NCBI GenBank assembly: GCA_036172245.1
Contig: JAYWIR010000139.1
Location: 1-64,000 of the forward strand
Length of the DNA stretch: 64,000 nucleotides
DNA from: Raillietiella orientalis
Taxonomy: Eukaryota
Direction: 5' to 3'
In this document: positions 1-64,000 of the stretch, piece after piece
Layout of the letters: every line of letters begins with the position of its first letter
Position numbering within the stretch: position 1 is the first letter of the stretch
Program-made: the position numbers and the translations under genes
The notes under the pieces: generated by a model
The model's input: only the letters and a program-made list of their open reading frames with translations
Databases searched by the model: none
What the model was told of the DNA's origin: nothing

Positions 1-1375
1 TGAGGGTTCTGGCTGCAACGAGGCTGCCAGCTAATCCGCGGCTCGATCGAAGGCTACGTCATCGATGGTGGTGTCGATGAAGGACGCCGCCGCCGGCTCG
101 CTCCCCTTGCTGTTGACTGTGTCAACAGAGGGGTGGTCGTCGTTAGCGGCGAGTACTTTCCGGCAGCGGTCGGGAATACGCTCGACGACAACGCTGCGTT
201 CTTTAATTTGCTCGCTTGCCTGCTGTTTTTTCTGGCGGTACGCGAGCTTTTTCTCCATCCTCCTCTCCTTCTTTGATTTTTTGGCCGTAGCCACCCGCCA
301 CTCAGGCTCCTCGATTGTTTTCTCCACTTGTTCGGCGTTGTTCTCCGGGCTCTCGGGTGCGGCCTGGGCCTTGGGCGCGGGTGGCACAGCCTTCGCGGCA
401 GCTTTCGCCGCCAGTCTTTTCTGCAGAAGCCGGGCGCGTTTTTTAAGGTTTCTCTTGGAAACCACCCGCACTGCTGCTTTTGGGCACACCTCTCTCGTGT
501 GGCCCATTGTGCCGCATACTTGGCACTGCACATTGGGACACCTCTTTTTAAGGTGGCCCGACGTATTGCAGAAGCCACAGTATTTCGGCTTCCCCACATA
601 CCAGAGGTCGACGGTTTCGCCTTCGACCACCAGATTGTGGGGAAGAGTGCAGCCCTCCCGAACAATCACGCGCGCAGAAGTGAGGCTGTGTTGCGGCCTT
701 GTGTAGTCCTCGAAATGACAAACATTCGTCCACTGCGCGTGGACCGTTCCAAACTGTTCCAAAGCGGCGCGAACCTGTTCTTTGCGCATTCGCGCGGTCA
801 CGCCTAACAGGTGGACCACCAAGCTGCGGTCCGCCGTAGTGGAGAGAAGCCTGCGCATCCCCATCACAACGGGGGTTTTAAGCAGTCGTTGGGCCAGCTC
901 TGCATGTTTGCAGATGACCTCAACGTACTGACCCCCGCTGCGGATGGTCATAGCGCTGAGCTCCTCCTCTTTCACATCGAGAGCGCTCATGCCCTTCGAG
1001 AAGGCGCGCGCGCTCTCTAAAGAATATAAATTGCCTACCTTGTAGAACAATGAGGGGTTGTACCCCTTCTCTACATAGGCCGACAATTCCGCCGCGGCTG
1101 CAGGCGATGGCGCTGACACAACGGCGCTACACGCCCGCGCTGCAGCGGGGACCGATTCTGTGGGGGCGGATGCCTTCACCTCCATCGCCTCTGGGGGCGA
1201 CGTTGCCGCCGCCCCCTGGCTCTCCATCGCCTCTGAGCTCGGCGTTGCCGCTGCCCCCTGGCCATCCCTGGTGGTCGCGTCAGGCATCGCAGCCTGATCG
1301 AAAACCGAACCACACGACGCTTGCACTGGGGGAGAATTCCTGGCACCAGGAGCACCGAGGAAACAGGTCCACCCT
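1..1375 (-). mobile_element. Non-LTR retrotransposon family A, copy A0 (5' end and ORF1; runs off the window start), inserted antisense in the RT of C0
   Basis: The minus strand begins AGGGTGGACCTGTTTCC, similar to the 5' termini of the C and E copies. It abuts plus-strand RT codons HKAFDC at about 1382. Confidence 0.85.
31..1287 (-). pseudogene. A0 ORF1, gag-like nucleic-acid-binding protein (RRM-like region plus two CCHC zinc knuckles), premature TAG at 31-33
   Basis: Likely ATG at 1287 (MPDATT). Knuckles CGFCNTSGHLKKRC and CQVCGTMGHTREVC. After the TAG the frame reads LAASLQPEPS, matching EKLAASLQRDPS in A1 (about 28560-28600), so the stop is a nonsense mutation. Confidence 0.85.
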
Positions 1376-3585
1376 AGAGCGCACAAGGCGTTCGACTGCG
1401 TAAACCAGAAGCTGCTTTTGGAGCTTATGGAACGCCTTGGGTTCCCGGCGCAACTCCTGCTGTATTTGCGCGCGTGCTGGCGCCACGCGCTAACCTGCAT
1501 TACTTTCAGCGGCTGCCGCGTGTATGGTATTCCCGTTCGTAGGGGCATCCGACAGGGCGACAGCTTAAGCCCGTTGCTCTTCAGCATCTTCTTTGAGTTG
1601 GTGCTAAGAGCATACAGGCTGACGCTGTCTCACTTGCCAAGCTCCTGCCCGGGAACGCCTGCCGTGGCCGCCTACGCTGATGACCTGCTTCTTCTGCTCC
1701 CCATGTCCACCCCGGCGTCCAGTGTCGAGGATTTCTTCGACCTGATTCGTCGGGGAGCGGGCATGAGCGTGAACAGAGAGAAGAGCGTGGTCGTTCCTGT
1801 GGGTACGTCGTTGAAGGGGCAGTCCGACTGGATCCGCCTGGGGATCCCCAAGGGCGGGTACGTTAAGTACCTTGGCGTTCCGTTGGGCGCTTTCGGCGCA
1901 GCCGAAGCGTGGGCGGACTGTCTTCAGAAAGCAGAGTTGGCCATCAGCCCGTTCTTTAACGGCAAGTTTACCTTGCAGGAACGGGCGACTATTGGGAACA
2001 CCTTTGTGGCCCCCCTCCTCCGTCCCCTGTTTTTTGTTTTAAACCCCCCCTATGCGGCAAAACAACGGGCTAAACGCCTGCTCAGGAACGCTCTCTGGGG
2101 TCCGGCGAGATCCAGGTTCGGCCTTAAAGATTTGTTTGCTCCGCGTCGAGATGCTGGTTTGGGTATCTTGACAATGGAGCGAATCGAACTGCAGGTGCAG
2201 TTCGGACTGCTGGCACTGTGTGCCCAGCTATGGACATCCCCCTTGTGTGTGCCAGCCCGCATTCTCCTTCGCAGATGCGCCGGCAGCGGAGGATTTCTCT
2301 CGCTTTTGCAGGGCACTCAATACAGGAAGCGGGGTTTCGGGTTTCCATTGCGGCAGTTGACCGCACTTCTGGAAGCTCACTCGTGGATCTCCTGCCGCCC
2401 AATGAACTTTGAAGCTTGGTGGCAAGAGTCTGTTGAATCCTGGGCGGCGTTCCAAGGAATACGCTCTGAAGATCTTCGCCCCCTGCGCTAATTTTTTCTA
2501 CGATCCTTCGAAGAAGTACTGCAGGACGAGGTGAAGTTTCATACCTTGGCTGCCACGCCTCTTGCCCCAGCGCTGTCTGTCCTCAGAGCAGGAAACGACA
2601 ATTGCAAACTGGCGAGGCGGGAGGTTTCCTGCACGATAGCGGGAAAAACCAAACTCCTTGGTACCTGGAAGACGAGTGAGTTGGCGGACGCCGCCACTCC
2701 TCGTGTTACTGCAAAGCGTCTACTCCGGTGGGCAGAAGAACTTGCTGTCACCCCCGAAGAACTTGTAGTCCCTCAACAGTGTATTGACAGTTCGCTGCTC
2801 TTCCTTGCTTGGAAACAAGCCGTGCTGCTTTTTTTTTCACTGGGGTTTTCAGTGCAAAGAGCGTTGGCATCGTGACTCCAGGGGACTTGCGTCTGCGAAC
2901 TGCGTTCGCTGGGGATCGACGGTGTCGATTCCGCACCTACTTCTGGACTGCGGTGTCCTACAAGGACTGTGGCGTAGGCTGGCAACAGCACTAATGCACC
3001 CCGTGGACACCGCAAGAGACTTGCTGCGACGATTCTTCACGCCGAGCGGGCTGTCACTAATCGCAAGGATTGCAACCATCGGTTGCATACGCGCGATAGT
3101 TTCCGTCCGCCAGGCGTTGGTAATCAACGGACAGCACCAAGAGGTAATCAGCAAAGCATCCTTCTACATGGGAGCATCCGCTAGATGGCCTCATTTGACA
3201 GAGGAGACAAAAAGGAATCTCGCCGCAATACGCCGCCGGTTTACACACCCTTAAGGGCGGCCAACCCGGTGATCATTGCCCTACCCTCCATAAACTAATT
3301 TTGTATTTTCTTTTTACATCCGCGTCCCCATAGGCTTCGGAACATTTTAGGTGCTCATCGTGTAAATCCCCGTCAGTACGGAGCCTAACCAAAAACCCGT
3401 TACCCTTCCCTCCAGTTTTTGATCTTTGTTTGTTTCCCCTCATTCCTCCGACGCTGCGAGCGGTCTGTTTACCAGGCCTGCGAGCCGGTAATTTTTCTAT
3501 GTTCTCTGTCGTTCTCTTGGTTGGGGACATTGTCGCTGACCAGTTTATTATTATTATTAAACGCCCCGGCGTGACCGGGTGATAA
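1376..3585 (+). mobile_element. Family C copy C0: 3' half of ORF2 (RT, C-terminal zinc finger; frameshifted, stop at 3254) and 3' UTR
   Basis: Motifs RQGDSLSPLLF, YADD, KYLG and CVRWG..HLLLDC. Ends ATTAAACGCCCCGGCGTGACCGGGTGATAA. Near-identical in reverse to the 3' part of C1 (about 37075-39275). Confidence 0.9.
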
Positions 3586-3928
3586 ATTTCAATCTCCGTC
3601 TGCTAACAGGTGAGCCAGAAACACAAGAGAACGCGATGAACGAGTTGTGCGCCGCCATGCGTGCGCGCAACTTGTTCGCGAGTGAGAGAAGAATGGTCCG
3701 CAGCATCGACCACGTCTTTCTCGACGCTGACCTGTGTTCACGGGTCGGCAAACGGGGGAGGGTTGCGTCGACGTTGTCGGACCATTCCCGGTTAATTTTC
3801 GAGATGCGGCCTCGCGACAAAGGACCGCCATCCAGGGATTGGCGTCTGCCGGGGGACTGGACGCGACTCTCAGGTGCGAAGGAACACCTTCGCGAATACC
3901 TGAGAGGCGTCACGCTCCGGAATCTCCA
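3586..3928 (+). pseudogene. Family E copy E0: C-terminal fragment of the APE endonuclease, lying between the C0 and A1 insertions
   Basis: Translates FNLRLL...IDHVFLD...LSDH; near-identical to E1 at about 36740-37074. Confidence 0.85.
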
Positions 3929-4141
3929 TTGAAACCCGGGTGCGCCATGACGTTTATTCTCACGAAGAAACCTATACAATCTGTGACTGGACCAGTAGTC
4001 CAGCCACGCCCTGGAAAGATATAGCTTGCCGGGCTACCGGTGCGCAGACCGGCGCGGTCGAGTTCGGCTGCAGAAGGGAGGGGGAACGAAACAAATAGAA
4101 AACAAAAAATAAACAAAAATCAGGGAGGGAGCAGGAAGGGA

Positions 4142-7100
4142 TCACAGTCTGCTGGGAGGGTCCGTCATCCTCTGGAGGATGCCGGCAATCTGTTTCTGTC
4201 TGTGTGGGTCCAGATGAGGCCATCGCGTCGCCATCATGAGGAAACGGGCGGCATACACGTTGGCATTCCTTTCGCTGGATCCTCCCGTCGCTTTGCTACA
4301 TGCCACGACGATCCCGCGTAGGCAGCACAGGGCTGCAAGCGAGGCCGCTGGAGGCATTGCGTCACGGACGAAGAGGGGGCGCAAAGCGTCTCTGTGGTTG
4401 CCTCCGGGGATCCCCAGGGCTACGGCAAAGCGTTCCCACAAAGGACGGAGGGCAACACAATCCACTAACAGGTGGGGGAGGTTTTCCCTCTCCCCGCACC
4501 TGACACAATTAGGGTTGACACCCCCCCGCGTCCAGAGGTGTCGGCGGGCGTTGCAAGGAAGCCCCCAATACAACACCAGCAGTGCCGAATGTTGCCACTT
4601 CATGGGGAGGGTGCGCGAGTCCATGAGCACCGGGGGCCACTCGAGATGTTTCTCTGGAACATCCAGTAGCTCTTCCCAGCGCAAGAGTCCATTTGCGGGG
4701 GTCCTCGGGGTCGCAGCGTTGGTGAGCTGACCCGTTCTCCAATCCTTGATCTTCTTTGCCCTGTTGGCGATCTTGGCAGTAACCTCCCATTGTGCCGCGA
4801 CGTCGCTGCGCAGATGTTCCCGTAGGGTAGGCAGTATCGCAACAAGGGAGGTTCTTTGTGCCCACGCTCTCCTTCGAGGATTCTCGATGCTTTCTCGGAG
4901 CGTGCGGCGGGCATGCGGCCCGAACAGAGCTATTCGCTCGTGTTGCGGGCTCTGCTCCTGAATCATCGCCCACGTGCGGACGGTTTCCTCTAACCAGTTA
5001 GGACCGTTCGCATGGCGTACGAGGATCCGCGCCGAGTTGTTCTTCACGAGCTTGGCCGCCCTCCGAAGTTAAAGTCCGCAGTGGCAGATGGGGCTTCAGA
5101 GTTCAAAGTAGGACGAGAGTCCCGCATTGCCGGTGGCCCGCTCGACCAGGAGACCTGCACGGAGGCACCAAGGAGTGCACCAATTTTTTGCCATAAAGGC
5201 AAAAACTCGGAACTGGAGCTGTAGCTCCAGCCGCTCCAACGTCAGGAGGCCCAGACCACCATCCCGACGAGAAGCGCACAAGTCCGAAAGACCGACTCGG
5301 GGCCTCCCTCTGCCCCAAAGGCCGATCCTCAGAAGGTCCTTCGTCCTCTTCTTAGACTCCGCTGACGGGGGGAAAACAAAAAGCAAGGGGCGAAGGAGGG
5401 GGGCCGCAAACGCGTTCCACGCCGCGGCCCGTTCCTGCAGGTAGAACCTGCCGTCCTGGAACGGGCCGATCGCCGCCTGAGCCTTCTGAAGGCAGCCGGA
5501 CCACGCTTCCGCAGGGGAGTAGTCCCCCAACGGCACACCAAGGTACTTGAAGTACCTCACCGTGGGGATTCCCAAACGGACTTAGTCCTGCTGCCCTGCC
5601 CACGCCGCTCCGACTGTCATTACGGACGACTTCGCCCTGTTCATCGTCAGTCCTGTTCCCCGACTCAGCAGGTCGAAGAACTCCTCGACCGCCGCTGCCG
5701 GGGTGGACATAGGCAGCAGCAGCAGAAGGTCGTCCGCGTACGCCGAAACCGCAGGAGTACCGGGACATTCGCACAGCAGGTGCGCCAGAGTCTCCCTGTA
5801 TGCTCTCAGCACCAATTCGAAATAGGCGCTGAAGAGCAAGGGGCTGAGGCTGTCTCCTTGCCGTATGCCGCGTCGCACCGGTATACCTACACGGTGGATC
5901 CACTAAAAAAAACATTAATAAGCGCGTCGCGCCAGCTGGAGCGCAGGTAGGCCAGCAAAGAGGCCGGGAAGCCCAAGCGTTCCAGAAGCTCCAAAAGGAG
6001 ATTCTGGTCGACGCAATCGAATGCTTTATGCAAATCGACTGCGACCGCGAGGGCTCCTCTCCAATCCCGACCGTCCCGTCCCCCACCGACGGACGCACCG
6101 GAATTCCGGTTGCTTATTATGCTCCTTCCTTGTTGGAGCTCTAACCATGTGGAAGCGTGGAACAGGTTCGCCTCCATACTTCGCCCGGGAACAGCATACG
6201 TCTGTTCCGAGCTGATGAAGATGTTGGCGACCCGTCCCAGGCGCTCTGCCCACAGCTTGGCTAGCAACTTGGCGTCCGCATTCACTATTGTGATGGGACG
6301 CCAGATGTTCATGCTCCTAAGGTCTCCTCCCTTAGGGAGGATCCGCACCTTTGCTGAACGAAACGAGGTGGGAACGTCACCTGTTTCGCGGATCAGCAAG
6401 GTGAGCTGATGTACCAGAGGAGTAAGCTCGGCCGCGAAGGTTTGATAGAACTCCGCAGGAATGTCGTCCTCCCCTGGAGCCTTTCGCCTCTTGAGCTTTC
6501 CGATGGCTGAGATGATCTCGCCCATCGTAAAAGGCTCGTCGAGATTCCTTTTCTCCTCCTCCCCGATTCCGGGAGCACCTTCCGGAAGCAGGAGTCGTGA
6601 GACAGCCTGCTCCGGAAGCGCCCTGGCGTACAGGGAGGAGTAAATTTTCCTCACTATCCCGCGTTTCTGAGCGGGAACCGAGTGCTCCCGGCCTTGGTCG
6701 TCCAGCAAGCTGGCCGACCCGGATTGCCAGGCTTGCCTCTCGGCTCCCGCTCGATACTCTGCTAACCTGCGCATGTCGGGGGTTCTCGCGTAACGTCGGG
6801 CCTGAAGATAGCGCTTTTCGTTACGCGGCCCCTCCCCAAATCCCGCAGGTAGGCGATGCAGGGGGAACTGGTCGCAGAACTCCTGGACCGACCGCTTGAA
6901 GCGGTCCCAGTCCTGAAGTGTCTGCATCCTGAAGCTCCGAATAAACGCGCGGAGGTCCTCCGCCGCGTCGGAAAACTTCAGCCAGTCCCCTGGCAGACGC
7001 CACGCTGACAAGGGGGAGCCCTTGTCGCGCGGACGCACTTCGAACATGATCCGACCATGGTCCGACAGCTCGGATGGTACCTTGCCGCGCCTACCCACCC

Positions 7101-7575
7101 GAGAGCATAGGTGCTGATCAAGGTACGCGTGATCGATGTTGCTTTCCATGGCCGTGTCCCCGGCCAACAAGTTGCGCATGTTCATTTCTGCGCACAACTC
7201 GTTGACGCGGTCGTTCAGTGTATCCGGCGCACCTGAAAGCAGGCGCAGGTTGAAATCACCTACGATCAGGTGCGCTTTGCGAACTCCTGCATCGGTCAGC
7301 CAATCGTGTCTCAGGGCAAGGTAGAATTCCCTTCTTGCCTTCGCCCCCAACGCGTTGTTTCCGCTAGGAGCGTATAGGTTGGTGACGACCAGGTCGATAG
7401 AGTCGGTCCAGCTGAGAGTCAGCTGACCGACGCGACCTGCGTCATCGAACCGAACGTCCTTTATTGCAATCTCGATGGCTGGCCGAAACAGGAAGGCGAC
7501 ACCGCTTGATTTCGCGGTGCCGCAACGTCACAACAGCTGCCCACCCGAGATCCGTTCGATCTCCTGCGCTCGTAC
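4142..7575 (-). pseudogene. A1 ORF2 (APE-RT-zinc finger), broken by stops and frameshifts; its N-terminus lies at 28012-28175
   Basis: Motifs VGDFN, IDHAY, SDH, KAPGED, WRPITIVNADAK, QGDSLSP, YADD and CVRCGERENLPHLLVDC. Confidence 0.88.
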
Positions 7576-7687
7576 AGTGCAGACGTGTTTCCGCGTCTTT
7601 CCGCGCCAACGATCGGGCAACTTTGTGCCTGCGTTTTTGCTCGCACTTGTGTGTTCCTGTGCAATCTGCCAAGTAGCATAGTGCAAC

Positions 7688-8933
7688 ATGGCCAGTACAC
7701 AGGATAGTGTGGAAGAGCAAGCCACTGGATGCACTTCAGCTGCACTTGAAGTGGCCGCATCCTCCATAATGGTTTCCTCGCCCCCGGTGAGGAGTTACGC
7801 CGTCGTTACCTCCCAAAGACCAGGATCCTGCGATGCGGAGTTCCAGGCATATGTGTCATCAGGATACATGCCTGCACTCCGTTATAAGGTCAGTGGGCCA
7901 CTTAACGGGAGAATCGGTCCTGAGCTCAATGATGAGCTCGTCCGGATAGGCGTTCGCGAGGAGGAACTCCTTGCCATAATGCCTGCTGGCAGGATGGAAT
8001 ATACGAAGATTCGGTGCAAGAACGCAGCACTTGTGCAGCGCCTTCTCCGTACGCCGTTGACCATCAATGGCAAGGAAGTCCTACCTACGACGATTGACGA
8101 CTCTTTTGTCGTTCAATTGTGCGACATCGAACCGGAAATCTCCGACCGCGATGTCGTAAGTGTGCTGGCGAAGTTCGCCACCGTGCACGCTCTGTGGAGG
8201 AGGCCAAATCCTCTTAAGGATTTTCCCTCTGTCCACATTGGACAAGCCTCCGCGCGGATCACCGTCGCGAACAGGCGTGTTGTGCCTGAGCAGCTGCAGG
8301 TGAACGGCACGGTCGTTCACCTGTGGTTCATAGGCCAGACTCGCGCGTGCGAGCAGTGCGGCAAGGAGGGGCACCGAATTAAAGAGTGCCCCTCTCCAAG
8401 ATTCCGCTATTGCAAAGATTCCGGCCACGAAATCAAAAAGTGCCCGGTACTTGCAAGAAAAAGAGCCGCAGCGGAAATTCGTCGGGTTCAAGAGACCACT
8501 GCACGAAAAGCCGCAGCGGCAAATAAAAAACGTCGTCCGCAAAAACTCGAAAACAACCACGAGCGATCCGCGGATAAAAAGAAAGCATCCCCGCCCGCAA
8601 CGCCCCGAAAGGGGAAAGTCACGGCGGGTAAGCCAACTAAAAAGGGGCGCGAGGGTTTGACGCGTGCCGTGCCTTCCCTCTCTGCCGAACTCGCAGGCAC
8701 ATTTCCGAGCCTGGAACCAGGAAATCTCCGTAACACCCTGGAAGGAAAGGTAGGAAAACAGGAAGATCGCAACAGTGCGAAGACTTCTTGCCCCGTTCCA
8801 TTGTCCCTTCGGAGTTCCGGACAGCCCCACTGCAGCGAAGGCCCCACTGCAAAGGCTACGAAAGCCGTAAAAAGCAGCGTCGCGACGAGCAAAAGCACGC
8901 TGCATGCAGTCGCTTCATCGCCGAGTCGGAAGG
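7688..8933 (+). pseudogene. C2 ORF1, gag-like protein, interrupted by B1; continues at 25829-25950
   Basis: ATG at 7688. Knuckles CEQCGKEGHRIKEC and a degenerate FRYCKDSGHEIKKC. Homologous to C1 and C3 ORF1. The listed ORF beyond 8933 is read-through into the B1 3' UTR. Confidence 0.85.
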
Positions 8934-9067
8934 TTTCCCCAAGTCCCACAAGGTGTGGGGTAAGTTTATTTTTCTACAAAAATACAAAATTTACATTCGC
9001 ACTCTCATTCACTCAATACAAACATTTTGCACTTGGGGGTCCTTGGGTTGCACTAGTGTTCTGCTTT

Positions 9068-12000
9068 TCAGGGGGAAATTCCAGCTGGATGGTCCCGGGC
9101 GTCGTCCCGGATCCTCTTCAGGATGAATCGGTACGTCCAGGAGTGGATCTTCCCGCAGTTCCTGATGCCGATTTCCCTCTTCAAGTGCCCTTGTAGGATC
9201 TCCATCGGTGGTGCGACTCTCCTGGCTTTCCTCATTTTCCACCACCGCACAAGTATGGCGGTGATGAAGAGGGCTATGGTCGTCCTCACCATGGGATTGT
9301 AACAGGGAACATTACCATCCCCATGAAACATCCCGGCGAGGATCTCCATAACGGACTTGTTGGTAAGTCCTATGATCCTTTTCAGGATCAGTCAGTCATG
9401 CAGCAGTGTGAGACACGTCAAGACGTGAAGTCTCGTGTCGTCGTCTCCACATGCTGCGCAGTCTCGGTCTTGCCGTCTTCCTGTGAAGTGCTGCAATCGG
9501 GACCCACTCTGGATTCCTCCGTGATAAAACATCAGGAGGTCATCCTGGGTGCCCGACGGAAGGTCACTCCTCCAGAGCGTCGTGCCGATCGCTAACAGGT
9601 TGAACCGTTCACTCCCGTAGCGTTCGGTGGCTTCCTGGAGGGCACTGGTGTCACGGTCGTTTTCTTGGATAAACCTTCGGAGGTTTGTTCTGGTTACCCT
9701 CGACCAAGCGAAGTCGTTGTGGTTGAACCACACTTCGCGGGTCCTGTGGGTAAACCTTCCTAACATCATCTCTGTATACCGAAGTATACGTGTTTGATGT
9801 AGGTAGCCTCCTCGCCTCCACTCCTGGATTTGCAGTAGGGTAACTCTGGACCGCTGGTACATCCAGCTTCTCGTGTCCGGCGGGACAGGAAGCAACCAAG
9901 GGATCACCAGGATGGACTCGTCCTGCCAGAGTTCCCTGCTTCGCGGCACGATCTTGATTTGGTGCTTCCGCACCAGCCGTTGCTTCCTCCTCCAGGTCGG
10001 GTCGATTGTTATCCATTCCCCTACTTTGCCTAGCAGCGCAGTCATCACGCCTTTCGAGTTGTTAAGCAACAACGCGTAGGCCCTGTGCGCCGCATACGGC
10101 CAGTCATCCCAGTAAGTGACAATGTCCAGGATGTGTCGCGTATCCATGATTTCCATGGAATGTGCAAGCGACTTCATCCCGGAACCGCCTTCTTACCTGG
10201 GACGACAAAGGGGTTTCAGTCTTACTCTTGGGCGATAGTGGCCCCAGAGTGTTTTTCTTTGCAGCTTGTCGAACTCCCTAGTAGTGTCCTTGTTCATCCT
10301 AGCGAAGGCCGCCCCGAAGAGCACTTTCGGAAGGAGTACTCCGTTCCATATGTTGGCTTTTCGCTTTATCCCAAGGTCCGTTCGGGTGTACTTGGCTGCT
10401 TCCTTGGCCGTTTTCCCCAGGATTTCTTTCCACAGCAGCTTCGACGCAGAGCCGTCGCCGATGTAGACTCCCAGGTACTTGGCCGTGTCCACCGTACGGA
10501 ATCCACTATCCGTTAGAGTGGATAGATCCAGTATTCCGACGGGCAAAAGCTGGCTCTTCTGGGAATTGATTTTTAAGCCCAAGCCCTGTTCCATCTGGTC
10601 CACCACATCCAGAAACGCACGCTGATTTTTCTCTCCCTTGATGAAGAAGAGTAGATCATCGGCGTATGCCAGATGAGTAAGACGCTGGCTATCGATGGTA
10701 ATCCCGCTTAGTCGTCCGCTCTTCTCGATAAAGGACGACAACGCCTCCATATAGATGACGAACAGCATCGGACTTAGCGAGTCGCCCTGTCGGACTCCTC
10801 GTTCCATCCTGATTGCTGCCGTCTCCTGGCCGTTGATCTTGATCCGGCAGTACTGGTTCTGGAGCACCGCCCTCACGAAGTTGCTGAAGTGTTTCGGAAG
10901 CCCTAGCTTCTCCAGAACCTTCAGCAGCTTCCCGTGGTCGATGGAGTCGAAGGCCTTCTCCATGTCAGTGAACACCAGCACCAGGTTCTCGCCGACGTAT
11001 CGACTGAGTCCAACAGTGGCCTGGGCACATTTGACATTGTCCGACATGTGTCGTCCTGGGACTGCACATGTCTGGACCGGAGAGATCAGCCTCGACATGA
11101 CCTTGCCTAAGCGGTTGGACCAGATCTTCGCCAACCACTTGACATCGGAGTTTAGAATCGAGATTGGCCTCCATTGGGCGATCTGGGTAGAGTCGCCTCC
11201 TTTCGGCAGCAATCTCATCCGACTCTCGTAGAAGGACCGAGGTAGTCTGCCTTGTTCCCGGATGCAGAGGGTCAACTGGTGGAACAAGCGCAGGTAGGCG
11301 TGCAGGTACCGCTGATAGTGCGTGATGGGTACACTGTCAGGGCCCGCTGCCACGTCCTTGCGAAGTTGCCCAAACGCAGTCTTCACCTCTTCTTCGGAGA
11401 ACTCCTCCTCCAGTCTGTTCCGCTGGAGGTCGTCGGTCCTCTTCTCGAGATAGCTCGAGAAGGCCTGTTGACTAGAGCGACACAGCTGTTGTCGCCTGAA
11501 GTGTTTCGTGTAATGCCTGTGAAAGGCATCCACGATGTCCTCAGACGACTGTCGCTTTTGGCCGTCGTACTGGATGCAGAAGATATCTGTTGCCAGATTT
11601 CTCTTCTCCAGCACGCTGACTTCCCCTTTTATGTTATTGAGGACGTACCGTCTCTCGTACTGATCGAAGTACTTTGAGAGGGAGCGATCTTGGATGTTCA
11701 GCTCCCGGTACGCCTCTTGCCTCAAGCGCCTATCCCCGAACTGCATGTTCGCAAACAGGTGTATCCTGTGTTTCAGGCTGTCCCAGTCGGCGACTCTTCG
11801 GATTGTTGGTGCCCTCAGAATCGCCTCCAGGACAGCCTGATGTCCGGGATGGGTTTCGAACCGGGCGGGCATGCTGATGAGCGCTGCCCTGGTGCCTTGC
11901 CTCCGCCGAGGATTCTCCGTTCTTAGGGAAAACCGCACCAGGGGGTGATCGGACACCGTAGTCATAGTGTCGCGAAACCCCTGGATGCGGTTCCCAAGTT

Positions 12001-12586
12001 CGGTGCTGTGCAGGACGTGATCGATTGGCTTGTGGCTTGCTGTTCGCCAGTCCAGTCCGAACTCCTCGGATAGCCGTCGATACGCCGTCCTTCCTCTGGC
12101 GTCTTCCGAATGAATGATCTCATCCAAGATGTTGAGATCGCCAGCAACTATCATGACGTCCTTAGGGGCGACCTTTTGCCGGAGTGTTGCATGCAGCGCC
12201 TCCGCACAATGATGTTTTAGCCTGTGCGGCCCGTACACGTTCACCAGGATAAGGTGAACAGTCGCGGACCAGGCCAGTCGCACGCCGATGATTCGTCCGG
12301 GTTGGGGACAGAACACTTCCAGAATAGTGGGGGCTAAGTGGTTCTTTATTAGCACCGCCACACCCTTCGTGTTCCGTTCCCCTTCGTTGACGAACATCTG
12401 CCCGTTGAATCGCCGTTCCATTCGTTGGCTTATCTCCAGACCCATCCTGTGGGACTCCTGCAGGCACACGATGTCTTGTTGTGCGATGGTCCGCACAATC
12501 CTTCTTCTTTTTCCCTGGTCGACCACACCGTTTACGTTCCAGGAGGCGATGTTAATCCTCCTGGCGGTCGATAGGGAAGAGGCCAT
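9068..12586 (-). pseudogene. B1 ORF2 (APE-RT-zinc finger) with two in-frame nonsense codons (10193-10195 TAA, 9392-9394 TGA)
   Basis: Collinear with the intact B2 ORF2, which has GAA and TGG at these codons. Motifs SWNVNG, CLQE, GDLN, SDH, QGDSLSP and YADD. Confidence 0.92.
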
Positions 12587-12599
12587 AAAAGGGGAAGAC

Positions 12600-14387
12600 C
12601 TATTTTTTGGCCTTCCTGAGCTTCTTCTGTCTGAGAGAGCGTGCTCTTCCAGACAATGAAGAAGCAGCGGGCTTCTCGCTGCCGGCGTCACTCTCCGTAC
12701 CTGTGAGGTCGGTAATTTCCGCCTCCTCCGTAGAGTGTTCCGCCTGCGCGATCAATTTTCGAGATAGCGCCTCTATCTCGACCTTGGCGCAGAAGTTCGC
12801 CTTCACGTCGAGAAGCTGTTCCTCTAACTTCTCGCGTTCAGCGACATCCACCACCTGGTTGATGTTCTCTTGTGCAGTGCAGATCTTCTGCAAGATTTTC
12901 TCTTGCTGAGGACCGCTCTGCACCTCCATGATCTCCTCCGCCAGTGTTGCCAACTCCTCCGTAGTCTGCAGAGCCTCCTGCGACACTTTAGTGGCTTCCT
13001 GTCTCTCTTCCTTCGCGCCTTCCTGCGCTACCTCCATCTTCTCGCCTTCCTGCTCTGCTGCTTCCTGGATTTGAGGAGTTCCTTGCTCCTTGACGAGCAT
13101 CCTCCTTTTTCCCTTCTTTCCCACTTCTATGAAGCCGTCCGCCGACACCGGGACAGCTTCTTTCACTTTTTTCTGCCTTCCTGCCTTCTGAGGCTGTTCG
13201 GCCTCCTTGATGTTTCTCTCTCTCACGGGAGAGAGACCTCGAATCCTTCTGCAGTTTTCAAACTCCGGACAGCTCCATTTCGCATGTCCGTGTTTCTTGC
13301 AAAAGGAGCACACCTCCGGATGCGGGCAGTTTCGGACTTGATGTCCTACTTTGCCGCAGCGGAAACAACGACACGTTGGGCAAGAGCCGGTTCTGTGACC
13401 GAACTGCTTGCATCCAGTGCAGAATACCGGTTGTTGCCGGTAACGCACATTCACTCCCTGGGATTGTTCGTCAATAACGGCCAATCCAGGGATCACCGCT
13501 TCCTCCCTCAACTTCATCTTGGCGATCATGTCGCCAGAAAATATGTTTCCAGAGAAGTTCTGGAAATCAAGGTCCAGAACTTCCCCAAACTGCTCCAAGT
13601 AATTCCACACCGCTAGTTGCGGGGTGAGGATGGAGATGCCGTTTAAAAAGACGGTTGTGTATGGCATCTCGCCAATTCCACAAACCATCCGTCCTTGTAT
13701 ATTGATCCCCTTCTGGATCAATCGCTCTCTAATGTTTTCACAGTCTGTAAAGACTGTGAACCCGTTGTTTGATGGAATGATCGCCTGAATGCGATCAAAG
13801 TCTATGTCCGTCTTGTCGAGGGACAAATAGACCTCCCTGATGTTATTAAATTTTATTAGCCCCTTCTTGAAGATAATGGGCTTCACGTTGGGGCCTATTT
13901 CGACTATTGGTCGGTCCACTTTTAGTACTTTTCCGCTAAGCGGCTTACCGAATTTCCTAGGTGGGTGGACACTCGCCTGTCCAGCCGCCACCGACGCATA
14001 AGAAAAGGGCTGCGACGCCGCAGCCGAACAAGATGGCGTCGCTCCCTGCACCTCGTAGACGCCCGCGGGTCCCGCCTGGGACGCCACCGCCGCGGGCGCA
14101 AACCTCGACGTTGCCGCCGTTACCGCTGCGGGCGGCACCCTCGGCATCGCCGCCGCAGGCGCGACCTTCCTCGCCGCGGGCACGATCCTCGGCGTCGCCG
14201 CCGCGGGCACGACCTCCGCCGTCGTCGCCGCGTGCACGACCCTTGGCATCGCCGCCGCCGGCGCAGCAAAGCCCGCCGCGGGCGCGATCCTCGGCATGCC
14301 TGCCACCGCCTCGCCGTTGCCGCACGTTACCTCCATGGCTTCCATGGGGGACGACGGTCTCTCCACTCCTCTTCTAGGTGCCTGCAT
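12600..14387 (-). CDS. B1 ORF1, intact 595-aa gag-like protein (Ala/Pro repeats, RRM-like region, three CCHC knuckles, Glu/Lys-rich probable coiled-coil tail)
   Basis: Knuckles CTGCKQFGHRTGSC, CFRCGKVGHQVRNC and CSFCKKHGHAKWSC. The stop lies 13 nt upstream of the likely ORF2 ATG at 12586. Confidence 0.9.
   Translation of the reverse strand: MQAPRRGVERPSSPMEAMEVTCGNGEAVAGMPRIAPAAGFAAPAAAMPRVVHAATTAEVVPAAATPRIVPAARKVAPAAAMPRVPPAAVTAATSRFAPAAVASQAGPAGVYEVQGATPSCSAAASQPFSYASVAAGQASVHPPRKFGKPLSGKVLKVDRPIVEIGPNVKPIIFKKGLIKFNNIREVYLSLDKTDIDFDRIQAIIPSNNGFTVFTDCENIRERLIQKGINIQGRMVCGIGEMPYTTVFLNGISILTPQLAVWNYLEQFGEVLDLDFQNFSGNIFSGDMIAKMKLREEAVIPGLAVIDEQSQGVNVRYRQQPVFCTGCKQFGHRTGSCPTCRCFRCGKVGHQVRNCPHPEVCSFCKKHGHAKWSCPEFENCRRIRGLSPVRERNIKEAEQPQKAGRQKKVKEAVPVSADGFIEVGKKGKRRMLVKEQGTPQIQEAAEQEGEKMEVAQEGAKEERQEATKVSQEALQTTEELATLAEEIMEVQSGPQQEKILQKICTAQENINQVVDVAEREKLEEQLLDVKANFCAKVEIEALSRKLIAQAEHSTEEAEITDLTGTESDAGSEKPAASSLSGRARSLRQKKLRKAKK
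14060..14310 (-). repeat. Imperfect GC-rich coding repeats in B ORF1 (AAAMPRVxPAA-type units); equivalents at about 19700-19940, 25320-25560 and 58570-58800
   Basis: Recurring CTCGGCATCGCCGCCG and CCGCGGGCACGA motifs; the repeated peptide is visible in the translation. Confidence 0.75.
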
Positions 14388-14570
14388 CCTGGCAGCTGGT
14401 CTTGCTGCACGGGACCACTGCAGGTCTTTTGCTGCGATCTCCTCGCCGCTTCTTTTCTAGTTTCGTATGGAAAACTTCCCCTCTCCGGGCACACACGAGC
14501 ACAATTAACTGATTACTTTGTCAAGCGCACAATACTTTGAGCCGCGGAGCAAGTTCACCGACTCGGCAGG

Positions 14571-17500
14571 TTTCCCCAAGTCCCACAAGGGGTGGGGTAA
14601 TTTTATTTTTCTATAAAAATACAAAATTTACATTCGCACTCTCATTCACTCAATACAAACATTTTGCACTTGGGGGTCCTTGGGTTGCACTAGAGTTCTG
14701 CTTTTCAGGGGGGAATTCCAGCTGGATGGTCCCGGGCGTCGTCCTGGATCCTCTTCAGGATGAATCGGTACGTCCAGGCGTGGATCTTCCCGCATTTCCT
14801 GATGCCGATTTCCCTCTTCAAGAGCCCTTGTAGGATCTCCATCGGTGGTGCGGCTCTCCTGGATTTCTTCATTTTCCACCACCGCACAAGTATGGCGGTG
14901 ATGAAGAGGGCTATGGTCGTCCTCACCATGGGATTGTAACAGGGAACATTACCATCCCCATGAAACATCCCGGCGAGGATCTCCATAACGGACTTGTTGG
15001 TAAGTCCTATGATGCTTTTCAGGATCAGCCAGTCATGCAGCAGTGTGAAACACGTCAAGACGTGAAGTCTCGTGTCGTCGTCTCCACATGCTGCGCAGTC
15101 TCGGTCTTCCCGTCTTCCTGTGAAGTGCTGCAATCGGGACCCACTCTGGATTCCTCCGTGATAAAACATCAGGAGGTCATCCTGGGTGCCCATCGGAAGG
15201 TCACTCCTCCAGAGCGTCGTGCCGATCGCTAACAGGTTGAACCGTTCACTCCCGTAGCGTTCGGTGGCTTCCTGGAGGGCACTGGTGTCACGGTCGTTTT
15301 CTTGGATAAGCCTTTGGAGGTTTGTTCTGGTTACCCTCGACCATGCGAAGTCGTTGTGGTTGAACCACACTTCGCGGGTCCTGTGGGTAAACCTTCCTAA
15401 CATCATCTCTGTATACCGAAGTATACGTGTTTGAGGTAGGTAGCCTCCTCGCCTCCACTCCTGGATTTGCAGTAGGGTAACTCTGGACCGCTGGTAGATC
15501 CAGCTTCTCGTGTCCGGCGGGACAGGAAGCAACCAAGGGATCACCAGGATGGACTCGTCCTGCCAGAGTTCCCTGCTTCGCGGCACGATCTTGATTTGGT
15601 GCTTCCGCACCAGCCGTTGCTTCCTCCTCCAGGTCGGGTCGATTGTTATCCATTCCCCTACTTTGCCTAGCAGCGCAGTCATCAGGCCTCTCGAGTTGTT
15701 AAGCAACAACGCGTAGGCTTTGTGCGCCGCATACGGCCAGTCATCCCAGTAAGTGGCCATGTCCAGGATGTGTCGCGTATCCATGATTTCCATGGAATGT
15801 GCAAGCGACTTCATCCCGGAACCGCCTTCTTCCCTGGGACGACACAGGGGTTTCAGTCTTACTCTTGGACGATAGTGGCCCCAGAGTGTTTTTCTTTGCA
15901 GCTTGTCGAACTCCCTAGTAGTGTCCTTGTTCATCCTCGCGAAGGCCGCCTTGAAGAGCACTTTCGGAAGGAGTACTCCGTTCCATATGTTGGCCTTTCG
16001 CTTCATCCCAAGGTCCGTTCGGGTGTACTTGGCTGCTTCCTTGGCCGTTTTCCCCAGGATTTCCTTCCACAGCAGCTTCGACGCAGAGCCGTCGCCGATG
16101 TAGACTCCCAGGTACTTGGCCGTGTCCACCGTACGGAATCCACTACCCGTTAGAGTGGAGAGATCCAGTATTCCGACGCGCAAAAGCTGGCTCTTCTGGG
16201 AATTGATTTTTAAACCCAAGCCCTGTTCCATCTGGTCCACCACATCCAGAAACTCACGCTGATTTTTCTCTCCCTTGATGAAGAAGAGTAGATCATCGGC
16301 GTATGCCAGATGGGTAAGACGCTGGCTATCGATGGTAATCCCGCTTAGTCGTCCTCTCTTCTCGATAAAGGACGACAACGCCTCCATATAGATGACGAAC
16401 AGCATCGGACTTAGCGAGTCGCCCTGTCGGACTCCTCGTTCCATCCTGATTGCTGCCGTCTCCTGGCCGTTGATCATGATCCGGCAGTACTGGTTCTGGA
16501 GTACCGCCCTCACGAAGTTGCTGAAGTGTTCCGGAAGCCCTAGCTTCTCCAGAACCTTCAGCAGCATCCCGTGGTCGATGGAGTCGAAGGCCATCTCCAT
16601 GTCAGTGAACACCAGCACCAGGTTCTCGCCGACGTATCGACTGAGTCCAACAGTGGCCTGGGCACACTTGACATTGTCCGACATGTGTCGTCCTGGGACT
16701 GCACATGTCTGGACCGGAGAGATCAGCCTCGACATGACCTTGCCTGAGCGGTTGGACCAGATCTTCGCCAACCACTTGGCATCGGAGTTTAGAATCGAGA
16801 TTGGCCTCCAGTGGGCGATCTGGGTAGAGTCGCCTCCTTTCGGCAGCAATCTCATCCGACTCTCGTAGAAGGACTGAGGTAGTCTGCCTTCTTCCCGGAT
16901 GCAGAGGGTCAACTGGTAGAACAAGCGCAGGTAGGCGTGCAGGTACCGCTGATAGTGCGTGATGGGTACACTGTCAGGGTTCGCTGCCACGTCCTTGCGA
17001 AGTTGCCCAAACGCAGCCTTCACCTCTTTTTTGGAGAACTCCTCCTTCATTCTGTTCCGCTGGAGGTCGTCGGTCCCCTTCTCGAGATAGCTCAAGAAGG
17101 CCTGTTGACTAGAGCGACACAGCTGTTGTCGCCTGAAGTGTTTCGTGTAATGCCTGTGAAAGGCATCCACGATGTCCTCAGACGACTGTCGCTTTTGGCC
17201 GTCGTACCTGATGCAGAAGATATCTGTTGCCAGATTTCTCTTCTCCAGCACGCCGACTTCTTCTTTTATGTTATTGAGGACGTACCGACTCTCGTACTGA
17301 TCGAAGTACTGTGAGAGGGAGCGATCTTGGATGTTCAGCTCCCGGTACGCCTCTTGCCTCAAGCGCCTATCCCCGAACTGCATGTTCGCAAACAGGTGTA
17401 TCCTGTGTTTCAGGCTGTCCCAGTCGGCGACTCTTCGGATTGTTGGTGCCCTCAGAATCGCCTCCAGGACAGCCTGATGTCCGGGATGGGTTTCGAACCA

Positions 17501-20185
17501 GGCGGGCATGCTGATGAGCGCTGCCCTGGTGCCTTGCCTCCGCCGAGGATTCTCCGTTCTTAGGGAAAACCGCACCAGGGGGTGATCGGACACCGTAGTC
17601 ATAGTGTCGCGAAACCCCTGGATGCGGTTCCCAAGTTCGATGCTGTGCAGGACTAGATCGATTGGCTTGTGGCTTGCTGTTCGCCAGACCAGTCCGAACT
17701 CCTCGGATAGCCGTCGATACGCCGTCCTTCCTCTGGCGTCTTCCGAATGAATGATCTCATGCAAGATGTTGAGATCGCCAGCAACAATCACGACGTCCTT
17801 AGGGGCGACCTTTTCCCGGAGTGTTGCATGCAGCGCCTCCGAACAACGATGTTTTAGCCTGTGCGGCCCGTACACGTTCACCAGGATAAGGTGAACAGTC
17901 GCGGACCAGGCCAGTCGCACGCCGATGATTCGTCTGGGTTGGGGACAGAACACTTCCAGAATAGTGGGGGCTAAGTGGTTCTTTATTAGCACCGCCACAC
18001 CCTTCGTGTGCCGTTCTCCTTCGTTGACGAACATCTGCCTGTTGAATCGTCGTTCCATTCGCTGGCTTATCTCCAGACCCATCCTGTGGGTCTCCTGCAG
18101 GCACACGATGTCTTGTTGTGCGATGGTCCGCACAATCCTTCTTCTTTTTCCCTGGTCGACCACACCGTTTATGTTCCAGGAGGCGATGTTCATCCTCTTG
18201 GCGGTCGATAGGGAAGAGGCCATAAAAGGGGAAGACCTATTTTTTGGCCTTCCTGAGCTTCTTCTGTCTGAGAGAGCGTGCTCTTCCAGACAATGAAGAA
18301 GCAGCGGGCTTCTCGCTGCCGGCGTCACTCTTTGTACCTGTGAGGTCGGTAATTTCCGCCTCCTCCGTAGAGTGTTCCGCCTGCGCGATCAATTTTCAAG
18401 ATAGCGCCTCTATCTCGACCTTGGCGCAGAAGTTCGCCTTCACGTCGAGAAGCTGTTCCTCTAACTTCTCGCGTTCAGCGACCTCCACCACCTGGTTGAT
18501 GTTCTCTTGTGCAGTGCAGATCTTCTGCAAGATTTTCTCTTGCTGAGGACCGCTCTGCACCTCCATGATCTCCTCCGCCCGTGTTGCCAACTCCTCCGTA
18601 GTCTGCAGAGCCTCCTGCGACACTTTAGTGGCTTCCTGTCTCTCTTCCTTCGCGCCTTCCTGCGCTACCTCCATCTTCTCGCCTTCCTGCTCTGCTGCTT
18701 CCAGGATTTGAGGAGTTCCTGGCTCCTTGACGAGCATCCTCCTCTTTCCCTTCTTTCCCACTTCTATGAAGCCGTCCGCCGACACCGGGACAGCTTGTTT
18801 CACTTTTTTCTGCCTTCCTGCCTTCTGAGGCTGTTCGGCCTCCTTGATGTTTCTCTCTCTCACGGGAGAGAGACCTCGAATCCTTCTGCAGTTTTCAAAC
18901 TCCGGACAGCTCCATTTCGCATGTCCGTGTTTCTTGCAGAAGGAGCACACCTCCGGATGCGGGCAGTTTCGGACTTGATGTCCTACTTTGCCGGGAAACA
19001 ACGACACGTTTGGCAAGAGCCGGCCCTCTGTGACTGAACTGCTTGCATCCAGTGCAGAACACCGGCTGCCGAAGGCACATTCACTCCCTGGGATTGTTCG
19101 TCAATAACGGCCAATCCAGGGATCACCGCCCCCTCCCTCAACTTCATCTTGGCGATCATGTCGCCAGAAAATATGTTTCCAGAGAAGTTCTGGAAATCAA
19201 GGTCCAGAACTTCCCCAAACTGCTCCAAGTAATTCCACACCGCTAGTTGCGGTGTGAGGATGGAGATGCCGTTTGAAAAGACGTTTGTTATGGCATCTCG
19301 CCAATACCACAAACCATCCGTCCTTGTAATTGATCCCCTTCTGGATCAATTTGTCTTGTCGTTTTCACAGTCTGTAAAGACTGTGAAACCGTTGTTTGAT
19401 GGTGGAATGACTGCCTGAACGATCGTGCGCTCATGTCCGTCTTGTCACCGAGGGACAAATAGACCTCCCTAGATGTTATTAACTTTATTAGCTCCTGTCT
19501 TGAAGAGGTTGAAGGGTTTGCTGTTGGGCCCATTTCCTGACTATTGGTCGGTCCACACTTCTTATACTTTTCCGCCAAGGGCTTACCGAATTTCAGGTGG
19601 ACACTCGCTTGTCCAGCCGCCACCAACGAATAGGAAATGGGCTGCGCCGCCGCAGCCGAACAAGATGGCGTTTCACCCTGAACTGCGTGGACGCCCGCGG
19701 GTCCTGCCTGGGACGCTGCCGCCGCGAGCGCAACCCTTGACGTCGCCACCGTTGCCGCCGCGGGCGGCACCCTCGGCATCGCCGCCGCAGGCGCGACCTT
19801 CCCCGCCGCGGGCACGATCCTTGGTGTCGCCGCCGCGGGCACGACCTCCGCCGTCGTCGCCGCGGGCACGACCCTTGGCCTCGCCACCGCCGGCGCAGCA
19901 AAGCCCGCCGCGGGCGCGATTCTAGGCATGCCTGCCACCGCCTAGCTGTTGCCGCACGTTACCTCCATGGCTTCCATGGGGGACGACGGTCTCTCCACTC
20001 CTCCGCCAGGTTCCTGCATCCTGGAAGCTGGTCTTGCTGCACGGGACCACAACAGGTCTTCCGCCGCGATCTCCTCTGCGCTTCTTTTGTTGTTTCGTCT
20101 GGAAACTTCCCCTCTCCGGGCACACACGAGCACAATTAACAGATTAATCTGTCGAGCGCACAATACTTTGAGCCGCGAAGCAAGT
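14571..20185 (-). mobile_element. Family B copy B2, full-length, head-to-tail with B1; ORF1 frameshifted
   Basis: Near-identical to B1 with an offset of 5637 bp over ORF2. Target-site copies at 14555-14570 and 20186-20202. Confidence 0.93.
14705..18223 (-). CDS. B2 ORF2, uninterrupted APE endonuclease / reverse transcriptase / C-terminal zinc-finger polyprotein (1172 aa from ATG 18223)
   Basis: Motifs MASSLSTAKRMNIASWNING, LQETH, AGDLN, SDH, WRPISILNSDAK, RQGDSLSPMLF, AYADD, KYLG and CAACGDDDTRLHVLTC. RT motif DMEKAFD is altered to DMEMAFD. Confidence 0.93.
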   Translation of the reverse strand: MASSLSTAKRMNIASWNINGVVDQGKRRRIVRTIAQQDIVCLQETHRMGLEISQRMERRFNRQMFVNEGERHTKGVAVLIKNHLAPTILEVFCPQPRRIIGVRLAWSATVHLILVNVYGPHRLKHRCSEALHATLREKVAPKDVVIVAGDLNILHEIIHSEDARGRTAYRRLSEEFGLVWRTASHKPIDLVLHSIELGNRIQGFRDTMTTVSDHPLVRFSLRTENPRRRQGTRAALISMPAWFETHPGHQAVLEAILRAPTIRRVADWDSLKHRIHLFANMQFGDRRLRQEAYRELNIQDRSLSQYFDQYESRYVLNNIKEEVGVLEKRNLATDIFCIRYDGQKRQSSEDIVDAFHRHYTKHFRRQQLCRSSQQAFLSYLEKGTDDLQRNRMKEEFSKKEVKAAFGQLRKDVAANPDSVPITHYQRYLHAYLRLFYQLTLCIREEGRLPQSFYESRMRLLPKGGDSTQIAHWRPISILNSDAKWLAKIWSNRSGKVMSRLISPVQTCAVPGRHMSDNVKCAQATVGLSRYVGENLVLVFTDMEMAFDSIDHGMLLKVLEKLGLPEHFSNFVRAVLQNQYCRIMINGQETAAIRMERGVRQGDSLSPMLFVIYMEALSSFIEKRGRLSGITIDSQRLTHLAYADDLLFFIKGEKNQREFLDVVDQMEQGLGLKINSQKSQLLRVGILDLSTLTGSGFRTVDTAKYLGVYIGDGSASKLLWKEILGKTAKEAAKYTRTDLGMKRKANIWNGVLLPKVLFKAAFARMNKDTTREFDKLQRKTLWGHYRPRVRLKPLCRPREEGGSGMKSLAHSMEIMDTRHILDMATYWDDWPYAAHKAYALLLNNSRGLMTALLGKVGEWITIDPTWRRKQRLVRKHQIKIVPRSRELWQDESILVIPWLLPVPPDTRSWIYQRSRVTLLQIQEWRRGGYLPQTRILRYTEMMLGRFTHRTREVWFNHNDFAWSRVTRTNLQRLIQENDRDTSALQEATERYGSERFNLLAIGTTLWRSDLPMGTQDDLLMFYHGGIQSGSRLQHFTGRREDRDCAACGDDDTRLHVLTCFTLLHDWLILKSIIGLTNKSVMEILAGMFHGDGNVPCYNPMVRTTIALFITAILVRWWKMKKSRRAAPPMEILQGLLKREIGIRKCGKIHAWTYRFILKRIQDDARDHPAGIPP

Positions 20186-20202
20186 TCACATCAATCGGCA
20201 GG

Positions 20203-23200
20203 TTTCCCACCGCGTGGCATCATTTTTCTATAAAAATACAAAATTTACATTCGCACTCTCATTCACTCAATAGAAACATTTTGCACTTGGGGGTCCTTGG
20301 GTTGCACTAGAGTTCTGCTTTTCAGGGGGGAATTCCAGCTGGATGGTCCCGGGCGTCGTCCTCGATCCTCTTCAGGATGAATCGGCACGTCCAGGCGTGG
20401 ATCTTCCCGCAGTTTTTAGTGCCGATTTCCCTCTTCAATAGCCCCTGTAGGATCTCCATCGGTGGTGCGACTCTCCTGGCTTTCCTCATTTTCCACCACC
20501 GCACAAGTATGGCGGTGATGAAGAGGGCTGTGGTCGTCCTCACCATGAGATTGTAACAGGGAACATTACCATCCCCATGAAACATCCCGGCGAAGATCTG
20601 CATAACGGACTTGTTGGTAAGTCCTATGATCCTTTTCAGGATCAGCCAGTCATGCAGCAGTGTGGGACACGTCAAGACGTGAAGTCTCGTGTCGTCGTCT
20701 CTGCATGCTGCGCAGTCTCGGTCTTCCCGTCTTCCTGTGAAGTGCTGCAATCAAGACCCACTCTGGATTCCTCCGTGATAAAACATCAGGAGGTCATCCT
20801 TTGTGCCCGGCGGAAGGTCACTCCTCCAGAGCGTCGTGCCGATCGCTAACAGGTTGAACCGTTCACTCCCGTAGCTTTCGGTGGCTTCCTGGAGGGCACT
20901 GGTGTCACGGTCGTTTTCTTGGATAAGCCTTCGGAGGTTTGTCGGCGAATATCGACCATGCGAAGTCGTTGTGGTTGAACCACACTTCGCGGGTCCTGTG
21001 AGTAAACCTTCCTAACATCATCCTGTGTATACCGAAGTATACGAGTTTGATGTAGGTAGCCTCCTCGCCTCCACTCCTGGATTTGCAGTAGGGTAACTCT
21101 GCACCGCTGGTAGATCCAGCTTTTCGTGTCCGGCGGGACAGGAAGCATCCAAGGGATCACCAGGAAGGACTCGTCCTGCCAGAGTTCCCTGCTTCGCGGC
21201 ACGATCTTGATTTGGTGCTTCCGCACCAGCCGTTGCTTCCTCCTCCAGGTCGGGTCGATCTCTTAACCATCCCCCACTTTGCCTAGCAGCGCAGTCATCA
21301 GGCCTTCCGAGTTGTTAAGGTAACAACGCGTAGGGCCCTGTGCGCCGCATATGGCCAGTCATCCCAGTAGTACAAGGGTCTGAGGATGGTGTGTCATGTA
21401 TCCATGATTTCCATGAACAAAATGAAGCGACTTCATCCTGGAACCGGTTTTCCCTGGGACGACACAGGGGTTTCAGTCTTACTCTTGGACGATAGTGGCC
21501 CCAGAGTGTTTTTCTTTGCAGCTTGTCGAACTCCCTAGTAGTGTTCTTGTTCATCCTCGCGAAGGCCGCCCCGAAGAGCACTTTCGGAAGGAGTACTCCG
21601 TTCCATATGTTTGGCTTTCGCTTCATCCCAAGGTCCGTTCGGGTGTACTTGGCTGCTTCCTTGGCCGTTTTCACCAGGATTTCCTTCCACAGCAGCTTCG
21701 ACGCAGAGCCGTCGCCGATGTAGACTCCCAGGTGGCCTCAATGTGTCCACTGCAATGGAATCCACTACTCCATAGAGAGGAGAGATCCAGTATTCCGACG
21801 GGTAAAGCTGGCTCTTCTGGAATTGATTTTGCTTCAAGTCTTGTTCCATCTGGTCCACCACATCCAGAAACGCACGCTGATTTTTTTCTCCCTTGATGAA
21901 GAAGAGGAGATCGTCGGCGTAAGCTAGATGGGTAAGACGCTGGCTATCGATGGTAATCCCGCTTAGTCGTCCGTTCTTCCTTATAATGGATTACAACGCC
22001 TCCATATAGATGACGAACAGCATCGGACTTAGCGAGTCGCCCTGTCGGACTCCTCGTTCCATCCTGATTGCTGCCGTCTCCTAGCCGTTGATCTTGATCC
22101 GGCAGTACTGGTTCTGGAGTACCGCCCTCACGAAGTTGCTGAAGTGTTCCGGAAGCCCTAGCTTCTCCAGAACCTTCAGCAGCATCCCATGGTCGATGGA
22201 GTCGAAGGCCTTCTCCATGTCAGTGAACACCAGCACCAGGGTCTCGCCGACGTATCGACTGAGTCCAACAGTGGCCTGGGCACACTTGACATTGTCCGAC
22301 ATGTGTCGTCCTGGGACTGCACATGTCTGGACCGGCGAGATCAGCCTCGACATGACCTTGCCTAAGCGGTTGGACCAGATCTTCGCCAACCACTTGGCAT
22401 CGGAGTTTAGAATCGAGATTGGCCTCCATTGGGCGATCTGGGTAGAGTCGCCTCCATTCGGCAGCAATCTCATCCGACTCTCGTAGAAGGACTGAGGTAG
22501 TCTGCCTTCTTCCCGGATGCAGAGGGTCAACTGGTGGAACAAGCGCAGGTAGGCGTGCAGGTACCGCTGATAGTGCGTGATGGGTACACCGTCAGGGCCC
22601 GCTGCCACGTCCTTGCGAAGTTGCCCAAACGCAGTCTTCACCTCTTCTTCGGAGAACTCCTCCTCCAGTCTGTTCCGCTGGAGGTCGTCGGTCCTCTTCT
22701 CGAGATAGCTCAAGAAGGCCTGTTGACTAGAGCGACACAGCTGTTGTCGCCTGACGTGTTTCGTGTAATGCCTGTGAAAGGCATCCACGATGTCCTCAGA
22801 CGACTGTCGCTTTTGGCCGTCGTACTGGATGCAGAAGATATCTGTTGCCAGATTTCTCTTCTCCAGCACGCCGACTTCCCCTTTTATGTTCTTGAAGACG
22901 TACCGACTCTCGTACTGATCGTAGTACTTTGAGAGTGAGCTATCTTGGATGTTCAGCTCCCGGTACGCCTCCTGCCTCGAGCGCTCAACCCCGAATTGCA
23001 TATTTGCAAACAGGTGCATCCTGTGTTAGAAGCTGTTCCAGTCGGCGACTCTTCTGATTTTTGTGGTCTTCACAATCGTCTCCAGGACCTCCGGATGTCC
23101 AGGATGTGTCTGGAACCAGGAGGGCATGCTGATGAGCGCCGCCTTGGTGCCTTGCCTCCGCCGAGGATTCTCCGTTCTTAGGTAAAACCGCACCAACGGG

Positions 23201-25812
23201 AGATCGGACAGATTGGTCAATGTGTCTCGAAAACCCTGAATGCGATTCCCTAGTTCGGTGCCGTGGAGGACGGGATCGATCGGCTTGTGACTTGCAGTTC
23301 GCCACACCAGTCCGAACTCTTCGGATAGCCGCCGATACGCCGTCCTTCCTCTGGCGTCTTGGTAATGAGTGATCTCATCCAATATGTTGAGATCACCAGC
23401 AACAATCACGACGTCCTTGGGGGCGACCTTTTCACGGAGTGCTGCATGCAGCGCCTCCGCACAACGATGTTTCAGCCTGTGCGGCCCGTACACGTTCACC
23501 AGGATGAGGTGAACAGTAGCGGACCAGGCCAGTCGCACGCCGATGATTCGTCCGGGTTGGGGACAGAACACTTCCAGAATAGTGGGGGCCAAGTTGTTCT
23601 TGATTAGGACCGCCACTCCCTGCGTGTTCCGTTCTCCCTCGCTGACGAAAATCTGCCCGTTGAATCGCCGTTCCATTCGCTGGCTTATCTCGAGACCCAT
23701 CCTGTGGGACTCCTGCAGGCACACGATGTCTTGTTGTGCGATGGTCCGCACAATCCTTCTTCTTTTTCCCTGGTCGACCACACCGTTTACGTTCCAGGAG
23801 GCGATGTTCAGCCTCCTAACGGTCGATTGGGAAGAGGTCATAAAAGGGGAAGACCTATTTCTTGGCCTTCCTGAGCTTCTTCTGTCTGCGAGAGCGTGCT
23901 CTTCCAGACGTCGAAGAAGCAGCGGGCTTCTCGCTGCCGGCGTCACTCTCCGTACCTGTGAGGTCGGTGATTTCCGCCTCCTCCGTAGAGTGTTCCGCCT
24001 GCGCGATCAATTTTCGAGATAGCGCCTCTATTTCGACCTTGGCGCAGAAGTTCGCCTTCACGTCGAGAAGCTGTTCCTCTGACTTCTCGCGTTCAGCGAC
24101 CTCCACCACCTGGTTGATGTTCTCTTGTGCAGTGCAGATCTTCTGCAAGATTTTCTCTTGCTGAGGACCGCTCTGCACCTCCATGATCTCCTCCGCCAGT
24201 GTTGCCAACTCCTCCGTAGTCTGCAGAGCCTCCTGCGACACTTTAGTGGCTTCCTGTCTCTCCTCCTTCGCGCCTTCCTGCGCTACCTCCATCTTCTCGC
24301 CTTCCTGCTCTGCTGCTTCCAGGATTTGAGGAGTTCCTTGCTCCTTGACGAGCATCCTCCTCTTTCCCTTCTTTCCCACTTCTATGAAGCCGTCCGCCGA
24401 CACCGGGACAGCTTCTTTCACTTTTTTTCTGCCTTCCTGCCTTCTGAGGCTGTTCGGCCTCCTTGATGTTTCTCTCTCTTACGGGAGAGAGACCTCGAAT
24501 CCTTCTGCAGTTTTCAAACTCCGGACAGCTCCATTTCGCATGTCCGTGTTTCTTGCAGAAGGAGCACACCTCCGGATGCGGGCAGTTTCGGACTTGATGT
24601 CCTACTTTGCCGCAGCGGAAACAACGACACGTTGGTCAAGAGCCGGCCCTGTGACCGAACTGCTTGCACCCGGTGCAGAATACTGGTTGTTGCCGGTAGC
24701 GCACGTTCACTCCCTGCGATTGTTCGTCAATAACGGTTAATCCAGGGATCACCGCTCCCTCCCTCAACTTCATCTTGGCGATCATGTCGCCAGAAAATAT
24801 GTTTCCAGAGAAGTTCTGGAAATCAAGGTCCAGAACTTCCCCAAACTGCTCCAAGTAATTCCACACCGCTAGTTGCGGTGTGAGGATGGAGATGCCGTTT
24901 AAAAAGACGGTTGTGTATGGCATCTCGCCAATACCACAAACCATCCGTCCTTGTATATTGATCCCCTTCTGGATCAATCGGTCTCTAATGTTTTCACAGT
25001 CTGTAAAGACTGTGAACCCGTTGTTTGATGGAATGATCGCCTGAATGCGATCAAAGTCTATGTCCGTCTTGTCGAGGGACAAATAGACCTCCCTGATGTT
25101 ATTAAATTTTATTAGCCCCGTCTTGAAGATAATGGGCTTCACGTTGGGGCCTATTTCCACTATTGGTCGGTCCACTTTTAGTACTTTTCCGCTAAGCGGC
25201 TTACCGAATTTCCTAGGTGGGTGGACACTCGCCTGTCCAGCCGCCACCGACGCATAAGAAAAGGGCTGCGACGCCGCAGCCGAACAAGATGGCGTCGCTC
25301 CCTGCACCGCGTGGACGCCCGCGGGTCCCGCCTGGGACGCCGCCGCCGCGGGCTCAAACCTCGTGGTTGCCGCCTTTACCGCCGCGGGCGGCACCCTCGG
25401 CATCGCAGCCGCCGGCGCGACCTTCTTCGCCGCGGGCACGATCCTCGGCGTCGCCGCCGCGGGCCCGACCTCCGCCGTCGTCGCCGCGGGCACGACCCTT
25501 GGCATCGCCGCCGCCGGCGCAGCAAAGCCCGCCGCGGGCGCGATCCTCGGCATGCCTGCCACCGCCTCGCCGTTGCCGCACGTTACCTCCATGGCTTCCA
25601 TGTGGGACGACGGTCTCTCCACTCCTACTCTAGGTGCCTGCATCCAGGCAGCTGGTCTTGCTGCACGGGACCACTGCAGGTCTTTTGCCGCGATCTCCTC
25701 GCCGCTTCTTTTTTTTTGTTTCTTCTGGAAAACTTCCCCTCTCCGGGCACACACGAGCACAATGAACTGATTAAGTTGTCAAGCGCACAATACTTCTAGC
25801 CGCGGAGCAAGT
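20203..25812 (-). mobile_element. Family B copy B3, full-length, both ORFs broken
   Basis: Collinear with B1 and B2. It is followed by TCACCGACTCGGCAGG (25813-25828) and then C2 ORF1 resumes. Confidence 0.92.
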
Positions 25813-25950
25813 TCACCGACTCGGCAGGAGAGGTGCAATCTCCCGACTGTCAAGAAGGTGACTCCGTTGCCGTTTTTTAAAGGCGTAGCGAAAGCAACGC
25901 CCCCAGAGAACGCAGCGCAAATCCCGGAGGTTTCCGCAACTACTGTCGCG

Positions 25951-27659
25951 GAATTAGGTAGGGTGACAGCTTAAGCCCGCTGCTCTTCAGCATCTATTTT
26001 GAATTGGTGCTGGAGGCTTACAGGCTGACGCTAGCCAACCTGCCGAGCTCCTGTCCAGGTACGCCGGCCGTGGCAGCCTATGCCGACGACTTGCTTCTCC
26101 TGTTGCCCATTTCCACCCCGGCGACATCCCTTGAAGACTTCTTTGAGTTGATTCGTCGCGGTGCGGGCGTGAGCGTTAACAGGAGTAAGTGTATGGTTGT
26201 TCCGGTGGGTGCGACGTGGGAGGGGCAGTCCGACTGGATCGACCTGGGGATCCCCACGGGCAGGTACCTCAGGTACCTTGGCGTGCCGTTGGGCGACTTC
26301 TGCATCTCAGAAGCGTGGTCGGACTGCCTTCTTAAGGCAGAGCGTGCACTTGGCCCGTTTTCAGGAGGCGAGTTCGTTTTGCCGGAACGGGCCTGCATCT
26401 GGAACACCTTCGTTGCCCCCCTCCTCCGCCCCCTGTTTTTTGTTTGTCCACCCCCCCAGGAAGTCAAAGTCTGGGCGCAGCGCCTTCTACGCAAAGCGTT
26501 GTGGGGCGCTGCAAGATCCCGTGTTAGTCTTAAAGACTTGGTGGCGCCGCGTCAGGATGCAGGCTTGGGCATCCTCGACTTAAACAGCATCGAACTGCAG
26601 GTGCAGTTTCGCATGCTGCGGCTCTGTGCCAAGCTGTGGGGTACGCCGTGGTGCTTACCCGCACGCCTTATACTGAGGCGCTGCACGGGAAGCGAGGGAC
26701 TGCTTTCGTTGCTACCCCACTTTCGGCACACCAGAATAGGGTTTGGCTTCCCGCTGAGGCAGCTGTCCTCACTGCTGGAAGCCCAAAGCTGGATCTCCTG
26801 CCGCCCCATGAACATTAATGCATGGCGGCACGAATCTTTTTCATCGTGGGCAGCTTCCGAAGGAACGCGCCCGGAAGATCTTCGACGCCTGCGACTTCTC
26901 CTCAGTCATCAAATGGACGAAGTCATGCAGGACAAGAAGTTGTCGGATCGTCTGGCCGCCACACCACTCGCCGTAGCGCTGTCTGCTTTCAGGGCAAGCA
27001 ACGACGGTTGCCTACCGGCGGAATGGGAGTTCTCCTGCAAAATAGCGGGAGTCAGTAAGCTCCTCGGCAGCTGGACGACAAAGGAGCTGGTGCAAGCCGC
27101 CACACCTCGGAATCGGGCGAAGGGACTGCTTCGGTGGAGCGAACATTTAAGTGTGCCCCCCGGAGAGATAGTGGTTCTTCCCGTTTGTTTGGACAGCTCC
27201 GTGTTCCCCCTTAAGTGGAAACAAGATGTGCTGCTCTTTTTACATTGTGCATTTCACTGTAATAGGCAGCGAAGCATCGTTTCCGGTGGAGCTGCTTTGC
27301 CAAACTGTTTAAGGTGCGGAGAGATCGAGTCTCTTCCGCACCTTTTGCTGGACTGCGGTGACCTCCGGGAACTGTGGCGAAGGCTCACTTCGGCCATCAT
27401 GCCACAAGGAGGCACTGCCATTGATGTGCTGCGGCGCTTCTTCAGCAGAAATGGACTTTCGGTTGGCGCGATTGTCGCAAACATGTGTTGCGTACGCGCC
27501 ATCGTGAAGGCCCCCTACGCCCTGGAGTTTTCATCGCAGCGAAGGGAGGCTCACCTGCTTGCAGCTCAATTCATAAAGAAGGCTTCAAGGTGGTCTCATC
27601 TTCGTGACAAGGTGAATGAGGACATCACCGGCATACATCGCCGGTTTACACACCTTTGA
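25951..27659 (+). pseudogene. C2 ORF2 remnant (C-terminal half of RT plus zinc finger)
   Basis: Motifs GDSLSPLLF, YADD, RYLG and CLRCGEIESLPHLLLDC. Collinear with C3 at about 61610-63314. Confidence 0.9.
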
Positions 27660-28011
27660 GAACGGCGTAATCCGGTGACCCCTGCGACCTCTCGCCCATC
27701 CATACCCCGTCCCCGTTCGCTCGGTAAAATTTCCGGTGCCCATGCTTTTATCCCCGTGTCTTCCAGAGAGATCCCAAAGACCCTTATGTCCCTATTCATT
27801 ATTGTTTTTATTTTATTTTGGTGTCTTTGTGTTTCCCGCCTCCCCACACCGTTCACAAAACTGTTACTCTAGCCTGCGTGCCAGCAATATTCTCTTTATT
27901 CTTGTTCAGTCGTCGGTTGGGAGTTTGGTTCCCAACTGGTTTATTTTGTATAATTGCTTTTTTTTTGGTTATGTTATATGGAATAAACGCCCCGGCGTGA
28001 CCGGGTGAGAA

Positions 28012-28682
28012 ATCTCCTGCGCTTGTTCTGCAGACATCACATGGATCTCCTGCAGCAGCGCAAGGTCGAACGATCCTAGAATGGCGGCCATGTCTGGTCT
28101 CCTGCCGGCGTCTGTCATGCCGTTCACGTTCCAAACGGCGATGCGCAGACGACGGCGGAAGGAGATTCCCGGCATTACTGCCTAGAAGATGACATTGTGG
28201 GGGAACCCGCCTCTTCCGAGGCGGGTGAGATGACCATTAGGGTTTCGGCCTCCTCAGGCACCTTAAATACCTTTCCCGCTTCAACCTCCTCCATCTTCTC
28301 CGTGTGTGTGCGTGGTGGTCTCTCGGGTGACGATTCGCGGGATTCTACCACGCTCATGGCACCCTCGCCTTCCGAAGTCATCTTTAAGCCTTCGGACTGG
28401 AGAAGGGCTTTCCGGGGTTTGCTTGACTTCCTTCCAGCCTTTCGGTGGGGTGCAGCGGAGATGGAAGCTTTGTTACCGGCCTGCGCTTCGGGGTCGGAAT
28501 TTGCCGACTCCTCGGTGGAGGGCGGACGCCTAACTGCCTTTTGCTAGCCTTGGAGGGGTCTCGCTGCAACGATGCAGCCAGCTTCTCTGCCGCACGCTCG
28601 AAGGCGGCGTCATCGATCACGGTCTCGATTACGGACGCTCCGCCGGTTTCCTCCCCATGCTGTTGACATTTTCAACAGTGGA
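28012..28682 (-). pseudogene. A1 ORF1 C-terminus and ORF2 N-terminus, joined by TAATG at 28173-28177
   Basis: ORF1 reads IDDAAFERAAEKLAASLQ...SSRQ*; ORF2 reads MPGISFRRRLRIAVWNVNG...LLQEIHV. Confidence 0.85.
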
Positions 28683-31600
28683 TTTTTTAGACCCGGGTGA
28701 GCCGGGGCTTTTATTATTAAAATTTTTTCAAAATACACAAAAACATTTCATATTGATACACAAAAACATTTCATATTGACACACAAAAACATTTCATAGT
28801 GTGTTTGTTTTTTTTGTACTTGTTGTTCTTGTTTTTAAGTCGGAACATATGGCCCGAATGTCTTCCGGCACTTGTCCTTGCCAACCCGAAGGCCGATAAG
28901 GTCCTCTATACTCGCGTAGGGGCAAGGAAAACCAAAAATTAAAAAGAAAAAAAAAGAAAACGCCTAAGGGGGCAATGTTATTCGAAAGGGGGAGGGAAGG
29001 GAAGGAATCACGGTACGCCGTGAGGAGGCCTCAGCATCCGGTCACCGATGCGAACGAGTGCTTGTAAGTGTTTTCCAAGTCGGCGCCAACCGCAGGCCTT
29101 ATCCAAGGAGATGGTTGCCCAGTGGATAGCATTCCGACTGGCATGTCCTCTCCTTGACGCGGTTTTCTTGTCCAGTATTCCGCGTTTGCAAAAGAGCACT
29201 GCGACACACGGAAGCTGGCAAGGCGTCCCGCATCACGAGTCAGAAGATGTTCTTCGGGTTGCCCCGGGGAATGTTCAAGATCGACGATAGTCGGTCAAAC
29301 ATATCGCTTAGAGCAACGCACTCAATGATCAAGTGAGGTAAGGTTTCTCTTTCCCCACAGTCTGTGCAATTAGCATCCACACTCTCCGATGTCCAGTGAG
29401 ACAAGCGCGCTCTGCTTAAAAGTCCCCAATGGAGCAGAAGCAACGCCGTCTCCTGCCACTGCAGGGGAAGGGTGCCGTTATCCCACGACGCCGGGGGCCA
29501 CTTCACCTTCTTCGGAGGTACTTCGAGCAGCGCGCTCCAGCGTGAAAGTCCCTTCAACGGGACACTCGCGGTACTATCCTCTGCTCGTTCCCTGGATGTC
29601 CATGCCTTCAATAATTATTTCCTGCCTTTGATGATGCAGAACACTTCCCACGATGCCTCCTGCTGGCTGTTCCGAACTTCCCTAAGGGAGGGCAGCACCG
29701 GGGAAAGAGGGGTAAAGGAGGCCCACAGAATCTTCCGTGGGCTGCTAACGATCTCCTGCAGTGGCTGATCAGCGTGCCTGCCTCTACGGAGGCAGGAGAA
29801 GTCCTCATCGCTACGGCTGTTGATTTTAGCCCATGCGGAAACGGTTTCCTGGAGCCAGGTAGTCCAGTCCACTGGGATGCAGGAGAACCACGGATTGTCT
29901 CTCAACAGGGCAACCAACTCTTGCAGCTGAAAACCACAGTGGCTGAGGCTGCGGTCGTTGGCTACTAGGATTGAGGTCAATCCATGGCAGCCGGTTGCCC
30001 TGTGAGCCAGGAGTCGTAAAGGTGCACACCAGGGTGCGGTCCAGTACTTTGCCACAAGGGCAAGTTTGCGGAATTGGAGCTATCGCTCCATGCGCTCCAG
30101 CGTCAGGAGACCAGCTCCGCCGTCCCTGAATGGAGCGCACAAGTCTTTAAGACGGACGCGGGGCCTCCGATTGCCCCAGAGGGCTTTTCTAATGAGGCCC
30201 CTTGTCCTTTGTCGAATTTAAGGAGGTATGGCACATACATAAAGTAGGGGGCGGAAAAGGGGGGCCGCAAAAGCGTTCCACACCGCAACCCGTTCCTGCA
30301 AGTAAAACTTGCTGTCCCGGAACGGGCCGATCGCCAACTCCACCTTTTGGAGACGGTCGAACCACGCTTCTGCAGCGCAGAAGTCCCCAAACGGAACGCC
30401 CAGGTACTTGATGTACCCGCCTGTGGGGATCCCCAAGCGGATCCAGTCCGACCGTGCTGCCCGCGACGAGTCCGGAGACATGATTGACGACTTCGCCCTG
30501 TTTACCTCGAAGTCCGTCCCACGCCTCAGCAACTCAAAAAAATCTTCGAGCGCCGATGCCGGGGTGGATCCGTGAAACAGAAGCCAAAGGTCGTCGGCAT
30601 AAGCCGACACGGCAAACGTGCAGGACAAGAGCTCGGCACCAACTCGAAGTAGATGCTGAAGAGCAGGGGGCTCAGGCTGTCACCCTGCAGAATGTTGCAA
30701 CGAACCAGCACGCCGTACACATGCCGGTTGCTAAATTTGATGTTAATTAGCGCAAAGCGCCAGCAGGAACGCAGGTACGCCAGGAAGACGGCAGGGAAAC
30801 TTAAGCGTTTTAGGAGCTCCAGAAGAAGCTCCAGAAGGAGCTCCTGGGTGACGCAATCGAAAGCTTTACGCAAATCGACTGCAACCGCAATGGCTCCGGG
30901 CGCCGCATCCTCTCCCTGGCTTCCCTCCCCCAGGTTATTAAAGAGTCCAGGACTTTACCGACCTAGCCGAGCCTCGCGTTGTTGCAACTGCTAAAAGGTT
31001 CCGGCGAGGAACAGGTTGGCCTCCACGGTTCTTCCGGGAACAGCGTAAGTCTGTTCCGGACTGACCACGGATTCCGCTACCCGTCCCAGACGCTCAGCCC
31101 AGAATTTCAAGAGCAACTTTGCGTCCGCATTCACCACAGTGATGGAACGCCAGTTGCCAAAGTTGCGCAAGTCTCCTCCCTTAGGTAGGAGACGTTCTCT
31201 AGCTGACTGGAACGAATTGGGGACAACCCCGCGTTCAAGGATTGGCAAACACAATTTGAGCACCAGGGAAGCCAACTCTGCCGCAAATTGTTGGTAGAAT
31301 TCAGCTGGAAGGCCGTCTTCCTCTGGTGCTTTGTTCTTTTCCAGTTTTTCGATGGCGAAGACAATCTCCGCCATCGTAAATACCAGTTGAACGTTGTGAG
31401 GTTCCTCCCCCCTTAACGCGAAGGCACCCTTTGGCAGCAGACTCTGCGCAAAAAAGCGCTCTGGTGTTCTATTTGCGTAAAGAGAGGAGCAGATATCTCG
31501 CAAAATGCGGCAAACCTGCGCTGGAGATAAGTGCTCTTGGCCTTCTTCGTCAAGTAAGCAGACAGACAAGAATTACCAGACCAGCCTCTCAGCTCCAACC

Positions 31601-31686
31601 TTGAACTTCGCCAGGCGATTGACGTCGCGCTTGTAGGAGAATCGCCGGGCGTGGAGATAGTTCCGGTCATTCCTCAAGCCTTCGCG
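28683..31686 (-). mobile_element. Family G copy, 5'-truncated and decayed (APE-RT linker, RT, zinc finger, 3' UTR); inserted sense into A1 ORF1
   Basis: Motifs KAPEEDGLPAEFY, QGDSLSP, YADD and CTDCGERETLPHLIIEC. 3' end AATAAAAGCCCCGGCTCACCCGGGTCTAAAAAA. Confidence 0.85.
28733..28801. repeat. Tandem repeat, 3 x 23 bp (ATACACAAAAACATTTCATATTG), in the G 3' UTR
   Basis: Two identical units and a third with two substitutions. Confidence 0.9.
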
Positions 31687-33243
31687 ACCAGCCCGTTCCT
31701 GGAAGGCAAGTTTCACTTGCCGGAACGGGCCGCGGTTAGGAACGCCTTCGCGGCCCCCATCCTCCGCCCCTTGCTTTTTGTTTGCCCCGCCCCCGTGGAA
31801 TCAAAAAAGCAGACGAAAGACCTCTTCCGCATAGCTCTTTGGGGCAAGGGGAGGCCCCGAGTCCCTTTGAAGGACTTGTGCGCTCCGCGTCGGGACGGCG
31901 GTCTCAGCATCCTGACGCTGGAGCGCGTGGAAATCCAGCTGCAATGGCGGACCCTCGCCATCGCAGCGAAGATGTGGAGCACCGCTTGGTGCATTCCGGC
32001 CCGCCTCCTGGCCAGGCGTGTGTCTCGCTACGAAAGACTCGCATCGTTTCTTCTGTGCCCTGGACGGAAGATTCGAAGATGCGGTCTACTGCTCGGCCGC
32101 ATGGCAACCCTGGCAAAGGAGAACGACTGGATGGTTTGTATACTTGCCAACTCCTCCGCTTGGCTGGAAGAGACTGCTGGCACATGGGCCAAGCAGAACC
32201 AGAGCAGCGCAGACCGGATGAACTGCCTGCGAGTCGGCTTTTACGCCCGCCGCACTTTTCGTGAAATTCTTGAATTTCCACGGAGTTACGCGTGGGCGGA
32301 AGGCACACCCCTTGTTACAGCGATTCCCTTTCTCCAAAGGGCGCTTCACGAAAGCCGGAAGCCAAGGTGGCAAGTCTGCTGCCGTATCGTAGGCAGAGAG
32401 AAGATGATGAGCGGCTGGACCATGGGAGAGTTGACAGATGCAACGACCCCTAGTCTTCAGCCGCGTGGATTAAGAAGATGGAGCGAGGTGCTCGGCATTC
32501 GATTGGATGACCTGAAGTGGCCCCCTGTTCTACTTGGATCCAGGATTCTCCCCCTGAAGTGGCAAGAATCGGCGCTTCTGTGGCTGCATTGGGGTCTACC
32601 CTGCAACGCGCGCCGCTTCCACTGGACGCGGGGAAGAGTAAATCCTGCGTGTGCCAGATGTGGGGAGCGGGAGTCGCTCCACCACCTCTTAGTTGAATGC
32701 CTTGCCGTCCAGATTCTTTGAGATCGTCTGAAAACGGCCCTCCGGATACCGGATGGTGGCAATGTTGGATGTGTCTTCAGTCTTGTCTTCGTGCGGGACG
32801 CCCTCAGTCCAGCCGCAGCCCAGGAAGCACTTTGCTGCATTCGTGGTATCGTGGCGGCCTGGAGTGATGCCGAAGATGAAGACTGCATCGTGAGGGACGT
32901 CATCGAGTATGCTTCTCGCTTCCTACAGAGAGCTACCCGATGGCCCCATCTAGGAAAGCTGAAAATGGAACTAGAAGGCATCCTGCAAATGATGGGCGCT
33001 CCCCGCTGTTTTCTGTGATCCCTTCCCGGCCCTCCAAACTTTTTTTTGTGGTTTGTTTTTCTCTTTTATATTATTTTTGTTTTTACCCCCATCCCCCTCC
33101 ACTGCCGAAGAGAGCCACACCGGGCTGCGTCCCGGTGTGCCGGCAGTTCCGGTATTGCGTGGCCGTCAGTGGGGCCTTGTACCACGTTCTGTATTGAGCG
33201 ATGAAATGTTTTTAATAAACGTCCCTTCGTATCCGGGTGGCAA
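31687..33243 (+). mobile_element. Family H copy H1, 5'-truncated (post-RT region, zinc finger, 3' UTR)
   Basis: Translates PFLEGKFHLPER...CARCGERESLHHLLVEC. Near-identical to about 46675-48221. Ends AATAAACGTCCCTTCGTATCCGGGTGGCAA. Confidence 0.88.
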
Positions 33244-33938
33244 CGCCGCCAGCCTTGAAGCGCGAATGGCTGGTGGACGCGGACGTGCGAAAGGCGCATC
33301 TGAGAGCAGGGGACTTCAACGTCCGCATGCTCATAGATCAGCCCGGAGCACAGAGGAACGCGATCAACGAGTTCTGCGCCGCCATGCGCGCGCGCAACTT
33401 GTTGACAGAAATACACGCGATGGTCAGCAGCGTGGACCACGTCTTCCTCGACGAAGACCTGTGCACACGTGTCGGAAAACGAGGGACAGTTGGATCGACG
33501 CTGTCGGACCATTCCCGGTTATTATTCGAGATGCGCCGCGCGATAAGGGACCGCCATCCAGGGATTGGCGCATGCCAGGGGACTGGACGAGCCTGTCAGG
33601 AGCGAAAGAACATCTTCACGAATTCCTGCGAGGCGTCACCCTCCAGAGTCTCGCGGATTGTGACCTATTTAAGGACTCGGCCCGTGAGTTCTGCGAACAG
33701 TTTCCTGTGCAACGTCTGCCCTGGGTATTCGGCGTTGTCATCCGGGTACGCCCGAAGCGTTTATTTGTAAACTCTACATGCGTGGTACGAGGCCCCACCA
33801 CGGCTGTAAACACGCGACCTGTCGGGACACCGGGACGCAGCCCGGCGTGGCACTCCCCGACAGCGAAGGGGGATGGGGATAAGACAAAAAGAAAAATAAA
33901 AAGAAACAAACAAAAAGAAGTTGGAGGGCGGAAAGGGA

Positions 33939-36900
33939 TCACTGGTCGCTGTGATGAGGGCCCATCCGTCGAACGAAGCCCTCGAGGTCAGTCTGCATAT
34001 TTTCCAGTTGGAGCCATCCGGCAGCTCTTTGCAAGAAGCGTTGGGCATACGGGATGAAATCCCTCGCCTGTGGACCCACTCCTTCGTTGTTGGCGTCGCT
34101 CCATGCCGCCACGATGCCACGGACGCAGCATAAGGCTGCGATGGATGCGGCGGGCTGCAGTGTGTCCTTCACGAAGAGGGGCCGAAGAACCTCTCTGGGA
34201 GTGCTGCCCGTAGGGAGCCCGAGGGTCGTCCCAAACCGTTCCCAAAGGGGTCGGAGGGCTGCACACTCCGCAATAAGGTGGGGAAGCGAATCCCACTCCT
34301 CGCACCTGGCACACGCAGGATCCACAGCTCCCCTCGTCCAGTGGAAGCGGCGCGCGTTGCAGGGTAGACCCCAGTGCAACAGGAGCAACGCCGAATCTTG
34401 CCACTTGAGGGGCAGGATCCTGGATTCTTTCATCATCGGGGGCCACTTAGCTCATCCCTGGGGATGGCGAGCAGCTCACCTAATCTTAATAACCCTAGCG
34501 GCTGGACGCTCAGAATCGTTGCGTCGGCCAGTTCTTCTGTTTTCCAGACGCTAATCAACTTCTCCCGTCCTTCGATGCAGCAGGAGACTTGCCACCTCGG
34601 CGTCCGGCTGCTGTGAAGTGCCCTCCTCAGGAAGGGCAGCGCCGTAGCTAGGCAGGTTGTCTGTGCCCACCTGCATCTTGTTGGACTCTCCAAAAGATTC
34701 CGCAACGTGCAGCGTGCGTAGGGGCTGCATCGGAGACGATTCCACGTCTCCTGGTTTCTCTGGTTAACCACTGCCCACGTTCCAATATTCTCCCAAAGCC
34801 AGGCGGGGGAGTTGGCGGGGCAGCAAACCATCCAGCTGTTCTCCTTGGCCAATGTTGCCATGCGCCCGAGCAGAAGGCCGCATCTTCGCATCTTCCGGCC
34901 ACGGCTCAGAAGAAAAGACGCGAGTCCATCGCACCGGGACACACGGCTGGCCAAGAGGAGCGCCGGAGTGCACCAAGGGGTGCTCCACATCTTCGCTGCG
35001 ATGGCCAGGCTTCGCCACCGCAGCTGCTTCTCCACGCGCTCCAGCGTCAGGAGGCCAAGACCGCCGTCCCGACGCGGAGCGCACAAGTCCTTCAGTGGGA
35101 CTCGGGGCCTCCCCTTGCCCCAAAGGGCGATACGGAGGAGGTCCTTCGTCCTCTTCTTGGATTCCACGGTGGGGGGAAAAACAAAAAGCAAGGGGCGGAG
35201 GATGGGGGCCGCGAAAGCGTTCCAAACCGCGGCCTGTTCCGGCAAGTGAAACTTGCCTTCCAGGAACGGGCCGATCGCCGTTTCGACTTTTTGGAGGCAG
35301 CTGGACCACGCTTCAGCAGAGGAGTAGTCCGTCAACGGCACACCAAGGTTCTTGAAGCACCTCGCCGTGGGGATCCCCAGACGGACCCAGTCCCGCTGCC
35401 CTGCCAACGCCGCATTTATTAGCACAACCGACGACTTCGCCCTGTTAACCTGCAGTCCGGTCCCGCGGCTGAGGAGCTCGAAGAAGTCTGCAACCGCCTT
35501 CGCCTGCGTGGACATTGGCAACAACAGCAGAAGATCGTCGGCGTACGCTGCTACGGCGGGCGTGCCGGGGCACGAGCTCGGTAATGGGGCCAAAGTCACC
35601 CTGTACGCTCTCAGCACCAACTCAAAGTAGGTGCTGAAGAGCAGGGGGCTGAGGCTATCTCCCTGCCTTATGCCCCGTCGCACCGGCACGCCATGCACCT
35701 TGTGACCGCTGAAAGAGACGGTAATTGTCGCATTCCGACAGCAAGAGCGCAGGTAGGAATTCAGGGAGGGTGGAAAGCCTATGCGACCAAGGAGCTCCAA
35801 AAGGAGTTCCTGGTCTACACAGTCGAACGCCCTGTGGAGATCGACTGAGAGCGCTAGGGTTCCCTTCCCCGCCCGGGGTTCCCTTCCCATCCCGGCTGGC
35901 GTCCTTAATGTGGGGTTGCCGACTTTCCCTATCCCTTTCTTTTCTCTTCTTTGCAGGTGCACCCATGTGCTTGCGAAGAAGAGGTTGGCATCCATACTTC
36001 GCCCGGGAACAGCATAAGTCTGCTCCAAGCTAATTACGGATTCTGCCACGTGCCTCAGACGCGAAGCCCATAGCCCTGCGATCAACTTGGCGTCCCTATT
36101 CACTATCGTGATCGGACGCCAGTTCCTTAAATCCCTCAGGTCTCCCCCTTTCGGAACGAGCCTCACTCTGGCTGACCTAAACGAGGATGGAACATCGCTT
36201 TCGTCTCGGGTCAGCCTGATCAAGTTAAGCAGCAGGGGTGCCAGCTCTTCCGCGAAGCTCTGAAAGAACTCCCCGGGCAAGCCGACTTAACCTGGAGCTT
36301 TACGCTTCTTGAGCCTTTTGACACCGGCGAGAATTTCGCCGGTGGTAAAAGTCTCGTCGAGTCTTTCCATCTGCTCTACCCCTATTGCCGGGGCGCCATC
36401 CGGAAACAAGCGCCCTGAGGCGTTTCGATCCGGGGGCTCCCTGGCGTAAAAAAAAGAATAAAAACTTCGCAAGAGATGCCGTACCGACGCCGGGGACGAA
36501 AATTCCCGGCTCTGGTCGTCCAGCAAGCTGGCCGACCCGGAGTGCCTGGCTTGGCGTTCGGCCCCGGCGCGGTACTCGGCCAGGCAACGGACATTAGGGG
36601 TTCACTCGTACCTACGAGCCTGTAAATAGGCCCGATGGTTGCGAACACCCATGCCGAATCCGGGGGGCAGGCGATCCAGAGGGAACTGCTCAAAGAACTC
36701 GCGGACCGATTCCTTAAAAAGGTCCCAGTCCTAGAGATTCCGGAGCGTGACGACTCTCATTTTTCCGCGAAGGAGTTCCATCGCACCTGAGAGTCGCGTC
36801 CGGTCCCCCGGCAGACGCTAATCCCTGAATGGCGGTCCTTTGTCTCGAGGGCGCATCTCGAAAATTAACCTGGAATGGTCCGACAACGTCGACGCAACCC

Positions 36901-37074
36901 TCCCTCGTTTGCCGACCCGTGAACACAGGGAAGCGTCGACGAAGACGTGGTCGATGCTGCGGACCATTCCCCTCTCACTTGCGAACAAGTTGCGCGCACG
37001 CATGGCGGCGCACAACTCGTTCATCGTGTTCTCTTGTGTTTCTGGCTCGCCTGTTAGCAGACGGAGATTGGAAT
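33939..37074 (-). pseudogene. E1 ORF2, 3' part (APE C-terminus, RT, zinc finger); the RT core is open over 34433-36280
   Basis: Motifs WRPITIVNRDAK, DLHRAFD, QGDSLSP, YADD and CARCEEWDSLPHLIAEC. Confidence 0.88.
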
Positions 37075-40000
37075 TTATCACTTGGTCACGCCGGGGCGTT
37101 TATTAATAATAATAAACTGGTCAGGGACAATGTCCCCAACCAACAGAACGACAGAGAACATAGAAAAATTACCGGCACGCAGGCCTGGTAAACAAACCGC
37201 TCGCAGCGTGGGGGGAATGAGGGGAAACAAACAAAAATCAAAAACTGGAGGAAAGGGAAAAGGGTTTTTGGTTAGGCTCCGTACTCACGGGGATTTAAAC
37301 GATGAGCACCTCAAATGTTCCGGAGCCTATGGGGACGCGGGTGTAAAAAGAAAATACAAAATTAGTTTATGGAGGGTAGGACAATGATCACCGGGTTGGC
37401 CGCTGCTGAGGGTGTGTAAACCGGCGGTGTATTGCGGCGAGATTCCTTTTTGTCTCCTCTGTCAAATGAGGCCATCTAGCGGATGCTCCCATGTAGAAGA
37501 ATGCTTTGCTGATTACCTCTTGGTGCTGTCCGTTGATTACCAACGCCTGGCGGACAAAAACTATAGCGCGTATGCAACCGATGGTTGCAATCCTTGCGCT
37601 TAGTGACAGCCCGCTCGGCGTAAAGAATCGTCGCAGCAAGTCTCTTGCGGTGTCCACGGGATGCATTAGTGCTGTTGTCAGCATACGCCGCAGTCCTTGT
37701 AGGACACCGCTGTCCAGAAGTAGGTGCGGAATCGACTCCGTCGATCCGCACCGAACGCAGTTCGCAGAGGCAAGTCCCCCGTAGTCGCGATGCCAACGCT
37801 CGTTGCACTGAAAACCGCAGTGAACAAAAAGCAGCACGGCTTGTTTCCAAGCAAGGGGGAGCAGCGAACTGTCAATACACTGTGGAGGGACTACAAGTTC
37901 TTCGGGGGTGAAAGCAAGTTCTTCTGCCCACCGGAGGAGTCCCTTTGCAGTAACACGAAGAGTGGCGGCGTCCGCCAACTCACTCGTCTTCCAGGCGCCA
38001 AGGATTTTGGTTTTTCCCGCTATCGTTTAGGGAACCTCCCACCTCGCCGGTTGATAACTGCCGTTTCTTGCCCTGAGGGCAGACAGCGCTGCGGCAAGAG
38101 GAGTGGCAGCCAGGGTAGAAAACTTCACCTCGTCCTGCAGTACTTCTTCCAAGGATCGTGGAAAAAATTGACGCAGGGGGCGAAGATCTTCAGGGCGTAT
38201 TCCTTGGAACGCCGCCCAGGATTCAACAGACTACTGCCGCCAAGCTTCAAAGTTCATTGGGCGGCAGGAGGTCCACGAATGAGCTTCCAGAAGTGCGGTC
38301 AACTGCCGCAATGGAAACCCGAATCCCCGCTTCCTGTATTGAGTGCCCGGCAAAAGCGAGAGAAATCCTCCGCTGCCGGCGCATCTCCGAAAGAGAATGC
38401 GGGCTGGCACACACAGGGGGGATGTCCATAGCTGGGCACATTGCCAGCAGTCGGAACTGCACCTGCAGTCCGATTCGCTCCATTGTCAAGATACCCAAAC
38501 CAGCATCCCGACGCGGAGCTAACAAATCTTTAAGGCGGATCCTGGATCTCGCCGGACCCCAGAGAGCGTTCCTGAGCAGGCGTTTAGCCCGCTGTTTTGC
38601 CGCATAGGGGGGGTCCAAAACAAAAAACAGGGGACGGAGGAGCGGGGCCACAAAGGTGTTCCCAATAGTCGCCCGTTCCTGCAAGGTAAACTTGCCGTTA
38701 AAGAACGGGCTGATGGCCAACTCTGCTTTCTGAAGACAGTCCGCCCACGCTTCGGCTGCGCCGAAAGCGCCCAACGGAATGCCAAGGTACTTAAAGTACC
38801 CGCCCGTGGGGATCCCCAGGCGGATCCAGTCGGGCTGCCCCTCCCACGACGTACCCACAGGAACGACCACGCTCTTCTATCTGGTCGCGCTCACTCCCGC
38901 TCCCCGACGAATCAGGTCGAAGAAATCCTCGACACTGGACGCCGGGGTGGACATGGGGAGCAGAAGAAGCAGGTCATCAGCGTAGGCGGCCACGGCAGGC
39001 GTTCCCGGGCAGGAGCTTGGCAAGTAAGACAGCGTCAGCCTGTATGCTCTTAGCACCAACTCAAAGAAGATGCTGAAGAGCAACGGGCTTAAGGTGTCGC
39101 CCTGTCGGATGCCCCTACGAACGGGAATACCATACACGCGGCAGCCGCTGAAAGAAATGCAGGTTAGCGCGTGGCGCCAGCACGCGCGCAAATACAGCAG
39201 CAGTTGCGCCGGGAACCCAAGGTGTTCCATAAGCACCAAAAGCAGCTTCTGGTTTACGCAGTCCAACGCCTTGTGGAGATCGACCGCGACCGCCAAGGCA
39301 CATGGCGTTCCCTCCTGCCGTCGGCGCCTGTTCTTCTAGCCATCGGCAGTGACTTTCGCAGCAGGCTGGCTTTGCTGCGTTACAACTTCCTACAGCTGCA
39401 TCCATGTACGCGCGAAAAGGATGTTCGCCTCCATGGATCGTCCCGGAACCGCGTAGGTTTGTTCCGGGCTCACCACAGATTCCGCGATACTACCTAACCG
39501 CGCGACCCACAGCTTGGAAAACAACTTGACGTCCGAGTTCACCAAGGTGATCGGACGCCAGTTGTTAAGTTGACGCAAGTCTCCGCCTTTCGGCAGGAGA
39601 CGCACCTTCGCTGAGCGGAAGGAATCCGGGACAGTCCCGGATTCACTCATCAGCGTCGCGAGTCTCAGCATCAAGGGAATGAGCTCCACTGCAAAGCACT
39701 GATCAAACTCTGCAGGGAGCCCATCCTCGCCTGGCGCCTTTCGTCTCTTCAGCCCAGCGATGGCGGACTAAAATTCATCCGCCGTGAAGGGCTCGTTCAG
39801 ACGTTCGCGTTCCTCCTCGCCGACAACACCAGCATCCTGAGACAGGAGTATCTCAGAGAGAATATCCTCCGTCGGGGATTCCGCGTAAAGCGAGGAGTAG
39901 TAGAGTCTCACAATGCGGCGTACTTCGGCTGGGGCCGAACATTCCTGGTCCTTGTCGTCGAACAGGAATGCTGCTCCGGACTGCCAGACCTGGCGCTCGG

Positions 40001-42974
40001 CTCTCGCCTTGTACTCCGCGAGACGCCCGACATCCGCGCGTCTCGAAAACGTGCGGGCCTGCAGAAAGTCTCTGCTGTTGGCCACGCCCTCTCCGAAACC
40101 GCGTGGAAGCCGGTGCAAGGGGAATTGGCAGCAGAACTCGCGGACAGATCTTTTCAGATCGTCCCAGTCCGCAAGTTCTTGAATGGCAAAGCCTCGGAGG
40201 TATCCACGTAGATGCTCCGCAGCCTCCGGTTGGCTATGCCAATCCACCTGTATCCTCCAGTTTTGCAACGGAGGCCCCCTGCCTGGCGGAAGGATCCCAA
40301 ACTCCAACCTGTGGTGGTCGGAAAGCCTAGTCAACAATCTTCCTCTGCTACCCACACGCGAATGCAGGTTTCCATCGAGGAAAACGTGATCGAGAGATCT
40401 TTCCATTCCAGGTTCGCTGACCATCAAGTTGGCGGCGTGCACGGACGCGCACATCTCGATGGGCAGCGCGCGCTCCCTCGGGCGGCTCCAATCGTCGGAG
40501 AGCAGGCGGACGTTGAAGTCCCCAGCGACGAAGTGCGCCACTTGGAAGCCGGAGTTGTTGAGCCACTTGCTCTGCACCTCACCAAAGAAAGCTACTCTTT
40601 CTTCGAGGTAGCGAGAGCCACTCGGCGCGTAGACGTTCGTAACGACGAGATCGATGGACTCGGACCACTTGATGACAAGCTGGCCTATCCGTCGGTCGTC
40701 ATCGAAACGAACACTACGCACCGCTTCCGCCATTTTCCCTCTTACGAGGAACGCGACGTTGCACGTGTGTGCGCCGCCGCACCACCAATGTAGCGTTCCG
40801 CTTGCGCGCTCCTCGATTTCGGCTGCCTGCTCGTCGGAGATTACGTGAATCTCCTGCAGCAGCGCGAGGTCGAAGGGGCGCACTGCGTTGGCTACTAATC
40901 GCCTCTTGTCGTCGTTCTGTAGTCCGTTCACGTTCCAACACGTTACGAACAGACGACGAGAAGACGCGATTCTCCGCATTACTGAAGGTAGCGGCTTTTT
41001 GCTCGCTTTATCCGGCGAGCAGACGGAGAGCAGCACGACTGGCTGGAGGGGACGGTCGCCACCGTCCTCTGTCGTGCTGCATGCATGTAATGCTTCCACG
41101 CCAGGCTGAACCCCGTCGGGTTTCGTGGAGACTTCGCGTTGCTTCGCGGCGAGCGTTGCCTGGCTGCCTACTTTTGATCGGCGCGCACACGCTTTTGAAC
41201 GAGTTGTCCTCGTCTCGGTGATCGGAACGGCATCCATTTTGGAGTCCGACCGGCGCATGTTCGATCGGGTTTCGGCCTTCCGCGAAGTAGTGACAGGTTC
41301 TGCTGGATTGACTGCTGTCCTGTTGTCTTTTTCCGTCTCCTGAGCATCGCTTTTGGTGACGGCTACTTTCCCGGCGCGCGCGTTTTCAGCGTGCTCACGC
41401 GCAGTTGCACGAGGGACCTTTGCTGAAGTCTTCTTTACTTCATTACGGTTCCTCACTTCGCGTGGCGCCGTAAATGGAGATTGTGCTCCATTGCCATCTT
41501 TGAAGCCATCCGCGTCTTTGGACGGGAGCACTTTCGATGGCTCCGACACGCTCGTCATGGACGCTGCTTTCGGAAGGGCTTTTAATCCCTTCGTTGGCAT
41601 GGCATCCGCGCCTGTCGAGAGCTTGCTCTCCGACTGCGACGGCGTGAGATTTTTCTCCGCTTTCGCGGTGTTGGATCGCGACGCGGATTTTTTTTTGCCG
41701 ACTTTCGAAGTCGACACGGCACAACCCTTCTTACCCGATTTGGGCTTTTCAGCCACTGCAGGAGGTACAGGAATGGATCTGACGGTCCTGGAAGTGTCCT
41801 TACCGCCGTTGTCCATTGGCGTCCCCGCCGGTTGCTCGAACTCCGAGAGAGCCGGGCGTGCTTGGGAAGGACAGCTATTGCGCCTAGGGGGACTTACCAT
41901 TGCCCCGGATTCCCCGCGCCCTTTCTTTTGCGGCTCCCCTGCCGCGAGAGGGGGTGCGCAGGGCTTCGCGTGCGAGGTTTCCTGCTGCTTTGGGGCGACA
42001 TTCCGCCTCGCGTTTTTACCGAATTTCTGCCGTGGGGTCTCTGGGTTTTTCGCAGATTTTTTTTTTTTATCCGCGCTTCGTTTTTTAAGACGGAGCTCCG
42101 CGGCTGCCTTTTTTCGCAAAAGATCCGGGCAATTTTTCAATTGGTGCCCGGATAGTTTGCAATAACGGCATTTTCCAGAGGGGCATTTATCCAAACAATG
42201 CCCCTCCTTCCCGCATTGCTCGCACGTTCTTACTTTGCCCACGAACCACAGGTGAACGACCGTGTCTTTCACTTGTAGTTTGGTGGGCAGCAGACGGCGG
42301 TCCGGCATTGTAAGCCGGACTCCAGCGACTCCGCTGTGTATGGACGGGAAGTCCTTGAGGCTGCTACGCACTTTCCACAGCGCATGGACCGTGGCGAATT
42401 TCGCCAACGCGTTCCGAATGTCAATATCGGAGATTTCCGACTCGATGTCGAAAATCTCCGCCACAAATGAGTCGTCCATGGCTGCCGGGAAGACCTTCTG
42501 GCCACGGATCGACAACGGGGTACGCAGCAAGCGTTGCACAAGTGCAGCGCCTTTGCAACGCACCTTGAAATAGCCCATGTCTTTTACGGGCATAATGGCG
42601 AGAAGGTCCTCCACCCGCACGCCAACACGGGTCAGTTCATCGTTGAACTGATTCCCGTCGCGCGCAGAAAGAAAGCCACTCACCTTATATCCGAGAGCAG
42701 GACTATAGCCTTGGGCTACGTATGCCTGCAACTCCTACTCGTCGAGTGATTTCCCTTTGACGGCTGCTGTGGCAGCAACGTCAGCAAAACTCCTCTCCAT
42801 TGGCGAGAAAGACGAAGTGGAGGCGGCCGTAGGTTCCGCGATGGCAGATCCGGATGCTGTTCCTTTAACTTCAGTAGCTTCAAGTTGGGTCGACATCGTC
42901 GTCAAAATGTACGACGCTAAGATCAAGCGGATGAAAGCACGGAGACGAGAGCGAAGAAAATCACGTCCGCACTC
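37075..42974 (-). mobile_element. Family C copy C1, full-length (about 5.9 kb), inserted sense at the GDFN codons of the E1 APE
   Basis: 5' end GAGTGCGGACGTG; 3' end AATAAACGCCCCGGCGTGACCAAGTGATAA. 9-bp TSD GATTGAAAT (42975-42983) and GATTGGAAT (37066-37074). The host reads HLIAGDFN|LRLL across the insert. Confidence 0.9.
37388..42896 (-). pseudogene. C1 coding region: ORF1 fused in frame to APE-RT, with four in-frame TAGs (42735, 39768, 39390, 38877) and later frameshifts
   Basis: The 987-aa ORF carries CEQCGKEGHCLDKC and CRYCKLSGHQLKNC, then CWNVNG, LQEIH, AGDFN and SDH. The downstream RT ORFs are in the same frame. Confidence 0.85.
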
Positions 42975-43534
42975 GATTGAAATCTCCGGCTATCAGGTGA
43001 GCCTTCCGCACGTTCGTGTCCGCCAGCCAGTCTAGCTTCAGGGATTCCAGCAGCCTGGTGCGATTGCTGTATCCCTGTTTCCCTCTGGGGGCGTACACAT
43101 TCGTGACGATCAATTCCATCGAGTTGGACCAGCTGAGAATCAGGCGACCGACCCGACCGTCGTCATCGAAGCGCACGCCCTTCACGGCAGCATGGATGGC
43201 CGGCTTCACGAAGAACGCGACCCCACAGGTGTTGCGGAGGCCTAACCGCCAATACAACCGACCCCCTGCGATTGTCTCGATCTCCTGGGCGTCTGTCGCG
43301 GTGATCACGTGGATCTCCTGCATCAGCGCCAGGTCGAGCTCACGCAGGGTGTCGGTCGTATCTCGCCTGTTACCGTGGTCGCGCAGCCCGTTGACGTTCC
43401 TACAGGCGGCGCGAATCCGACGGCGACTGGCGAGCCCAGGTGTTACTCCTGGGAAGATGGCGATGCGGCGTTTGCCACCTGTTGGGGCGGGACGCTAGGT
43501 GGAGGAGGAGGGTCAGGCGCTGCGTGCACCTGGT

Positions 43535-43690
43535 CCCCCTCCTCCATGGGTAACGGCGCATCGAGCGGGTCACCCTCAGGTAAGGTCGCGAATACCTGTT
43601 GGCCCTTCTCCATGGGGGCGAGCTGTTCAGGCTCGGCGACTGCAGGGAGGACTTCGCCCCTCTGATCACCCTTCTCCATGGGAGTGGCCG
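43535..43690 (-). repeat. Three degenerate units of about 66 bp encoding PMEKG/PMEEG in the E1 ORF1 tail
   Basis: CTCCATGGG recurs at about 43543, 43609 and 43675. Confidence 0.65.
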
Positions 43691-46600
43691 GCTTGACGGC
43701 TTCCGAGCGTGGGAGTTCCCCCTCCGGGATTCCCACGCTACCGCTAGCTTCCTGCTTCTCCTCCTCGCTGGTGGAGGGGAGGCGCCTCCTGGGTTTTTGG
43801 GACTTGCGTCCCGACTTCCTGGGAGTGCCTACGAGGAGCAGGATGCACTTCCGGCCCCCACGTCCGACTCACCTGTGGGGGCCTTTTTCGCGGGAGCCGC
43901 CCTTCGCACGTCCTTGCGTGAGGGGTTCTCACGGTCCGCCAGGGTGGCCGCGAGCTCCTCCGCCGCCTTTGCGAACGCGGCGTCCTCGGTGTCGACCGGC
44001 GCGTCGCACGGCTCACCCTCTGTTTGCACAGAGGGTTCGCCGTCGCGAACTTCGCGCGCGACGGAAACGGCGAGGGGAGGCTCGTCGCCCAGGGTGGCCT
44101 CTTCCGGAACGACGATACGTTTTAGTGCCTCCGCGCACACGCGTACGGTTTTCGAACGCGGCCCGGGTTTTTTTGCCTCACCGGCCGGCTTCTCTTTCTT
44201 CTTCTTTAAAGGAGCTTTTCTCTCTTTTCTGGCTGCTACAAGTTGCCAGCCATCTTCACCTTCCGCCTCTTGGGAAGGTTTATCCTCCGTCTTTTCTTTT
44301 GGAGGTTGACGATCTGGGAGCTTCAGCCGGCCAGCGTCCGCCATAGGTCTTGTGACCTTTAGTGTGCGTTTCCTCTGCGACTGTTTCGCGCCAGGAGGAA
44401 CCGGAATGAAGCGTTTTGGGCACACACGTCGAACGTGGCCCTTCTCCCCGCACATGTGGCATTGGATGTTAGGACACTTCTTGCGAAGGTGTCCTACGGT
44501 ATCGCAGTAGCCGCAATACCGGGGCTTTCCCACGTACCAGAGGTCCACGCTCTCTTGCGCGACCTCCAGCTTGTGGGGAAGCCCACAGTCCTTACTCACG
44601 GTTACCCGCGCTGCAGCCTGGCCTCCGAAATTGCTATTGAAGCCTTCAAAGATTGTTGCCTTAGTTCACAGCGCGTGCAGCTCGCCGAACTTTTGTAGTT
44701 TTTGTGCTACCGCAGAGCGAGTCATACAGCTCGTGATTCCAGTGAGATGGACCACCACGGAGCGGTCCATCGTCACCGGGAAGATCTTCGGCCGTCGACG
44801 TTCAAGAAGTTGGTGATCACAGTCTGAGATAAGGTGATCTCCTTGCACACCACCTCGACTCGCTGACCTCCGCTGAGAACGGACAAACCACCAAGATTTT
44901 GTTCCCTTACTCCGGCGTTTTACAGCGCTTTCGAAAACGCGCGTGACGTTTTTCCGTCAAATAAGGGGACTACCTGGTACACCAAGCTGGGCTTGTACCA
45001 AGCTGCTCGGTAGGCCGCCATCTCGGTTACGGTTTCCGCGTCCGGCGCGGCCACCATGGCGCTCCAGCTCCTCGCCTTGGGCGGCGAGGACGATTCCGGG
45101 GCGGACACCACTGATTCTGTAGGCTGTGGGGGTGGGCAAGCCTCTTCCACACCTACCTCCATCGTGGTGTCCTCAGGCATCGCTGCCATCGGACACCATC
45201 GATGTTCCACACCAAACAACACAAGAAAAAACCGCTTGCTGTCGACTCACTCGGGAGCAAAGGAAACACGCGTTCACTCGCCAAGGGTTTCGGCGAAGGG
45301 CCCGCAACGAACGCGCGTATTTGCACGCGCGTCGTCACGAGAGGAACCCCAATGTCCGTAGCCTGGCCGAATACTGCGCCGGAGCCGAGCGACAAGCCTG
45401 GCAAATCCGGGTCAGGCAGCATACTGGATGACCTGGGCCGAGATCGTTCGTCCCCGTCTGCGGTACGGAATCTCGTGCGGTGTTTTTAATCCTCCCTTTA
45501 CGCCAAAACACCACCCGAACAAGACGCCTCGCGGCGATTGCTCATGAGTGATTGCGTGGCCATAGAAGAGGAGCAGAGAGAAAGCCTCGATGAGCCTTTC
45601 TCGACCGGTGAAATTCCCGCCGGTATCAAAAGGCTCAAGAGGCGTAAGGCGCCAGGGGAGGACGGCTTGCCCGCAGAGTTCTTTCAGAGTTTCGCGGAAG
45701 AGCTGGCCCCCCTGGTGCTCGAGTTGACAAGGCGAATCCGAGACGAAGGCGATGTTCCCGCCTCGTTTTGGTCAGCCAGGCTGAGGCTCCTCCTGACGGG
45801 AGGAGACCTCAGGAAACTTTGCAACTGGCGTCCGATCACGATTCTGAACACCGACGCCAAGTTGATTGCCGGGCTGTGGGCGTCGCGATTGAAGCAAATG
45901 TCCAATTCTATAATTGGCCCGGAGCAGACTTACGCTGTTCCCAGCGAAGTATGGAGGACAACCTCTTCTTCGCGAGCACATGGATGCACGCGCAGCGGAG
46001 TAACAAAGAAGGGAAAGGGAAAATTTGCAACCTTACTTTGGGGTCGCCAGTGGGACAGGGTAGGGACCCTCATGCGGGAAAGGGGTCTTAGCGATCGCAG
46101 TCGACCTCCATAAGGCATTCGACTGTGTTGAACAGGAACTCCTCTTGGAGCTCCTGGGTCGCATGGGCTTCCCACCCTCCTTGATTACCTACCTGCGCTC
46201 TTGCTGGCGGAACGCGATGATCTCAATTACTTTCAGTGGACAAAAGGTGTATGGCGTGGCGGTGCGGCGAAGCATGAGGCAGGGCGACAGCCTCAGACCC
46301 CTGCTTTTTAGCACCTACGCTGCGTTGGTGCTGAGAGCGTACAGGGTGACTTTGGCCCCCTGTCCGAGCTCGTGCCCCGCACGCTAGCCGTAGCGGCGTA
46401 TGCCGACGATCTTCTGCTCTTCTTACCTATGTCCACCCCGGCGAAGGCGGTCGGAGATTTCTTCGACCTGCTTAGCCGTGGGGCCGGATTACAGGTTAAC
46501 AGGGCGGAGTCGTCAGTGGCGCCAGTTGGAGTGACGTGGACAGGGCAGCAGGACTGAGTCCGTCTGGGGATCCCCACGATGAGGTGCATCAAGTACCTCG

Positions 46601-48221
46601 GTGTGCCGTTGGGGGACTTCTCCCTTGCTGAAGGGTGGTCCAGCTGCCTCCAAAAAGTCGAGACGACGATCGGCCCGTTCCTGGAAGGCAAGTTTCACTT
46701 GCCGGAAAGGGCCCCGGTTTGGAACGCCTTCGCGGCCCCCATCCTCCGCCCCTTGCTTTTTGTTCGCTCCGCCCCCGTGGAATCAAAAAAGCGGACGAAG
46801 GACCTCCTCCGTATAGCTCTTTGGGGCAAGGGGAGGCCCCGAGTCCCCTTGAAGGACTTGTGCGCTCCGCGTCGGGACGGCGGTCTCAGCATCCTGACGC
46901 TGGAGCGCGTGGAAATCCAGCTGCGATGGCGGACCCTCGCTATCGCAGCGAAGATGCGAAGCACCGCTTGGTGCATTCCGTCCCGCCTCCTGGCCAGGCG
47001 TGTGTCCCGTTGCGAAGGACTCGCATCGTTTCTTCTGTGCCCTGGCCGGAAGATTCGAAGATGCGGTCTACTGCTCGGCCGCATTGCAACCCTGGCAAAG
47101 GGGAACGACTGGATGGTTTGTGGACCTGCTAACTCCTTTATCAGGCTGGAAGAGACTGCTAGCACCTTGGCCAAGCAGAACCAGAGGTGCGAAGACCGGA
47201 TGAGCTGCCTGCGAGTCGGCTTTTACGCCTGCCGAACTCTCCGTGAAATTCTTGAATTTCCACCGAGTTACTCGTGGGCGGAAAGCACACCCCTTGTTAC
47301 GGCGATGCCCTTCCTCCAAAGGGCGCTTCACGAAAGCCGGAAGCTAAGGTGGCAAGTCTGCTGCCGTATCGCAAAGAGAGAAGATGATGAGCTTCTGGAC
47401 CATGGGAGAGTTGACAGATGCAACGACCCCTAGTCTTCAGCCGCGTGGATTAAGAAGATGGAGCGAAGTGCTCGGCATTCGATTGGATGATCTGAAGTGG
47501 CCCCCGGTTCTACTTGGATCCAGGATTCTTCTTTACTGAAGTGGCAAGAATCGGCGCTTCTGTGGCTGCATTGGGGTCTACCCTGCAACGCGCTCCGCTT
47601 CCACTGGACGCGGGGAAGAGTAAATCCTGCATGTGCCAGGTGTGGGGAGCGGGAGTCGCTCCCCCACCTGTTAGTTGATTGCCCTGCCGTCCGCATTCTT
47701 TGGGATCGTCTTAAAACGGCCCTTGGGATACCGGATGGTGGCCACGTTAGATGCGTTTACAGTCTTCGTGCGGGACGCCCTCAGTCCAGCCGCAGCCCTG
47801 GCAGCACTTTGCTGCATTCGTGGTATCGTGGCGGCCTGGGGTGATGACGAAGATGAAGACTGCATCGTGAGGGACGTCATCGAGTATGCTTCTCGCTTCC
47901 TGCAGAGAGCTATTCGATGGCTCCTACTAGGAAAACTGAATAAGGAACTAGAAGGCATCCTGCAAAGGATGGGCGCTCCCAGCAAATTTCTGTGATCATT
48001 TCCCGGCCCTCCAAACTTCTTTTTTTATTTTTTTTTTCCTCTTTTATTTTATTTTTGTTTTCTCTCCCATCCCCCTCCACTGCCGAGGAGAGCCACACGG
48101 GGCTGCTTCCCGGTGTCCCGGCAGTTCCGATATTTCGTGGTCGTCAGTATGGCCTTGTACCACGTTCTGTATTGACTGTAGAAATGTTTTTAATCTACTT
48201 CCTGTCGTATCCGGGTGGCAT

Positions 48222-48961
48222 CGCCCCCAGCATTTTCTGTAGCAGCCTCGCGCGTTTCTTTAGGTTCCTCGCGGAAACCACGCTTACAGCGGATTGTGGG
48301 CACACTTCTCTCGAGTGACTTATTGTCTCTCATACCTGGCACTGTACGTTGGGGCACCTTTTTTTGAGGTGTTGCGATGTGTTGCAGAAGCCACAGTATT
48401 AGGGCTTCCCCACGTACCAGAGGTCGACGCTTTCTTTGCCGACCAGCAGTTTGTGGTGCAGGGTAGAGCTTTTTCGTGCGGTTACACGGGCAGCCGTGAG
48501 GCCGCGCTGAACTGTAGAATAGTCCTCGAAAGGTCTAGGCTTGGTCCATACTGCATGGTCCGTGCCTTCTTTTCCCAACGCGGCGCGTAATTGTTCTTTC
48601 CGCATCCGCGCGGTAACTCCTGAAAGGAGGACCACCATACTGTGGTCCGCCGTAATGGGAAGGAGCCTGCGTGTCCGCATCACCACTGGTGTTTTGTGCA
48701 GATGTTGGGCCTGATCTACGTGTTTGCAGATCACCTCTACGCATTGCCCCAGCTACGAATGGTTATCGCGCATAGCTACTCCTCTTTAATATCGAGAGCG
48801 CGCATCCCCTGCGAAAGGGCGCGCGCACTCTCAGAAAAATACAAATTTCCTACGTTGTAGAATAGCGATGGGGTATACTTCTCTTCTACATAGGCAGATA
48901 ATTCCGCCGCGGCTGCAGGCGATGGCGCCGACACGACGGCACTCCACGCCCGCGCTGCAGC
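48222..48961 (-). pseudogene. Family A copy A2: internal ORF1 fragment
   Basis: Collinear with A0 at about 410-1145 (ICKH..., VDLWYVGKP, RNLKKRARLLQK). Confidence 0.85.
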
Positions 48962-51900
48962 ATGGACGACCCCGCGTTGGTAGCACAGGGATGCTAGCGA
49001 AGCCTCGGGTGTAGGGCGTTACGGACGAAGAGGGTGCGCAAAGCGTCTCTGGAGTTGCCTTCGGGGATAACCAGGGTCTTGGCAAAGCGTTATCACAAGG
49101 GATGGAGAGCAACACAATTTACTAACAGGTGGGGGAGGTAATCCTTCTCCCCGCACCTGACACAATTGGGGATGACACCTTCTCGCGTCCAGTGGTGTCT
49201 GCGTGCGTTGCAGGGAACACCCCAATGCAACACCGAAAGTGCCGACTGTTGCCACTTCATGGGGAGGGTGCGGGAGTCCATGTGCACTGGGGGCCCCTCG
49301 ACATGTTCCTCCGGAACATCCAGTTGCTCACCTCAGCGTAACAGTCCGTGTGGGGTGGTCCTCGGTGTCGCAGCGTTGGTCAGCTGACCCATTCTCCAAT
49401 CCCCGAACTTCTTTCCTTTGCGAGCGATGTTGAAGGTAATCTTCCATTGTGCCGCGACGTCGCTGCCCATATGTTCCCTTAAAGTAGGCAGTAATGCAGC
49501 AAGGGAACTTCCTTGTTCCAACGCTCTCTTTCGGGGATCCTCGATGATTTCTCGGAGCGTGCGGTGGGCGCACGGCCCGACCAGAGCTATTCGCTCCAGT
49601 TGCGGGCTCTGCTCCTGAGTCATTGCCCACGTTCGAAAGGTTTCCTGCAGCCGGGCAGGACCGTTTGCTTGGCGTACGAAGATGGATCCCGCTTTGTTTC
49701 TTACGAGTTTGGCCGCCCTTTGAAGCTGAATTCCGCAGTGGCAGATCGGCCTTCGGAGTGCAAAGTAGGAGAAGAGTCCCGCGTTGATGTTGACCTGCTC
49801 GACGAGGAGGCGTGCAGGGACGCACCAGGGGGTGCACCAGTTCCTTACCATGAAAGCAATTATCCAGAACTGGAGCTGAAGCTCCAGCCGCTTCAGCGTC
49901 AGGGTACCTGGACCACCATTCCGACGCAGAGCGCACAAGTTTGCAAGACGGACATGGGGCCTCCCTCTGCCACAAAGGGCGATCTCAAGGAGGTCCTTAG
50001 TCCTTTTTGGATCTCCGCTGAGAAGGGGCAAACAAAAAGCAAGAAGCGGAGGAGAGGAGCCGCGAACGCGTTCCACGCAGCGACCCATTCGTGGAGGAAG
50101 AACCTGCCGTCCTGGAACGGGCCGATCGCCGCCTGAGCCTTCTGAAGGCAGCCGGACCACTCTTCCGCAGGGGGATAATCCCCCAACGGCACATCAAGGT
50201 ACTTAAAGTACCTTAATATGGGGATCCCCATACGGACCCAGTCCTGCTGTCCTGCCCACGCCGCTCCGACTGGCATTAGGGACGACTTCGCCCTGTTCAT
50301 CGTAAGTCCGGTTCCCCGATGCAGCAGGTCGAGGAACTCCTCGACCGCTGTAGACGGGGTGGAAATACGGAGCAGCAGCAGCAGATCGTCCGCATATACC
50401 GAAACCGTCGGCGTACCGGGACAATCGCGCTGCAGGTGCGCCGGAGTCTCCCTGTACGCTCTCAGCACCAATTTTAAATAGGCGCTAAACAGCAAGGGGC
50501 TCAGGCTGTCTCCCTGCCGTATGCCGCGTCGCACCGGTACGCCGTGCACGGAATTCCCACTGAAAAAGATGTTAGTAAGCGCGTCGCGCCAGCTGGAGCG
50601 CAGGTAGGCTAACAAAGAGGTCGGGAAGCCCAAGCGTTTCAGAAGCTCCATCAGGAGATTCTGGACGACGCTGTCGAATGCTTTACGCAATGGGACAGCG
50701 ACCGCAAGGGATTTCTTACCCACCCGACCGTCCCGTTTTCCACCAACAAACGCCCGGAATTCCGGCTGTTCAATAAGCCCCTTCTTTGTTGGAGCTCTGA
50801 CCATGTGGAAGCGTGGAACAGGTTCGCCTCCATGCTCCGCCCGGGAACAGCATATGTGTGTTCCGGGCTGATGAAGATGTTAACAACCCGTCCCAGACGC
50901 TCTGCCCACAGCTTGGCTAGCAACTTTGCGTCTACATTTACTATTGTGATGGGATGCCAGTTGTCCATGCTCCTCAGGTCTCTTCCCTCAGGGAGGAGCC
51001 GCACCTTTGCTAAACAAAACGAGGTGGGAACGTCACCTGTCTCGCAAATCTGCAGGGCGAGCTGATGTACCAGAAGAGTAAGCTCTGCCGCGGAAGTTTG
51101 ATAAAAATTTGCAGGCAGGCCGTCCTCTCCTGGAGTTTTCTTGAGCTTTCCGATGACCGAGATGATCTCGTCCATCGTGAAAGGCTCGTAAAGGCTCTTT
51201 TTTGTTCTCATCTTCGATCGCTGAAGCATCTTCTGGAAGCAAAAGTCGTGAGACATCATGCTATGGAAACGCCCTGGCGTACAGCGAGGAGTAAAATTTA
51301 CGGACAATCCCGCGCTTCTGAGCAGGAGCCGAGTGCTCCCGGTTCTGGTCGTCCAGCAAGCTGGCCGATGCGTATTGCCAGGCTTGCCTCTCGGCTCGCG
51401 CTCGATACTCCGCTAGCCTGCGCATGTCTCGGGTTCTTGCATAACGTCGCGCCTGTAGATAGGACCTATGGTTACGCGGCCCCTCCCCAAATCCCACAGG
51501 TAGGCGATGCAAAGGGAACTGATCGCAGAACTCCTGGACCGGCCACTTTCAGCGGTCCCAGTCCTGAAGCGTCCGCATCCTGAAGCTCCGTATGAACGCA
51601 TGGATATGTTCCGCCGCGTCCGGGAGCTTCAGCCAGTCCCATGACAGACGGTACGCTGATGAGGGGAGCCCTTGTCGCGCGGATGCACTTCGAACACTAT
51701 TTAGCCATGGTCCGAAAGCTCGGACGGTAACTTCCCGCCTTCGCCCACGCGAGAGCATTGGTGCGGGTCAAGGTACACGTGATCGATGCTGCGTTCCATG
51801 TCCGTATCTCTGGCCAGCAAGTTGCACGTATGCATTTGTGCGCACAACTCGTTGGAGCGGTCGTTCAGTGTACCCTGCGCACCTGAAACCAGGCGCAGGT

Positions 51901-53426
51901 TTAAATCACCTGCGATCAAGTGCGCTTTACGAACAATTACTCTGGTCAGTCATTCGAATCCGAGGGCAAGGTAGAATTCTCTAATAGCCTTAGCCCTCAA
52001 CGCGTCGTTACTGCTAGGACCGTACAGGTTGGTGACGACCACGTCGATTGAGTCGGACCAGCTGAGAGTCAGCCGAACGACGCGACCGGCGTCATCAAAC
52101 CGTACGTCCTTTTTGCGGCCTCGATGGAAGGCCGGAGCAGGAAGGCGACACCTCTTAATTTCGCGGTGCTGCAGCGCCACAGCAGCCATCCACCCGAGAT
52201 CCGTTCCATCTGCTGCGTTCGCACAGTGCAGACGTTTTCGCGTCTCTCCGCGTCCGCGATCGAGCATCTTTGTGCGTGAGTTTTCGCTCGCAATTGTGTG
52301 TTTCATGGAAGTGGACGAAGCAGCGTTGTGCAGCATGGCCACTTCTGGAAATGGTGTGAAGGAGACAGCCGTTGAATTCGAATCAATTGAAATGGAAGCG
52401 GCTGCATCCTCCGTGACGGTTTCCTCGCCTTCAATGAGGAGCTACGCCGCTGTCACCTCCCAGAGAGCATGACCCTGCGCTGCGGAGTTTTAGGCTTATG
52501 TGGCATCCGGCTGCATGCTTGCACTCCGTTTTAATGTCAGTGGGCCCCTTAACGGGAGGATCGGGCGAGCTCAACGACGAGCTCTTCCGGATCGGGGTTC
52601 GGGAGGAGGAGCTTCTTGCCATCATGCCTGCAGGCAGGATGGAATATACGTAGATACTAGATAAGTGTGCTGGTAAAGTTCGCCACCGTGCACGCTCTGT
52701 GGAGGAGGCCCAATCCTCTGAAGGATTTCCCCTCTGTCCACATTGGACAAGCCTCCGCGCAGATCACCGTCGTGAACAGGCGTGTTGTGCCCGAGAAGCT
52801 GCAGGTGAAAGGCACGGTCGTTCACCTGTGGTTTATAGAACAGAATCGCGCGTGCGAGCTGTGCGGCAAGGAGGGACACCGAAAGAAGGAATGTTCCACC
52901 CCGAAATTCCGCTGCTGCAAAGAAACCGGGCACGAAATAAAAAAGTGCATGGTCCTTGCAATGAAAAAAGTAGCAGCGGAAGTTCGTCGCGTTCAAGATA
53001 CCAACGCACGAAAGGCCGCTGCCCCCAAGAAAAAACAGTGTCCGCGGAGTCTTGGCAAAAGACCCAAGCAATACGCTGCTATACAAAACGCGTCCCCGCC
53101 CGCAACGCCCCAAAAGGGAGAAATCGCGGCGAAGAAGCCATTTCAAAAGGGGCGCGAGGGCGCGACGCGTGCCGTGCCCGCTCTCGCTGCCGTACTCGGA
53201 AGCAATTCTCCAAGCCAGGAACCAAGAAATTTCCGAAGACCCTCAGTAGGAAAGGTAGGAGAGCAGGAAGATCGCCACCGGGCGAATACTTCCAGCTCTA
53301 ACCCGCTGTCCCTTCGGAAATCGGCAAAGTCCCAATCCTACGCAGGGGCCTCTGCGTAGGATAGTCGCCAGCGGCGCGCCGTGCGAAATCACTCTGCAGA
53401 CAGTCGCCCCTTCACCGACTCGGCAA

Positions 53427-56400
53427 TTTTCCCTAAGTCCCACAAGGAATGGGTTGAATTTATTTCCCATTTTTTAAAACACATTCATTCTACAATCACA
53501 TTCATACAACATACCCACTTTACATCACTCTGAATTTCCTGAGGATATTACAAGTTCTGCTTTCAGGTTCGGTTTCCACATGTTTGTTCCCGGGCGTCGT
53601 CTTCAATCCTCTTCAGGATGAATCGGTAGGTCCAGGCAAGGATTCGCCCACAATTCCTCATGTCGATCTCCTTCTTGATGAGTCCTTAAAGGATCTCTAT
53701 CATAGGTGCGGCTCTCCTGGCTTTCCTCATCTTCCACCACCGCACAAGTATGGCGGTGATGAAGAGGCTTCCTCACCATGGGATTGTAACAGGGAACATT
53801 ACCATCTCCCTGAAACATCCCGGCGAGTATCTCCATTGTGGAGCTGGTGGAGAGTCCAATGATCCTTTTCAGGATCAGCCAGTCATGCAGCAGTGTGGGA
53901 CACGTCAAGACGTGAAGTCTCGTGTCGTCGTCTCCACATGCTGCGCAGTCTCGGTCTTCCCGTCTTCCTGTGATGTGCTGCAATCGGGACCCACTCTGGA
54001 TTCCTCCGTGATAAAACATCAGGAGGTCATCCTGGGTGCCCTGCGGAAGGTCACTCCTCCAGAGCGTCGTGCCGATCGCTAACAGGTTGATCCGGTCACT
54101 CCCGTAGCGACCGGCGGCTCCTTGTAAGGCACTAATGTATCGATCGTCTTCTTTGATGAGTCTTCGGAGGTTTATTTTGGTCACCCTGGACTACGCGAGG
54201 TCGTTGTGGTTGGTCCACACCTCGCGGGTCATGTGGTTGAACCTTCGTAACATCATCTCTATAAACCTAAGTATACGAGTGTGGTGTGGGTAGCCTCCTC
54301 TTCTCCACTGCTGGATTCGAAGCAGGGTAACTCTGGACCGCCTGTAGATCCAGCTTCTTGTGTCCGAGGGAACCGGAAGCATCCAAGGCATCACCACGAT
54401 AGACTCCTCCTTCTAGAGTTCCCTGCTTTGCGGTACAATCTTGATTTTGTGCTTTCGCACCAGTCGTTGCTTCCTCGTCCAGGTTGGGTCGATTTTTTTC
54501 CATTCGCCTGCTCGGCCTAGCAGCGCAGTCATCAGACCTTTCGAGTTGTTCAACAACAACGCGTAGACCCTGTGCGCCGCATAAGGACAGTCATCCCAGT
54601 GAGTGGCAATGTCCAGGAAGTGTCGCGTATCCATGATTTCTATGGAGTGTTCAAGCGACTTCATCCCGGAACCGCCTTCTTCCCTGGGACGACACAGGGG
54701 TTTGAGCCGTACTCTTGGTCGGTAATGGCCCCACAGTGTTTTGCGTTGCAGCTTTTCGAACTCCCTCGTGGTTTCCTTGTTCATCCTCCCGAAGGCCGCT
54801 CCGAAGAGTACCTTTGGAAGGAGTACTACGTTCCACAGGTTGGCCCTTCGCTTCATCCCAAAGTCCAGTCAAGTGTATTTTGCTGCCTCCTTGACCGTTT
54901 TCCCCAGGATTTCCGTCCACAGTAGCTTCGACACGGAGTCGTGGGCTGTGTGGACTCATAGGTACTTGGCCGTGTGTACCGTACGGAATCTGGTTTTCGT
55001 GAGGGCGGAGAGATCCTGTATTCCGACGGGCAAAAGCTGGCTGTTCTGGGCATTGATCTTCAAGCCCAGTCCATCTTTCATAAGGCTCTCCACATCCAGG
55101 AACGTTTGTTGATCCCTCTCTCCTCTTATGAAGAAGAGGAGATCGTCGGAGTAGGATAGATGGGTGAGCTTCTGGTCGTCTACGTTCACTCCGTTCAAAC
55201 GTCCGATCTTCTCGACGAAAGAAGAGAGCGCCTCCATTTAGATAACGAACAGCATCGGACTTAGCGAGTCGGCCTGCCGAACTCCTCGTCCCATCCGAAT
55301 GACTGCCGTTTCCATTCCATTGATTTTAATCCGGAAGTGTTGATTCCGTAGGATCATTTGCACGACGAAGCTGAAGTATTCTGGAAGTCTTAGCTTTTCC
55401 AAAATCTTCAGCAGCATCCCGTGGTCGATGGTGTGGAAGGCTTTCTTTATGTCTGTGAACGCAAGCACCAGGTTCTCGCCGACGTATCGGCTAAGTCCCA
55501 CGATAGCTTGAGCGCACTTGACATTGTCCAGCATGTGGCTCCAGGGTACCGCACACGTCTGAACAGGAGATATCAGCCTCGACATATCTTTGCCTAAACG
55601 GTTGGCCCAGATCTTTGCCAACCACTTGGCATCCGAGTTAAGGATCAAGATTGGCCTCCATTGGCCTATCCTGGATAGGTCGTCTCCTTTCGGCAACAAT
55701 CTCGTCCTGCTCTCGTTGGAGGACTCCGGCAGTCGTCCTTCTTGTCGGATGCAGAGGGTCAACTGGTGCAATAAACGCAGGTAGGAGTGCAGGTACCTCT
55801 GATAATGAGAGATGGGGACATCATCAGGGCCTGCTGCCACGTCCTTGCGTAATTGACCGAACGCAGTCTTCACCTCTTCTTCGGTAAAATGCTCCTCCAG
55901 TCTCTTCCGCTGGAGGTCGTCAAGCTTCTTTTCAAGATAGCCCAGGAAGGTGTTTGGCGTAGCCAGATACAGTTGTTCGCGTCGAAAGCGTTCCGTATAA
56001 TGCCTTTCGAAGACATCTACGATATCTTCAGACGTGTGTCGACTTTGATTACCGTACTGGATGCAGAAGATATCTGTTGCCAGATTTCTCTTCTCCAGCA
56101 CGCCGACTTCCCCTTTTACATTATGGAAGACGTACCGTCTCTCGTACTCCTCGAAGTACTTGGAGAGTGAGCGATCTTGGATGTTCAGCTCACGGTATGC
56201 CTCCTGCCTCAAGCGCCTATCCCTGAATTGCATATTTGCAAACAGGTATATCCTGTGTTTCACGCTGTCCCAGTGGGCGACTTTTCTGATTTTTGTGGTC
56301 TTCAGAATCGTTTTCAGGACCTCCTAATGTCCAATGTGTCTCGAACCAGGCAAGCATGCTGATGAGCGCCGCCCTGGTGCCTTGCCTCCGCCGAGGATTC

Positions 56401-59074
56401 TCCGTTTTTAGGAAAAACCGCACCAACGGGTGATCGGACAGAGTGGTCAATGTGTCTCGAAAATCCTGAATGCGATTCCCTAGTTCGGTGCTGTGAAGGA
56501 CGTGATCGATCGGCTTGTGACTTGCTGTTCGCCACACCAGTCAGAACTCGTCCGACAGCCACCGAAACGCCTTCTTCCTGAGGCGTCCTGGAATCTTGTG
56601 TGTTCGTCTAGGATATTAAGATCGCCAGCAACGATCACGACGTCCTTGGACGCGACCTTCTCCCGGAGTGCTGCATACAGTGCCTCCGCACATCGATGTT
56701 TGTACCTGTGTGGCTTGTACACGTTTACCCAGGAAAGGTGAACGTGAGGGGTCCAGGCCAGTCATACGCCGATTATACGTCCCTGCAAGCGACAGAAGAT
56801 TTTCAGAATGGTAGGAGCCAGTTGGTTCTTGACCAAGACCTCCACACCCTGCGTGTTTCGTTCTCCTTCGCTGACGAGCATCTGCTCATTAAAACGTCGT
56901 TCCATTTGCTGGATGATTTGGACACCCAACGTGTGGGTCTCCTGCAGGCACACGATGTCTTGCCGATGTCTTGTTGTGCGATGATCCGCACAATCTTCTT
57001 TCTCTTCCTCTTGTCGACTAACCCATTTACGTTCCAGGAGGCGATGTTGATGTTCCTGGCGGTCGACAGGTATTAGGTAATAAAGGGGAAGACAGACTTT
57101 TTGGCCTTCCTGAGCTTCTTCTGTCTGGGAGAGCGTGCTTTTCCAGACGATGAAGAAGGAGCGGGTTTTGCAGCTAGCAGCGTTATTCTCCGTCCCGGTG
57201 AGCTCGGTGAATTCAGCCTCCTCCGTAGAGTGTTCTGCTCGCGCGATAAGTTTCCTAGGTATATCCTCTATCGCCACCTTTGCGCAGAAGTTCGCCTTAA
57301 TGTCGAGAAGCTGTTCCTTTAGTCTCTCGCGCTCGGTAACTTCCACCACCTTATTCACCGTCTCCTGTGCGTTGCAGATCTTCTGCAGGATTTGCTTTTG
57401 CTTGGGCCCGCTTTGCACCTCGATCACTTCTTACGCCAGTTTAGCCAGCTCTTCGGTGGACTGCAGGGCCTCCTAAGACAATGGAGTGGCTTCTTTTTCC
57501 ACCTTTGCTTCTTCCAGTGCTGTCTCCATTTTCTAGCCTTCCGCTGCTCTTTCTGGGGTAAGAGAGGCTTTCTGCTCCTTGATGAGCATCTTTTTCTTTC
57601 CCTTTTTACCGACTTCAATAAGACCGTTCGCCGATACCGGCAAGGCTTCCTTAGTCTTCTTCGGCCTTCCTGCCAACTTTTGAGGCCCTTCCGCCTCTTT
57701 TATATTCCTGTCTCTCACGGGAGAGAGTCCTCTGATCCCTCTACAAATGGCGAATTGAGGGCATCTCCATTTACCGTGCCCATGCGTCTTGAAGAAGGAA
57801 CAAACCTCCGGCTGCGGCAGTTTTGGACTTGTTGTCCTATCTTGCCGCAGCGGTAGGATCGAGATGTTGAGCAAGCGCCTGCCCTGTGGCCAAACTGCTT
57901 GCATCCAATGCAAAATATTGGCGGTTGCCGATAACGCACTTTCACACAATGTGATGGCTCATCAATGACTGCTATCCCAGGGATCACCGCGCCTTCCTTT
58001 AATTTTATGTTGGCGATCATGTCGCCAGAAAAGATTTTTCCTGAGAAGTTCTCGAACTCGAGGTAGAGAACTTCCCCAAACTTCTCCAAGTATTTCCACA
58101 CCGTTAGTTGGAGTGTGTAGATGGATATGCTATTTGAAAACACGGTCGTGTATGGCATCTTGCCAACGCCACAAACCATCCTTACTTGAATATTGATCTT
58201 CTTCTGGATCAATCCTTCCCTAATGTATTCACAGTCCGCGAAGACCGTGAACCCGTTGTTGCTGGGAATGATTGCGTGGTTACGATCAAAATCTATGTCT
58301 GTTCTGTCTAGAGACAGATATATCTCCCTGATATTGTTGAACTTTATCAATCCAGTCTTAAAAATAGTAGGCTTCACCTCTGGCCATAACTGGACGATAG
58401 GCCGATCTACCTTTTTGACTTTCCCTCTTAGACGTTTGCCGAATTTTCTTAGCGGATGCACACTGACCTTCCCCGCCGCCACCGATGCGTTCGAAAACGG
58501 CTGCACCTCCTCAGCCGAGCAAGATGGCGTCGCATCTTGCGCTCCCTGCACAGTGTGGACGCGCGCTGGTCCCGCCTGGGACGCCGCCGCGAGCGCAACC
58601 TCGACGTTGCCGCCACCGCTGCTGCGGGCGCAACCCTTGGCATCGCCGCCGCAGGCATGTCCGTTGCCTCCGCGGGCGCGATCCTCGTCGTCAACGCCAC
58701 AGGTACGACCTTCACCGTCGCCGCCGAAGACGCGATCCTTGGCATCGCCGCCACCGGCGCAGCGAAGCCCGCCGTGGGCGCGATCCTCGGCATCGCCGTT
58801 GCCATACGTTACCTCCATCTGCAAGGGGACGTCGGCCTCTTCTCTCCTGCTAATGCCTGCATCCTTGCAGCTAAAACTGCCGCTGAGGAAGTTTGAAGGT
58901 CTTCCGCTGTGATCTCCTCGGCGCTTCTTTTGTAGTTGTATGAGCAGATCCTACGCAGCACACTCTTGTCCACACTCACTTTCTTCTGGAAACTTTTTTT
59001 CTCCGGGCACACACGATCACAATTAACTAATCAACTGTCGTCGTGCGCGCTATACACTGAACCTTGAAGCCAGT
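53427..59074 (-). mobile_element. Family B copy B4, full-length, divergent subfamily, both ORFs broken
   Basis: Collinear with B1 but has many substitutions and a different 3' UTR interior. Flanked by TCACCGACTCGGCAA (53412-53426) and TTACCGAATCGTCAA (59075-59089). Confidence 0.9.
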
Positions 59075-59747
59075 TTACCGAATCGTCAACAAAGGAGCAA
59101 TCTTCCGACTTCCAAAAAGGCGACTGCGCTACCTCCTTTTCAAGGCGTGGCGAAAGCTACGCATTTAGATACGGTAGCGAAAACTCCGAAGGTTTCCGAG
59201 ACGAAAGTCGCGGAAGCTTCCGGAAATCGTAACGGCAAGTGGGAGATTGTCGAGAGGAGAAAAGAAAAATCTCACAGGAAGGCTTCGCAACCTCCATCTG
59301 TTAGCTGTTTTAAGGCAAACAACAGCCGCGTGAAGAAGAAAACCCGCGCGGAGGGTTCTTCTGCCCTGGAAAAAGCCAGCGCTGTCAACGCGTGCAATTT
59401 CGCCTCTATGACCGCCGAGCAAACGATTCCGGTGCGATCGGACGGATGCAAGCGCACGCCAATCGTGCGAGCATCAGATTCCGTAAAGGAGTCCTATAAC
59501 GGCGCTCAACGACGTGTTACTGGCACGGGATCGAGAATTTGCAGGGCTGACGCCGTGAGGCGTGATACACACTCCGCGGAACGGCGAGTGCTCTCCCCGG
59601 GACCCGTAGGTTCCGCACTCGGGGAGAAGCACCGATTACGCGCAGCACGGTGGAGACCGGTGGCAACCGCTCCCTCCATCCCTTCGTACTGTCTGCTGCC
59701 CGCTCGCCGGGAGAGGCGAGCACCACGGCCTCGCTATCCCAGCCGTG

Positions 59748-62700
59748 ATGAGGGCGATCGCGTCTTCTCGTCGTGTTGCCGTGGCATGCTGCAACCTCAA
59801 CGGTCTCCAACACGACAAGAAGAGGCGACTTGTGGCTAACGCTCTGCGCGACTTATACTTGACGCTCCTGCACGAGATTCACAGCATCTCCAAAGAGCAG
59901 GCTGCCAAAATCGAACTGCGCGCGGCGGAAGGTTACATTATAGGTGCGGCGTCGCACCAACGTGCGGCATCGCTTTCCTCGAACGAGGAACTTTGGCGGA
60001 AGCGGTGCACGGCGTTCGCTTCGACACGGAAGGCCGAGTTGGACAGCATGTACTTAAGTGGTCCGACTCGATCGACCTTGTCGTAACGAACGTTTTCGCG
60101 CATTGGGGTGCTGAACGATATGCCGAAAGGACTGAGTTCTTCGGTACCGTTTAGAGCCAGTGGTTTTCTCGTGATCACTCTACTATGGCGCACTTCATTG
60201 CGGGGGACTTTAACGTGCACCTGCTGACCCAGAAAAGTGCACACAAAAGGGAAAAGTTCCTAGTAGAAAAGATGTTCGCTACCGTGCACACGTGCAACTT
60301 GTTCGCTAACAACCCTGTTATAGCAACATCACCGGACCATGTATTTCTCGATGAACACTTGCTCTCTCGAGTGGGTCGGAGAGGTCGCATGCCGTCCGTG
60401 CTTTCAGACCACAACAGGCTCGAGTTCGAGCTGCTCCCGCCAGACACGGAGCGTCCGAATTGAGTTCGATGCCGGCAGACTAACTTAGTCACCCGGAGGA
60501 GGCGGAGCGTCCTCGCCAGTACCTCCGCGGCTTCGCCATAAGTGAGCTCGCGGACTGGGACGATCTGAAAAGAGCGGCTCGAGAGTTTTCCTGCCGGTTT
60601 CCCTTGCAACAGCTTCCGCGCGGCTTCGAAGAGGGTGTAGCCAACAGCAGAGATTCTCTGCAGGCCCGCTCCTACTTCAGGCGCGCGGACGTTGGTCGAT
60701 TATCCGAGTACAAGGCCACGGCCGAGCGCCAGGTCTGGCAGACAGGGGCGACACTTCTGCTCGACGACCAGGACTGTGAACGTTCGGCTCCAGCCAACGT
60801 GCGACGGATAGACAGGTGCTATTAATCTTCTCTGTATGAAGAGGCACCGACGGAACGAAGTCTCTCCGAGCTGATTTTCCCGATTGATGCACCTGTTGTA
60901 GACGAGAAGGAACGCGCGCGTCTCCATGAGCCCTTCACGGCAGAGGAACTTTCTCCGGCCATCTCGGGACTCAAGAGACGAGAAGCGCCAGGTGAGGATG
61001 GACTCCTCGCGTAATTCTTTCAGTGTTTTGCGGCGGAGCTCATCCCCCTGGTGCTCCAACTCTCGTCGCTGATGCGAGACTCGGGCGATGTCCCCGCCTC
61101 GTTTCGCTCAGCGAAGGTGCGTCTACTGCCGAAAGGCGGAGATTTGCGCCAACTGAACAACTGGCGTCCGATCACATTAGTGAATTCGGACGTCAAGTTG
61201 TTCTCGAAACTTCGGGAGGCGCAAATGGGGAAAATCGCGGAGTCTGTGGTAAGTCCGGAGCAGACGTACGCTGTTCCTGGGCGGTCCATGGACGCGAATC
61301 TCTTGTTTATCCGCACATGGCTGCAATTGCAGCATCGTGTGGTGGTGGATCGTTGTGCGGAAGCGACGCCGTCGGTCTCTCTCCGACGGAGGCGCGGGAC
61401 GCAAAGGGAGACACCGGGAGCCTTGGCGGTTGCAGTCGATCTGCACAAAGCTTACGATTGCGTGAAATAAAAGGTTCTTCTTTAGCTTTTGGAACGTCTT
61501 CGTCTTCCGGCATCCCAGTTGGCGTACTTGCGCTCCTGCTGGTGCCACGCGATAACATCCATTGTTTTCAGTGGCTGTCGCGTGTACGGCGTTTTGGATA
61601 CGCGAGGAATTAGGCAGAATGATAGCTTGAGCCCGCATCACTTCAGCATGTATTTTGAATTGGTGCTGGAGGCTTACATGCTGACGCTAGCCAACCTGCC
61701 GAGCTCCTGTCCAGGTACGCCGGCCGTTGCCGCCTATGCAAACGACCAGCTGCTCCTGTTGCCCATGTCCACCCCGGCAGCGTCGCTTGAAGATTTCTTT
61801 GAGTTTATCCGTCGCGGTGCTAGCGTGAGCGTCAATAGGAGCAAGTGCATGGTTGTTTTGGTTGGAGCGACGTGGGAGGGGCAGTCCGACTGGATCCGCC
61901 TGGGGATCCCCACCGGCAGGTACCTAAGGTACCTTGGCGTGCCGTTGGGCGATTTCTGCATCTCAGAGGCGTGGTCGGACTGCCTTCGGAAGGCAGAGCG
62001 TGCACTTGACCAGTTCTCAGGATGCGAGTTCGTCTTGCCGGAACGAGCCTGCATCTGGAACACCTTCGTTGCCCCCCTCCTCCGCCCCCTGTTTTTTGTT
62101 TGTCCACCCCCCCAGGAAGTCAAAGTCTGGGCGCAGCGCCTTCTACGCAAAGCGTTGTGGGGCGCTGCAAGATCCCGTGTTAGACTTAAAGACTTGGTGG
62201 CGCCTCGTCAGGATGCAGGCTTGGGCATCCTCGACTTAAACAGCATCGAACTCAAGGTGCAGTTTCGCATGCTGCGGCTCTGTGCCAAGCTGTGGTGGAC
62301 GCCGTGGTGCTTACCTGCACGCCTTATACTGAGGCGCTGCACGGGAAGCGAGGGACTGCTTTGGTTGCTACCCCACTTTCGGTACACCAGAATAGGGTTT
62401 GGCTTCCCGCTGAGGCAGCTGTCCTCACTGCTGGAAGCCCAAAGCTGGATCTCCTGCCGCCCCATGAACATTAATGCATGGCGGCAGGAATCTTTTTCAT
62501 TGTGGGCAGCTTCCGAAGGAACGTGCCCGAAAGATCTTTGGCGCCTGCGACTTCTCCTCAGTCATCCAATGGACGAAGTCATGCAGGACAGGCAGATGTC
62601 GGATCGTCTGGCCGCCACACCACTCGTCGCAGCTCTGTCTGCCCTCAGAGCAAGCAACGAGAGTTGCCTACCGGCGAAATGGGAGTTTTCCTGCTCAATT

Positions 62701-63314
62701 AAGGGAGTCAGTATGCTCCTCGGCTGCTGGACGACAAAGGAGCTGGTGGAAACTGCCACGCTTCGTAATCGGGCGAAGGGCCTGCTTCGGTGGAGTGAAC
62801 ATTTAAGTGTACCCCCCGAAGAGATAGTGGTCTCCCTCGTTGGTTTAGACAGTTTCTGTACCCCTTAAAGTGGAAACAAGATGTGCTGCTCTTTCTACAC
62901 TGTAGCTTTTACCGTAATAGGCAGCAAAGCATCGTTTCCGGGGGATCTGCGGTGCCAAACTGTTTGAGGTATGGAGAGTTCGAGTCTTCTCCGCACCTCT
63001 TGCTGGACTGCGGTGACCCTTGTGAACTGTGGTTAAGGCTGATTGCAGCCATCCTGGCGCGAAGAGGCACTGCCATTGATGTGCTGCGTCGCTTCCTCAG
63101 GAAAAATAGATTTTCAGTAGGCGCGATTGTCGCATCCATGTGTTCCATTCGCGCCATCGTGAAGGTCCGCTACGCCCTGGAGTTGTCAGCGCAGCAAAGG
63201 GAGGTTCACCGGTTCGCAGCAGAATCCATGGAAAAGGCAGCAAAGTGGCCTCATCATCGTGACGTGCTCAAAGAGAACATTGCCGGCATCCACGGCCGGT
63301 TTACAAACTTTTAA
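59748..63314 (+). pseudogene. C3 ORF2 (APE-RT-zinc finger), fragmented; YADD decayed to YAND
   Basis: Motifs CCNLNG, AGDFN, SDH, WRPITLVNSDVK, DLHKAYD, QNDSLSP and RYLG. Confidence 0.87.
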
Positions 63315-64000
63315 GAACATATTAATTCGGTGATCACTACGTCCTGAATTCAACCCTTACCCCTCACCCGCTCGCTCTGCTAAACTGCCGGTGCCATTAC
63401 TTTCATCCCGGTGCGAACCATAGCGATCCCAAAGACCCTTGTCCCGGCGTCCCCCATTGATTTTTTTTTTTTTTGTTTTTGTTTGTTTGTGTTGCTACTT
63501 CCCCCACACCATTCTGTGTTATTCTGGCCTGCGTGCCAGGAATTTTCTCTTCATCAACCTTCAGTCGTCGGTTCGAAGCATCGTTCTTAGCTGGTTTATT
63601 TTATATAACTGTTTTTGTTTATATTATATGATACAAACGTCCCGACGTGACCGAGTGAGAAATCTCCGTTGCTTGGTGTGAAAAGATCACGCGGATCTCT
63701 TCAGTAGCACCGGAGGGAAGAGGCGATTTCCGGCATTAAGGCTGGGAACGTGGCGTTGCAGCACCTGTCAAGTGACAGGCGGGAGGGACGAGTATGGGGA
63801 CCGCAGCCATCTCAGGCACTTGACTCACCTGGGGCACAGACTCTAACCTTTCCCTCCCTCCGTCGTCGCAGCGTGGGGTCACCTCTGGAGGAGAGTCCCA
63901 GGAGTTTCCCACTTTCTTCGCACGTTCGCTTCTCTCGATTATCTCTCCCTTTTCCACGGACGGGATAATTTTGCGGGTAGCCTTCTTCGTACGACTGGTC

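Follow-up and report, generated by a model that had tools for sequence, protein, structure and literature searches.

A LINE-only 64-kb stretch in which LINE families occupy fixed sites within other LINE families

Every base of the window, by which we mean the whole 64,000-nucleotide stretch of DNA analyzed, could be assigned to a non-LTR retrotransposon of the APE+RT type, and at least three families were found to be sequence specific for a short site within another family. Guests enter their hosts at specific sequences and in a hierarchy, without reciprocity. We consider it probable that a gene-free island of related APE-type (L1-like) LINEs, and nothing else, fills the window and was built by sequence-specific mutual targeting, via repeated target-primed reverse transcription (TPRT) into earlier copies.

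Composition and nesting of the window

LINE ORF1 and ORF2 translations taken from the window itself matched 56,771 of the 64,000 bases (88.7%). The remaining bases are UTR or inter-ORF sequence within elements, and the 19 gaps of at least 100 bp without a LINE protein match all correspond to 3' or 5' UTRs or ORF1-ORF2 spacers, in agreement with the first-pass annotation, which had seen no non-LINE DNA. Self-matches within the window cover 57,634/64,000 bases, and the whole window was divided without gaps into 17 element pieces (Table 1). Thirteen of the 20 long ORFs scanned matched RVT_1, Exo_endo_phos, or zf-CCHC, and the other seven had no domain match; neither tRNA genes, Rfam families, nor poly(A) tails were found in the window.

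The hallmarks of TPRT are present, namely, target-site duplications (TSDs) and 5' truncation, with no LTRs. TSDs of 8 to 26 bp occur at A, B, C, G, and H2. Truncated copies (A0, D1, F, I2, and H2) are a minority, and the copies reaching their 5' ends comprise 4/4 B, both C, A-full, and G. The deepest nesting, A-full in G in H2 in E1 with TSDs at each level, has the four levels that had been claimed earlier. The two big nests are colinear beyond their junctions, with an E-type ORF1 fragment, D, C, and B in the same order and orientation, as a segmental duplication would give.

Table 1. Element pieces of the window, with positions, strand, and main features
Piece	Positions	Strand	Features
E0	1..1381	-	5' part of a D-type LINE (ORF1, CCHC knuckles), off left edge
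A0	1382..3585	+	5'-truncated family A copy, RT to 3' end ...CCGGGTGATAA; RVT_1 match
G'	3586..3928	+	D-type endonuclease-region fragment adjoining A0; same junction as A-full/G
D1, 3' part	3929..7584	-	Rest of APE, RT, C-terminal zinc motif, 3' UTR, TSD copy 7559-7584
C2, 5' part	7585..8932	+	5' UTR, ORF1 with CCHC, B target copy 8914-8932
B1	8933..14553	-	Full-length; ORF1 intact (618 aa, 12600-14456), ORF2 reduced to 852 aa
Lone B target	14554..14569	.	16-bp copy TTCACCGACTCGGCAG separating B1 and B2; exact match
B2	14570..20184	-	Full-length; ORF2 intact (1227 aa, 14705-18388), ORF1 broken
B3	20185..25811	-	Degenerate target copy 20185-20201, then B3 (20202-25811), full-length but decayed
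C2, 3' part	25812..28011	+	Target copy 25812-25827, ORF1 end, second RT half to 3' end
D1, 5' part	28012..28682	-	TSD copy 28012-28035, APE N-terminus, upstream spacer; D1 5'-truncated
F	28683..31684	-	D-type, 5'-truncated, 23-bp x3 repeat in 3' UTR
I2	31685..33256	+	5'-truncated I-type (31685-33243), then target copy CGCCGCCAGCCTT (33244-33256)
H2, 5' part	33257..33734	+	APE region, ends in TSD GGGTATTCGGCG (33723-33734)
G, 3' part	33735..37074	-	GDFN onward, RT, C-terminus, 3' UTR, TSD copy 37067-37074
A-full	37075..42975	-	5.9-kb family A element in G, same orientation as G
G, 5' part	42976..45284	-	ORF1, spacer, APE N-terminus to GDFN, TSD copy 42976-42983
H2, 3' part (I)	45285..48221	+	TSD copy 45285-45295, RT to 3' end ...CCGGGTGGCAT
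E1	48222..48964	-	D-type ORF1 fragment, H2 host; filled target CGCCCCCAGCATT at 48222-48234
D2, 3' part	48965..52233	-	TSD copy 52208-52233
C3, 5' part	52234..53426	+	ORF1, B target copy 53411-53426
B4	53427..59073	-	Full-length, decayed
C3, 3' part	59074..63661	+	Target copy 59074-59090, ORF1 end, ORF2, 3' end ...CCGAGTGAGAA
D2, 5' part	63662..64000	-	TSD copy 63662-63685, APE N-terminal region, off right edge

Insertion sites within host elements

Family B (5.6 kb) occupies a single 16-bp site of C, filled at two loci, one of which carries three head-to-tail copies. Entry is antisense and within the last ~50 codons of C ORF1; the sequence entered is TTCACCGACTCGGCAG, and the TSD is 16 bp long. 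A search for this target gave four matches (chance expectation, 0.83): exact at 14554 and 25812, with one mismatch at 53411, and with two mismatches at 5656-5671, in D1 and away from any junction. Variant target copies stand at 8914, 20185, and 59074. Without B1 to B3, C2 ORF1 reads on for 50 codons to a stop, a stretch homologous to the right flank in C3; the C2 3' part is short of ~2.4 kb relative to C3. B2 ORF2 contains the predicted APE and RT catalytic motifs QETH, GDLN, SDH, and YADD, and B4 represents a diverged B subfamily (~78% nucleotide identity to B1 to B3).

B1 to B3 are mosaics of 500-bp blocks, 98% and 87% identical, and are therefore not a simple tandem duplication. Such mosaic divergence is also unlike what mis-joins of identical repeats would leave, which bears on the idea that the assembly, by collapsing or mis-joining repeats, created part of the structure, such as the repeated nests or the tandem array of B copies. 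The region is wholly repetitive, and in the one public run compared, only 22 out of 763 contigs matched at 99% or better, with no contig spanning the stretch. Nevertheless, the copies are 2 to 22% diverged and carry copy-specific indels, junctions show matched TSDs, and frames are restored on guest removal, so we judge an artefact highly improbable.

Family C is inserted twice in D-type elements at one 24- to 26-bp site in the endonuclease coding region. In the D1/D2 subfamily, the entry point is directly 3' of the QEIHV codons, antisense, with a 24- to 26-bp TSD. Only two matches to the C target were found, at 7559 and 52208 (0 expected), with second target copies at 28012 and 63662. Removing C2 and one TSD restores the D1 endonuclease frame, which is then colinear with that of G. 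The D1 3' part is 82.8% identical to D2, which is without ~380 bp of 3' end relative to D1. The window contains no uninterrupted C or D1/D2-type copy that would display an empty B or C site, and no element copies were found beyond it.

Two I-type copies that differ in their 5' truncations occupy the same 13-bp site of a D-type ORF1; the entry point in this E-type ORF1 is CGCCGCCAGYCTT, with the guest antisense and a TSD of 13 bp. The two copies, I2 and H2, share the site and differ in truncation point (I2 is 91.6% identical to 46667-48234), and the site is uninterrupted in E0, which carries the empty target CGCCGCCAGTCTT at 406-418. E0 is 76.6% identical to 48221-48967; its zf-CCHC match is weak, and it resembles B ORF1 in tblastn.

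Family A is inserted in the GDFN codons of the endonuclease of the D-type element G, with an 8-bp TSD. A0 is 94.6% identical to 37075-39275, and the adjoining G' is 92.9% identical to 36734-37074; G' arose by 3' transduction or else as a DNA-level copy. The proposed insertion of A0 in C0 was not confirmed, as the D-type piece at 3586-3928 is carried-over host flank, with the same junction as A-full/G, and not a guest. Recurrence at one site, as in target-specific LINEs, comprises two loci for B, two loci for C, and two copies plus one empty site for the I-type; these numbers are small, each host-guest rule coming from two loci in a single window and A in G from one locus and its co-copied duplicate.

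The labels of the first-pass annotation came without coordinates, and their mapping to the present element names was made in this analysis. Its pairs B1-3 in C2, B4 in C3, C2 in A1 (C2 in D1), C3 in A3 (C3 in D2), C1 in E1 (A-full in G), E1 in H2 (G in H2), and H2 in A2 (H2 in E-type ORF1) were all recovered, with TSDs. We could not confirm C0 in E0, A1 in E0, or G in A1; D1 is flanked by the 3586-3928 piece (3') and by element F (5'). Mutual nesting of A and C was likewise not supported, C/A-type elements being seen only as guests of D-type hosts. The suggestion of several co-targeting families rather than one self-targeting family is supported and sharpened by the same-site, TSD-flanked independent insertions, but its reciprocity was not supported, the order being one-way.

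Origin of the repeated nests

Paired copies were compared by codon position, and 8 of the 12 comparisons gave a third-position excess (p<0.005). For D1/D2, C2/C3, B1-3/B4, and E0/E1, p ranged from 5e-15 to 0.003 and dN/dS from 0.20 to 0.49 (B2/B4 ORF2, 0.31; B1/B4 ORF1, 0.21; C2/C3, 0.44 and 0.49; D1/D2, 0.40 and 0.43; E0/E1, 0.20); B1/B3 gave 0.44. The local neutral controls were without excess (B1/B2, dN/dS 1.14, p 0.87; A0/A-full, 0.72, p 0.31). Four of the 12 tests were not significant, among them B2/B3 (p 0.12) and the C-terminal part of D1/D2 (p 0.15). Because the differences are mostly at third positions, versus a neutral control of ~1.1, we take the paired copies to be independent insertions and not one duplicated nest. 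Gene conversion from active copies could imitate purifying selection.

These values weigh on the alternative that a nest E[D[C[B]]] formed once, non-specifically, and was then duplicated as DNA or retro-copied whole, its junctions being inherited. Dead copies should then drift neutrally, and selection after nesting is not possible, since the guests C and B break their hosts D and C, respectively. The layers also diverge unequally (C ORF2 part, 89% identity; D, 84%; E0/E1, ~77%; B, ~78%), and I2 and H2, at one site with unlike truncation points, would be left unexplained. What speaks for such copying is that both nests share order, orientation, and junction positions over ~15 kb (405-1152 and 4307-14469 align to 48221-58942, and 25947-28059 to 61603-63708) and that a DNA-level or read-through copy does exist, A0 plus G' versus A-full plus G, at 94.6% and 92.9% and without codon bias. 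On balance, we find a single copied nest unlikely.

Alternatively, insertion could be steered by chromatin (centromeric or heterochromatic marks, as for Zepp/ZeppL), coincident sites being chance or local hot spots. D-type elements indeed enter other D-types at several different places, with only loosely clustered insertion points (the D1 and G sites are ~85 bp apart), and published descriptions place Zepp/ZeppL clusters only at a single putative centromere on each chromosome, with CENH3 binding at ZeppL regions. This reading is hard to reconcile with identical nucleotide positions and matching TSDs recurring in three guest families: the odds that a ~6-kb element is hit again at the same base and in the same orientation are ~1 in 10^4, and this is seen at three levels. 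That exactly one target copy separates neighboring units in the head-to-tail arrays further suggests re-cleavage of a sequence, and we regard steering by chromatin as quite unlikely.

Under sequence-specific mutual targeting, earlier copies would be the landing sites for repeated TPRT. Each insertion duplicates its own target and leaves a regenerated site open to a new hit, which explains why single target copies separate the units of the head-to-tail arrays (B1-B2-B3 and I2-H2). The order is one-way, A/C-types hitting D-types and B hitting C, with D-types also entering D-types. Target specificity may lie in each family's putative endonuclease, possibly aided by the 3' end. Sequence-directed targeting alone would gather all families in one place and so account for the clustering, and a centromere need not be invoked.

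More tentatively, the window may reflect a hyperparasitic LINE cascade, in which sibling families would have retargeted their putative endonucleases to an 8- to 26-bp coding sequence of another family, self-assembling gene-free islands and maybe centromeres. The targets would be the endonuclease N-terminus, the catalytic GDFN codons, or the ORF1 tail, and the guest would inactivate the host copy while renewing its own target. If so, LINE-based centromere-like clusters would become explicable by DNA sequence recognition alone, and the families would constitute a natural panel of long-site APE endonucleases.

Relatives and comparison with known systems

The ORF2s contain Exo_endo_phos and RVT_1, in a single ORF at 14705-18388 and 10193-12751 and in separate pieces in the other copies, and the ORF1s contain CCHC knuckles, with zf-CCHC scores of 20.1 to 20.4 bits, slightly below the 20.8 cut-off. 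Matches to zf-RVT in D1 and C2 were sub-threshold (19.6 and 13.9 versus 27.5 bits). Among solved (PDB) structures, B2 ORF2 comes closest to human LINE-1 ORF2p (E 2.6e-52, colinear), with R2 at 4e-25, and no protein match in the public collections searched exceeds 27 to 39% identity. In a 43-row tree without curated L1/Tx1 references, all nine RT rows of the window form one clade (SH-aLRT 99) within a group with PF03372, with or without zf-RVT (plants, lizard, and Closterium), apart from the RNase-H/Exo_endo_phos_2 group (SH-aLRT 98). The families of the window all belong to one clade of L1-like architecture.

Zepp (Chlorella/Coccomyxa) and ZeppL (Chlamydomonas) are described as L1-clade LINEs nested in earlier copies, in gene-free clusters of tens of kilobases (PMC3446292, PMC8226300), at one putative centromere per chromosome, with ZeppL regions bound by CENH3 (PMC3446292, PMC8226300, 10.1101/2025.03.28.645958). 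By description, the window resembles them as a LINE-only nested cluster with L1-like ORF2 architecture. However, Zepp-type clusters are depicted as essentially one self-targeting family, with arrays mostly of 3' ends via 5' truncation, whereas here at least four families (B; A/C; the D1/D2 subfamily; G/I-types) each use a fixed target site of their own within another family, all four B copies, both C copies, A-full, and G are full-length, and no poly(A) tails were found. In the relevant part of PMC8226300, Zepp is defined by an RT/EN phylogeny grouping with Zepp of Coccomyxa; no algal Zepp protein was among our named database matches.

Tx1-clade LINEs (Tx1L in Tx1D, Tx1-Mar in Mariner-N4_AMi, Keno, Kibi, and Koshi) are presented in PMC4494074 as APE-type elements with fixed position and orientation in other repeats, transposons among them. 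Insertion at a fixed site and orientation into other transposons is shared with the window, and zf-RVT, sub-threshold in D1 and C2, occurs in some nearest database relatives. Here, in contrast, the targets are autonomous LINEs from the guest's own clade, siblings that are hit within their coding regions, and targeting is layered three deep. The literature searched yielded no description of site-specific LINE-in-LINE cascades, which is not proof of absence.

R1/R2, SART/TRAS, and HeT-A/TART, as outlined in the accounts consulted, likewise combine precise targets with copies that are mostly full-length and with head-to-tail arrays at a target that is regenerated or extends, but they insert into host genes or telomeres (rDNA and telomeric repeats), not other LINEs, and the R2 endonuclease is of another type. 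Centromeres of Chlorella species, validated by CENH3 ChIP, contain several TE families, including L1 LINEs; the portion of PMC11005252 consulted reports no nucleotide-level mutual targeting and describes a mix of Copia, L1, and RTE-X, whereas here all elements belong to one LINE clade.

Composition of the window and its element families

The window has a G+C content of 56% and can be divided completely into 17 element pieces. Translated searches that used 14 LINE ORF pieces taken from it covered 56,771 of its 64,000 bases (a self-comparison covered 57,634), and the 19 uncovered stretches of at least 100 bp all lay within elements, as 3' or 5' UTRs or as spacers between ORF1 and ORF2. Given this coverage, the position of the gaps inside elements, and the complete partition, the statement in the first-pass annotation that there is no non-LINE DNA is borne out as far as similarity searches can show. 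No tRNA genes or Rfam families were found in the window. Thirteen of the 20 longest stop-to-stop ORFs matched RVT_1, Exo_endo_phos, or zf-CCHC and seven matched nothing; zf-RVT appeared only below threshold, in D1 and C2.

Element families, target sites, and terminal motifs in the window
Feature	Position	Strand	Remarks
B1-B3	8933-25811	minus	full-length copies of 5.6 kb, head to tail
B4	53427-59073	minus	fourth full-length copy
C2	7585-28011	plus	
C3	52234-63661	plus	
A-full	37075-42975		family A, ~70% nucleotide identity to C
A0	1382-3585		truncated A copy
D-types			D1, D2, G, H2 (two parts), I2, F, ORF1 fragments E0 and E1, short piece G'
C2 duplication	7559-7584 and 28012-28035		24-26 bp
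C3 duplication	52208-52233 and 63662-63685		24-26 bp
B target, exact	14554 and 25812		16 bp
B target, one mismatch	53411		16 bp
B target, variant copies	8914, 20185, 59074		
Shared 3' motif	27985-28011, 63635-63661, 3560-3585, 3929-3960, 33735-33760, 48195-48221, 28683-28720		

An intact ORF2 of 1227 aa, with endonuclease and YADD motifs, is present in B2, and an intact ORF1 of 618 aa in B1. The closest solved structure to the B2 ORF2 product was human LINE-1 ORF2p (E 2.6e-52, colinear), with R2 far behind (4e-25). In A-full, a single 988-aa open frame (39768-42734, minus strand) covers an ORF1-like region and the endonuclease (APE, aa 600 to 807); a fusion of the two ORFs, or read-through between them, is possible in family A. 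The coding part for the Ala/Pro-rich N terminus of ORF1 contains repeats of 27, 36, 42, and 48 bp (14086-14297, 19717-19894, 25428-25518, and 1180-1262). The stretch 33315-33733, considered as a family-A tail, was rejected as such, being D-type endonuclease sequence (H2).

The A/C-type, D-type, and F elements have in common a 3' terminal motif, AATAAA(C/A)G..CCGGGT..AA, in which a short GC palindrome (e.g., CCCGGCGTGACCGGG) lies between AATAAA(C/A)G and the final ..AA, and B ends in a different hairpin, CCCCACCCCTTGTGGGACTTGGGGAAAC. It is possible that these terminal palindromes are hairpins recognized by the reverse transcriptase (RT). We found no poly(A) or microsatellite tails on the elements of the window; Zepp, a LINE of algal nested clusters, has a poly(A) tail. 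The 3' UTR of F also contains a 23-bp tandem repeat in three units (28730-28798).

Target sites and order of nesting

Two large nests, each with an E-type ORF1 fragment followed by D, C, and B, share the insertion points of C in D and of B in C. C2 and C3 interrupt D1 and D2, respectively, at the identical place in the endonuclease coding region, and deletion of C2 with one of its duplicates restores a D1 endonuclease frame colinear with that of G. The guests of C2 and C3, B1-B3 and B4 respectively, likewise share one 16-bp insertion site, TTCACCGACTCGGCAG; B1 and B2 have exactly one target copy between them, as do B2 and B3. When C2 is rejoined across B, its ORF1 continues to a stop through 50 codons that are homologous to the right flank of C3. 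A search with the 16-bp site gave a fourth match (5656-5671, two mismatches), which lies in D1 away from any junction, with 0.83 matches expected by chance. Compared with C3, C2 is without ~2.4 kb comprising the endonuclease and the first half of the RT (25953 versus 59215-61603), which looks like an internal deletion directly downstream of the B insertion site.

The D-types host one another and family A. A-full splits G within the GDFN codons (8-bp duplication), G lies in H2 (11- to 12-bp duplication), and H2 occupies the I-type site, CGCCGCCAGYCTT, of the E-type ORF1 fragment E1 (13-bp duplication), so that nesting does reach four levels, as had been noted from the sequence. The corresponding I-type site in E0 (406-418) is uninterrupted. 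A second I-type copy, I2, sits head to tail on the upstream duplicate of the H2 site; unequal exchange was ruled out as the origin of this pair, since the two copies have different 5' truncation points. D-in-D insertion points are nearby rather than identical (those of D1 and G are ~85 bp apart), and of four D-type 3' flanks that could be read, three start with CGCC. The 5' end of F (31684/31685) falls within ~10 bp of the position at which G splits H2 (45284/45285; D1 coordinate ~6835-6844), which may point to a breakpoint that recurs directly behind the D-type endonuclease domain.

No element interrupts B, and no D-type piece has A/C-type sequence on both sides. The first-pass annotation had placed A0 in C0 and described A and C as each occurring inside the other, a claim whose probable basis is G', a D-type endonuclease-region fragment (3586-3928). 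G' directly follows the 3' end of A0 through the same junction as that between A-full and G, and its own 3' end meets that of D1 in tail-to-tail orientation. Identity to G is 92.9% for G', much as A0 has 94.6% identity to A-full; together, the truncated A copy and 343 bp of its host G (1382-3928 versus 36734-39275) show 93 to 95% identity without codon bias. G' is host flank copied along with A0, by read-through 3' transduction or by a DNA-level copy, and not a guest; the alignments do not support reciprocal nesting. The wider proposal of several co-targeting families, instead of one self-targeting family, stands and can be made more precise, several families having fixed sites in one another. 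The claim of reciprocity is wrong, but the original observation was largely right.

D2 is without ~380 bp at its 3' end, precisely where E1 adjoins it (48965), and the E0/E1 homology also ends there and at 1152. This stop could reflect a deletion across a D-in-E junction or some other insertion. Because D2 is 3' truncated, and because A0 and G' intervene in the left nest, we rejected the adjacency of E0 to D and of E1 to D2 as a third shared junction.

Separate insertions or a duplicated nest

Since the two large nests are colinear, duplication of one into the other had to be tested. We relied on codon positions: divergence is neutral in dead copies but mainly synonymous between lineages that were active while they separated. 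An excess of third-position differences (p<0.005) was found in 8 of 12 comparisons, with dN/dS values of 0.31 for B2/B4 ORF2, 0.21 for B1/B4 ORF1, 0.44 for B1/B3 ORF2, 0.44 and 0.49 for C2/C3, 0.40 and 0.43 for D1/D2, and 0.20 for E0/E1. The other four were not significant: B1/B2 (1.14, p 0.87), A0/A-full (0.72, p 0.31), B2/B3 (0.55, p 0.12), and the C-terminal part of D1/D2 (0.49, p 0.15). B1/B2 and A0/A-full served as neutral controls from the same locus, and as they show no excess, the local mutation process has no third-position preference. An ORF at 5352-6113 (dN/dS 1.21) was set aside because it is not the RT frame, which was used in its stead.

Since C interrupts D and B interrupts C, selection must predate each nesting event. 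Together with the codon bias, this order argues that D, C, and B each entered the two nests by separate insertions on the same nucleotide, each targeting rule being represented by two loci in a single window. Within the left nest, B1-B3 form a mosaic: from one 500-bp block to another, identity switches between 98% and 87%, and the pair that is more alike changes. In B-sense alignment columns 500 to 1000, B1/B3 are 98.3% identical and B1/B2 86.9%; in columns 2500 to 3000, B1/B2 are 98.4% identical and B1/B3 86.6%, B3 there being nearer B4. These blocks speak against a simple tandem duplication of B1-B3 and suggest recombinant source elements or gene conversion. The array fits repeated insertion into a regenerated target, perhaps with later conversion.

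Relatives and comparison with known LINE clusters

RT cores were stitched for 14 elements; five of these (B1, A0, C2, D1, and I2) were partial or redundant, and the other 9 entered a tree with 34 database proteins. In this quick search, run without bootstraps or curated clade references, the nine were monophyletic (SH-aLRT 99), and B was the sister of (D2, F, (A-full, C3), (G, H2)). They grouped with Exo_endo_phos proteins, some of which also have zf-RVT, and stood away from an RNase-H/Exo_endo_phos_2 group (SH-aLRT 98). The families are very remote from the proteins of the public collections searched: phmmer over 1.84 billion representatives gave best identities of 27 to 39%, the three named sources among the ten best relatives being Closterium, turtle, and Tanacetum, and word-indexed protein searches and the ESM Atlas returned distant L1-like proteins only. 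Among metagenome contigs, the B ORF2 protein had 54 pattern matches and no relatives, and the A/C 3'-end pattern had no matches.

As far as the cited accounts describe them, the nested clusters of Zepp and ZeppL LINEs occur once on each chromosome, at centromeres that are putative or bound by CENH3, and consist of a single family that targets its own copies and leaves mostly 3' ends (PMC3446292, PMC8226300, 10.1101/2025.03.28.645958, v6 genome preprint). Chlorella centromeres are described as mixing several TE families (PMC11005252), and Tx1-clade LINEs as having fixed insertion positions in DNA transposons, LTR elements, snRNA genes, and microsatellites (PMC4494074). The families of the window work like site-specific Tx1 LINEs and produce Zepp-like clusters, but their targets are coding sequences of sibling LINEs, arranged in a three-layer one-way hierarchy. 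We did not find a site-specific LINE-in-LINE cascade described in the literature searched, which is no proof that none exists.

How elements find nested LINE clusters at algal centromeres is an open question, to which the window suggests an answer in fixed target sites within siblings, a testable mechanism, based purely on sequence, by which such islands would be built and renewed. As the guests hit the endonuclease or ORF1 coding sequence of their hosts, this LINE-on-LINE parasitism looks like an arms race among LINEs. APE-type endonucleases with 13- to 26-bp sites would also be of interest for targeted retroelement insertion, a field that includes R2-based work.

One public run matched the window (X1, share 0.19), and no RNA runs were among the public runs listed. 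Of its 763 contigs on 44001-64000, 537 were under 90% alike, so most come from related copies or organisms. One contig, of 595 bp, connects C (53134-53235) with B (53588-53715) at a similar spacing, and a joint from 52833 to 59737 might represent C lacking B; neither is strong enough to serve as evidence. Depth in this run rises to 369 at 48003-48669 (4 to 90 elsewhere), and numerous loose ends fall in the T-rich tract 48020-48062; the spike is probably low-complexity cross-mapping.

Follow-up and report, generated by a model that had tools for sequence, protein, structure and literature searches.

Two nested LINE stacks in which one family probably targets another at a fixed site

The window analysed here, the whole 64,000-nt stretch of Raillietiella orientalis DNA, is a wall-to-wall nest of LINEs. 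It is likely that families A, C and B of this nest are three APE + RT LINE lineages, of which C is sequence-specific for A and B is sequence-specific for C, and that the arrangement arose through repeated, independent insertion. As the preliminary description had claimed, the whole A > C > B architecture occurs twice, here called stack 2 and stack 3, and the four kinds of junction (A|C 5', C 3'|A, C|B 3' and B 5'|C) are base-identical in both (Table 1). The stacks differ in their number of B units (three in stack 2, one in stack 3), in an 88-nt deletion in A3, and in about 2.4 kb of C (APE and the 5' part of RT) that is missing from C2 and kept in C3 at 59216-61603.

All three families are APE-type non-LTR LINEs with an L1/Tx1-like architecture, the APE domain lying N-terminal to RT. 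In B, Exo_endo_phos (2e-15) and RVT_1 (2.2e-33) were found within one 1227-aa ORF. A2 has an Exo_endo_phos match of 27.0 bits (cut-off 24.5) and an RVT_1 match of 25.6 bits, below the cut-off of 29.6; C2 gave a weak RT match of 21.2 bits, below the same 29.6-bit cut-off, and both APE and RT were seen in C3 by tblastn. The sister family C' has an APE match of 7.8e-12. Matches to zf-CCHC of 20.1 bits in ORF1 of B and of C lie slightly below the Pfam cut-off of 20.8. Target-site duplications (TSDs) of 12-17 nt surround C2 and the B units, and a repeat search of the window found no LTR-like terminal repeats. The 3' ends of A, B and C follow AATAAA and a G+C-rich stretch with no A run; the poly(A) or simple-repeat tail usual in L1 is absent, the last bases being ...GGGTGAGAA in C, ...GGGGAAA in B and ...TTTCAATG in A. 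A protein search with B ORF2 returned 25 hits, the best relatives being 24-28% identical and unnamed or generically named, while the protein atlas yielded generic RVT_1 + Exo_endo_phos clusters only and the APE region of C' had no protein hit at E<=1e-10. No rRNA or other Rfam family reached threshold anywhere in the window. In metagenome scans the C 3' end had 0 matches and the B 3' end matched 5 loci, all of them chance 20-28-nt matches with no further similarity.

Exact look-up and direct reading found the four 17-nt repeats at the ends of C2 and C3, the C 5' terminus AGTGCAGAC and the heptamer TGCAGAC at the coordinates given earlier, bearing out the claim that C lies twice, antisense, at the same codon of the APE N-terminus of A. 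C is on the plus strand and A on the minus strand. When C and one of the two repeats are excised, the sequence of A2 is ...NVNGMTDAGRRPDMAAILGSFDLALLQEIHVMSAEQAQEIERISGG, which places the site in the N-terminal part of the APE domain, within the codons E-Q-A-Q-E-I directly after the LLQE motif. The two repeats of C2 match at 15 of 17 positions, including all of the first 12, and the true TSD of C may be these 12 nt alone (ATCTCCTGCGCT), the next 5 nt belonging to C itself. The C3 pair, L3 and R3, matches at 8 of 17 positions, which taken alone is near chance; the placement of C3 comes from homology rather than from its repeats, since both of its flanks align base for base with those of C2, as expected from the homologous position in A3 that had been proposed for it. 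Both C events in the window (n=2) fall at one base of A in one orientation, and the two family-A copies that keep the site region both carry C there. The A-like element A6 has a near-target with no insertion (43277-43291, 2 mismatches in 15); this and the poor match of L3 to R3 count against the preferred explanation. Two copies of C' lie at one base of an A-like element and may be a duplicate pair.

Table 1. Features of the two A > C > B stacks (positions in the window).
Feature	Position	Strand	Basis or remark
A2 3' part (rest of APE, RT, C-terminal region, 3' UTR)	3927..7558	-	Pfam, tblastn, direct reading; Exo_endo_phos + RVT_1 on 5887-7527, weak zf-RVT on 4142-5068
A2 3' end, ...CCCGGGTTTCAATG	3927	-	direct reading
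L2, left target repeat of C2, ATCTCCTGCGCTCGTAC	7559..7575	+	exact look-up, direct reading; first 12 nt equal to right copy
C2 5' part: 5' end AGTGCAGACG, 106-nt leader, ORF1, weak CCHC knuckle	7576..8916	+	5' end by exact look-up, direct reading; ORF1 ATG at 7688-7690, frame open from 7682
Target copy, 3' side of B array, CCTTCCGACTCGGCGAT in B sense	8917..8933	-	17-nt target copy
Three head-to-tail family-B LINEs	8934..25811	-	B1 8934-14553, B2 14571-20184, B3 20203-25811
Target copies between B units	14554-14570, 20185-20202	-	17-nt target copies
Target copy, 5' side of B array, CCTGCCGAGTCGGTGAA in B sense	25812..25828	-	17-nt target copy
Possible start of B RNA, CTTGCTCC			
C2 remainder: 125 nt of ORF1 tail, RT core, C-terminal region, 3' UTR	25829..28011	+	ends ...GTGACCGGGTGAGAA; ~2.4 kb internal deletion after ORF1 tail
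R2, right target repeat of C2, ATCTCCTGCGCTTGTTC	28012..28028	+	exact look-up, direct reading; then TGCAGAC 28029-28035
A2 5' part: APE N-terminus (MPGISFRRRLRIAVWNVNGM...LLQEIHVMSA) and ~170 nt upstream	28029..28370	-	upstream ~170 nt homologous to A3, ~62% identity
A3 3' part, second family-A copy	48965..52207	-	cut at 3' side at 48965; 83.6% identity to A2
L3, left target repeat of C3, ATCTGCTGCGTTCGCAC	52208..52224	+	exact look-up, direct reading
C3 5' part: leader and decayed ORF1	52225..53410	+	begins AGTGCAGACG (exact look-up, direct reading)
Single decayed B copy Bc3 and two 17-nt target copies	53411..59090	-	Bc3 53428-59073; target copies 53411-53427, 59074-59090
C3 remainder: ORF1 tail, APE, RT, 3' UTR	59091..63661	+	ends ...GTGACCGAGTGAGAA
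R3, right target repeat of C3, ATCTCCGTTGCTTGGTG	63662..63678	+	exact look-up, direct reading; 8/17 vs L3
A3 5' part: APE N-terminus with 88-nt deletion, and upstream sequence	63679..63930	-	

The second step of nesting repeats the pattern of the first. B lies on the minus strand, antisense to C, in C ORF1, and both of its loci are at one base of C, the same position in the two stacks. In stack 2 three B units follow one another head to tail, each separated from the next by a target copy. Of the target copies of the array, those at 14554 and 25812 are identical to each other, and that at 8917-8933 differs from them at 4 of 17 positions. ORF2 of B2 is open over 1227 codons (14705-18388) and ORF1 of B1 over 618 codons (12600-14456), and the array as a whole is a mosaic of clean and decayed stretches, so that its history would not have been a simple series of insertions. 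Public run X1 contains 38% of the sampled words. Among its contigs listed after alignment to 8301-28300 at 80% likeness, which were short, one of 595 nt spans the C|B junction (8626-9220, 22 differences) and none gave a reading of the C 3' junction. Public runs X2 and X3 gave short spurious matches only. An empty B site was sought in C', the ORF1 tail of which does not align with C.

Two stacks with identical junctions could reflect a segmental duplication, in which the A > C > B stack formed once, was copied as DNA and decayed, one copy gaining two B units and losing 2.4 kb of C. The junctions themselves agree with this history, as do overall identities of one order (80-86%), the two states that the left repeat copies share and the right copies do not, and the location of the stacks 45 kb apart in the same orientation. 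Dead copies, however, drift neutrally, and the in-frame Ka/Ks between stacks 2 and 3 is well below 1 in all three layers: 0.39 (bootstrap 0.30-0.50) and 0.49 in A, 0.52 and 0.45 in C, and 0.31 and 0.21 in B. Two shifted sense frames of the same alignments gave 0.92-1.40, and the control pair B1/B2 gave 1.14, with differences spread over the codon positions as 33/30/29; the corresponding counts between the stacks are 78/66/115 for A, 59/46/82 for C RT and 187/158/311 for B ORF2. Along A2/A3, all 6 windows of 100 codons have a low ratio (0.25-0.58; Ks 0.26-0.41). Mutational bias as the source of the low ratios was rejected, as the GC content of first positions (0.54-0.64) is about that of third positions (0.57-0.68) although changes are far fewer at first positions, and the shifted sense frames lie near 1; a RIP-like spectrum in A was also rejected (transitions:transversions 322:209). 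The divergence of the stacks bears the imprint of purifying selection in all three layers. Selection cannot act on an A copy that C has already split; A2 and A3 would therefore have diverged while still intact, and the C insertions in them would be separate events.

Nor does the divergence have the uniformity expected of a single copied block. Identity is 83.6% in A ORF2 and ~62% upstream of its start, 78.0% in the 5' part and 86.4% in the 3' part of C, and 79-80% in B; within C it ranges from 0.69 (leader) to 0.96 (RT core). Relative-rate tests with two outgroups gave 249 unique sites in A3 vs 137 in A2 (chi2 32.5) and 200 vs 139 (chi2 11.0), and the 3' part of C gave 123 in C3 vs 82 in C2 (chi2 8.2), so that equal branches were rejected in three of four tests; the fourth, on the 5' part of C, found no difference (66 vs 60). 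Terminal branches in the RT-core tree are 0.15 in stack 3 vs 0.044 in stack 2 for A, 0.074 vs 0.013 for C, and 0.19 for Bc3 vs 0.010-0.017 for B1 and B2. Over the regions compared, C2 is free of stops and frameshifts. Frame-shifting indels number 5 in C3 and 14 in Bc3, and stops 6 and 13, respectively; no inactivating lesion is common to both stacks, and two frame breaks of A2 fall where A3 is open, and vice versa. The open ORF2 of B2 is likewise unexpected after ~10% neutral decay. The congruent host and guest trees with equal branch lengths that the preliminary description had named as the sign of duplication were thus not found. These comparisons show that stacks 2 and 3 are not duplicates of each other, and a segmental duplication is very unlikely. 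The identical junctions would be the product of separate insertions, A2 and A3 having been separate active lineages that C struck independently, in agreement with the earlier suggestion that C is site-preferring.

In the RT core of C2 and C3, Ks is 0.035 in codons 201-300 vs 0.36 on both sides, indicating that the two copies either exchanged sequence there or have a recent common ancestor; recombination or gene conversion thus does act on these copies, which counts against separate insertion. It is compatible with a history in which C, carrying B, entered one A once and was spread by ectopic conversion or recombination through the A flanks, the interiors being overwritten later. The mosaic B array is a further visible trace of exchange, and such spread would account for the states common to the left copies and for the weak agreement of L3 with R3, with flanks derived from different A copies. 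It would, however, require near-complete overwriting of three nested layers with all junctions left intact, and in A2/A3 Ks is even and the Ka/Ks ratio low right up to the junction, beside which identity (0.81-0.86) equals that in the rest of A, with no conversion tract. We consider this history unlikely. A preference for the region only, as in Zepp or Celine, with sites coinciding by chance, would suit a window made up entirely of LINEs and is barely credible: the same base and strand would be hit ~1 time in 12000 in a 5.9-kb element, a coincidence seen with C in A and once more with B in C; two copies of C' share a single site in an A-like element; and in the available part of its description the region-targeting Celine has a unique TSD at every copy (PMC11288735).

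The proposal that C uses target homology to attach its 5' end fared less evenly. At locus 2, the final 5 nt of the left repeat and the adjoining 5' end of C form a 14-nt stretch, CGTACAGTGCAGAC, that agrees with the 12 target bases TGTTCTGCAGAC at 10 of 12 positions with one 2-nt gap, and 3.4e-4 of 400000 random 12-mers from the window do as well (p ~3e-4). At locus 3 the 7-mer TGAAAAG matches at 4 of 7 positions only, C' shares the 5' end (AGTGCGGACG) in a different target without such similarity, and none of this sort was seen in B. The C 5' end may be attached by target homology, with locus 2 and the left-copy states given below in support and locus 3, C' and B against. That TGCAGAC forms part of a 24-nt TSD was considered and rejected, since C' has the same 5' end in an unrelated target and AGTGCAGAC thus belongs to the element. 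Around the C 5' end there was no Rfam family at E<=1, and no HDV-like ribozyme was recognised. At both loci the left repeat copies have C at position 13 and A at position 16, where the right copies have T and T. These shared states are expected from a single ancestral insertion; independent insertions need the bases to have been carried by C or copied from cDNA.

Under the preferred reading of repeated, site-specific insertion, the C endonuclease would nick at G|ATCTCC... on the strand antisense to A, within the E-Q-A-Q-E-I codons after LLQE, and target-primed reverse transcription would place C at the nick with a 12-17-nt target duplication. C would have inserted on two occasions, into A copies whose lineages had by then diverged. 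B would act likewise on C, again antisense, in the 3' part of its ORF1 at ...TCT|CCTGCCGAGTCGGTGAA, and as each insertion would regenerate the target, B could land beside itself and produce the head-to-tail trio. We infer the choice of site by the endonuclease, the order of nicks and the growth of the B array, whether through repeated insertion, unequal exchange or both. A broader and more tentative suggestion is that the lineages form a guild in which the endonuclease of each reads conserved codons of another (C those for E-Q-A-Q-E-I of A, B the ORF1 tail of C, C' those for G-D-F-N and another lineage those for G-F-G-E-G), and that C and B RNAs may start with a copy of their own target. The nest would then build itself while its elements stay out of host genes. 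A target copy at the RNA start would make the upstream "duplication" partly element-templated, with the 5' end attached by homology, and would explain both the same left/right difference at two loci and the 4/17 difference at 8917-8933.

Known targets of sequence-specific LINEs include rDNA, telomeres, small RNA genes, microsatellites and a few DNA or LTR transposons, and no account of LINEs targeting the coding sequence of sibling LINEs came up in a limited search of open-access text. If the reading is true, autonomous LINEs chained through each other's fixed codons would represent a novel type of safe-haven strategy. Dense LINE-only nests, including nests like those at some algal centromeres, would also have a simple mechanical explanation, and natural endonuclease/target pairs with 12-17-nt specificity would be available for tests in vitro.

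Several known systems resemble this nest in part, judging from the available portions of their published descriptions. Celine, a poplar centromeric LINE, clusters in one type of region and frequently lies within other retrotransposons (PMC11288735); its unique TSD per copy reflects a regional preference, whereas here the same bases are struck repeatedly. Zepp (Chlorella, Coccomyxa) and ZeppL (Chlamydomonas and relatives) are L1-type elements whose insertions into earlier copies give rise to dense nested clusters (PMC3446292, PMC8226300), and the match of the window to them is behavioural only. Zepp is described as targeting its own copies and forming arrays of mostly 3' ends (PMC3446292, PMC8226300), while in this window distinct families strike one another at fixed bases and full-length units are present.

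R1, an APE LINE specific for arthropod 28S rDNA, resembles these elements in its insertion behaviour. It has a rigid 3' junction, a 14-17-nt target duplication, a variable or rule-bound 5' junction, and head-to-tail arrays with target duplication between units (PMC2718515, PMC5932611), the duplication being kept within the array (PMC5932611); transcripts of melanogaster-type R1 carry upstream target sequence that anneals to the target (PMC2718515, PMC5932611). The target here is LINE coding sequence rather than rDNA. LINEs of the Tx1 clade are described as occupying fixed places in other transposons, sometimes in tandem and sandwiching a TSD, with examples including Tx1L in the piggyBac-type Tx1D, Tx1-Mar in Mariner-N4_AMi, Tx1-9_AMi in Harbinger and two families in LTR retrotransposons (PMC4494074). 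They share with the present elements the APE + RT organisation, a fixed insertion point and orientation within a mobile element and the tandem TSD sandwich, and the target-derived 5' extensions of some copies are a further likeness (PMC4494074). The likeness is one of insertion behaviour, the best relatives found here being 24-28% identical and without clade names. Two points set the present system apart from the Tx1 clade. Instead of a DNA transposon, LTR element, RNA gene or microsatellite, insertion is into protein-coding sequence belonging to a related, autonomous LINE family; and the targeting is chained, B into C and C into A.

Almost the whole of the window, with a G+C content of 52-60%, is a nest of LINE-type retrotransposons encoding an APE endonuclease and a reverse transcriptase (RT). 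Self-comparison and protein mapping show two stacks of the same build, in which an element of LINE family A is split by one of family C and that in turn by family B, so the repeated A > C > B architecture of the preliminary description stands. Every string named there was recovered where it had been placed, by direct reading and exact look-up, and the stack coordinates were also set by exact look-up. About 2.4 kb (APE and the 5' part of the RT) is missing from C2 at 25953/25954, only 125 nt away from the B array; the segment is present in C3 at 59216-61603. In A3 a deletion has removed 88 nt of the APE N-terminus (at 63707; A2 counterpart, 28077-28164). A poly(A) tail is absent from every family (3' ends at 3927, 28011, 33256, 33734, 48234 and 8934). 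Five of the six 3' ends read (A2, C, B and the A-like elements A4b and A6) carry AATAAA, then a G+C-rich, partly self-complementary sequence of about 25 nt and a short family-specific end, while the A-like element A4 has AATCTAC in place of AATAAA.

Coordinates of the nested elements
Feature	Position	Strand	Context
A2 (stack 2)	3927-7558 and 28029 onward	-	split by C2
C2 (stack 2)	7576-28011	+	split by three B units
B1-B3, head-to-tail (stack 2)	8934-25811	-	inside C2
A3 (stack 3)	48965-52207 and 63679 onward		split by C3
C3 (stack 3)	52225-63661		split by one B unit
Bc3, B unit (stack 3)	53428-59073		inside C3
C' (sister family of C)	37075-42973	-	sense orientation at G-D-F-N codons of an A-like element; 9-nt repeat ATT(T/C)CAATC
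Second C' copy, 5'-truncated	1382-3585	+	same 3' junction, 3585/3586
A2 3' end	3927 (...CCCGGGTTTCAATG; region 3586-3937)		antisense in A-like APE fragment
A-like element, C' inside	3' end 33734; junction regions 33225-33770 and 45180-45330		antisense in another A-like element

On both sides the flanks of C3 can be aligned base for base with those of C2; C thus entered A at one and the same nucleotide in the two stacks. Without C and one repeat copy, A2 reads ...WNVNGMTDAGRRPDMAAILGSFDLALLQEIHVMSAEQAQEIERISGG, so the site falls on codons E-Q-A-Q-E-I of the endonuclease's N-terminal part; C is antisense relative to A. The 17-nt target repeats flanking C2 (7559-7575 and 28012-28028) match at 15 of 17 positions, including 12/12 over the first 12 nt, and those flanking C3 (52208-52224 and 63662-63678) at 8 of 17. 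A6 contains an empty near-target, TCGATCTCCTGGGCG, at 43277-43291, with 2 mismatches in 15; the stretches of C3 and C' homologous to the A target diverge from it much more than this near-target does. C ORF1 holds B antisense in its 3' part, at the identical base in both stacks, with a 17-nt target copy at either side and one more wherever two units meet.

The repeated architecture could have arisen by duplication, in which a finished stack is copied as DNA and all of its layers then drift neutrally. Differences between the stacks instead fall mostly at third codon positions, a pattern that is not neutral (second table).

Differences by codon position and Ka/Ks (simple counting method, pairwise alignments)
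Comparison	Codon positions 1/2/3	Ka/Ks
A (5887-7527), stack vs stack	78/66/115	0.39
A (4310-5068), stack vs stack	45/37/54	0.49
C RT and C-terminus, stack vs stack	59/46/82	0.45
C ORF1, stack vs stack	65/64/97	0.52
B ORF2, stack vs stack	187/158/311	0.31
B ORF1, stack vs stack	98/87/217	0.21
Control, neighbours B1 and B2	33/30/29	1.14

Bootstrap intervals of Ka/Ks lay below 1 in all six stack comparisons. The two shifted sense frames of the same alignments gave 0.92-1.40, and beyond the true frame low values were found only in the antisense frame that shares its third positions. Between A2 and A3, Ka/Ks was 0.25-0.58 in 6/6 windows of 100 codons, with an even Ks of 0.26-0.41. Identity between the stacks also tracks function rather than a clock: between C2 and C3 it is highest for the RT core (0.95-0.96), followed by the surroundings of the knuckle (0.92), and falls to 0.71-0.73 for the 3' UTR and 0.69 for the leader, while A2 and A3 share about 84% in ORF2 and about 62% upstream of its start. 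Local recombination is visible in the window; codons 201-300 of the C2/C3 RT part (26560-26860 vs 62216-62516) have a Ks of 0.035 and a Ka of 0.029, with a Ks of 0.36 at both ends. This low-Ks stretch in the RT core indicates either that the two copies have a recombinant origin or that gene conversion took place between them.

Branch lengths and lesions bear on the same alternative. Unique sites numbered 249 in A3 vs 137 in A2 with A6 as outgroup (chi2 32.5), 200 vs 139 with C' as outgroup (chi2 11.0), and 123 in C3 vs 82 in C2 for the 3' part of C (chi2 8.2); for the 5' part of C the relative-rate comparison gave no branch difference (66 vs 60). Terminal branches of the RT-core tree measured 0.044 for A2 vs 0.15 for A3, 0.013 for C2 vs 0.074 for C3, and 0.010-0.017 for B1 and B2 vs 0.19 for Bc3. 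The preliminary description had named congruent trees of equal branch length as evidence against two insertions, and that is not the pattern seen: the A and C terminal branches are unequal. Lesions are private to each copy: in the compared frames C2 has none and C3 has five frame-shifting indels and six stops, ORF2 of B2 is open across 1227 codons while the two ORFs of Bc3 together contain 14 frame-shifting indels and 13 stops, and the frame breaks of A2 and A3 lie at different positions. Because selection cannot maintain an A copy once C has cut it, these sequence comparisons argue that A2 and A3 diverged as intact, active elements and that each later received C, in two events; the same reasoning applies to B in C.

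Judged from these two events, C is most likely an APE LINE that inserts sequence-specifically. The nick in the bottom strand would fall at G|ATCTCC, reverse transcription would begin from the C RNA end ...GGGUGAGAA, and a second nick would follow 12-17 nt further along. The endonuclease presumably picks the target site, by analogy with R1, Tx1 and L1 (parts of PMC4494074 and PMC2718515). C', about 70% identical to C, has termini in common with it (5' AGTGCGGACG, 3' ...GTGACCAAGTGATAA), and its nick is again G|AT(T/C)TC, with the motif ATCTCCGTCTGC six bases on. Since C' has these termini in a G-D-F-N target, AGTGCAGAC belongs to the element as its real 5' end, and its reading as target sequence is ruled out. 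As C' lies in sense with the same nick, orientation is set by the strand carrying the motif and is not a rule of its own. The two C' copies are 94.6% identical in the body and 93.0% in a 341-nt host flank, and thus may be a duplicated pair.

The target copies between B units would be expected from double insertion into a regenerated target, after which unequal exchange may enlarge the array, as described for R1 arrays (in part of PMC5932611). B1-B3 are mosaics of clean and decayed stretches, so exchange between units also happened. ORF2 is intact in B2, whose ORF1 has 12 frame-shifting indels, and ORF1 is intact in B1, whose ORF2 has two stops; ORF2 of B3 has 11 frame-shifting indels and six stops, with patches of 87-89% identity amid stretches of 96-99%. 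The mosaic points to gene conversion or recombination inside the array or with other copies.

It had also been proposed that C attaches its 5' end through target homology, on the strength of the 7-mer TGCAGAC (28029-28035). The 7-mer is real, and at the A2 locus a stretch made up of the left repeat's final 5 nt and the C 5' end matches the target at 10/12 positions with one 2-nt gap, a score reached by a fraction of 3.4e-4 when 400000 12-mers were drawn at random from the window; but the A3 locus matches the 7-mer at only 4/7, and the window copies of C' and B have no similarity between their own 5' end and target. Repeat positions 13 and 16 are C and A in both left copies and T and T in both right copies, the latter state encoding the conserved E-Q; this difference points the same way as the 7-mer similarity. 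Under independent insertions, the duplication could be only 12 nt, with CG(T/C)AC part of C; the overhang end could pair with the cDNA end and be corrected to the element's version; or the C RNA could have a target-like leader, as carried by melanogaster-type R1 RNA (in part of PMC2718515). The target copy on the 3' side of the B array (8917-8933) differs at 4/17 positions from those at 14554-14570 and 25812-25828, themselves identical, which at all four agree with 53411-53427 of stack 3; this would fit the leader idea, an argument weakened by the array's mosaic history. Overall, a part for target homology in 5'-end attachment seems doubtful, if by no means remote.

Other elements of the window are nested as well. 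In the A-like APE fragment hosting A2, homology to the copy at 36734-37074 ends exactly at ...GGAATCTC|. The element ending at 33734 breaks its host in the EN-RT linker, between ...PWVFG and ...KGFGEGP, and the break is accompanied by a repeat of roughly 10 nt, GGGT(A/T)TTCGG; a third element (29258-31683) is interrupted at the same protein position.

Among known systems, Tx1-clade elements with fixed places in other transposons, together with R1, are closest in function, the likeness being one of behaviour, and Zepp-type nests are closest in appearance. A limited search of open-access text found no description of LINEs that target coding blocks of sibling LINEs. Unlike Tx1, R1 and Zepp, the LINEs of this window target coding blocks that belong to autonomous sibling families of LINEs, and they do so in a chain.

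Follow-up and report, generated by a model that had tools for sequence, protein, structure and literature searches.

The window analyzed here, by which we mean the whole stretch of 64 kb, contains two loci at which LINEs are nested within each other. At both loci a LINE of family B is located in the ORF1 of a LINE of family C, which itself lies inside a LINE of family D. Copies of B are numbered in window order, C2 and D belong to locus 1, and C3 and D' to locus 2. The features of both nests are as follows:

3927..7558, minus strand: left part of D, with the APE from about residue 108, the RT and the 3' end
7559..7573, plus strand: left 15-bp duplication of C2 inside D, ATCTCCTGCGCTCGT
7574..8917, plus strand: left part of C2, 5' end ACAGTGCAGACG.., ATG at 7688
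8918..8933, plus strand: left copy of the B target-site duplication in C2 ORF1, TCGCCGAGTCGGAAGG
8934..14554, minus strand: B1, full-length
14555..14570, plus strand: single motif copy at the B1/B2 junction, TCACCGACTCGGCAGG
14571..20185, minus strand: B2, full-length
20186..20202, plus strand: degraded motif copy at the B2/B3 junction, TCACATCAATCGGCAGG
20203..25812, minus strand: B3, full-length but decayed
25813..25828, plus strand: right duplication copy, after which C2 ORF1 continues in phase
25829..28011, plus strand: right part of C2
28012..28026, plus strand: right 15-bp duplication of C2 inside D, ATCTCCTGCGCTTGT
48965..52207, minus strand: left part of D', without the last 380 bp present in D
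52208..52222, plus strand: left duplication of C3 inside D', ATCTGCTGCGTTCGC
52223..53411, plus strand: left part of C3, with decayed ORF1
53412..53426, plus strand: left duplication copy at B4, TCACCGACTCGGCAA
53427..59074, minus strand: B4, full-length, a diverged B lineage
59075..59089, plus strand: right duplication copy at B4, TTACCGAATCGTCAA, in phase with the ORF at 59027-59836
59090..63661, plus strand: right part of C3, with the remaining ORF1, APE, RT and 3' end

B is an autonomous APE-type LINE of 5.6 kb on the minus strand, encoding an APE and an RT, and all four copies are full-length (three at 8934-25812, the fourth at 53427-59074). B1, B2 and B3 are arranged in tandem, head to tail, with a repeat period of ~5.64 kb and 93–96% identity. 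In B2 the ORF2 is intact (stop-to-stop 14708-18388, 1227 codons, first ATG at 18223) and ORF1 is broken; within the 1227-residue frame we found the APE at residues 69–269 (Pfam Exo_endo_phos, E 2e-15), the RT at residues 517–763 (Pfam RVT_1, E 2e-33) and a C-terminal CX2C..H..C motif. B1 has an open ORF1 (stop-to-stop 12603-14456, 618 codons) with three CCHC knuckles, and its ORF2 contains two stops and no frameshifts. The ORF2 of B3 is disrupted by 6 stops and 12 small indels, and this copy is a mosaic, some blocks of which are nearer to B4. B4, ~80% identical to B1-3 and with 10 stops in ORF2, is an old copy of its B lineage. The 3' end of B consists of a hairpin followed by an A tail of 3–4 bases. 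The CCHC knuckles of ORF1 and the C-terminal CX2C..H..C motif fit the L1/Tx1 group and are not exclusive to it. A protein search with the B2 ORF2 returned unnamed or generic RT proteins of 21–32% identity as nearest relatives and no close family member, and a protein-guided scan of metagenome contigs for B gave 54 pattern matches without a relative among them. Seven loci in the metagenome contigs that matched a pattern of 19 bases taken from the 3' end of B were discarded as chance matches; none of the seven showed BLAST similarity to the window.

The ORF1 of C is encoded on the plus strand, so that B is antisense to it, as the preliminary description had stated. In C2 the ORF1, which has one CCHC knuckle, is open up to the B site, and position 8918 is a codon start in its frame (SPSRK). 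When the sequence is joined without the array and one copy of the motif, the frame runs on in phase into the right flank (..SSPTRQERCNLPTVKK.., by sequence reading and tblastn). The right part of C2 consists of 122 bp of ORF1, a 2.39-kb internal deletion, the C-terminal half of the RT with 565 open codons, and a 3' end with a hairpin and ..GAGAA. The right flank of C3 is likewise in phase (LPNRQ in the ORF at 59027-59836), and the left part of C3 shows 5 stops, a 140-bp deletion and small indels. The earlier claim that removing B restores C ORF1 was therefore confirmed for the phase of the right flank at both loci, but not for the reading frame as a whole: in C2 the 2.39-kb deletion begins 122 bp further on, and in C3 the left part is decayed with its 5 stops. 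The motif at the B boundaries encodes the codons SPTRQ of C ORF1, and both C ORF1 copies present in the window (2 of 2, from two loci only) are occupied by B at the same codons.

We searched the 64-kb window for TCACCGACTCGGCAGG with up to 3 mismatches and used 100 shuffles as control. Five matches were found compared to 0.88 expected, and none of the 100 shuffles reached five. Four of the five are located at B boundaries (8918, 14555, 25813 and 53412), and the fifth, at 5657, lies inside D, where there is no boundary. The boundary copies at 20186-20202 and 59075-59089 exceed 3 mismatches and were found at the exact boundaries by reading the sequence; the former, TCACATCAATCGGCAGG, has one extra base plus changes relative to the motif. 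The claim of a motif at every B boundary is thus borne out, with six copies of 15–17 bp that represent a target-site duplication of constant length and sequence. Each junction inside the B1-B3 array contains exactly one motif copy, so that the motif acts as a 15–16-bp target-site duplication common to neighbours. At position 15 of the duplication, which is one informative position, both copies are G at locus 1 and A at locus 2, so that left pairs with right at each locus. In the public sequencing run X1 the motif at 8918..8933 reads TCGCCGACTCGGCAGG. Contigs from this run are 96–98% like the window, bridge the junction between the left part of C and B1, and show a B-to-B tandem joint, so that the nest structure is not an assembly artefact. 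The loose contig ends in X1 were, among the 16 listed, all short spurious matches, and two further public runs, X2 and X3, gave only 35-bp chance matches. Indels of 1–2 bp in B3 and in the ORF1 of B2 could partly be assembly errors in the repeat, and for this reason a neutral age calibration from the B3 indels was dropped.

One level further out, C occupies one identical site of D at both loci, each time with its own 15-bp duplication. In the D endonuclease this site falls on the codons EQAQE, which follow the catalytic LLQEIH motif at a distance of eight residues. Beyond C2, D resumes at 28027 and continues to ~28680 with the N-terminus of the APE and the end of an ORF1. Beyond C3, the right duplication partner (63662-63676, ATCTCCGTTGCTTGG) is much diverged, and D' resumes at 63677 and runs to the window end. 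By analogy, the part of D that encodes the endonuclease may be a target of C. This recurrence of the pattern at the next level was absent from the preliminary description. The outer layers E, D and Z are arranged head to tail on the minus strand. We also considered family A as a further site-specific layer and rejected it: A3 lies in the APE region of element G/Y, and A1 is located between Z and D.

For comparison of the two loci we aligned the nests with each other. Collinear homology extends through all junctions, from 405-1146, 4307-8933, B and 25829-28059 at locus 1 to 48221-48961, 48965-53426, B4 and 59090-63708 at locus 2, and the D/C and C/B junctions are identical. The K2P distance between B4 and B1-3 is 0.23–0.24, compared to 0.155 for the C RT region, 0.256 for the C ORF1 flank and 0.34 for the 122-bp right flank. 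B4 is indeed more diverged than the C RT region, as had been noted, but this is insufficient as an argument for independent insertion, since C ORF1 is as diverged as B. The whole-segment values of the flanks (0.155–0.34) bracket B, and plain whole-segment divergence, which decides nothing, was given up as a duplication test. Nei-Gojobori dN/dS between B1-3 and B4 is 0.29–0.33 for ORF2 and 0.20–0.22 for ORF1, and the K2P distance of the UTRs (0.33–0.54) is near dS. For C and D the ratio is 0.39–0.52; however, this is just modestly lower than the values of 0.57–0.9, and not 1, that neutral simulations yield with the same estimator, so that raw dN/dS is too lenient as proof for these two families. 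We therefore replaced it by a stratified test of nondegenerate versus 4-fold sites, with strata defined by CpG and base class, which was itself checked by simulation: neutral simulations including 3x GC bias and 10x CpG rate gave median odds ratios of 0.93–1.22. The observed odds ratio is 0.42–0.44 for B1-3 versus B4 (p 6e-17 to 1.5e-15), 0.51 for D/D' (p 6e-6) and 0.23 for Z/Z' (p 3e-8); that of C2/C3 is 0.74 (p 0.063) and taken alone is compatible with neutrality. B1-3 and B4 thus diverged under purifying selection, and from the selected divergence of D/D' and Z/Z' it follows that the hosts at the two loci are independent as well.

The layers are also unequal in divergence. A comparison layer by layer, as proposed in the preliminary description, gave 4-fold-site divergences from 0.11 (C RT) to 0.45 (Z), with C the least diverged of all layers, which speaks against a single neutral duplication. 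In ORF2 only 4 indels separate B1/B2 from B4, against ~630 substitutions, and 6 of 11 indels in ORF1 are multiples of 3. In neutral simulations the 1227 codons of the B2 ORF2 remained open in 0 of 400 runs when divergence was 10%, and in 1.5% of runs when it was 3%. We counted 1 stop at locus 1 and 15 at locus 2 in an alignment of 2138 codons that covers Z, D and C, and hence the two nests differ in age. The age order of the layers is not clean, as the RT region of C3 has 0 stops in 564 codons and B4, which is necessarily younger than C3, has 10 in 1207.

Within the array the stratified test gave an odds ratio of 0.99–1.0 for B1-B2 ORF2, 0.58 for B1-B3 (p 0.0016) and 0.69 for B2-B3 (p 0.019). 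The B1-B2 ORF2 pair resembles an in-place copy. Blocks that differ by 2% and by 11–14% alternate in the comparison of B3 with B1/B2, and B1 is near B2 in ORF2 and near B3 in ORF1. In alignment columns 2400–3000, B3 has 39 states in common with B4, versus 23 for B1/B2, so that more than one B lineage is present in the array.

The B copies at the two loci are of independent origin and different age, and they occupy the same position in C ORF1 in the same orientation. The excess of synonymous changes, the unequal decay and the distinct sublineages corroborate the proposal of independent, orientation-fixed insertions of B at one C ORF1 site. We consider it likely that B is site-specific for C ORF1 and inserted there repeatedly, independently and at different times; the sample consists of two host loci and four B copies, all within 64 kb. 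Mechanistically, the B endonuclease would recognize one sequence of ~16 bp, TCACCGACTCGGCAGG, in C ORF1. The plus strand would be nicked just 3' of the motif, the nick would prime reverse transcription of the B RNA, and the second strand would be cut 15–16 bp away, probably in this order. Under such a scheme B would always be antisense to C, full-length and flanked by the motif duplication at both sides. As each duplication restores the target site, subsequent B copies would land beside earlier ones, and repeated landing would build a head-to-tail array with one motif copy per junction. Each B insertion would inactivate its C copy. Presumably it is the motif itself, and not chromatin or the wider context, that is recognized by B.

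Site-specific insertion has to be weighed against explanations in which parts of the nest were copied together. One ancient duplication of a pre-nested D/C/B unit, with the B element of locus 1 tripled by unequal crossing-over between the 16-bp repeats, would account for the collinear homology over three element layers with its identical D/C and C/B junctions, for B distances (0.23–0.24) inside the flank range (0.155–0.34) and for the apparently neutral differences between B1 and B2 ORF2 (odds ratio 0.99). This explanation, for which target specificity is not needed, looked strong at first. However, it predicts neutral, equal synonymous divergence and symmetric decay, and we observed odds ratios of 0.42–0.44 (B), 0.51 (D) and 0.23 (Z) compared to ~1 in neutral simulations, uneven 4-fold divergence from 0.11 (C RT) to 0.45 (Z) and 1 versus 15 stops between the loci. 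The B2 ORF2, open over 1227 codons, and the few frameshifting indels between the loci also disagree with it, and we regard a single duplication as highly improbable.

The apparent selection could alternatively have been imported: if, after a single duplication of the nest, ectopic gene conversion from active relatives elsewhere had replaced the sequence of the locus-1 elements, differences would look 'selected' without any re-insertion. The patchwork of the array shows that sequence exchange occurs, and the C RT region is oddly well preserved at both loci. Nevertheless, conversion would have had to replace, over their whole length and including the UTRs, four elements belonging to three or four families, and leave every junction and duplication exact. 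Donors located elsewhere would be apt to remove the nested insertion. The depth of the B termini in run X1 (14–24) shows no excess over that of the C flank (10–18); these are contig word depths and not copy numbers, and they weakly suggest few donors elsewhere and, likewise weakly, that most B copies lie in the target. Overwriting by conversion thus appears quite unlikely to us. It is also unlikely that D was duplicated with C inside and only B inserted independently, in which case B would be site-specific and C would not. C2/C3 are compatible with neutrality (odds ratio 0.74, p 0.063), and C is the least diverged layer; on the other hand the enclosing D (0.51, p 6e-6) and the neighbouring Z show selected divergence, the host layers differ by 1 versus 15 stops, and for an old dead copy compared to a young one an odds ratio of ~0.6 would be expected, which matches C.

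Taking independent, site-specific insertion as the preferred reading, the whole window may be described as two independently built LINE 'Russian dolls', one old and one young, that arose from a chain of site-specific parasites. D-family elements would cluster head to tail, C would insert only at the EQAQE codons of D and B only at the SPTRQ codons of C ORF1, each tier disabling the one below and relying on it for places to insert, in a multi-level hyperparasitic food chain. For this extended scheme we find the chances evenly balanced. If B targets C as proposed, we would have here a clear instance of one parasite exploiting another within a single element class, possibly one link of a dependency chain. 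Coupled boom-and-bust dynamics between the B and C families would then be predicted, as would selection on the host LINE C to alter the SPTRQ codons, and the naturally defined 16-bp target would be available for studies of endonuclease specificity. It would also mean that a repeated nest architecture in repeat-rich regions need not indicate segmental duplication.

Site-specific LINEs serve as models of the way in which retrotransposons recognize an address in DNA and are under development as tools for targeted insertion. The endonuclease of R2 is restriction-like. According to the parts of the literature consulted, the targets of site-specific LINEs comprise host multicopy genes, microsatellites, DNA transposons and LTR elements; an address within an ORF of another autonomous LINE would set B apart from these. 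The rDNA-specific R1 and R2 (PMC1919474, PMC6530143) resemble B, whose endonuclease would likewise be sequence-specific, in their precise junctions, in the multicopy nature of the target and in that the unit struck is inactivated; they differ in that they target an array of host genes and not another parasite. The excerpts available of a report on Tx1-type LINEs (PMC4494074) list Tx1 in the piggyBac-type Tx1D, Tx1-Mar in Mariner-N4_AMi, Tx1-9_AMi in Harbinger, and Tx1-8_Crp and Tx1-4_AMi in LTR retrotransposons. As in these cases, B is an APE+RT LINE at a fixed position in a multicopy mobile element with a duplication of ~16 bp; this likeness is one of behaviour. The best database relatives of B are only 25% identical. 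In contrast to the Tx1-type cases in those excerpts, the target of B is the ORF1 coding sequence of another autonomous LINE, hit antisense, and this host LINE itself seems to occupy a constant position within a third LINE. Tandem insertions 'sandwiching a TSD' are described in the same excerpts for SINEU-3 (PMC4494074), similar to the array of B with its one duplication copy between neighbours. A preprint on brown-alga centromeres was set aside, as its accessible part deals with LTR elements and has no bearing on B.

Zepp and ZeppL are green-algal L1-type LINEs that, according to the excerpts of the source (PMC8226300), insert into their own copies and form clusters. The landing of LINE in LINE and the tandem or nested clusters of almost only LINEs are common to both systems. 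Zepp hits its own family, mostly with 5'-truncated 3' ends, in the portion of the source available (PMC8226300), whereas B hits another family at one nucleotide position and its copies are full-length in 4 of 4 cases; we therefore rejected B as a Zepp-like self-targeting cluster. A resemblance to Zepp is suggested, on the basis of the same excerpts, by the outer layers, where E, D and Z follow each other head to tail.

Comparing the window with itself, we observed three head-to-tail copies of a 5.64-kb unit within 8918-25828 (B1, B2 and B3), which are 93-96% identical to one another and coded on the minus strand. A fourth copy (B4, 53412-59089) is about 80% identical. The open frame of B2 (1227 codons) encodes both an endonuclease of the apurinic type (E 2e-15) and a reverse transcriptase (RT; E 2e-33), and in B1 an ORF1 of 618 codons with three CCHC knuckles is open, which makes B a complete APE-type LINE. 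At its 3' terminus a hairpin is followed by three or four A residues. The nearest database proteins to B2 ORF2 are about 25% identical, and two scans of metagenome contigs found no relatives of B. Two predicted RNA hairpins end the young copies of B and of its host LINE C (8934-9010, 14571-14647 and 27935-28011), the last one immediately preceding the short A tail (z scores of -2.7 to -4.5 in B1/B2 and -2.9 in the C copy C2); they are gone from the old copies B4 and C3.

The preliminary description had placed one motif at the B boundaries, which was confirmed by reading each of them:

Array left end, from 8918: left motif copy, TCGCCGAGTCGGAAGG
B1/B2 junction: motif copy, TCACCGACTCGGCAGG
B2/B3 junction: degraded motif copy of 17 bases
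Array right end: TCACCGACTCGGCAGG, identical to the copy at the B1/B2 junction
Either side of B4: motif copies TCACCGACTCGGCAA and TTACCGAATCGTCAA

The motif represents a target-site duplication of 15-16 bp. A search of the window allowing at most 3 mismatches returned 5 sites compared to 0.88 expected by chance, and four of the five are B boundaries. All four B copies have full-length, precise ends, a fixed orientation and a constant duplication, with one motif copy per junction inside the array. Such an array is what repeated insertion into a regenerated target would give, and arrays with a single duplication per junction are also described in PMC4494074 for elements mobilised by Tx1-type LINEs. 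A sequence close to the motif (TCCCCGACTCAGCAGG, 2 mismatches) lies without insertion at 5657-5672, inside the LINE D.

The flanks of B are formed by the plus-strand LINE C, present as C2 around the array (locus 1) and as C3 around B4 (locus 2). ORF1 of C2 begins at 7688, encodes a single CCHC knuckle and stays open as far as the B site, where 8918 is the first base of a codon (the motif encodes SPTRQ, C2 has SPSRK), and its reading phase carries on in the right flank of B. C3, though decayed, retains ORF1, APE and RT right of B4. The antisense orientation of B relative to C, as originally noted, is borne out at both loci. Contigs of a public sequencing run, 2-4% different from the window, span the C/B1 junction and one B-to-B junction, and the arrangement is therefore real. 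Because of this 2-4% difference at the left motif, the run is from another strain or haplotype; two of its contigs carry TCGCCGACTCGGCAGG as the left motif copy (window 8914-8930), which is nearer to the other motif copies than TCGCCGAGTCGGAAGG of the window. C2 shows a deletion of 2.39 kb (the rest of ORF1, APE and the first half of RT; from 25950, compared to C3 59216-61602), which starts 122 bp right of the B array and after which C2 resumes in the RT domain. The B endonuclease is most likely specific for the motif. It would nick the C sense strand right after ..GGCAGG, reverse transcription would be primed at this nick and the opposite strand would be cut 15-16 bp away; here we infer in which order the nicks occur and how much of the sequence is recognised.

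Homology between the loci extends past C into D, the LINE around C, and into a further element, Z (D' and Z' at locus 2). Over whole segments, the two loci are separated by distances of 0.28 for Z, 0.19 for D, 0.26 for C ORF1, 0.23-0.24 for B, 0.34 for the 122 bp adjoining B on the right and 0.155 for C RT. B had been described as more diverged than the RT regions of its hosts, which holds, but B does not exceed C ORF1. On homology and these distances alone, a single duplication of a unit already nested (D, C and B) would be the simplest reading. Duplicated dead elements, however, should accumulate neutral differences, whereas differences between separate retrotranspositions should be partly filtered in active lineages. 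For B1-3 versus B4 we obtained Nei-Gojobori dN/dS values of 0.29-0.33 (ORF2) and 0.20-0.22 (ORF1), with UTR distances of 0.33-0.54, near dS. Because this estimator gives only 0.57-0.9 in neutral simulations with biased mutation, we adopted a replacement test that compares nondegenerate with 4-fold sites in strata of CpG context and base class, and which yields medians of 0.93-1.22 in the same simulations. In this test the odds ratio was 0.42-0.44 for B1-3 versus B4 (p 6e-17 to 1.5e-15), 0.23 for Z/Z' (p 3e-8) and 0.51 for D/D' (p 6e-6), so that the divergence is selection-filtered; for C2/C3 it was 0.74 and not significant (p 0.063), and for B1 versus B2 it was 0.99.

Indels and reading frames also speak against the duplication. 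B1/B2 and B4 are separated by only 4 indels in ORF2, beside about 630 substitutions, and 6 of the 11 in ORF1 are multiples of three; when neutral change was simulated, B2 ORF2 stayed open in none of 400 runs with 10% change and in 1.5% of runs with 3%. Duplication predicts equal decay of both copies, and stops would have been inherited had an old nest been copied recently, but in the 2138 codons aligned across Z, D and C we counted 1 stop at locus 1 and 15 at locus 2. Taken together, substitution type, indels, open frames and the asymmetry of decay led us to reject a single duplication, and the independent insertion of B suggested earlier is supported, though by tests different from the one put forward with it, all of them based on two loci within 64 kb. 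The data identify locus 2 as an old nest and locus 1 as a young one, both with the same architecture. The C-terminal half of C RT (25962-27656; 61618-63310) has no stop in 564 aligned codons at either locus, and no segment is less diverged than C RT (K2P 0.155 versus 0.256 for C ORF1) despite the decay of C3 ORF1 and B4. This stop-free RT fits poorly with B4, which is necessarily younger than C3 and has 10 stops in 1207 codons; exchange between C2 and C3 could account for it, or B4 could already have been defective when it inserted.

C itself lies within the minus-strand LINE D and interrupts its endonuclease region at one point shared by the two loci. At locus 1 a 15-bp duplication, ATCTCCTGCGCTYGT, stands on either side of this interruption (7559-7573 and 28012-28026), with diverged copies in locus 2 (52208-52222 and 63662-63676); the target corresponds to codons EQAQE, 8 residues past LLQEIH of the D endonuclease. 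C appears to be specific for these codons, since the enclosing D copies are independent and the stop codons asymmetric, although the case is weaker than that for B, as the C2/C3 comparison by itself does not depart significantly from neutrality. The right C3 duplication and D' past it are far more diverged than the left side, which is a poor fit. Both C copies share the 5' end ACAGTGCAGACG. A sequence near the C target (ATCTCCTGGGCGTCT, 3 mismatches) is found without insertion at 43280-43294, the homologous APE position of another LINE, Y. Beyond the D 3' end lies ORF1 of Z in both loci. The Z' of locus 2 (740 bp, truncated at both ends) directly abuts D' (48961-48965 versus 1147-4306), which is without the final 380 bp present in D (3927-4306); a deletion across this junction is likely.

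Within the array, B3 compared with B1 and B2 gave odds ratios of 0.58 (p 0.0016) and 0.69 (p 0.019), partly selection-filtered, and in columns 2400-3000 of the alignment 39 states are common to B3 and B4, versus 23 for B1/B2. Therefore more than one B lineage entered the site. Exchange has occurred as well: the array copies are mosaics, B1 being near B2 in ORF2 (with neutral-looking differences) and near B3 in ORF1. Blocks of 2% and 11-14% difference alternate along B1-B3 (8934-25812). B2 ORF1 carries 16 small indels in a cluster and B3 ORF2 carries 12, and assembly errors in the repeat may underlie some of them. Contig word depths in the public run were 14-24 at B termini, about the level of the C flank (10-18), and 50-120 in the ORF2 interior; as word depths, and with a minority of the loose ends listed, they give a hint that B ends elsewhere may be few.

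Mobile elements are already known as addresses of LINEs: PMC4494074 describes Tx1 in a piggyBac-type element and crocodilian Tx1 families in a Mariner, Harbinger elements and LTR retrotransposons, and in PMC8226300 Zepp uses its own copies as insertion sites. Shallow full-text searches, judged on listings and abstract openings and covering little subscription literature, turned up neither a LINE that targets coding sequence of another LINE family nor an account of a chain of LINE-on-LINE dependencies. The window possibly holds such a chain, of two or three tiers.

Three related minus-strand LINEs, E, D and Z, lie head to tail (1-1381, 3927-7558, 28027-28680 and 28686-31443), an arrangement that resembles Zepp-like clustering; the order D then Z is repeated in locus 2. 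E has its 3' end at about 28686 (..GGGTCTAAAAAA), D is 5'-truncated in ORF1 and Z has a full 5' end at about 1381. In the right part of D, 28553-28678 shares 79% identity with Z 2-128, and Z is therefore a D-family element. For another LINE family, A, no fixed target was seen at its two copies (1382-3926 and 36734-42896). A1 is 5'-truncated, 94% identical to A3 and sits exactly between the Z 5' end and the D 3' end, while the full-length A3, whose ORF1 and APE form one fused frame of 988 codons, interrupts another LINE (G 33781-36955 / Y 42976-45186) around APE residues 207-243. The 3' terminus of A reads ..CCGGAATCTCYA and has no A tail. An additional LINE family occupies 31685-33253 (F, a 3' fragment, 91% identical), 45303-48231 (H, plus strand, 5'-truncated, ending at 48231 within Z' ORF1) and 33781-36955 (G, an 81% relative on the minus strand). 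LINE sequence fills nearly all of the 64 kb.
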